This document shows positions 1 to 32,000 of a stretch of 32,000 nt of DNA, piece by piece. Under the pieces are notes generated by a model, which saw only the letters and a program-made list of their open reading frames with translations, had not been told where the DNA came from and ran no database searches. The DNA lies in NCBI GenBank assembly GCA_024275415.1, contig JAJRZD010000022.1, forward strand, positions 1 to 32,000, written 5' to 3'. The translations under genes and the position numbers were made by a program. Source of the DNA: an archaeon (lineage in GTDB: Archaea > Asgardarchaeota > Thorarchaeia > Thorarchaeales > Thorarchaeaceae). Numbering within the stretch: position 1 is the stretch's first letter; the number at the start of each line of letters is the position of its first letter.

Positions 1-2
1 CA

Positions 3-317
3 AACCCCGTCAGTCCGGATTATTGGATTGACATATTCCCTCCAGTTCCTACTGACATGGATGTAGAAGAAAACACAACTGATACCGCCACAACAATTGT
101 TACAAATACAACGACCACTACTATCATCACAACACCAGTAATCACAACAACAGCAACAACATCCACATCGACCAAAACCCAGACAACTTCAACAACACAG
201 AGTGTCACGCAAAATCCGAATCCGGAACCAGAAATGATTGTGTTATTAGTGGGAGTTTTTGCTTTTACAGTTGTCATTGTCGCCCTTGTCCTTCTTAAGA
301 AACGTACGATGTCCTGA
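3..317 (+). CDS. C-terminal part of a membrane-anchored surface protein (Thr-rich linker + C-terminal TM + basic tail); 5' end lies outside the window
   Basis: Frame is open from base 3 (NPVSPDYWIDIFPPVPTDMDVEE...). A long Thr/Ser-rich stretch is followed by hydrophobic MIVLLVGVFAFTVVIVALVLL and KKR. Confidence 0.75.
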   Translation, partial: NPVSPDYWIDIFPPVPTDMDVEENTTDTATTIVTNTTTTTIITTPVITTTATTSTSTKTQTTSTTQSVTQNPNPEPEMIVLLVGVFAFTVVIVALVLLKKRTMS

Positions 318-346
318 GAATACTAGGGGATATTTCATCGAGAAGG

Positions 347-1519
347 TCAGATCTGCCTTGTTGTAAGGATGGTCACAACCATGTTATTGCCAAACCCGCC
401 GATATTGTGTGTGAGACCGACCTCTGGGTCTGCCACTTGCAGGTCTTTCGGTGCAGTACCCATGAGCTGCTGATAGATGTCGTGAATCTGCGCGACTCCT
501 GTGGCGCCTGTCGGATGTCCTCTTGCCTTCAACCCGCCAGTGGTGTTCACAGGAATATCACCATCCACGGTCGTTCTTCCATCCTTGACAGCCTGAATAC
601 CACTCCCACGTTCAACAAGCCCTATGTCTTCCATATCGATTATCTCAAGAATCGAGAATGCGTCATGAAGCTCTGACACATCGACATCATCAGGCATGAT
701 ATTAGCCATGTCAAATGCTTTCTTGGCTGCCTCTACAGTGGCGTTCAACGATGTCAGGGACAACCGGTGCTGAACTGCATGATAGTCCGTTGCATGACCT
801 ATCCCTGCGACTCGCACAGAAGTGTCCAAAGCACCAAGGCTTGACCGCATCTTTTCTGATGCTAGCACCACTGCTGCTGCACCATCTGAGGTCGGGCAGC
901 AGTCATACAATGTCAGCGGATCAGCGACTATTCTCGCATTGCTCACTTTCTCGACATCGACTTCCTTTTGAAAATGTGCCCTTGGATTCTTTGCGCCATT
1001 CCGATGCGCCTTGACAGGGACAAGTGAGAGCTCGTTTCGGGTCATACCATAATCATGCATGTATCGTCTGGCAATCATTGCAGCAAGCGATGCAGGTGTC
1101 GCACCGTATCTCGTTTCATTCTCATAGGACATCATGCGTGAAAGTATCTTCGAGGCAGTTCCACGTTCCACTTCTGACATCTTCTCCACACCGACCACGA
1201 GTACGAGATCTGCCATAGATGCCCCTATCAATGCACAAGCTACTTCGAAAGCGCTTGCCCCTGATGATGGACCACTTTCCACACGGGTAGCTCCGGCAGG
1301 AACCAATCCCAACCGGTCAGCTGTCAGGGTCGAGAGATGTCCGATCCCAGTGAACTCATCTGGGTTCTGAGTGGATACTATGACATGGTCAAAGTTCTCC
1401 CCCAGAGTTCCTGATATTGATAGGGCTTCCATGGACGCCATCTGGACCAAGTCCATTATGCTAGCATCCAGCATCCCGAACCTAGTCATACCAGATCCTA
1501 AGATATAGACTGGCTTCAA
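347..1519 (-). CDS. Thiolase-fold protein (archaeal/SCP2-type thiolase family), non-canonical active site
   Basis: G-MTRFG N-terminus, GVEKMS, PTSDGAAA, ELHDAF, GGLKARGHPTGATG and HNIGG motifs. TTG start with GAGGTGGG RBS. The usual CxS motif reads GPSSG. Confidence 0.9.
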   Translation of the reverse strand: MKPVYILGSGMTRFGMLDASIMDLVQMASMEALSISGTLGENFDHVIVSTQNPDEFTGIGHLSTLTADRLGLVPAGATRVESGPSSGASAFEVACALIGASMADLVLVVGVEKMSEVERGTASKILSRMMSYENETRYGATPASLAAMIARRYMHDYGMTRNELSLVPVKAHRNGAKNPRAHFQKEVDVEKVSNARIVADPLTLYDCCPTSDGAAAVVLASEKMRSSLGALDTSVRVAGIGHATDYHAVQHRLSLTSLNATVEAAKKAFDMANIMPDDVDVSELHDAFSILEIIDMEDIGLVERGSGIQAVKDGRTTVDGDIPVNTTGGLKARGHPTGATGVAQIHDIYQQLMGTAPKDLQVADPEVGLTHNIGGFGNNMVVTILTTRQI

Positions 1520-1531
1520 TGAATTCCCACC

Positions 1532-2056
1532 TCACTCAATAAGGACAAGGAGGTCGTTCGGTGTCACTGCGGAGCCGGTTTCAATGTTGACTTCTTTGAC
1601 AGTCCCTGACTTGGGCGCTTTGAGCTCGTTGAACATCTTCATCGCCTCCAGAATACATATTGTCTGCCCCGCATCCACAGCATCTCCGACTGAAACATGC
1701 ACCTCTGTTATCTTGCCGGGCATTGGTGGATATACGCCGCCAGCAACCTTCGGCCCTCCCCCACTTGTAGTTGCAGGGGCCTTGACCGCTTGAGTCTTGC
1801 TTACTCGTTGCCATTCTACAACTCGTGGCTGGTCATCAATCTCAATCTCCAGCTTCGAGCCTGTCTTTTTTATCAATTTGATGGCGAAATCATTGATCGT
1901 GTCATTGATGTGGAACGTCCCATCCTCACCCTGCTCTGCCTTGATCGTGAATGATTCATCGTCCACCTTGACTACCAGTAATCCTCCTTCATCAAGTCGT
2001 TCGATGGACACTTTGTAGACATTCTCGTCCAGCTTGATCTCATATTCCGAACTCAC
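1532..2056 (-). CDS. Biotin carboxyl carrier protein (biotin/lipoyl attachment domain with N-terminal extension)
   Basis: PPMPGKI...GDAVDAGQTICILEAMKMFNEL contains the AMKM biotinylation motif. Probable GTG start at 2056 overlaps the upstream stop (GTGA); the ORF track's 2182 start lies inside the upstream gene. Confidence 0.92.
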   Translation of the reverse strand: MSSEYEIKLDENVYKVSIERLDEGGLLVVKVDDESFTIKAEQGEDGTFHINDTINDFAIKLIKKTGSKLEIEIDDQPRVVEWQRVSKTQAVKAPATTSGGGPKVAGGVYPPMPGKITEVHVSVGDAVDAGQTICILEAMKMFNELKAPKSGTVKEVNIETGSAVTPNDLLVLIE

Positions 2057-3627
2057 AGTGCTCCCCCCTGTGTACGAGAACGCATCTGGTCTTTCCTTCC
2101 AGCAATCGACCATGCAGATGCTCCTCGTTCCCAACTTCCTGTGCTGGCAGAATGAAGTGTTTCCCGACCGTTCAAAGTCCATTGTTCTCCTGCAAAGGCT
2201 GTGGACTGAACATGTCCAGAGCTTCTTCCGCTGATGTGCAGGACTGTGGCAATCAGGGCAGCCTCCAGTTGAGGGGTCAGGCTTCCACGAGCGTTTCGTT
2301 TTGCGCGATGCTTTAGGAAGTCCAGAGCATATTGTGGGAACAGGGCGTATGAAACGAGGTCTCTAGGCTTGTGGGGGATGTCCTTCAGTGCCTCCCGTGC
2401 GGCAGGCAATTCAGGCTCGAGCAGATCAGCCGGTCGGACATTCAGGGGCTCCTCATCGCCGATGACTTTCTGCTTTATCTCGGGATCCACAGGCGCAGGG
2501 GGCCTCCCGTAGTAGCCTCTGAAATACTGCTTGACCTCTTGTGGGATGATGCTATACCGCTCTCCCGTGATGACGTTCAGGGTGGCCTGCGTGCCAACAA
2601 TCTGGCTGGAAGGTGTGACGAGGGGTGGATAGCCAAACTCTGCACGGACCCGTGGAACCTCAGCAAGCACCTCGTCGTATCGGTCAAGGGCTCCCTGTTC
2701 TTTGAGCTGATTATCAAGGTTAGATAGCATCCCACCAGGGATCTGAAATACAAGGACTTGGGGGTTGACTCCTTTCAACGCCCCTTCGAACTGAACGTAC
2801 TTCCGGCGAATCTTCCTGAAATAGTCTGCAATCTCGGAGAGGAGATTAAGGTCAAGACCAGTGTCGTAGGGTGTTCCGCGCAACGCCTCAACGATTGACT
2901 CTGTTGCTGGCTGCGATGTTGCCATCGCAAGTGATGATATGGCACAGTCAACAACATCCACCCCAGCCTCTGCAGCCTTCAGGTATGCCATTGCAGCCAT
3001 GCCACTCGTGTAGTGAGAGTGGAGCTGCACAGGGATGTCCATCTCCTCCTTAAGACCTTTCACAAGGTCGTACGCAGCCTGCGGGGATATCAGTCCTGCC
3101 ATGTCCTTGATGCATATGGAGTCCGCACCCATCTCGTAGAGCATCTTGGACTTCTCGATGAACTTCTCATTCGTATGGACTGGGCTCAGGGTGTAACTGA
3201 TGCTTGCTTGGACATGCCCACCCTCACGTTTGACGAACTTCATGGCAGCCTCCATATTGCGGACATCATTAAGTGCATCGAATATCCTAAAGATGTCGAT
3301 GCCCACCTTGACCGCCTCCACTACAAAAGCTTCTAGAACATCGTCGGGGTAGTGGCGATAGCCAACGATATTCTGGCCTCTCAGAAGCATCTGCATCTTG
3401 GTGTTTGGCATCGCGTCACTAAGGGCTTCAACACGTTCCCATGGATCCTCGTTTAGAAACCGCATCATTGAATCGAAGGTAGCACCACCAAACATCTCCA
3501 ATGAATAGTATCCTACCTTGTTCAGTTTCTCACAAATAGGAAGCATGTCCTCCGTTTTCATCCTCGTTGCAAGAAGAGATTGGTGAGCATCTCTAAGAAC
3601 CGTATCTGTAATGCATACTTTCGCCAT
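2053..3627 (-). CDS. pycB: Pyruvate/oxaloacetate carboxyltransferase subunit (PycB / OadA / transcarboxylase 5S-like) without biotin domain
   Basis: TDTVLRDAHQSLLATRM, GGATFD, MLLRGQN, IKDMAG, HSH, QIPGGM, PPLVTPSSQIVG motifs. No AMKM domain; instead a ~75-aa C-terminal tail. Confidence 0.92.
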   Translation of the reverse strand: MAKVCITDTVLRDAHQSLLATRMKTEDMLPICEKLNKVGYYSLEMFGGATFDSMMRFLNEDPWERVEALSDAMPNTKMQMLLRGQNIVGYRHYPDDVLEAFVVEAVKVGIDIFRIFDALNDVRNMEAAMKFVKREGGHVQASISYTLSPVHTNEKFIEKSKMLYEMGADSICIKDMAGLISPQAAYDLVKGLKEEMDIPVQLHSHYTSGMAAMAYLKAAEAGVDVVDCAISSLAMATSQPATESIVEALRGTPYDTGLDLNLLSEIADYFRKIRRKYVQFEGALKGVNPQVLVFQIPGGMLSNLDNQLKEQGALDRYDEVLAEVPRVRAEFGYPPLVTPSSQIVGTQATLNVITGERYSIIPQEVKQYFRGYYGRPPAPVDPEIKQKVIGDEEPLNVRPADLLEPELPAAREALKDIPHKPRDLVSYALFPQYALDFLKHRAKRNARGSLTPQLEAALIATVLHISGRSSGHVQSTAFAGEQWTLNGRETLHSASTGSWERGASAWSIAGRKDQMRSRTQGGAL

Positions 3628-3726
3628 TGCAAGCCATCCTATGCCTCACGGGTTTCGTATTTAGTCGTTCTGTTTTGGAGGGGGATCACGACAGACGTTG
3701 CAACCCCTTGAGATATTTTGCTTGAT

Positions 3727-3888
3727 ATGCCACTCATGACCACCTTTTACAGGAAAGTGAAGAGTGGAGGAAGCGTTGTCAATAACCGAGTGGAGTTCGA
3801 TGACAATGGGGGAACCATTGAGGGTCTTTTAAGAAAACATGAGTGTCCAATCCACTGGTTACAGACAGTGAAGAACTTCGTGGAATGA
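3727..3888 (+). CDS. Possible small protein (53 aa), below the ORF-track cut-off
   Basis: ATG at 3727 (second ATG 3736) to TGA 3886-3888: MPLMTTFYRKVKSGGSVVNNRVEFDDNGGTIEGLLRKHECPIHWLQTVKNFVE. Fills an otherwise empty intergenic gap; no family recognised. Confidence 0.3.
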   Translation: MPLMTTFYRKVKSGGSVVNNRVEFDDNGGTIEGLLRKHECPIHWLQTVKNFVE

Positions 3889-3973
3889 ATTGCAGAACCA
3901 AATGAAATACAGATAATGATTAAATGTGGTATTTGAGCATTAAGTGATACAGACTATAATCAGAGGTACTAAA

Positions 3974-4666
3974 ATGGCATTTGGAATTGTACATATTATT
4001 TATGCAATGAACGCTGCTGTGATGACACTCACTTTCGTCATAATATTCAAGAAGTACCTAACGGAAAAGAACAAGCTCACACTGATATTCTCACTGGTCA
4101 TTCTGACATATGCCGTTATCTGCACCATTTTTGTGGGGAGAGGTCTATTTGATGCAAATACAGCAGGAAGCATGCTCTTCCAAAGGCTCTATGTTGTGAC
4201 AATGCCCATTATCGGTATCTCTCTTGCCACATTCATCTTTTACCCGATCATCATTCAAAGGGGTGGTTTCAAGGATGGCGGGGCTGTAACACTGTTATAC
4301 ACCATTTTGTGGGCAGTAGCTTTCACGACCATGTTCATGCTTGGGACTGGAGAGATGACCTATCAATACAGCGAACTTGCTGTCGACCTATACTCGATAA
4401 CATGGGGAGGGCTATCCTATTCCCAAATCCTATCCATCATGTTGGTCATTGGAACCACCGATATAATTGGACTCGCCATAATGGTATATTTGGAATCCGA
4501 TCCTTTCTTTAAGACGCGGGCGCTGTTGCTCTTCGTTGGATGGCTTATGAGCGTGGTTGGCGTTGTACTTGTGATTATCCCAGGATTATTGATACTAAAC
4601 CCAGTTGTGTTCGGACTGGGAGGTTACATCATGGCTTATGGAATTCTTAGAAATCCACCACAATGA
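3974..4666 (+). CDS. Stand-alone 7-TM membrane protein (230 aa), paralog A
   Basis: ATG at 3974 preceded by GAGGT RBS. Seven hydrophobic segments by eye; colinear paralog at 6559-7250. Confidence 0.85.
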   Translation: MAFGIVHIIYAMNAAVMTLTFVIIFKKYLTEKNKLTLIFSLVILTYAVICTIFVGRGLFDANTAGSMLFQRLYVVTMPIIGISLATFIFYPIIIQRGGFKDGGAVTLLYTILWAVAFTTMFMLGTGEMTYQYSELAVDLYSITWGGLSYSQILSIMLVIGTTDIIGLAIMVYLESDPFFKTRALLLFVGWLMSVVGVVLVIIPGLLILNPVVFGLGGYIMAYGILRNPPQ

Positions 4667-4679
4667 AGGTGATATTGCA

Positions 4680-5504
4680 ATGTCAGTGGCCAAATCTCAA
4701 GAGATCTTTGTATTCTGTGACATTTACAAAAAGAACATCCTCCTCAAAATCCCTGAAAAAGGAGATGCGAAAAGAGTAGGAGGACTACTTGCAATCCTAT
4801 CAATCCATGGCAACCCGAAGCATGAGTCGTTGTTCTACTTGGATGCCAATTACAGGGTACGGGGTTGTGAGTATCCCGCGATTATCGAGTCAGAAACGAT
4901 CAGTACACACCCTGCACGGCTCCTTGCCAAGAAAGGGCTTACACTGGAACAGTTAGTGAGCTGCTTCGGAAACAAGTCGAAGACTGCAGTTTCGAACTTC
5001 ACAAAGTTCATCGTGCAGACGCTTATCCGGAACAACTCGTACCTCATCGAGTCGGACCTCATCAACGGAGATACGGTGCGCGACCACATCGAACTGCTGT
5101 TCAGTGAGCAGGGGATATCACTCACACTGATCCGAAGAGAAGAAGAGGACAAAGTCACAGGTATCTATCCCACGGTGTTTGATCTCGAATCTAAGAAGTT
5201 CCTCACGGAGGGAGTAAACCTGAAGATACCCTACTTCGAGAACCTCGTCAAGGACATCATGAAGGAAAAGGACAACTTCTACAGCCTGCAGAACGAACTC
5301 AGTAAGATGATTTATTCGTACACCAAACTAAAGGAGATCCTTTCGACGACCTCGTCATCAATCAAGGACACTGAGCTAGCTAGGGATATCTCTATCGACC
5401 TACCAGTCCTGACCATCCTTACGAAAATGGCTGAGAATGAGGGAATCGATATCAAAACCAAGGTCGAGTTCAATGGTATCGGTAGAGCGCTGAGGAGTTT
5501 CTAG
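4680..5504 (+). CDS. Hypothetical cytoplasmic protein, probably co-transcribed with 7-TM paralog A
   Basis: ATG 4680 with AGGTGA RBS, 13 nt after the upstream stop. N-terminal HGNPKH...YLDANYRVRG motif resembles domains I recall from Asgard hypothetical proteins. Confidence 0.8.
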   Translation: MSVAKSQEIFVFCDIYKKNILLKIPEKGDAKRVGGLLAILSIHGNPKHESLFYLDANYRVRGCEYPAIIESETISTHPARLLAKKGLTLEQLVSCFGNKSKTAVSNFTKFIVQTLIRNNSYLIESDLINGDTVRDHIELLFSEQGISLTLIRREEEDKVTGIYPTVFDLESKKFLTEGVNLKIPYFENLVKDIMKEKDNFYSLQNELSKMIYSYTKLKEILSTTSSSIKDTELARDISIDLPVLTILTKMAENEGIDIKTKVEFNGIGRALRSF

Positions 5505-5555
5505 GATTCTCAGTTGCCGAGAGGTTGTACAAAAGACATTGTGCTGCCGTCAGGG

Positions 5556-5915
5556 TCATCTTTGCCTCTTTAGAACGACTTCGATGATGCCGTTTCGAAT
5601 ATCCCACGAATATTCGCCGGTCATATCGCGGCTCAATCCATACCGTCTTAGAAAATCATTTTCAAATGATTTGATTTCGAGGATACGGCGGTCACCTTTT
5701 GATAGTAGTTCTACAGTGGTATTAGCACCTGAGAATTGGGGGCCAAGTTCCATGACTAAAAGGACATGGTCATCGTATTTGATGACCTCTTCAGACCTAG
5801 GTGGCGATCTTGTCTGATGTGGTCGAGCTGGAAACCCAAAGAGTGAGGAATCATCCATCCACTTGCGCATACTCTTGAAGAGTTCATCGAACAAATCATC
5901 ATCCCAGTCGCTCAC
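5556..5915 (-). CDS. Divergent small heat-shock protein (Hsp20/alpha-crystallin-like)
   Basis: Acidic/aromatic N-terminus DDDLFDELFKSMRKWM and C-terminal NGIIEVVLK resembling the NGVLEV signature; 119 aa. Confidence 0.6.
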   Translation of the reverse strand: MSDWDDDLFDELFKSMRKWMDDSSLFGFPARPHQTRSPPRSEEVIKYDDHVLLVMELGPQFSGANTTVELLSKGDRRILEIKSFENDFLRRYGLSRDMTGEYSWDIRNGIIEVVLKRQR

Positions 5916-6097
5916 ATCACATCACCATTAGGTCATTATCTGTGGCGAAGGAGATTAGTCTTTTCAAATGCACTTCTAGCAACATGCCACTGATGTCAGA
6001 GGTCTATCCAAGACGAATAACCACACTCACGGATGCTGAGCGAAACTCCAATGGAAGAGTGAATAGTAAGATAAGGAACCACACTAAAGAGCATAAC

Positions 6098-6394
6098 ATG
6101 ACCGACAATTCACTGGAGGAACAGATAGGAGAAAAAGTTACTTTGGAGGGGACTGCCCAGAACTCAAAAGCTGGTGCAGTACTGCTTCTTGGAACAGGGA
6201 ACGTCATTTGGATCAGAAGAAAGGGTTCATGGGATGACACACGAGTTGGCAAGGAAATCACATTAACAGGGATTCTCAGGCGAGAAAAGTACATTCCCAA
6301 TCATATGACCTCAGATGATGGCGGAATTAGTCAAGGTGCTGAGGGACTACAGTATACACTCGAACTGACTCGCAGGTGTAGACTGACCGATTAA
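6098..6394 (+). CDS. Small hypothetical protein (98 aa, beta-rich)
   Basis: Probable start is the ATG at 6098 (MTDNSLEEQIGEKVTLEGTAQNSKAGAVLL...), inside the longer ORF 5942-6394. Protein-like composition downstream of that Met. Confidence 0.6.
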   Translation: MTDNSLEEQIGEKVTLEGTAQNSKAGAVLLLGTGNVIWIRRKGSWDDTRVGKEITLTGILRREKYIPNHMTSDDGGISQGAEGLQYTLELTRRCRLTD

Positions 6395-6558
6395 ATTTGT
6401 TGAATCTCACATATATCGAGAGGATCTGTTGCTAAGACATTCGTGTAACCAAGTACTATGTAGGGACAATTCGTGCGGTTTCTACGAACCATTTCTATGC
6501 AGATAATCGTTAAATAGCACATATACGAGTAGATTACGAAAAATAAGGCGGTATAATA

Positions 6559-7250
6559 ATGGCTTTCGGAATTCTGCATGTTGTATATGCAATAAATGCT
6601 GCGGCAATGATGGTGTGTTTCACTTTGGTTGCCAAGAAGTATTTATCTGAGAGAATAGGATCACGCTGATATTCGCGCTGTTCATCTTAACATATGCGGT
6701 AATCTGTATTCTTTTCGTTGGAAGGGGATTCTTTGATGTCAATACGATAGGAAGTATGCTGTTTCACCGCCTCTATGTCATGGCGATGGCAGTCATTAGT
6801 ATTATTCTTGGTATGTTCGTGCTCTATCCCGTCATTGTGCAGAGAGGTGGACTCAGACACGGTGGCGTGATTTCCATAATTTTTACGATAGACTGGCTAC
6901 TGTTCATATCTTCGTTTCTGATGGTTACCACAGGCGACATGTCCTATCTCTATACTGAACTTAATGCAGATTTCTATAGTATCTCGTGGGGAGCTGTCCC
7001 CTACTCATTTATCCTATTAGAAATGTTAGGCATGGGTATTGTGAATGTCACCGGGCTTGGCGCGATGACCTATTTGGAAACAGACCCGTTCTTCAAGAAA
7101 CGGGCATTCATGCTGTTCTTAGGTTACCTTCTGAGTCTGGTTGCAGTTCTCATCGTAACGATTCGGAGTTTGGTGATACTGAATCCAATCATATTTGGGT
7201 TGGGAGGTGCCGTCATGTCATACGGAATCCTCCGAAAACCTCCTCAGTAA
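6559..7250 (+). pseudogene. 7-TM membrane protein paralog B, frameshifted by a 1-nt deletion near 6654 (or sequencing error)
   Basis: ATG 6559 gives MAFGILHVVYAINAAAMMVCFTLVAKKYLSE, matching paralog A, then hits TGA at 6667. Shifting frame restores NRITLIFALFILTYAVICILFVGRG into ORF 6756-7250. Length is 692 nt versus 693 nt for paralog A. Confidence 0.85.
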
Positions 7251-7442
7251 GGACAGTCAGATGAAGACATGCCATGCCGGAGGTTCTCCGAAAACTCTCC
7301 TGTCAGTCCATTGTCCAGTCAGGGTCTTCGAAGGAAGTTATTCCGAAACGATTGTATCTTTGTCAAAATAGAGCAATCAATTTATTTGGACAATACCTAG
7401 AGCGGAAGCGGGGTCGCAAGCGGAAGAGCTGGGTGTTGGATT

Positions 7443-8939
7443 GTGAACAAGAAACAAGCAGTAATCAGCGTTTTCAATAAGACCGGGATTGTGGAGTTTT
7501 GCAAACAGATAGCAGACAAATTTGACTTCATCAGCACAGGCAAAACGGCGACTGTGCTTTGTGAAGCTGGGCTCCCCGTACAAGAGGTAAAAGATGTAAC
7601 GGGGTTCCCTGAAATCTTAGATGGCCGTGTGAAAACGCTCCACCCTCTAATCATGGGAGGAGTCCTTGGGAGAGAAGATCAAGAAGAAGAAATGAGAAGA
7701 CTGGGAATAGCGCCCATTCGACTTGTCGTAGTGAATCTATATCCCTTCGAAGAGATTGTTTCAAAACCTCATTCACTAGACGATGCAATCGAGGGTATAG
7801 ATATTGGAGGTGTTACTCTTCTCCGCGGGGCGGCTAAGAATTTCATGAATGTGATTGTGGTCAGCTCTCCAGATGATTACAGTTAAGTCGCTGATGCCAT
7901 TGTGAACGGCGGGATTACAGTAGAGATGAGAAAAGAACTTGCTGAGAAAGCCTTTCAGCATACTGCCATGTATGATATTGCAATCGGCAGGTATCTCTCT
8001 GGTGGGAAGACATTTCCTGAAACTTTCATGATGGGCTTTCAAAATGCACAGGTACTTCGTTATGGTGAGAATTGGCACCAGGAGGCAAGATATTATCTTG
8101 AAAAGGAAAGGGAACCATTCTACGAGCAAATACACGGCAAGCCTGTTTCATATAATAATCTCGTTGACTTTTATACTGCTATTGGAATCCTTTCAGAAAC
8201 CGAGGAACCATCATGTGCCATAATCAAGCATACAAGCCCTTGTGGGTTCGCATCAGCTGAATCCATCGAAAGAGCATTCGACGATGCATTCGCTACAGAC
8301 AATCTCTCTGCATTCGGTTCAGTAATGGGGTTCAATAGGGAGGTCACTGAGGAACTTGCAAAGAAACTGAATGCAATGTTCGTCGATGCTGTCATAGCAC
8401 CTAGGTTTGAGGACAACGCCCTAAAGATACTCAAGAGAAAGAAAAAGGTCATTCTTTGTCAGTTAAGAGATTACAGGATTCCCCGACTCTCCGTGAAACT
8501 TGTCCCGAACGGTATCCTTGTACAACCTACAGATACACGCCGGCTGACAATAGATGATCTGACTGTTGTCACACAACGGCAACCGACTGAACAAGAGTTG
8601 AATGACATGCTCTTTGCGTGGATGGTCGTGAAGTACACCAAGTCAAATGCAGCTGTTATCAGTACTGAAACAAGAACATTAGGTGTGGGCATGGGACAGT
8701 CCTCAAGGATTGCTGCGGTCCAGCTTGCCCTGCAAAGGGCTGGCGAAAGGGCAGAGGGATCTGTCATGGCGTCCGATGCCTTCTTCCCCTATCGTGATTC
8801 AATCGATGCGGCCACCTCAAAAGGAGTGAAAGCGATCATCGCTCCTGGAGGTTCTGTCCGCGATGCAGAGTCCATTGAGGCTGCAGATGAGGCATGCATC
8901 ACTATGGTCTGGTCAGGAGTTCGCTCTTTCCTGCACTGA
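7443..8939 (+). pseudogene. purH: Bifunctional AICAR transformylase/IMP cyclohydrolase interrupted by one in-frame TAA (7884-7886)
   Basis: [85 protein letters not shown]. The two ORFs share one frame: PDDYS*VADAIVNGG. Confidence 0.9.
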
Positions 8940-9088
8940 GCGATATCATTTGCTCGCATCATACACACTATCGCTATAGACAGAACTTCGACAACGTTCT
9001 CGATCATATTTGACAAGCAAATAGAATTGGAGTCCAGAATCATCAACGTATCCTTAGAATTGTCAGTGATAAGAAGAAAAGGAGTGGT

Positions 9089-9132
9089 GGTCCTTGATCA
9101 GATTGTTCCCCCAAAGCAGTTGATCAAGGACC
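9089..9132. terminator. Strong hairpin between convergent purH and regulator genes, possible terminator or RNA structure
   Basis: Perfect 12-bp inverted repeat GGTCCTTGATCA (9089-9100) / TGATCAAGGACC (9121-9132); a pyrimidine/T-rich tract follows on the minus strand. Confidence 0.5.
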
Positions 9133-9430
9133 TATGAAGAGAATCGCAATCGGCTTGTTGGAGAGGACACAATCGGTCCCCCCCGACCACTGCTTTCGTC
9201 GTGGGGCGCTAACATGTGGTGGTTCCTGGTTAGTGGAACTCTCTGGCGTATGTTATCTATACTATTTGTGATATATAAGGCGATGCTTCGAAAAATCATT
9301 GTCTGGAACCTTCAGAGAATACGCCAAAACGCCAATTTCAGAGTGGTTTTTGCATCACGGTCAGTATACGTAAATTAGTGGAAACATTTGTGGATTTTTA
9401 CACTTGTTCCACTGCAATTCTGTTTCCGAG

Positions 9431-11080
9431 TTATGGGAGAGCGCTGAGCCATTCATTTACTTCATCCTCGGAGTTATGCCATATCTGCGACTCCTCATCC
9501 CACAGGGTTATGACTTTCTCAGTCCACGCATCTTCAGAAACGTACCACGGCCCGATGATAGAGTGCGAATCCAACAACATAGGCTTCATGTTGGGAAACA
9601 ATGATTGCAATACAAGTGCCATCCCTTGCAGTCCGCCATCTGGCAATCTCAGAAAAAGCATCCCATCATTATCACCTCCAATAAGAGATTGTGTGTAAGG
9701 GAGTCTCTGCCCCCACGAAATAACCGCATCAGCATAGGATGGCTCAGGGATATGGACAAAGAGGGATTCGTTCAACCCACAATGATGAAGGTCATACGAA
9801 TCTCGAAGGAGACCATGACTCTTCAGTTCGGTCAGCCGTGTCACCAAGCGTTTATACTTGACTCCTAAATGACATCTGATCTCGCGGAGAGGGATGCCCG
9901 TTGCATATTCTCCTATGAGACGAAAATCAGAATGTCTCAATGTCATGGGGAGTGCATCACATTTTTGCATATTTGGTGTCATCAAGACACTGAGGTTCTC
10001 ATTGTATATTCTTCGAAGATGCGGACCGAACAGCTCCCATGGCAATTCCCATGTGTTGCTTTCGGCACTATAATGGTCAAAACAACGGTTCAGACATTTC
10101 AAGTTGACAGGGATGAACCTGGTTTCGATGTCGTAGTCTGAGAGGATTCGAAGATAGAGATTGATGATATGAAAATTACGAGGGTTCTGAGGTACAAGGA
10201 GGTGAGCGACAATATCATGTTCGCCTGCAATGATGCGATTTGCAGAGTACAGGAAAGGGAAATCGATGATGTAGTCTGCGATCGATGACTCGTCGTAGCT
10301 GTTCATAAGCAATATGAACTCCTTCATACCCAATCCAGGATGAAATACCTCGACAGTTCGCCGAAGGACACCATGTTCTTGAAGCGTCGCCAGCCTACGC
10401 GAAACCCACGAAACTGTTTTCCCTGTTTCAGCAGCTAGTTCGATACGTTTTGTTTCAGGTGCTAATAACAGGCGACGGATGAGGCTGAAATCGGTTCGGG
10501 TGAGCTGGACTGAGAAGCGGCGCACACGTTCAAGCATATGTAAGACATAATCGGTTTCATCAAGTTTGAGACCACTTCTTTTCATCATTATGTACTCGTT
10601 GAGAAGTTTGTTGAAGTACTGCGCACCCGAGAAGCTCTGAAACAGATGGAACGCTGCAGAAGGATCATAGAATCCAGTAGATTCGTCCCCCTTTGTACCA
10701 GCGTAATACTTCCATCGTGAGTACCAGTATTTCAGGCTCTTTGACGGTAGCCACAGTGCACCAAAACCATATGCAAAATCCTCGAGGGCGGTTTCCTCGA
10801 ACCTTTCCTTCTCCAATGCCTTTCGCATGTACCCTCGCGCAAGCACACCAATATGGGGGATTTTCCCTCGAAGGCATTCATTGGACAAGACGAGTCTGTT
10901 CCCTTCGATCCACCCTCCAAAGTCGCGCTGACGAGACTCGTATGATGGGCGGATATCTTCTGGGGGTGAAACATAGTCAAGTCCAAAGTCCTTCTGGATA
11001 CGTTTAGAGATGCGCTCCCATGTGATGGTGATAAGCCCAGCCCATGAATCTCGGAACATACTGCCCTTGGATGAGTTCAT
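9431..11080 (-). CDS. Large transcriptional regulator with two Lrp/AsnC-type winged-helix modules
   Basis: LTRTDFSLIRRL...RIELAAETGKTVSWVSRRLATLQEHGVL...GLG and LRHSDFRLI...LREIRCHLGV...RLTELKSHGLL...CGL, each followed by an alpha/beta domain. Confidence 0.8.
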   Translation of the reverse strand: MNSSKGSMFRDSWAGLITITWERISKRIQKDFGLDYVSPPEDIRPSYESRQRDFGGWIEGNRLVLSNECLRGKIPHIGVLARGYMRKALEKERFEETALEDFAYGFGALWLPSKSLKYWYSRWKYYAGTKGDESTGFYDPSAAFHLFQSFSGAQYFNKLLNEYIMMKRSGLKLDETDYVLHMLERVRRFSVQLTRTDFSLIRRLLLAPETKRIELAAETGKTVSWVSRRLATLQEHGVLRRTVEVFHPGLGMKEFILLMNSYDESSIADYIIDFPFLYSANRIIAGEHDIVAHLLVPQNPRNFHIINLYLRILSDYDIETRFIPVNLKCLNRCFDHYSAESNTWELPWELFGPHLRRIYNENLSVLMTPNMQKCDALPMTLRHSDFRLIGEYATGIPLREIRCHLGVKYKRLVTRLTELKSHGLLRDSYDLHHCGLNESLFVHIPEPSYADAVISWGQRLPYTQSLIGGDNDGMLFLRLPDGGLQGMALVLQSLFPNMKPMLLDSHSIIGPWYVSEDAWTEKVITLWDEESQIWHNSEDEVNEWLSALP

Positions 11081-11275
11081 TTCGCATTTAAGTTTCTGGA
11101 TAGTTAGATAACGTTTCGACAGAGTCCATCTGGTTCAGATGTGACACCGCATAAAGAATTGAAAGTGTTCATAATCTTTTAAACTGGAAATAAAGGCATC
11201 ATAGCACTCTCTCCGATTCTGAGAATTCTATCTCCTTTCAGAGTCATTATATACCAAATCAAGGGCATTTTCCTT

Positions 11276-12487
11276 ATGGTGAAAGACTTGAAATTCAAGA
11301 AACCATTGATAACAACTTTACTACTTGCGGTCTTTGTTGTTGGACTTGTGGCACTTCCTGTTAGTGCTCATGGATCTGACGATGAAGGCATGCCTGGAAT
11401 GCCCGATGATATGGGACACATGCCAGGTCATGGGATGCAGGATGATTCCGTCGAGATAACAACGGATGACATCCGAATAAACGCCATGCTGGACATGCCT
11501 GCATTCCTGTTCTGGTATAATGCACCAGTTACTGACTTCAACGCAACAGCATTCATGGCAGCATATACAACCATTGCCGAGTTCGAAGACACGAATGGTG
11601 ACGGTGCATATCAGCTGAATGAAACACTGTATTCTGCACCTCTAGGTGCATATGAGTGGTCGATTCAGACCGGATCCGTCTTGGACGATAAAGGCGACAC
11701 GATCGAAGTGTGGTTGAAATACACAAAGAGTGGAGCACACACTGGCGGTGTGGACGACGACCATGAGATGCCCGGTATGTCATGGACTCCTCCAATGTAC
11801 CATGATGATACAAGTGTTGATAGGTTCGAGGACACCACTATCCAATTCTGGGCGCATATATATCTAGAGAACTTCACTGGGACTATCACTGACTCTGAAG
11901 GAGTTCAGGCAACCTACACGGTAGCCGGTGGTACCGAGATGAAGATCGACATTGAGATTGGTAACTTTCCGTTCAGCACGAACACATCAAAAGTCGCGAT
12001 CCAGACTGTGCTCAGGGAGCATCAGGACCTCTCCGACATGATGGACGGAGACCACATGTTCATGACACGAGAAGAATCTCGAAATAGCATTGGGAACTCG
12101 ATGATGAACTGGACAACAGAGCATGGCAATGAAACGCGGTTCGAGAACATGATGGGCACACATATTCAGGGCATCGATTTCATCGACAACAGTACTGGTC
12201 TTACTCAGGGATTCTATAGATGGGTCGACAAGGCAGTAATCACTACACCAGATAGCGAATCGGTGGCAGTGAACGTGACGGCTTCCTATGTCGCAACGGG
12301 AATGGGATTTTCCCTGTTCTTTGCATATCCCAATTTCAGCAATGGGACTCTACTACATGACCCATCAATAGGCATCATTGAGGATGCAAAACCAACATAT
12401 GATATCCCATGGATCCCGGTGACAGCCATATCGATAGTAGGTGTGGCCCTGGTGGTCATCGTGGGTATCGCAATTCGCAGGAGGTAG
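11276..12487 (+). CDS. Secreted, C-terminally membrane-anchored His/Met-rich surface protein
   Basis: Signal peptide (KKPLITTLLLAVFVVGLVALPVSA), three His/Met-rich insertions, LHDPSIG motif, C-terminal TM and RRR tail. Confidence 0.85.
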   Translation: MVKDLKFKKPLITTLLLAVFVVGLVALPVSAHGSDDEGMPGMPDDMGHMPGHGMQDDSVEITTDDIRINAMLDMPAFLFWYNAPVTDFNATAFMAAYTTIAEFEDTNGDGAYQLNETLYSAPLGAYEWSIQTGSVLDDKGDTIEVWLKYTKSGAHTGGVDDDHEMPGMSWTPPMYHDDTSVDRFEDTTIQFWAHIYLENFTGTITDSEGVQATYTVAGGTEMKIDIEIGNFPFSTNTSKVAIQTVLREHQDLSDMMDGDHMFMTREESRNSIGNSMMNWTTEHGNETRFENMMGTHIQGIDFIDNSTGLTQGFYRWVDKAVITTPDSESVAVNVTASYVATGMGFSLFFAYPNFSNGTLLHDPSIGIIEDAKPTYDIPWIPVTAISIVGVALVVIVGIAIRRR

Positions 12488-12495
12488 AAACATAG

Positions 12496-12939
12496 ATGAC
12501 ATACTCTTCTTCATACAAACCTACAGAAGCATACATACTATCCCTATTCGCAGGATTAGCGATAAGCCTTGCCGGGCTTTTCTGGCTCGCAATGATGTTC
12601 ATTGGCCCAGCCCTAAACTGGGGCTTTTTCATGATGCATGGGGATGAAGCTGGCTACTACATGTGGGATTTCGGAATCTTTGGACTCAGCATGGGAGTGA
12701 TCGGGCTAATCGTCGGTGTTGCCATCATCGGCTCAGCAATCATGCTCCAATCGAAGCCCAAGGAGCATTCAACATGGGGCACAGTCATCATCATTCTCTC
12801 AGCCTTTAGCATCTTTGGCGGAATGGGTGGGATGGGCATCGGACTGATACTGGGCATCATCGGAGGCATTCTTGCGATAACATGGACGCCAGCTGAGAAA
12901 GAACAAGTCCAGCATATTCCGGTCAACAATCCACTATAG
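12496..12939 (+). CDS. Small Gly-rich multi-pass membrane protein
   Basis: Hydrophobic segments including FSIFGGMGGMGIGLILGIIGGILAI and an MMHGD loop; starts 8 nt after the upstream stop. Confidence 0.8.
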   Translation: MTYSSSYKPTEAYILSLFAGLAISLAGLFWLAMMFIGPALNWGFFMMHGDEAGYYMWDFGIFGLSMGVIGLIVGVAIIGSAIMLQSKPKEHSTWGTVIIILSAFSIFGGMGGMGIGLILGIIGGILAITWTPAEKEQVQHIPVNNPL

Positions 12940-12953
12940 AATCTATACAATCG

Positions 12954-13008
12954 GGGGTATCACGACGGGCGGCTTGCCTTGGGCGTGTACCCCTAGTTCT
13001 TTATTTTT
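12954..13008 (+). terminator. Hairpin + T-rich tract after the 11276-12939 operon
   Basis: GGGGTA-T-CACG ... CGTG-TACCCC stem followed by TAGTTCTTTATTTTT. Confidence 0.55.
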
Positions 13009-13079
13009 GTCACCGAGTGCCAGGTCTTCAAATTGCTCAACCACTATCAAGTCAATGTGCTTGTGTATCGCGATGAAAT

Positions 13080-14090
13080 CTATTTCTCGATGATGTGAAC
13101 AACATTCTGTCTCCCTTCACGGAAGCGCTTCACCAATCCTCTTTCCTCCATTCCTGCAAGCACCAGACTCAACTTGGATTCGCTCATGTCCAGCTGATGA
13201 TACAATTCTTTCTGAGGGCAGAATCCACCCTTTGTCTTGAGGGCATCCACAATCTTTTCCTCCTCACTGGTAAGACCTTGATATTGCACGACCCTGATTC
13301 GTCGCAGTCGCGACACCATCCTTGGTCCAACTTTCGAAACCATTAACCCCGCAATGAAACTAGCAGTGCTGAGGAGGACTGAAGAGAGAAGGGGATCCTG
13401 TGCCTCCACAACTGGATCGGTATATTCCTGAAATTGCACGATGAACACGCTCTCTTGACCAGGCTGAAGAGAAGACACATGCCAGACAAATGCAAGCGAC
13501 TCGCCATCAGTGAAGTTTGCGTCTGCCTTGGGAAACAAGGGCACCGATGAGGTGTGCGCGAGGAATGCGTGATTAGGAAGGAATGCTATGAATGTGACAT
13601 TGGCTATGGCGATGTGAGGGCGCATGTAGTATACAAAGTTACCTTCGCGGATGCTGTCGATCGTAATGCCCATGCTTGACTGCAAATCGCCGCTCAGTAT
13701 CTGTAGTTGGATCCTCTTGGTTTCTCCTGCACTGATGCCATTTTGAAGATCCACAGTGATCATTGAGTGGCGATCCATCTGTTCCACTGTTGCGCTTGTT
13801 GCCTCATCATCGCTCGATGCAGAAACGATAGTAATATCCAACGAATCGACCCTGACCTCAACCTCTGTTAATGTGTCTAATCCAAAATAGTGCACCTGCG
13901 CTTCAAATATGATTGTCGTGGTACCGTTCGAGTGAATCATCGCCTTGATATCAACTGGGTCAAAGAGTATCTCGCCAGCATCATCACTTTGTGCCGCGAC
14001 CCCCTTGAGGCTCATTGACGTGACCACAAGCAGAATCATGAGAGCAAGAAAGAAACGGGTATCTGAAAGTCTGTGATCGTTCATATTCAT
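13080..14090 (-). CDS. Membrane-anchored winged-helix transcriptional regulator (COG2512-like): signal/TM, extracellular beta domain, TM, cytoplasmic HTH
   Basis: C-terminal LTSEEEKIVDALKTKGG...QKELYHQLDMSESKLSLVLAGMEERGLVKRFREGRQNVV; N-terminal hydrophobic FFLALMILLVVTSMSL; second TM LLSSVLLSTASFIAGLMV; GAGGTGA RBS. Confidence 0.85.
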   Translation of the reverse strand: MNMNDHRLSDTRFFLALMILLVVTSMSLKGVAAQSDDAGEILFDPVDIKAMIHSNGTTTIIFEAQVHYFGLDTLTEVEVRVDSLDITIVSASSDDEATSATVEQMDRHSMITVDLQNGISAGETKRIQLQILSGDLQSSMGITIDSIREGNFVYYMRPHIAIANVTFIAFLPNHAFLAHTSSVPLFPKADANFTDGESLAFVWHVSSLQPGQESVFIVQFQEYTDPVVEAQDPLLSSVLLSTASFIAGLMVSKVGPRMVSRLRRIRVVQYQGLTSEEEKIVDALKTKGGFCPQKELYHQLDMSESKLSLVLAGMEERGLVKRFREGRQNVVHIIEK

Positions 14091-14121
14091 GTCACCTCAG
14101 TGATTTAGGACGAGTGAGAAG

Positions 14122-14138
14122 TGGAATCATTGATTCCA
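14122..14138. promoter_or_regulatory. Perfect palindrome, candidate operator of the membrane-anchored regulator
   Basis: TGGAATCA-T-TGATTCCA, 32-48 bp upstream of the start at 14090. Confidence 0.45.
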
Positions 14139-14410
14139 GTCTGTACAAGGTCAATCCTGATTTTGGTAATATGCGTTGGTATAGCTGCCTTTCGAGGTCT
14201 TACTCATGCCGTTACTCGCTGATATAAACAGAAACACTTCAGTTGTGATGCACATGACATCATACAGGTCTCAGGCAACAACCAGTATATCCTGCATGAT
14301 GTATCCATCCCGATATATTTATGTGTGGTGGTTGTGCTATATATCATAGCCGATACATCGATTCCGATGTAGGTTCGCGTATAAAACATCAAAGGAAGCC
14401 AAATAGAAAA

Positions 14411-14971
14411 ATGATAGAAATCATATTCTGGATAGTACTGGTGTCAGTTATGATACTGTTCTTGGGACTTGGAATAAGTATTGGCTTTCCCAAGCATCGT
14501 ATCTGGCCACCGCCAGGATCGTTACAATACCGAACCGCATGGATGCTCATCGTCATCGCGTCAGTTGGAGTCCCAGTAGTGGGAATCCTTGACTGGGACA
14601 GTCTGGGTCAGCTACACTGGATACGGTTCCTGATAGGAGGAGGGCTTATTATTGCCTCTTCGGCACTGATGGTATGGGGATTAAGAACACTGAGCATGCA
14701 TCAGAGCCTAGGACTGGAAGGGACTCTTGTGACCTCTGGGCCCTACAAGTACACCCGAAATCCTCAGTACCTTGCATTGCTAGTGTTCTATAGTGCATTC
14801 ATACTCGTTTCAAGCTCATTTCTCGCGCTGATTACGGGAATCCTTCTCATACTCATGTATGCACTGACGCCGCTTAGCGAGGAACCTTGGCTAGAGGAAC
14901 AGTTTGGAGATGCTTACCTAGAATACAAGAAACAAGTCCCGAGGTTCATTGGATTCAAGAAGAAACAGTAA
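14411..14971 (+). CDS. Isoprenylcysteine carboxyl methyltransferase / PEMT-family membrane methyltransferase
   Basis: LVTSGPYKYTRNPQY and EE..L...FGDAYLEYKKQVPRFI motifs with several TMs. Probable ATG at 14411 with TATAAAA ~30 nt upstream. Confidence 0.88.
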   Translation: MIEIIFWIVLVSVMILFLGLGISIGFPKHRIWPPPGSLQYRTAWMLIVIASVGVPVVGILDWDSLGQLHWIRFLIGGGLIIASSALMVWGLRTLSMHQSLGLEGTLVTSGPYKYTRNPQYLALLVFYSAFILVSSSFLALITGILLILMYALTPLSEEPWLEEQFGDAYLEYKKQVPRFIGFKKKQ

Positions 14972-15087
14972 ATTCTCTCATATTTAAAGAGAAAAGAACC
15001 AGTGGTGGGATAGATTGAATCTCAGACACAAAGAGGGCAGGAAAAAAATATTAGCAGCCAGGGAAAAGCCACTATAGGGATTGAGAG

Positions 15088-15573
15088 ATGTCTAACCACT
15101 CCATAGATTCAAAAGAAAGGAGTTTCAGCGTGTATGCGATTATATGCGCAAGTGGGTGGATAGGAACCTCCCTCTTTATATTCTTCAAATCGCTCGAATC
15201 CCCATCGGATTGGCCAGCAGACTTCCCGGGGCCAAGCCCTAGTATCATGCCATGGGTTGCACTGGGGTTCGTGCTTATTGGAATTATAATAATGTTTTAT
15301 TTCGTGAATCAGATAAAAAACTGGCCCGCACAGATGGAACCAACGAAATATTACGACCAGCCATCAGGTCTAACAGGAGTGACCGGTCTTGGAGGTTCGC
15401 GTCCGATCGAATCGGGGTATAGCGACAGATCCACTTTGAGGATACCAGAGATTTGTAGTAAGTGCAAGTATGTGTTGCCTACAGAGGGACTTGATTGGAT
15501 GGGCCCACTTGAGTTTAGATGTCCACGTTGTGGTGCGGTTCAGCATGCAAAAAAAGAAGAATGGTACTCATAG
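15088..15573 (+). CDS. Two-TM membrane protein with C-terminal zinc ribbon
   Basis: Two hydrophobic segments, then CSKC...CPRC. Confidence 0.8.
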   Translation: MSNHSIDSKERSFSVYAIICASGWIGTSLFIFFKSLESPSDWPADFPGPSPSIMPWVALGFVLIGIIIMFYFVNQIKNWPAQMEPTKYYDQPSGLTGVTGLGGSRPIESGYSDRSTLRIPEICSKCKYVLPTEGLDWMGPLEFRCPRCGAVQHAKKEEWYS

Positions 15574-15712
15574 TGGAACAACTTTTTCCTGCGATAGTGT
15601 GATGAGAAGGATCAAATTTGTCCGTTTGCTATTTGCATTGTGCCGAGTCACTAGTTGAAAGAGAACCGTCAGGGGTAGCTGGCAGCTATGGAAAACCTGT
15701 ACCTCTCTCAGA

Positions 15713-15964
15713 TTGTCTTTCAAGAAATCCTGTAGGTGCTTGAATAGCATAGGGATTGGCATCTTTCATATTTGGCGCGCCTACAAACGACCATCGCGTG
15801 TTGAACAGGTAGCATATGGTTCAGTCGACACTTCGGGAATGGACATCCCCGATGTTTGTAGCAAGTGCAAGTATGTGTTGCCTACAGAGGGGCTTGATTG
15901 GATGGATCCGCTTGAGTTCAAGTGCCCACATTGTGGCGATATCCAACATCCGAGAAACAGATGA
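15713..15964 (+). pseudogene. Partial duplicate of the preceding zinc-ribbon gene
   Basis: IPDVCSKCKYVLPTEGLDWMDPLEFKCPHCG matches 26/31 residues of the upstream copy. 43 nt (15863-15905) match 15460-15502 with one mismatch. No intact TM-encoding 5' part. Confidence 0.65.
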
Positions 15965-16021
15965 CCGAGTATTTTTGGCGAAGGATTATCTTCTTTCAAT
16001 TCTTAATTGAGTCGAGAAAAA

Positions 16022-16348
16022 ATGCGCACTACAGGGATATGACCAAAATGTGGAGATAGACGGATTGCAGGACCCCATCGTGTACATGGTGGCGATGGGT
16101 GGGTGAAAATTGACCTGCCGGGAATAACTACAGCTACGCTTGACTCATACACCTGCGCGAATTGTGGATATACGGAGATGTATGCGGACAGGAGAGGACT
16201 GGATAACCTGCGTCGCTCAGGCAGGTTCTTACAGAAACAACCGCAACAAGGCCGGCTTCAGCCGCAGACAACAAAATGCCCAGTCTGCATGACTCCAGTC
16301 AGGCCTGGCACAGCGAGATGTCCTGAGTGTGGCTATGACCTGACCTAG
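16022..16348 (+). CDS. Double zinc-ribbon protein (COG3478/DUF2082-like N-domain) with in-frame TGA at codon 7 in place of the first Cys
   Basis: ATG 16022: MRTTGI*PKCGDRR...W continues in frame into VKIDLP...TCANCGYTEMY...CPVC...CPECG. Confidence 0.75.
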
Positions 16349-16854
16349 TATACCTGAGCAGTCCAAGGGCCTTTGTATTCAATGGCAAAGACGATTCCCG
16401 CAACGATCGAGAGAACTCCAGCAAGCAAACCGGGAATAATAGCGGGAAAAATATCCTCGAGGAGGTCACCTGCGAACAGTAAGACGAGGATGATAATGCC
16501 AACCCCTGTACAGATACCACAACAAGGAGTAGATTGGATACGTTGTCCAGTGTCGTAGGTCGTGGTGGTTCTCACTGTTGCGGCAGTGGTATAGTCTTTA
16601 GTGTACGTCACAGTCTGGTCACCAATGAAGGACAGTTGTCCGGTGTACGCCATATGAGCAATAATCAGTATGACGACTCCAGAGGTTCCAGCGACGAAAG
16701 CCCCAAGGTCGCTATCGAAGGCGACTGCACTGATTGCTGCTTGGGTGGAAAGCAAAATCGAACTGATGACAAAGAGAATGGTTACATTCTTTGAACCTTG
16801 CGCTGTGTTTCCTCCTAGTAAAAATCTAGAGGGAATCGGTGACAAATCATACAT
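16345..16854 (-). CDS. Hypothetical 4-TM membrane protein
   Basis: Four hydrophobic segments and a Thr-rich loop ending in PCCGIC; the stop overlaps the convergent gene. Confidence 0.7.
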   Translation of the reverse strand: MYDLSPIPSRFLLGGNTAQGSKNVTILFVISSILLSTQAAISAVAFDSDLGAFVAGTSGVVILIIAHMAYTGQLSFIGDQTVTYTKDYTTAATVRTTTTYDTGQRIQSTPCCGICTGVGIIILVLLFAGDLLEDIFPAIIPGLLAGVLSIVAGIVFAIEYKGPWTAQVY

Positions 16855-16953
16855 ATGTTAGCAAATCTTGGATTTGTCCACAAATGAATCATAGCCTGCT
16901 TAGCAACGGAAGATAGCCACCATTTGAAACACATCATGCATATGCTCGGTGTC

Positions 16954-18522
16954 CTATAGGACATCCTTGAAACAGTCAGCAGAATAGAAATTGTCCTCGT
17001 CCTCTGAATGGTTCGTGTACCAAACCTGTGCGAAGAATGGATTTCTTTTGGCCATCATGTCAAAATCCCAAGGAGGGGGGGCGCATTCTGGGCACCAGTG
17101 CCCTGTCTTTAGAACCAAGTAAGGGGATGCTTCGAATGAGTGTCCGAAGGCACAACACCATAGCAGCTTCGCATACATGTCACCATCCCATGACTCAGAT
17201 TCAAGCAACCCACCACGGAAAGTTGCAGCCTGTCTAAGGTCGGAGATTCCGAGGTCAGACTTGGATTCATCATATCCATGATCTAGACGCTTCCATTCAG
17301 GTCTCAAGCAGGACTCGTCGAACTGGTTCCAGTCGCCAATAGACTCGTATACCTCCATTGAGCCATAAAAGGCATTGATACGTGGCACATTGCCACTACG
17401 ATACCAGTAGCGTGTCCCGTCTTTGCTGTCGACCATCTTCTCCAATCGTTTGCGAGCTGACCTCCTCACGAACTTGCGGATGCCAGGTATCTTGTTCAGA
17501 TGTTTCACGACCTTTAGTGATAATGGGAGATGTTTCTGCACCAGCTGATAGTAGTCCTCCAGAGAGTCCCCCCAGTTATGGATATATTCGTTAAGGATCC
17601 CGCTGTCCTCAAAATACTGGCAATGGAAGTTTCTCAGGGCGAACCAGTTCCGATCCATTATCTCCCTGAAATCGTCAATCCCAAAGATAGCGTACAAGCG
17701 TTTCAAATACTCGTAATAGGTTACTCTGCACGATGGCCCACCACCCATGTTGTAGACACGCCTCCAGAATTCGGAGTCCTCTGGTACATCTAAGCAGTTG
17801 ACCAGTCCCCGTCCGGCATCCCTACTAGTGTTGAGTTCGATGCAGGTTTCCAATGGCTGATGGAACATTATAGGATCCAATAGACTCATGGCATCGGGAA
17901 TTGCGATGAAGGTCTGCCTCAACGAAACCCAGTATTTTAGACCAGATTCTATGACTGCTCGCTCCCCTGCGATTTTGCAGGTCGCATAGAAATCAAAGAT
18001 ACTTGGTTTGAGGGGGTCACCAACGCGTCCCATGTGTATCTCACCCAAGCGATCCCCAGTTTCGGCCACGGATCCCACGTACACCAGCTTGATGTGATCC
18101 TGCCCACCGACCTCATAGATTGCCTGTATGATATGCTCGACAGCAGTGATGTTGACTGCCCTCGAAGTTTCAGGGTCGTGGTCAGCTGCCGGGGCTATGA
18201 ACGCCATCGGTGAGAGGATCCAGTCTACACCACGAACCGCTTCGAGCATGTCAGAATAGACGGTCGCATCGCCCCATACGATCTTGAAACCATCACCTTC
18301 CGCAACACCCGACCCCTCGATGTCATTAACACCACATGCCCTTTCATACCTACGGAAGAGCTTCTTGTTCTTTTGTGATGGCCGTAGAAGCAATACAATG
18401 TCAAATCTACGTACACCATCAGCATTTGCTCTGGACCAGAGTTCCTTGAACGCTTCGAAACCCATCGAGCCAGAGCCGCCCAATAGAAGCACCGATTCTT
18501 TCACGGATCGTACCACATCCAA
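16954..18522 (-). CDS. NAD-dependent epimerase/dehydratase (extended SDR) with C-terminal Cys/His zinc-finger-like domain
   Basis: LLGGSGSMG Rossmann motif, YxxxK (YATCK), C-terminal CAFGH...HWCPEC. Confidence 0.85.
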   Translation of the reverse strand: MDVVRSVKESVLLLGGSGSMGFEAFKELWSRANADGVRRFDIVLLLRPSQKNKKLFRRYERACGVNDIEGSGVAEGDGFKIVWGDATVYSDMLEAVRGVDWILSPMAFIAPAADHDPETSRAVNITAVEHIIQAIYEVGGQDHIKLVYVGSVAETGDRLGEIHMGRVGDPLKPSIFDFYATCKIAGERAVIESGLKYWVSLRQTFIAIPDAMSLLDPIMFHQPLETCIELNTSRDAGRGLVNCLDVPEDSEFWRRVYNMGGGPSCRVTYYEYLKRLYAIFGIDDFREIMDRNWFALRNFHCQYFEDSGILNEYIHNWGDSLEDYYQLVQKHLPLSLKVVKHLNKIPGIRKFVRRSARKRLEKMVDSKDGTRYWYRSGNVPRINAFYGSMEVYESIGDWNQFDESCLRPEWKRLDHGYDESKSDLGISDLRQAATFRGGLLESESWDGDMYAKLLWCCAFGHSFEASPYLVLKTGHWCPECAPPPWDFDMMAKRNPFFAQVWYTNHSEDEDNFYSADCFKDVL

Positions 18523-18636
18523 TTTTTGGAATCTTCGAGTGTGAAGTACCTACTTTAAGGTATCCAGTGTTTAGGTGGGCATATAGTCATAGTTAAATCG
18601 TGACGAGGTTGAAACGCAAAATGCCGGGGAACGCTC

Positions 18637-19299
18637 ATGTGGACAAAATCAGGTGATAGCAATCAAGGCCATGATAGCATAGAGCATGTGATTGTGTCTC
18701 TGCTCGATAGCGGGCTTTCCATATTTCACCATTCATTCGTTGATGAGGAGGTAGACCCGGATCTTTTCAGTGCTTTGATCACTGCGACCTCGGTTCAACA
18801 AAAGCTCCAATCAGACTCAAACGATCGCATCCTTCAAGAACAGTTCCAGATCGAGAGATATACTGCAAGTGTCTGTCACGGAGAGTATCTCGCAGGCATC
18901 ATTGTAGGATCCGGGAGTGTCAACAACGAAGTCATGAATAGGTTCCTCAAGTTTCTTGCCTCATTTGAAGAGGAATACAAGTTCATATTGAAGAAGGCGT
19001 GGAATGGTGACAGGTCATTCTTCGACCACAAGTGGGCCCTGAATCAGTTGAAAGAGAACCTTGCTCGGCCAGCAGAGGGACTTCAATTGCACCAAAATGC
19101 TATGCAGAAGGCTGAGAATGCCAGACAGATTCGGCTCGTTCTACTTCTCAAACGGTATACTCACGGAAACGCAGTTCCCAAAAATGAGCTGATCCAATTG
19201 ATTGGTGATGACCTACAGATACATGCCAAACAAGCAGAGGATTACGTCAATGACTTGGTTTCAGTAGGCATTCTTTCCGAGCGGTTTCAGAAGCGATAG
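18637..19299 (+). CDS. Longin-like domain protein with C-terminal winged-helix-like region
   Basis: HVIVSLLDSGLSIF...DPDLFSALITA...FLASFEEEYK.ILKKAWNGDRSFF pattern typical of Asgard longin-like domains (recognised by eye). Confidence 0.65.
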   Translation: MWTKSGDSNQGHDSIEHVIVSLLDSGLSIFHHSFVDEEVDPDLFSALITATSVQQKLQSDSNDRILQEQFQIERYTASVCHGEYLAGIIVGSGSVNNEVMNRFLKFLASFEEEYKFILKKAWNGDRSFFDHKWALNQLKENLARPAEGLQLHQNAMQKAENARQIRLVLLLKRYTHGNAVPKNELIQLIGDDLQIHAKQAEDYVNDLVSVGILSERFQKR

Positions 19300-19333
19300 T
19301 TTATTGCTCATGTTCTTTGAAGCATCTACATGA

Positions 19334-19993
19334 GTGAGTGTCGTGCGAATTGATGAAGCAATACTAATGAAGGCTCGAAAAGAGCAGGAACAAATTGCCT
19401 CTTTGGTATTATGCAGCGATGATAGATCTGCCAATTATGACAGCATCATCGGGGTTGATGTCGCCTACAAGGATGATAATGCGTTTGCCTGTGCGGTCGT
19501 CATGAGTAGGAAGACAGGAAAAGTACTTGGAACCCAGCAACTCACCACCACTTGTGATACTCCCTATATTTCCGGCTACTTCTACCTCAGAGAGGGGCCC
19601 ATCCTCATCAGACTCATCCATTCTTTGAAGCATGATGGTGTTTTCCTGATTGATGGGAACGGACAATTACATCCAAGAAGAATGGGTCTCGCCTCATATG
19701 TCGGAGTGAAACTGGATGTCGTGACCATAGGAATCGCAAAGAGATTGATGATGGGCACAATTGGCAAACGTCATGGTGCCATCGCACCTGTCATACATGA
19801 AGGGACACAGATTGGTACTGCTCTATGGCTCGACAAGGCGAGGAAGCCTGTGTTTGTTTCTGTAGGACACAGAATATCTCTTAGGTCAGCTGTCGGCATC
19901 GTGATGGAGGTTTCGGTTGGGGGCGTACCTCTGCCTCTTCATATGGCACATCTATGTTCTATTGGTCTTCGAGGTGAAACTCGTCCCAAGTAG
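19334..19993 (+). CDS. nfi: Endonuclease V
   Basis: GVDVAY, YISGY.YLREGP, LIDGNGQLHPRRMGLAS, TIGIAK, KPVFVSVGH; catalytic D/E/D/H positions present. Confidence 0.93.
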   Translation: MSVVRIDEAILMKARKEQEQIASLVLCSDDRSANYDSIIGVDVAYKDDNAFACAVVMSRKTGKVLGTQQLTTTCDTPYISGYFYLREGPILIRLIHSLKHDGVFLIDGNGQLHPRRMGLASYVGVKLDVVTIGIAKRLMMGTIGKRHGAIAPVIHEGTQIGTALWLDKARKPVFVSVGHRISLRSAVGIVMEVSVGGVPLPLHMAHLCSIGLRGETRPK

Positions 19994-20106
19994 AACTTGT
20001 CCATTCACCATTCGAGATCTCTCGAGATGCTGTGATTCATATCCGATGAGCGCCTTTTCAACACAAAAGAAAGATGGTATAAAAATAAAGAAACGTATAT
20101 ATTATT

Positions 20107-20127
20107 TAATGAATGTATCATTCATTA
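20107..20127. promoter_or_regulatory. Perfect palindrome next to a TATA-like tract upstream of the phospholipase C-like gene
   Basis: TAATGAATG-TAT-CATTCATTA immediately after TATATTATT, ~50 bp before ATG 20179. Confidence 0.5.
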
Positions 20128-20178
20128 TGCTCTCTGGAATAATCCATTGAGAGTACGGTTGGTAATGGAGAGAATTTT

Positions 20179-21564
20179 ATGAAAAAGTACAACAAAATTC
20201 GACTTGGAGCACTGATTGTGATTTCGGTTATCACAATGAGTATGGGTCTTACTGTAGCACCTGTAAGTGCGTATGGCACAGGGAGCGGTGGTACAGATGA
20301 CCCGCATGATTGGATTACTGATCAAGCATTAGTGGTTCTTGGAGCGGATGGGTACACTACGATAAGAGATGAAATACAGACATCGACCTATCTAGCAAAG
20401 ATAAAACAAGGATCTTACGACGCAGATCATGGAAGTGATATCCTAGGAATTCCAGTGACTGCAAGTGAGCATTATCACAATCCTGATAGCCATCTTGGCT
20501 TGTGGTTAGTGATTAGGTTCAAGAGTGCTGCGACCTACGCGCAAGAGAATTTTGAGAAAGCTGTCAAATACTACAAGAATGGGGACAAGGCAAATGCCTA
20601 TTACTATCTCGGGTTCGCACTTCATGTCCTACAAGACTTGACTGTTCCTCATCATGCAGCCCTGACACCCTTCAACCAACATTCTGAGTATGAGGCGCAC
20701 ATCTACAATCACAAGAGTTACGTGACTGGGGTCACTTCGGGAGGTAGGTATACACTTCCTAATGTAGCAGATCATTACAACGATGACAGTGCTTGGGGAT
20801 GGGTCGACTATAACTCGCATCAAAGCATAGGATACTATTCCTATGTCAATGGCGGGAGCGATGACAATTGGGATTATGTCGCCAGCATGATGCTTCCGTT
20901 GGCGGTTCGAACTAGTGCAGGATTCCTGAGATTCTTCTACGAGGAAGCGAACAGAGGACGACAGGAAGCCTACAGGAGCAGCTCGCTTTCAGGAAGTGGG
21001 GCTGAATACACATTCTATGTTGATGTGCCATACGGAACACACACGGTGGCCATGGCTGGCAACGAACCTGATGCCGATTTCGACCTGTATGTCAGATGGA
21101 ATGCACCTCCAACGACAAGCACCTATGATGCGAAAGGATTCTCAAGTTACGCATTGGAAAAAGTGCAGACAACAGGGAAAGGCAGACTCTACGTGATGGT
21201 TCGTTCATGGAGTGGAAGCGGCAATTTCAAAGCTAGTGTGATCTACGGCGCTTCGCGGGCATCGCTAAGTACAGGCAGCTCGCTTGGTTCCTCTGGCGCC
21301 ACGGTCACAAATTCCTTGTCAGGGTCGCTAAGAAATGGATTCATGCACGGTTGGGCATTCCTAGCTGGGCCGGACACTGCTGACTTTGATCTGTACATCA
21401 GGTGGGGTGCAGCACCCACGACAAGCACCTATGACGATAGAGGCTTCACAGCACAATCACAGGAAATCTGCGACAGCTGGATTGACTCATCGAAGACTTT
21501 CTATTCGATGGTCCGCTCATACCGTGGCAGTGGTTCTTACAGGTTGCTGCTCTTGATATTCTAG
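20179..21564 (+). CDS. Secreted zinc-dependent phospholipase C/P1-nuclease-family protein with two C-terminal PPC (pre-peptidase C-terminal) domains
   Basis: Signal peptide ending VSA; PHDWI, GSYDADH, HYHNPD, AYYYLGFALHVLQDLTVPHHA, HSEYE metal-ligand motifs; two D(A/T)DFDLY(V/I)RW.A.PTTSTYD repeats. Confidence 0.85.
   Translation: MKKYNKIRLGALIVISVITMSMGLTVAPVSAYGTGSGGTDDPHDWITDQALVVLGADGYTTIRDEIQTSTYLAKIKQGSYDADHGSDILGIPVTASEHYHNPDSHLGLWLVIRFKSAATYAQENFEKAVKYYKNGDKANAYYYLGFALHVLQDLTVPHHAALTPFNQHSEYEAHIYNHKSYVTGVTSGGRYTLPNVADHYNDDSAWGWVDYNSHQSIGYYSYVNGGSDDNWDYVASMMLPLAVRTSAGFLRFFYEEANRGRQEAYRSSSLSGSGAEYTFYVDVPYGTHTVAMAGNEPDADFDLYVRWNAPPTTSTYDAKGFSSYALEKVQTTGKGRLYVMVRSWSGSGNFKASVIYGASRASLSTGSSLGSSGATVTNSLSGSLRNGFMHGWAFLAGPDTADFDLYIRWGAAPTTSTYDDRGFTAQSQEICDSWIDSSKTFYSMVRSYRGSGSYRLLLLIF
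21073..21447 (+). repeat. Internal duplication encoding the two PPC cores
   Basis: 21073-21141 and 21379-21447 are similar, with an identical 17-mer ACGACAAGCACCTATGA at 21112 and 21418. Confidence 0.8.
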
Positions 21565-21591
21565 ACGCCAGAGAGATCTCTTTCTCTATTC

Positions 21592-21623
21592 GGGGACGAG
21601 ATTGTTCGTCCCCTCCCTTTTTT
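21592..21623 (+). terminator. Hairpin + T-tract terminator
   Basis: GGGGACGA-GATTGT-TCGTCCCC followed by TCCC and TTTTTT, 28 nt after the stop at 21564. Confidence 0.7.
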
Positions 21624-21825
21624 GAGCATCACGAAAATGTCATTTGGTCAATCGTTGCAGACAAACTTGTATTTTCTGTCCGAATCACGATAAAGGGCGC
21701 ATCACTAGTCTAAGGGGACACTGAATTTCATCTGAAATGTGTCAGCAATTAGATGAACATGTTCGAGAAAAGCAGAAATATGCTATTGGGAATTAATTGG
21801 TACTATTTGACTGGAAAGGAATTTG

Positions 21826-24800
21826 ATGGAACAAGATGCTGCGTCTGCAACATATGCACGCCAACCTAAGATATACGAAACTGATGTACTAAAGATGCTG
21901 GTGTTTTCGTTTTTGATCAGTATTATGCTCATACCAGTTATGGTAGAGGCTCCCGTCCATAATGTGAAGACAATTGTCCCTACAGCCTTGGAGCATAAGG
22001 TTGCCACAACAGCCAACCTGCGCATGGTACAGTTGACGGATCTGTCTGAACACTTGGCAACTGGGAATGTGAGTAGCTACCGAGGGTTCGCATATTCAGA
22101 TGATATATCAGATGTTTTGAGGTTCGTTGACCCGATAAATCAGGTCACGTTGAACTAGTCGATCGAAACAGGAACTTTGTACAGAAGAACCATTATCGGG
22201 GAGGACATGGACAAGGATGGTAGCACGGAATTCATGATAATGAACGATAACGGAACTGCTATCAACCTGCTGATTGTTGATTTTAACGATGGCCTGACTA
22301 CCAAATTTAATGTGTCTATCATAAATCCTCTTAGCATAACAACAGGGAACTTTGGGGGTGATGCAAGTCTGGATATTGCAGTATTTGGACAGTATAGTAT
22401 CGTCATACTTGATGTCCAGTCAGGCAGCCTTCTAGGTAATTACTCGATTGCAGTTGGTGATTGGTATTCTGCATATTCAGTTGGATATTTCTTGGAAACG
22501 TCACAAGATTCGATTGCAGTGGGTATCTGGCCGGCAAGCAATATTGCAAGGATGGATATTGTAGCTGGAAATGGCTCGGTGATGAGAAGTATTACTTTGC
22601 ACAACCAAGTTTTCGGACTGGCATCTTTTGAGTACGGTGCGGGACTGGACGAAGTAGCAGTATCAATAACCGATGGCAATTTGACAGTCATAGCGCCATC
22701 GACAATGACTTCGGTCTTCAACTTGACAGGCTTACCCGAGCAAAGTTATGTTTTACCAGGAGTCTTGAACAATGACAACCAAGAAGACCTCGTTGTAGTT
22801 TCTACCATGAGTAACTACTCGATATTCATTGATGGGTCGAATGGGTCGATAATACGACAGGGAAATAGACTAGCTAATTTGGCACAGTCACCTATTAGTG
22901 GAAACCCACCCTCTCCGGTGGTGAGCAGTGGATACATGGACGCGGATAATCTCACAGACTACACTGTTCTAAGTTATCCGGGCAATAAACCATCCTTTCT
23001 AAGGGGTTCTGATGGAACCATAGGATATGAGGAGAGTAGGATTCCCGACAAGTCGAGTCAAATCCTCGTATTCGATATAAATGGGAATTCAAGAGACGAC
23101 ATCATAGTGCTGAACGGCCTGACAGCCTACATTGTCTTAAGCGATACCCAAGGGCCGCAGGTCATCCCCGAGCCCCTGTCGCCGCTGCACCCCACAATCC
23201 AAGACCCTTACATCAAGATAGAGGTCGAGGTGGTAGAACAGCTTGATGTCATCGCAGCGGATCTGTACATCCGTTATGACGGGGGCAATTGGAGTCGGCC
23301 TACCGAGAACCTTCAGGTATCAGGAAACAGATACTTTGCATTCCTCGTGGGAAAACCAGAGGGCTTCTACGAGTATTATCTTGTCTTTCAGGATACATAC
23401 TTTAACATTGGCACTCTGGGCAATGAAACAAACCCAATGAATTTCACAGTTGCAGGACATCTTTCATGGTTCGACACAAAATACCAGAGCACAGGACTGA
23501 ATCATCGCCTCATGAGCATTGGAAACTCTTCTGATGGTAGAGAGGTGATTTATACGCTGGATTCGAACTCTGGAAATATCATCCTAGAACGATATTCTAC
23601 CAGAGGAGAGAATCAGACACTGGCAATATTTCCATTTGGCAACTACAGTGATTTCTCAATCTACACAGGATTAATGGATGGTGACAACATCCTTGACCCG
23701 ATACTCTTGCTGTATAGCGCAACGACATACGATGTGAACGTGTCAATCTATCATGGGAACTCCGGCTCATTATGGTTTACAACTCAATACCCATACAGAA
23801 ACACATTCCAACCCGAATCTGCACAGGTATTCGATATTGATAATGACGGGATAGACGAGTTCTTCTTCGTTGCTGAGAACAGTACCTACAACGGGGAGTT
23901 CCTCATCAGATTGCGTGCCGACGGGTCATGGTCACGAACCGAAATTTCTGCGGTAGGAGCAGAGTCCTACGGGTTGAGCATTGCCAAAACGATAAATGAC
24001 CACTCAGTGGAGGCAGTCGTTTCTGCAAGTACAGGATACGTGGAGATATTCAATGCCACTAGCATGAGTGTAATATCGACTCATAATGTGACTAGATCTG
24101 ACCACGCGAGTACGATGGCTATAAGCGTCTACGTACTCAATAACAGATCTGAATCGTATTCGAAGTTCTTGGTGTATCTGCGGTTCACTGACGCTTCTGG
24201 GGTTTCAAGTGGTTTTCAGATCTTTGATGCATCAGTACCTAGCATCAATGAAACCGTAATATATGGTAATACGGATGGATACTATTACGCGCCAATCCTC
24301 ATAGATGTGGATGACGATGGGATTGATGAGGTGTTTGGCGTCAATAGAATAACCAATGAGCTAACACTGTTCAGGCTGACGGCCCCTGCAACAATAGATT
24401 GGACAATCCCAGGTAGCACTTCTGATTTCTTAAGCTCACTAGCTGTTGATTTCGATGGTGACGGTCAAGATGAGATCGGGGTCTTCACAAGGCAGGACGA
24501 GAACCTCACGATCGTATCGCTTGATGGAACCGTCGAACGGACACTGCCGGTCGGACAGGTGTATGGCAGTATGCAACTGAGCAGCGTTGACTTGGGCTAC
24601 GGAGAGGAAATAGCAGCATATCCATTGATACAAGACGGCGTCACCAAAATAGCTGTCATCCGCGATATTGTACAGATCCGACGCCTTAATGTTTCACTGA
24701 CTTACGCACCATCAGACCTTTTACAAGGGGATACATTGACAGTTGATGTCGATGTGACAAACATCTATGCTGAGCCCATTAACGATGCAGAAGTTTACTT

Positions 24801-27348
24801 GACCATCCACTACCTTTCAGGTGGTAGTATCATCAACCAGACGAAAGGCCTTATTTTTGGAACCTCGAACTATTCGACTTCGGTTGCTGTGAACTGGCCT
24901 ATCGGTATTGTCAATCTGAGCGTGTCTGTCAGACATCCGCTCTACGACCAATGGGAAGAATACTACCCCGGTGCATTGACAATAAGAAGTGTCCTAGATG
25001 TGCTGGTCTATACTAGGGATATCGTGGTGCAGAACAGCACATTCTCTGCGAATATAACCGTGGCAGATAGTCTTGGATCACGAGTGTCTGATGCAGAGGT
25101 ATTGGTAACTTTGGGGGGTGTGGACTATACCGCGCCTTATGTGGGCTCTCAATATAGGGTATCAATTTCAAACATTGGCCTCTCACCAGGAGAGTATACT
25201 GTCAATACGACTGTTAATCACCCATATGCTTTTGGCATCTCGTCTGCTGTTGCCAATTTCGGGTTAGAAACAGACAAGCTCGTAGTTTCGCAGGGGATAC
25301 CTGCACTTGTGGAACAAGATGATGTGTTCGAGGGCTGGGTGAACATAACGGACGCCTTCAATAGCCCACTTGAGAACGCCCAAGTCACGCTTGTTGGTAG
25401 CGAGATGGAATTCGGTCTCATTGAAGTCGAGCCAGGGGCGTATTATCTGGACTCTCTCATGACTTTGAGTGTGGGCAACCATTCATTCACCATCATTGTT
25501 GAGCATGGATTTGTTCAAGGAACGGAATTTGGGCAGGTTCAAATCATAGTCATGGGAAACCTCATTCCGGTTATCGCGGAAGTGCCACCTGTAGATGGCG
25601 GTGGGGTGTTCTCCGTTTCTGTGTTCATAAGTGATGGATATGGAACGATGCCGAGTGATACATGGGTGCTGATCGAGATAGACGGAAGGAACGTCACGGC
25701 GATTCACGAATCGGGAACAAAATTCACTGCTGAATTGAATGCTACTTATCCTGCCGGAATGTGGAACTTCACAGTGTACTATGGCTCAGTATTCAGCCGT
25801 GCTAGGAAGATGACCAACAGCATATTTGTCTACTCGAACCCGGTGGTCGAAACCCTATATTCAGATGGCGAATGGGAGGTAATGCAGGGGAACGACACGA
25901 TAATAGAGGTCCAGGTGCGAGACTGGCAGGGCACATTGATGAAGAATGCATCAGTGACTCTCTTCATTCGGGGAATCACCTATACACTAGGGTATGTCAC
26001 TGAAGGGGTGTATCAGGCAGAAGTGTCCACGGTTGGATGGCCTTACGGCATTCACACATACTACTTGACTGTTGGTGGCGAATACCTGTATCAGAATCAA
26101 TACAGTGGAAACCTGACGGTCATTGCCCGTCCTACTATCATTATCAGGCCTTCAACTACAACACCTGAACAGCTCTCCACACTCTCCATCACCGTAGATG
26201 TCAAAGACCTCTATGACAATCCGATAACGGGTCTTCATCTTGAAGTCACATTTCAGGATGTGACAAAGATTGCAGAAGAAACATCAGTGAAGGGCACCTA
26301 TGAAGTTGAATTCACGGTGGAAGGTGTCGGACATGGCTCAAGGGAGATTGTGGTCGGTCTTGAGGGCAGTCTAACATATCCAAAGAACACATCGATGACG
26401 GTCACTGTAATGGTTGCTGTACCGCGATTGGATTTGAGTCCGATGCAAATCTATACAGCTGCTGGATTATCATTTTTGATAAGCCTCATCGGAGTACTAC
26501 TGTTCATCAAGATATCGTCTACCATCCTATCATCTCCAAGAAAGGTCGAGGATGTTACTCGAAGTGTCACATACCTCGATAGGACATATCTTGTCATCGT
26601 CGCTGCTTCAGGAGCATTGGTCGTCCATTCATGGCTGCTCTATCTGAATGGCTCTTATGTATATGCACTCCTTGAGAGTGTCATATTACTTGGAGCATCG
26701 GTACTGCTCTACGGACTATGGCTTTATCGAGATGCCTACGCTTCGATACTTGTTTCTGGTGATATCAACAGGAAACGTACTGCTCTAGGGATGTGGCATC
26801 TTGTTCTTGTCCCGTTCATCGTCCTTTTGATATTCGAATACGGGCGATATATCGAGATATTCGCATGGAATATATTGGAGAACGTGACCCCATTCGTCAT
26901 CGGCAACGTGGTGATCGTCCCGATGCTGATGACAATACTGACAACATACCTGAGTAGTATCGTAGTCGTTGTTGTCAGCTTCTATTGGGAGATACAAAAG
27001 GGACTTCGCCGAATCGAAGATATGAAAAATTCAGGCACTCCAGGGAATGTGATCACGGATGAACAAGTGCTACTTATAGGAAGAACTGGAGCATCAATAC
27101 GCATAAAGTTCCTCATGTTCCTGTTGGTTCTAGGTGCGATAACGGTAATGCAACTGGAATTTCTCAGGAGCTACTCAATGGTTGCGATTGTCCTGCTCCC
27201 AATCCTGTTTCTGGTATTGATACCATTCATCTCAACGAGAATCATCAAAGGATTGCCACATGCATATAGAAGAATTCAGCGTACAAGAGAGGGGGGGTTT
27301 GACGCGGAAGAAACATATGAACCGGATGAATTAATAATGGATACCTGA
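21826..27348 (+). CDS. Giant surface protein (~1840 aa): signal peptide, FG-GAP-like Ca-binding repeats, Ig-like domains, C-terminal 7-TM bundle; interrupted by an in-frame TAG at 22156-22158
   Basis: ORFs 21823-22158 and 22177-27348 share one frame (VTLN*SIETGTLYRR). Signal MLVFSFLISIMLIPVMVEA lies in the first part. DxDxDG-type motifs (DMDKDG, DINGNSRDD, DIDNDGIDE, DVDDDGIDE, DFDGDGQDE); many NxS/T sequons; seven hydrophobic segments from ~26449 to ~27240. Confidence 0.85.
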
Positions 27349-27497
27349 ACACACATGGCAGATCACACCAGCCAATAGGAGTCACTGAGAACTCCTCAAA
27401 GATGCGTTGGAAACCAGTCCCATCTTGATGTGCTCGGAATCACATCTGTCGGCAGACCCATAGTTGCGGGTATTACCGACGAGTCCATCAAATGAAA

Positions 27498-29051
27498 TCA
27501 CAATGGGATATTCCCATGTTTCTTTGGCGGACGGGTTTGACGCTTGGTTTCAAGCAGGTCTAGTCCTTTGCATATGAGGGGACGGGTTTCGTGGGGGAAG
27601 ATGACCTTGTCTATGTACCCTAGTCCTGCCGCGATATAGGGGTTGGCGAATTTCTCTCGGTACTCCTTGGTCAGTTCAGCCCGCTTTTTCTCCTTGTTTT
27701 TTGCGGCCTCGATCTCTTTCCTGAAGATGATATTGATTGCACCATCAGGACCCATTACTGCAATCTCTGCAGTAGGCCACGCGAACACAAGGTCTGCTCC
27801 AATATGTTTGGATGCCATGACATCAAAAGCACCACCATATCCTTTCCTAGTGATGATGGTGATGAGAGGGACGGTGGCCTCGGCGTACGCATAGAGAATT
27901 TTTGCACCGTGACGAATGATCCCTCCCCATTCTTGTGCAGTCCCTGGTAGGTATCCCGGCACATCTTGGAACGTGATGATGGGGATGTTGAATGCATCAC
28001 AAGTACGGACAAAACGAGCACATTTGTCAGAAGCGTTGATGTCAATTGTCCCCGCAAGATGGGCTGGGTTCTGACCAACGATGCCGACAGCCCGACCATC
28101 GAACCTCGCAAAGCCGGTAATCATGTTCTGAGCCCAGTGTTCATGAACCTCGAAGAACTCGCCATTGTCCACAAGTTTTCTGACTACATCACGCATATCG
28201 TATGGCTTGTTGGGATCATCGGGTACGATATCATCAATCGACATATCGACATCATCGGGAGCGTGTCCAGTTTCAAACCGCGGCGGATCCTCCATATTGT
28301 TGCTCGGCAAATAACTGAGCAGCGTTCGTATCTGGTCGAAACAATGCTCTTCGTCCTCGCTGGCAAACTGGGCAACACCACTCACGGAGTTGTGGGTCAT
28401 TGCACCACCAAGCTCCTCGAAGGTAACTTCCTCCCCCGTCACCGTCTTGATGACATCGGGGCCCGTGATGAACATGTGAGCCGATTCTTTCACCATGATG
28501 GTAAAATCTGTGACTGCTGGGCTATACACAGCACCACCAGCACAAGGGCCCAGGACAGCAGAGATTTGAGGAATGACGCCGCTTGCAAGAGTGTTGCGTC
28601 TGAATATCTTACAATATGCCACGAGACTCTTGATGCCTTCTTGCACCCGCGCACCGGCTCCCGAGTTCAACCCGACAAGAGGGGCACCCACTTCCATGGC
28701 AAGATCCATTATCTTTACGATCTTCTCGCCGTACATCTCGGATAATGAGCCGCCAAAGACAGTGAAATCCTGGCTGAAAATGAAAACCTTTCTCCCGTTG
28801 ATGGTGCCATAACCGGTCACAACGCCATCGCCATAGATCTTCTTCTTGTCCATCCCGAAGTTGGTTTCACGGTGCACTACGAACTCGTCAATCTCGACAA
28901 AGGAGCCCGGATCAAGGAGTTTGTCGATTCTCTCTCTTGCAGTGAGCCGGCCTCGATCATGCTCCCGCTTGATTCTCTCTTCGCCGCCTCCAAGTTTGGC
29001 TTCTTCTCGCTTCCGTTTCAATTCCTCGAATTTATCATTGGCCATGTTCAT
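27498..29051 (-). CDS. pccB: Acyl-CoA carboxyltransferase subunit (PccB / MmdA / transcarboxylase 12S-like)
   Basis: GGGEERI...GRLTARERI..LLDPGSF, GDGVVTG, SQDFTVFGGS, GARVQEG, GPCAGGAVYSPA, DVPGYLPG..QE.GGIIRHGAK, YGGA, KKHGNIPL. Confidence 0.95.
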   Translation of the reverse strand: MNMANDKFEELKRKREEAKLGGGEERIKREHDRGRLTARERIDKLLDPGSFVEIDEFVVHRETNFGMDKKKIYGDGVVTGYGTINGRKVFIFSQDFTVFGGSLSEMYGEKIVKIMDLAMEVGAPLVGLNSGAGARVQEGIKSLVAYCKIFRRNTLASGVIPQISAVLGPCAGGAVYSPAVTDFTIMVKESAHMFITGPDVIKTVTGEEVTFEELGGAMTHNSVSGVAQFASEDEEHCFDQIRTLLSYLPSNNMEDPPRFETGHAPDDVDMSIDDIVPDDPNKPYDMRDVVRKLVDNGEFFEVHEHWAQNMITGFARFDGRAVGIVGQNPAHLAGTIDINASDKCARFVRTCDAFNIPIITFQDVPGYLPGTAQEWGGIIRHGAKILYAYAEATVPLITIITRKGYGGAFDVMASKHIGADLVFAWPTAEIAVMGPDGAINIIFRKEIEAAKNKEKKRAELTKEYREKFANPYIAAGLGYIDKVIFPHETRPLICKGLDLLETKRQTRPPKKHGNIPL

Positions 29052-29286
29052 ACCATCCTGTGTGCGAGGGCTAAAAGGAACTCATCTCTCGGTTTTTTGA
29101 ATGTTCTGATTCTGCCTGGAATACAAGTCCAACAGGATCGGGAGGGGGAAAATCGAATTATCAATATCGTATTGATGATGAGCATTGTAGATGAGGTATT
29201 TGGCAGGTTCTCGTCATTTGTGCAAAGAGTGTTTATCAAAATTGCAGTGTTATCTCTATTAGAAGGCGAATGTACAGGAGTCTATT

Positions 29287-30204
29287 TTGATGGCAAAAGT
29301 TGAACTCTCGTATATTAATCGACAAGGTAGAACTAAGACTCTCTCGGTGAACCATACTGCGACCAGAATTGAGTTCACCAATAAGGGTATCGCGTCGATT
29401 GACCTTTCGCCGATCAGAGAATGTATAAGACTGAGAGATTTTCTAATATATGGCAATGAGCTTGTTGAACTCGACCTCACGCCGCTTCAGGGATGCCCTC
29501 TACTTAGGACACTGGTTCTTCGTGATAACAGGCTGCGAGAGATTGATCTCAGCCCTATTAGAGAGAGCATGGAACTATCAAGATTGGATCTCCGGGAGAA
29601 CCAACTCCAATCACTGGACTTGGAACCACTTGCGAATCATCAAGGTCTGGACAAGTTCCAACTGGAGAAGAACCCACTACTGGAACTGGATATTAGCCCT
29701 TTGCTAACATGTAGAGGATTAAAGGAAGTCACTCTAGATAGACACCTAAAACTCAAGGCTTCCCGAAGTCTTGCTGGCGCGGTACGCGGACCAATGACCA
29801 AGTACAGAAACAGAATCGTGTGGTATGAAAGACAATTCACCCCAACGTCAACGCAAAAGCCGATACAAGCAGTATCATCGAATCATGCAAGCAACATGGC
29901 ACTCGGAGTTTTGAAATCTGTCCCAAGAATCACTATGCAAGAATTGACCAGGTATACGGACATGTCAGTCGAAGACACACGAGACCTCGTATTCCTTCTT
30001 GTAGGCGAAGGAAAGGTTTCCGGACGATATGAGCCTTCCACTGACGAGTTCATCTCACTTGATGCGGTTCAGACTGTGAAAGAGCTCAGGTCTGACGAGA
30101 TAGTGGTTCAAAGATGCCAATACTGTGGAAGCCCACTTCCCAGACGTTTGATTCCTGGCGATAGGATCGCCTGCGAAGCTTGCGGTCAAACGAACGAAGC
30201 GTAG
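29287..30204 (+). CDS. Leucine-rich-repeat protein with PCI-like winged helix and C-terminal zinc ribbon
   Basis: About five 23-aa repeats (LxxLDLxPLxxxxxLxxLxLxxN); ITMQELTRYTDMSVEDTRDLVFLLVGEGKVSGRYEPSTDEFI; CQYC...CEAC. Confidence 0.82.
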   Translation: MMAKVELSYINRQGRTKTLSVNHTATRIEFTNKGIASIDLSPIRECIRLRDFLIYGNELVELDLTPLQGCPLLRTLVLRDNRLREIDLSPIRESMELSRLDLRENQLQSLDLEPLANHQGLDKFQLEKNPLLELDISPLLTCRGLKEVTLDRHLKLKASRSLAGAVRGPMTKYRNRIVWYERQFTPTSTQKPIQAVSSNHASNMALGVLKSVPRITMQELTRYTDMSVEDTRDLVFLLVGEGKVSGRYEPSTDEFISLDAVQTVKELRSDEIVVQRCQYCGSPLPRRLIPGDRIACEACGQTNEA

Positions 30205-30363
30205 ACCCATTCATACATTGTAGATACCTCCATAACCAACGAAAATCTGCCAGAGGGATAAGATACTGTATGACACATATCGGCAGTATTGCTCACAGGA
30301 CGCACATTCTTGAATCCCGGAATGAACAGCCATTCATTTGATGGGATAACATGTCCTAGAAGG

Positions 30364-31224
30364 TTAGGATTTGTTGGCTTCTCGAAGATACGAAACTTTG
30401 GCGAACTCATCCAGATCACTCCGGGTCAACGCCTCATTAATGGACATCCCTATCAGTTCTACGCCTAGTTTCAAAGATGCTTTGTCGAGCCATGCTTCTC
30501 TTGTGTCCCGTGCGATAATGCTAGCTGCTGCAACGGCACATTCTTTCTCGGCATTATGCATCTGAACGACTTCAGCCTGTGTGACATCGATTCGCCGTTC
30601 AAGTCGCTCATTCATCTTCTTCCTGTCAAACTCGTCGATGACTATTCTGATTGGCTGTGCTTTTACTCTCAGATCTTCGAATACATTCCCGATGGCTTCT
30701 GCATGTGCCCAGGCAAGGAGATGATTGAGATTCTTGCCCTCAGCACGCATCTCGGCAAGGCGTCGTTCAAAGGTCTTTGGTGGTATTGTTATCGATTGGG
30801 ATGCAAGAGAATGCTCTTCGATTTCGAAAGCGAGCTCTCCAATCTTGTAGGGGGACAGCTGCTTGCTGTCCATGACTCCAACACTGCGAAGGTAGGCCTC
30901 CTGCTCTGCATCAATCCCGACGGCCGCGACAACAAGCGGGCCTAGCCACTCGCCCTTACCAGCTTCATCAGACCCGATGGTAATGGCAGTAGAGCCACCG
31001 GACATGATTTGCTGTACTGAATCCCTGAGCAGCTTTGCGGTTTCAGGGGAGTTGGCCACGACCTTCCCGCTGGAATAGCCAACAATCAGCCCTCCTGCAT
31101 AATAGAAGCGAAACGCCTCGTATTGGTTGGAAAGGCGTCGTTGATGTGTGTTCTCGTGATCCATAAGAAGCACACGTAGTTCATCCAAATGCTCAGGCGA
31201 TATCTTTACCACGTAGGGATCCAT
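30364..31224 (-). CDS. rnhC: Ribonuclease H type 2, HIII-like (with N-terminal TBP-like domain)
   Basis: IGSDEAGKGEWLGPLVVAA, GVMDSK, LNHLLAWAHAEAI, IDEF, AVAAASIIAR plus a ~75-aa N-terminal domain ending GYSSGKVV. Probable ATG 31224, 4 nt after the birA stop. Confidence 0.8.
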   Translation of the reverse strand: MDPYVVKISPEHLDELRVLLMDHENTHQRRLSNQYEAFRFYYAGGLIVGYSSGKVVANSPETAKLLRDSVQQIMSGGSTAITIGSDEAGKGEWLGPLVVAAVGIDAEQEAYLRSVGVMDSKQLSPYKIGELAFEIEEHSLASQSITIPPKTFERRLAEMRAEGKNLNHLLAWAHAEAIGNVFEDLRVKAQPIRIVIDEFDRKKMNERLERRIDVTQAEVVQMHNAEKECAVAAASIIARDTREAWLDKASLKLGVELIGMSINEALTRSDLDEFAKVSYLREANKS

Positions 31225-31228
31225 TCTT

Positions 31229-31999
31229 CTAATCACATCCTCGAAGGTGAGTGACTTCACCTGAATTGACACGATGTGTACGACCTGCATCATCTCGTAT
31301 CAATAGTGAACCATCTCTCTCGATGTCAAAAGCAATGCCCACCAGTTCTGTCCCATGTATCCGTGCCACTACCTGTTTCCCAAGGGTCAGACAGTGTGTC
31401 CTATACACGGAAACTACGTTCGATAGGGAAGGGCACTCCACAAGCCAAGATTCAAGTGCGACCACAATGGCAGCGAGGAACTCTTCAAGATTGTGCTCCT
31501 TTCCAGTTTCAATCCTGAGAGATGTAGCATGTGAACGGATTTCTTCAGGAAACATGTTCGGAAGTGTGTTGACGTTGATGCCAGCACCAACAACAAGTCC
31601 CTTTATTCTTTCATCATCCGTGACTAGTTCTGAGAGGATACCACATACCTTCCTGTTGCTTACTAACAGGTCATTCGGCCACTTGAGCATACACTCCAAT
31701 CCGGATTTTTTATGGATAACTTCGCGGATGACACAGGCGACCATCAGCCCGTAGAGCGGAAGGGAAACCACCTCGGATGACGGGAGAAGAACCAGTGAGA
31801 AATACAGACCTCCCTTGGGAGAATGCCAAGCACGTCCTAGTCTTCCTCGTCCATGAGTCTGCGCTTCAGCAACAACGAGTGTCCCATGTCCAGCCCCTTG
31901 GGATAGCAGTCCTTTCGCGATAGTGTTCGTTGAATCGACTATATCGAACACCTCTACACGGTGTTGTGCGGATGATGTCAGCAGATTTGAGAGTAACCG
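31229..31999 (-). CDS. birA: Biotin--[acetyl-CoA-carboxylase] ligase; 5' end runs off the window
   Basis: DSTN, AEAQTHGRGRLGRAWHSP, KWPNDL, KVCGIL, GAGINV motifs; frame is open to the window edge. Confidence 0.95.
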   Translation of the reverse strand, partial: RLLSNLLTSSAQHRVEVFDIVDSTNTIAKGLLSQGAGHGTLVVAEAQTHGRGRLGRAWHSPKGGLYFSLVLLPSSEVVSLPLYGLMVACVIREVIHKKSGLECMLKWPNDLLVSNRKVCGILSELVTDDERIKGLVVGAGINVNTLPNMFPEEIRSHATSLRIETGKEHNLEEFLAAIVVALESWLVECPSLSNVVSVYRTHCLTLGKQVVARIHGTELVGIAFDIERDGSLLIRDDAGRTHRVNSGEVTHLRGCD

Positions 32000-32000
32000 T

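Follow-up and report, generated by a model that had tools for sequence, protein, structure and literature searches.

A contig of a Ca. Thorarchaeota genome (GCA_024275415.1, contig JAJRZD010000022.1; 92.9% complete) raises the question of which enzyme is built from two carboxyltransferases, a free biotin carrier and a biotin protein ligase when no biotin carboxylase or Na+ pump is encoded nearby. To address it, we analyzed a window comprising the first 32,000 nucleotides of this contig, along with the remainder of the genome and those of other Asgard archaea. The gene set quite probably encodes an ATP-independent, biotin-dependent transcarboxylase, a reading of sequence data reached largely by exclusion, given that neither a biotin carboxylase nor a pump is detectable.

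Gene content of the locus

All four genes named in the original prediction (5S-like, carrier, 12S-like and BirA) were recovered on the minus strand (Table 1), without forming an unbroken strand run: an LRR gene on the opposite strand (29287-30204) and the RNase HII-family gene lie between BirA and the 12S-like gene. BirA scores 190 bits against TIGR00121 (cut-off 83) and is located upstream of 12S in the clusters of Thorarchaeia (hereafter Thor) and of Asgard families f12, f13 and f16. The genome holds a single detected acyl-CoA carboxyltransferase, a single keto-acid carboxyltransferase and, by the Pfam Biotin_lipoyl model, a single biotin carrier; two other Biotin_lipoyl matches represent an E2 lipoyl protein and were rejected as carriers. 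The mutase and epimerase that were to be sought genome-wide proved to lie on the same contig as the transferases, together with MeaB, 4-7 kb past the window end.

Table 1. Features of the Thorarchaeota locus, in window coordinates
Feature	Position	Strand	Description
Thiolase-fold protein	347..1519	-	NF004720 426 bits, cut-off 420
Biotin carboxyl carrier (1.3S-like)	1532..2056	-	174 aa; Biotin_lipoyl (Pfam); EAMKM, Lys140
5S-like pyruvate/oxaloacetate carboxyltransferase	2053..3627	-	524 aa; HMGL-like + PYC_OADA (Pfam); no biotinyl domain
5S C-terminal tail, aa 448-524	2056..2286	-	hydrophobic helix, linker, two W..GR-type motifs
Interval of variable, unrelated genes between 12S and 5S	3628..27497		see text for the gap in Thor genomes
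12S-like acyl-CoA carboxyltransferase, PccB/MmdA type	27498..29051	-	517 aa; Carboxyl_trans (Pfam) 670 bits
RNase HII-family gene	30364..31293	-	Pfam RNase_HII; between BirA and 12S
BirA biotin protein ligase	31229..32000 in window	-	start at contig position 32032; 267 aa; TIGR00121

Survey of biotin carboxylases and Na+ pumps

As predicted for the window, no biotin carboxylase or OadB/MmdB was detected there, and the same held for the entire genome, searched with three Pfam models and by tblastn with two queries. Weak PF02786 matches were rejected as biotin carboxylases, one of the two best being succinyl-CoA synthetase beta. A co-occurring biotin carboxylase or Na+-pumping beta subunit, which would have explained the subunits as ordinary carboxylase or decarboxylase parts, was likewise not found across the class: PF02785 matched in 0 of 87 genomes (two of them single-contig) and PF00289 in 0 of 37, while full-length OadB was absent from all 87, which yielded one 48-residue piece and one hit below the cut-off. 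The piece, at a contig end in genome G047, was read as likely contamination. By comparison, 5S was present in 73 of these 87 genomes (23 of 24 of high quality) and 12S in 75 (22 of 24), in a survey composed of metagenome-assembled, incomplete genomes, which come from related organisms and are not independent of one another.

The biotin carboxylase search is not blind to Asgard versions, since it was positive in 43 of 151 Asgard genomes, with scores >110 bits. Among the 46 genomes of this phylum-wide sample with PYC_OADA, a biotin carboxylase or OadB occurred only in G114, which was also the only one of the 43 carboxylase-positive genomes to carry PYC_OADA. This genome (9% contamination) possesses the transferase cluster and encodes OadB and biotin carboxylase elsewhere. 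Two further Asgard families carry the gene set, likewise without carboxylase or pump, and 5S occurs in 4 of 23 sampled families.

Conservation of cluster order

The original description of the parts as dispersed holds only locally, as the genes mark opposite ends of a single conserved cluster. The order mutase-epimerase-BirA-12S-5S-carrier is contained within 10-15 kb in three Thor loci (L077, L214, L216) and in f12/f13, and 12S directly adjoins 5S in genus g16 and in three other loci (L206, L208, L212). Across 36 Thor genomes with both genes on one contig, the 12S-5S gap has a median of 4.1 kb (range 17 bp to 25 kb) and is below 5 kb in 19; in the present genome it is 23.9 kb, and no leftover 12S or 5S fragments were found in this interval. 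In four Asgard families, the transferase genes are tightly linked to methylmalonyl-CoA epimerase (TIGR03081, above cut-off), mutase and MeaB.

Two neighboring genes were also characterized. The thiolase-fold gene is a conserved final member of the Thor 5S-carrier operon, lying downstream of the carrier in 27 of the 30 Thor loci, and had no match in the f12/f13/f16 clusters. Its product lacks the usual active-site Cys (E-S/T-G-P-S-S/A-G; HDAF), the Cys-less motif being present in 10 of 10 copies checked, and it is probably not part of the enzyme. The RNase HII-family gene occupies an equal position in L056, L076, L077, L213, L214 and L216, is missing in L215 and f12/f13, and is a conserved passenger of the Thor cluster.

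Features of the 5S-like subunit

The catalytic part of the 5S-like protein spans approximately aa 1-447, and its catalytic motifs are intact in sequence. RDAHQS, Lys174, His203/His205 and Thr338, which we take to be the catalytic residues, are invariant across 37 Asgard homologues, and the keto-acid site motifs are the same as in PycB, OadA and 5S. The NCBIfam scores were 761 bits for PycB, 709 for OadA (below the cut-off of 756) and 580 for the Propionibacterium 5S model (below 827). The AlphaFold2 (AF2) model matches 5ks8, 2nx9 and 1rqb at TMq 0.77-0.78, with approximately 50% identity to 1rqb (TMq 0.77). A phylogenetic tree of 40 sequences, midpoint-rooted, lacking Propionibacterium and indicating no direction of transfer, grouped Thor, f12 and f16 with two Firmicutes proteins (support 99/96). 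These Firmicutes relatives are encoded in fum-scs-mutase-epimerase-12S-mdh-5S clusters, a gene order in which the 5S gene has been called 'transcarboxylase, 5S subunit' (PMC8892533).

Beyond the catalytic part, the C-terminal tail is retained in all Thor, f12, f13 and f16 homologues, with A457, W506, G510 and R511 invariant. A helix is predicted at residues 452-468, and model confidence falls below 50 past residue 468. The best matches of a tail profile outside its training set were weak (E 0.003-0.35) and were tether tails of other biotin enzymes; the tail resembles soluble MmdD/OadG tails, but by profile score its link to AccE/MmdD is weak. Pfam ACC_epsilon matched the tails of 2 of 37 homologues (best E 0.11) and not that of the present genome, and shorter free-standing relatives were not found at E<=0.01. 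The tail is a probable AccE/BT-helix-type tether.

Features of the carrier and the 12S-like subunit

The carrier consists of an eight-stranded N-terminal domain (aa 1-84), a linker and the biotinyl domain. Its start was assigned to the GTG at 2056, which overlaps the 5S stop as GTGA, is preceded by a G-rich RBS-like run and is backed by relatives; a 216-aa reading frame from the upstream ATG at 2182 was rejected, as relatives begin at the GTG position. The AF2 model, of modest quality (pLDDT 69, pTM 0.40), contains eight strands and no helix in aa 1-84, and Foldseek aligned it best with PCC/MCC alpha chains, across approximately 180 columns (7ybu, E 3e-11). At E<=0.1, ACCA_BT matched 19 of 36 homologues and PCC_BT 7 of 36; VIA-align matches were driven mainly by the biotinyl domain and scarcely probe the N-terminal domain. 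As modeled, this domain looks like a BT-like barrel of the PCC type.

For the 12S-like protein, the nearest solved structures are PccB (1vrg, 726 bits; 1xnv, 720 bits), ahead of Propionibacterium 12S (1on3, 591). It scores below the MmdA NCBIfam cut-off, and a bacterial-type promoter/terminator scan at its gene returned chance-level results.

Pathway context

The genome encodes mutase, epimerase, MeaB, class I fumarase, TfrAB-like, SdhAB and succinyl-CoA synthetase components of the Wood-Werkman route, and an aspartase/FumC-family gene adjoins sdhAB. The implied route stands with respect to mutase and epimerase, but falters at canonical malate dehydrogenase (MDH), which was not found in this genome. 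Among 30 class genomes, MDH models yielded only partial Rossmann matches; the PF00056 matches covered the model incompletely in proteins of mostly 380-480 aa and were read as other Rossmann proteins. PF02866 matched none of five f12/f13 genomes. Consequently, the textbook Wood-Werkman cycle cannot close as in Propionibacterium; oxaloacetate would instead have to be processed by GTP-PEPCK or via aspartate, and malate by malic enzyme.

Proposed reaction and alternative explanations

With the parts present in single copy, their catalytic motifs intact, no biotin carboxylase or beta subunit detected, and mutase and epimerase linked, the original transcarboxylase assignment is upheld. BirA would biotinylate Lys140 of the single carrier, the 12S-like subunit would move the carboxyl group between methylmalonyl/propionyl-CoA and biotin, and the 5S-like metal enzyme would move it between biotin and pyruvate/oxaloacetate, giving (S)-methylmalonyl-CoA + pyruvate <-> propionyl-CoA + oxaloacetate without ATP. 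The enzyme would thereby join the succinyl-CoA/propionyl-CoA branch to the pyruvate/oxaloacetate node in either direction; we lean slightly toward propionate-forming flux, with propionyl-CoA disposal only a little less likely.

An undetected partner would change this picture. With a divergent or non-homologous biotin carboxylase or membrane-bound carboxybiotin decarboxylase, the transferases would belong to an ordinary PYC/PCC or jointly serve a Na+-pumping decarboxylase. The likeness of the tail to soluble MmdD/OadG tails, the predicted PCC-type carrier barrel, and G114, which combines the cluster with OadB and biotin carboxylase, are all compatible with such a partner. The negative searches of this genome and of the 87 class genomes, set against Asgard carboxylases elsewhere that exceed 110 bits with the same model, and the lack of any unexplained gene seen in common among the Thor, f12 and f13 clusters render it improbable. 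We consider it equally improbable that ATP-free exchange operates mainly on other substrates (acetyl-CoA/malonyl-CoA, butyryl-CoA/ethylmalonyl-CoA or another 2-oxoacid). Promiscuity is common among PccB-type transferases, the genome encodes a further mutase large subunit and the Cys-less thiolase is co-located; against this stand the epimerase-mutase-MeaB linkage in four families, the Asp at the S. coelicolor PccB D422 position and the conserved keto-acid site motifs.

Least probable, by a small step, are uncoupled soluble decarboxylases, in which carboxybiotin would lose CO2 without a pump, converting oxaloacetate to pyruvate and methylmalonyl-CoA to propionyl-CoA with no energy conserved. 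OadA-like and MmdA-like proteins are the best NCBIfam labels, and 12S carries the label methylmalonyl-CoA decarboxylase in Imachi 2020 (PMC7015854). Both transferases are nevertheless retained with one carrier in three families, for which direct exchange is the simpler explanation. Known biotin decarboxylases, moreover, require a beta subunit for protonating carboxybiotin.

For the transcarboxylase, we moderately favor assembly on a PCC-type scaffold. In the actinobacterial system, the AccE helix lies within an eight-stranded barrel and a C-terminal anchor binds the CT hexamer (PMC13012033). By analogy, the 5S tail helix would fill the eight-stranded barrel of the carrier as a split BT domain, the W..GR part would dock on the 12S hexamer, and 5S would take the place held by biotin carboxylase in archaeal acyl-CoA carboxylases. 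If this split-BT model is true, a carboxylase would become a transcarboxylase by exchange of one subunit. More tentatively, and with rather less than even confidence, we propose that the sole biotin enzyme of three Asgard families is an independently built transcarboxylase, in which a tail-bearing pyruvate carboxyltransferase has replaced biotin carboxylase on the PCC scaffold. It would serve an MDH-free propionate/succinate route closing via aspartate or via malic enzyme together with GTP-PEPCK. The 5S of this enzyme would be related by descent to that of syntrophic propionate-oxidizing Firmicutes.

Comparison with known systems

The idea of an Asgard transcarboxylase is not new in outline, having been published in passing in 2020. 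Imachi 2020 named an Asgard 'methylmalonyl-CoA transcarboxylase' from annotation, relying on the same three genes (methylmalonyl-CoA decarboxylase, BCCP, pyruvate carboxylase), interpreted it as propionate fermentation and treated the trait as ancestral to Asgard; in the part of that paper available to us, the evidence is limited to annotation together with BirA and BCCP trees (PMC7015854). The occurrence of 5S in only 4 of 23 sampled families and the missing MDH temper the published view that Asgard archaea generally carry out propionate fermentation. The labels 'pyruvate carboxylase', 'methylmalonyl-CoA decarboxylase' and 'propionyl-CoA carboxylase' would imply ATP-driven CO2 fixation or Na+ pumping unsupported by these genomes. 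We found no published report of a biochemically tested archaeal transcarboxylase, for which this gene set offers a three-protein target.

The Propionibacterium freudenreichii transcarboxylase (EC 2.1.3.1; 12S/5S/1.3S) is alike in its three components, its 5S fold and its lack of biotin carboxylase and pump, and mutase and epimerase are likewise present (PMC2909200). By NCBIfam cut-off, however, the Thor subunits are not Propionibacterium orthologues: 5S falls under its family cut-off (580 versus 827) and 12S is nearer PccB than 1on3. Thor further differs in the eight-stranded N-terminal domain of its carrier, the lack of a detected canonical MDH and the fused tether-like tail of 5S, whereas Propionibacterium has a fourth small ORF that coincides with the C-terminal portion of a longer 12S entry.

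The closest non-Asgard 5S proteins (64-66% identity) belong to Pelotomaculum-type mmcH/I/J/L of syntrophic propionate oxidizers, beside mutase, epimerase and a 12S/MmdA gene; these proteins are tailless (449-463 aa), and their cluster includes MDH. The exclusion argument fails in the two Firmicutes genomes of this type because they also carry biotin carboxylases and OadB. Na+-pumping OadABG and MmdABCDE share the OadA-like and MmdA-like catalytic domains and have a soluble OadG/MmdD part that the tail weakly resembles, whereas Thor lacks the beta subunit (PF03977) and membrane-anchored gamma/delta subunits and scores below the OadA and MmdA cut-offs.

Archaeal and Asgard PCC-type acyl-CoA carboxylases and actinobacterial AccA3-AccD5-AccE share the PccB-type CT and the predicted N-terminal barrel of the carrier (PMC13012033). 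They also have a partner subunit whose C-terminus combines a helix with a Trp/Gly/Arg motif, an arrangement seen on the biotin carboxylases of other Asgard families and resembled by the 5S tail. In Thor, by contrast, no ATP-dependent biotin carboxylase is present, and the tail sits on the keto-acid carboxyltransferase.

Organization of the gene set

In the Thor genome assembly G000 (3.53 Mb, 127 contigs; completeness 92.9%, contamination 4.5%), we recovered all four genes of the original prediction as it had described them: a 5S-like keto-acid carboxyltransferase, a free biotin carrier, a 12S-like acyl-CoA carboxyltransferase and BirA. The observation of this gene set is real, and the nearest named relatives of the 5S-like gene belong to Ca. 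Thorarchaeota (87% identity). A search for methylmalonyl-CoA mutase and epimerase, suggested at the same time, located both on the same contig just past the window, which spans C125:1-32000.

Coordinates of the gene set, neighboring features and pathway genes in G000
Feature	Contig	Position	Strand	Details
Thiolase-fold protein	C125	347-1519	minus	without active-site cysteines
Biotin carrier	C125	1532-2056	minus	174 aa; GTG start overlapping stop of upstream gene
5S-like carboxyltransferase	C125	2053-3627	minus	524 aa; HMGL-like and PYC_OADA domains; no biotinyl domain
purH (two in-frame ORFs)	C125	7443-8939	plus	MGS part 7443-7886; AICARFT part 7902-8939
Secreted protein	C125	20179-21564	plus	461 aa; in 12S-5S interval
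Surface protein	C125	22177-27348	plus	1723 aa; several C-terminal membrane segments; in 12S-5S interval
12S-like acyl-CoA carboxyltransferase	C125	27498-29051	minus	517 aa
BirA	C125	31229-32032	minus	start at contig position 32032
Methylmalonyl-CoA epimerase	C125	35836-36243	minus
Mutase large subunit	C125	36253-37923	minus
MeaB	C125	37934-38893	minus
Mutase B12-binding subunit	C125	38917-39396	minus
Class I fumarase and TfrA/TfrB-like thiol:fumarate reductase	C120	22555-27876		one operon
Aspartase/FumC-family gene, sdhA, sdhB	C71	31420-35306		in line

The "dispersed" arrangement originally described holds for this genome, in which 23.9 kb separate 12S from 5S, but not for relatives in which the genes form one compact cluster. 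Three compact Thor loci (L077, L214, L216) share, over about 13-17 kb, the order mutase, epimerase, threonine aldolase, MFS, an unknown gene, BirA, RNase HII, 12S, 5S, carrier and thiolase-like gene, and 12S adjoins 5S in genus g16. Families f12, f13 and f16 retain a core of epimerase, BirA, 12S, 5S and carrier, flanked by the mutase genes in f12 and f13. Across 36 Thor genomes the 12S-5S gap has a median of 4.1 kb, with extremes of 17 bp and 25 kb, in a sample skewed to short gaps by the requirement that both genes lie on one contig; the G000 gap is near the top of this range. Given the conserved gene order in relatives and the variable gap, the dispersed parts represent a single opened cluster, split by an insertion-prone interval.

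Extra fragments of the 12S 3′ end and the 5S 5′ end (aa 1-90) occur near or inside this interval in many Thor genomes (G052:C10, G027:C100, G042:C209, G054:C67, G051:C63, G030:C128, G056:C36, G077:C61, G008:C53), with four or five 12S fragments in G052. This pattern suggests that genes were inserted repeatedly and the flanking genes partly duplicated in the process; G000, despite its long interval, carries no such fragments. In a single-contig Thor genome (L217, G058:C1, 668-2908), only the first 31 residues of the carrier match, and the gene then continues as an unrelated frame of 746 aa; disruption or relocation of the carrier is possible there. In 27 of 30 Thor loci the thiolase-fold gene comes directly after the carrier gene, and G000 encodes four other paralogues of its family. 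The split purH of G000 is one 543-aa protein in a member of the same genus (L072), and reflects an in-frame stop, a sequencing error or a recent break.

Search for a biotin carboxylase and a Na+ pump

The absence of a biotin carboxylase and an OadB-type pump, originally noted for the window, extends to the whole of G000 and to 87 class genomes, save one 48-residue OadB piece at a contig end, the only PF03977 match above cut-off. G000 encodes a single biotin carrier (two further matches are an E2 lipoyl protein) and one carboxyltransferase of each type; neither biotin carboxylase (PF02785, PF02786, PF00289; tblastn with archaeal PycA) nor OadB (PF03977 profile; tblastn) was found in it. With no strong PF02786 match anywhere, a carbamoyl-phosphate synthase large subunit was likewise not detected in this assembly. 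Class-wide, 5S occurs in 73/87 genomes (23/24 high-quality ones) and 12S in 75/87 (22/24), whereas PF02785 occurs in 0/87; as the genomes are related and hence not independent samples, all counts are given without a statistic.

PF02785 was found in 43 of 151 genomes of a phylum sample, indicating that the search is able to detect Asgard biotin carboxylases. PYC_OADA, the domain marking 5S, occurred in 46 of the 151 (f1, 34/37 plus G000; f12, 7/7; f13, 3/3; f16, 1/1), and only the f16 genome G114 combined it with a biotin carboxylase. G114 (L202, L212), also the only genome of the sample with OadB, carries a 12S-5S cluster, a biotin carboxylase and OadB with a small upstream subunit, a combination seen in no other sampled Asgard genome; at 9% contamination, it may be a mixed genome. 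Outside Asgard archaea, a contig labelled Methanobacteriota (CSMAG_2992; L141, 2317-4240) places a 5S-like gene directly after 12S; a search of its 1.3-Mb genome found no biotin carboxylase, and a short OadB-like match lies at a contig end.

For one carrier served by two transferases, with neither ATP-driven nor pump-driven loading or unloading, carboxyl exchange is the simplest reaction: methylmalonyl-CoA + pyruvate <-> propionyl-CoA + oxaloacetate. Judged from gene content, it is quite likely that the set catalyzes this exchange, and we regard it as probably a transcarboxylase.

Catalytic subunits and putative scaffold

The 5S residues RDAHQS, Lys174, His203/His205 and Thr338, kept in 37/37 aligned homologues, line up with the active sites of OadA, PycB and Propionibacterium 5S, and we take them to be active-site residues. 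The 5S structure model matches 5ks8, 2nx9 and 1rqb (TMq 0.77-0.78). The 12S carries Asp at the position of PccB D422, a residue that favors propionyl-CoA in S. coelicolor.

The carrier N-terminal domain is predicted to form eight strands and no helix; in the Foldseek ranking the top structures were alpha chains of PCC and MCC, with alignments spanning about 180 columns, and Pfam models of BT, the tethering barrel domain of PCC-type carboxylases, weakly matched 19/36 and 7/36 carrier homologues. The conserved C-terminal tail of the 5S combines a hydrophobic helix with the W..GR motif, which occurs twice in Thor proteins and once in those of f12, f13 and f16. Among 22,311 ORFs searched with a profile of the tail, the non-training protein ranked highest was the small one encoded upstream of the G114 OadB (E 0.003); two Asgard biotin carboxylases came next, matching at their C-termini (E 0.11 and 0.35). 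AccE of mycobacterial LCC inserts its N-terminal helix into an eight-stranded barrel and is anchored on the CT hexamer by its C-terminal hairpin (PMC13012033). The tail and carrier barrel may thus constitute a split BT domain docking 5S and carrier on 12S, although profile scores are weak.

Surrounding pathway

Besides the fumarase and sdh loci tabulated, G000 encodes succinyl-CoA synthetase (C17) and malic enzyme (C1), and GTP-PEPCK occurs in 21/25 class genomes. LDH-like MDH was not found in G000, 30 class genomes or five f12/f13 genomes, nor was Ldh_2-type MDH in G000; oxaloacetate must therefore be drawn from, or passed on to, PEP or aspartate. One possible route is reductive: it could begin with pyruvate converted to malate by malic enzyme, or with oxaloacetate passing through aspartate to fumarate, and continue via succinate, succinyl-CoA and methylmalonyl-CoA to propionyl-CoA. 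The other is assimilatory, with oxaloacetate giving up its carboxyl group to propionyl-CoA derived from amino acids. Either route would fit the gene content.

A literature search of incomplete coverage returned no biochemical test, and no archaeal account besides that of Imachi et al. (2020; PMC7015854), who named an Asgard methylmalonyl-CoA transcarboxylase on the strength of annotation. The present analysis adds that carboxylase and pump are excluded across the class and the phylum sample, that 5S is confined to four of the families sampled, that the scaffold may be read as PCC-type and that MDH is missing.

Relatives of the 5S and comparison with known transcarboxylases

Phylogenetic analysis of the 5S catalytic domain (40 rows, midpoint-rooted, without Propionibacterium) recovered Thor at 100/100 and grouped Thor, f12 and f16 with two Firmicutes 5S proteins at 99/96; f13 joined them at 94/86, while methanogen-type PycB, OadA and gut Clostridia fell outside. 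The phylogeny originally proposed as a check thus places the 5S with Firmicutes homologues from fumarase/succinyl-CoA synthetase/mutase/epimerase/12S/MDH/5S clusters, but with this rooting and sampling gives no donor. The two Firmicutes clusters share their gene order with the mmc cluster, whose mmcL is named "transcarboxylase, 5S subunit" (PMC8892533).

The predicted correspondence with the Propionibacterium enzyme (EC 2.1.3.1) stands for the subunit set and, as far as sequences suggest, for the proposed working. By NCBIfam it does not extend to a Propionibacterium-type 5S, since the protein scores 580 bits in that model against a cut-off of 827. The 12S scores 591 bits with its Propionibacterium counterpart but 720-726 bits with PccB, its nearer relative; the surrounding pathway of Propionibacterium also differs from that of G000.
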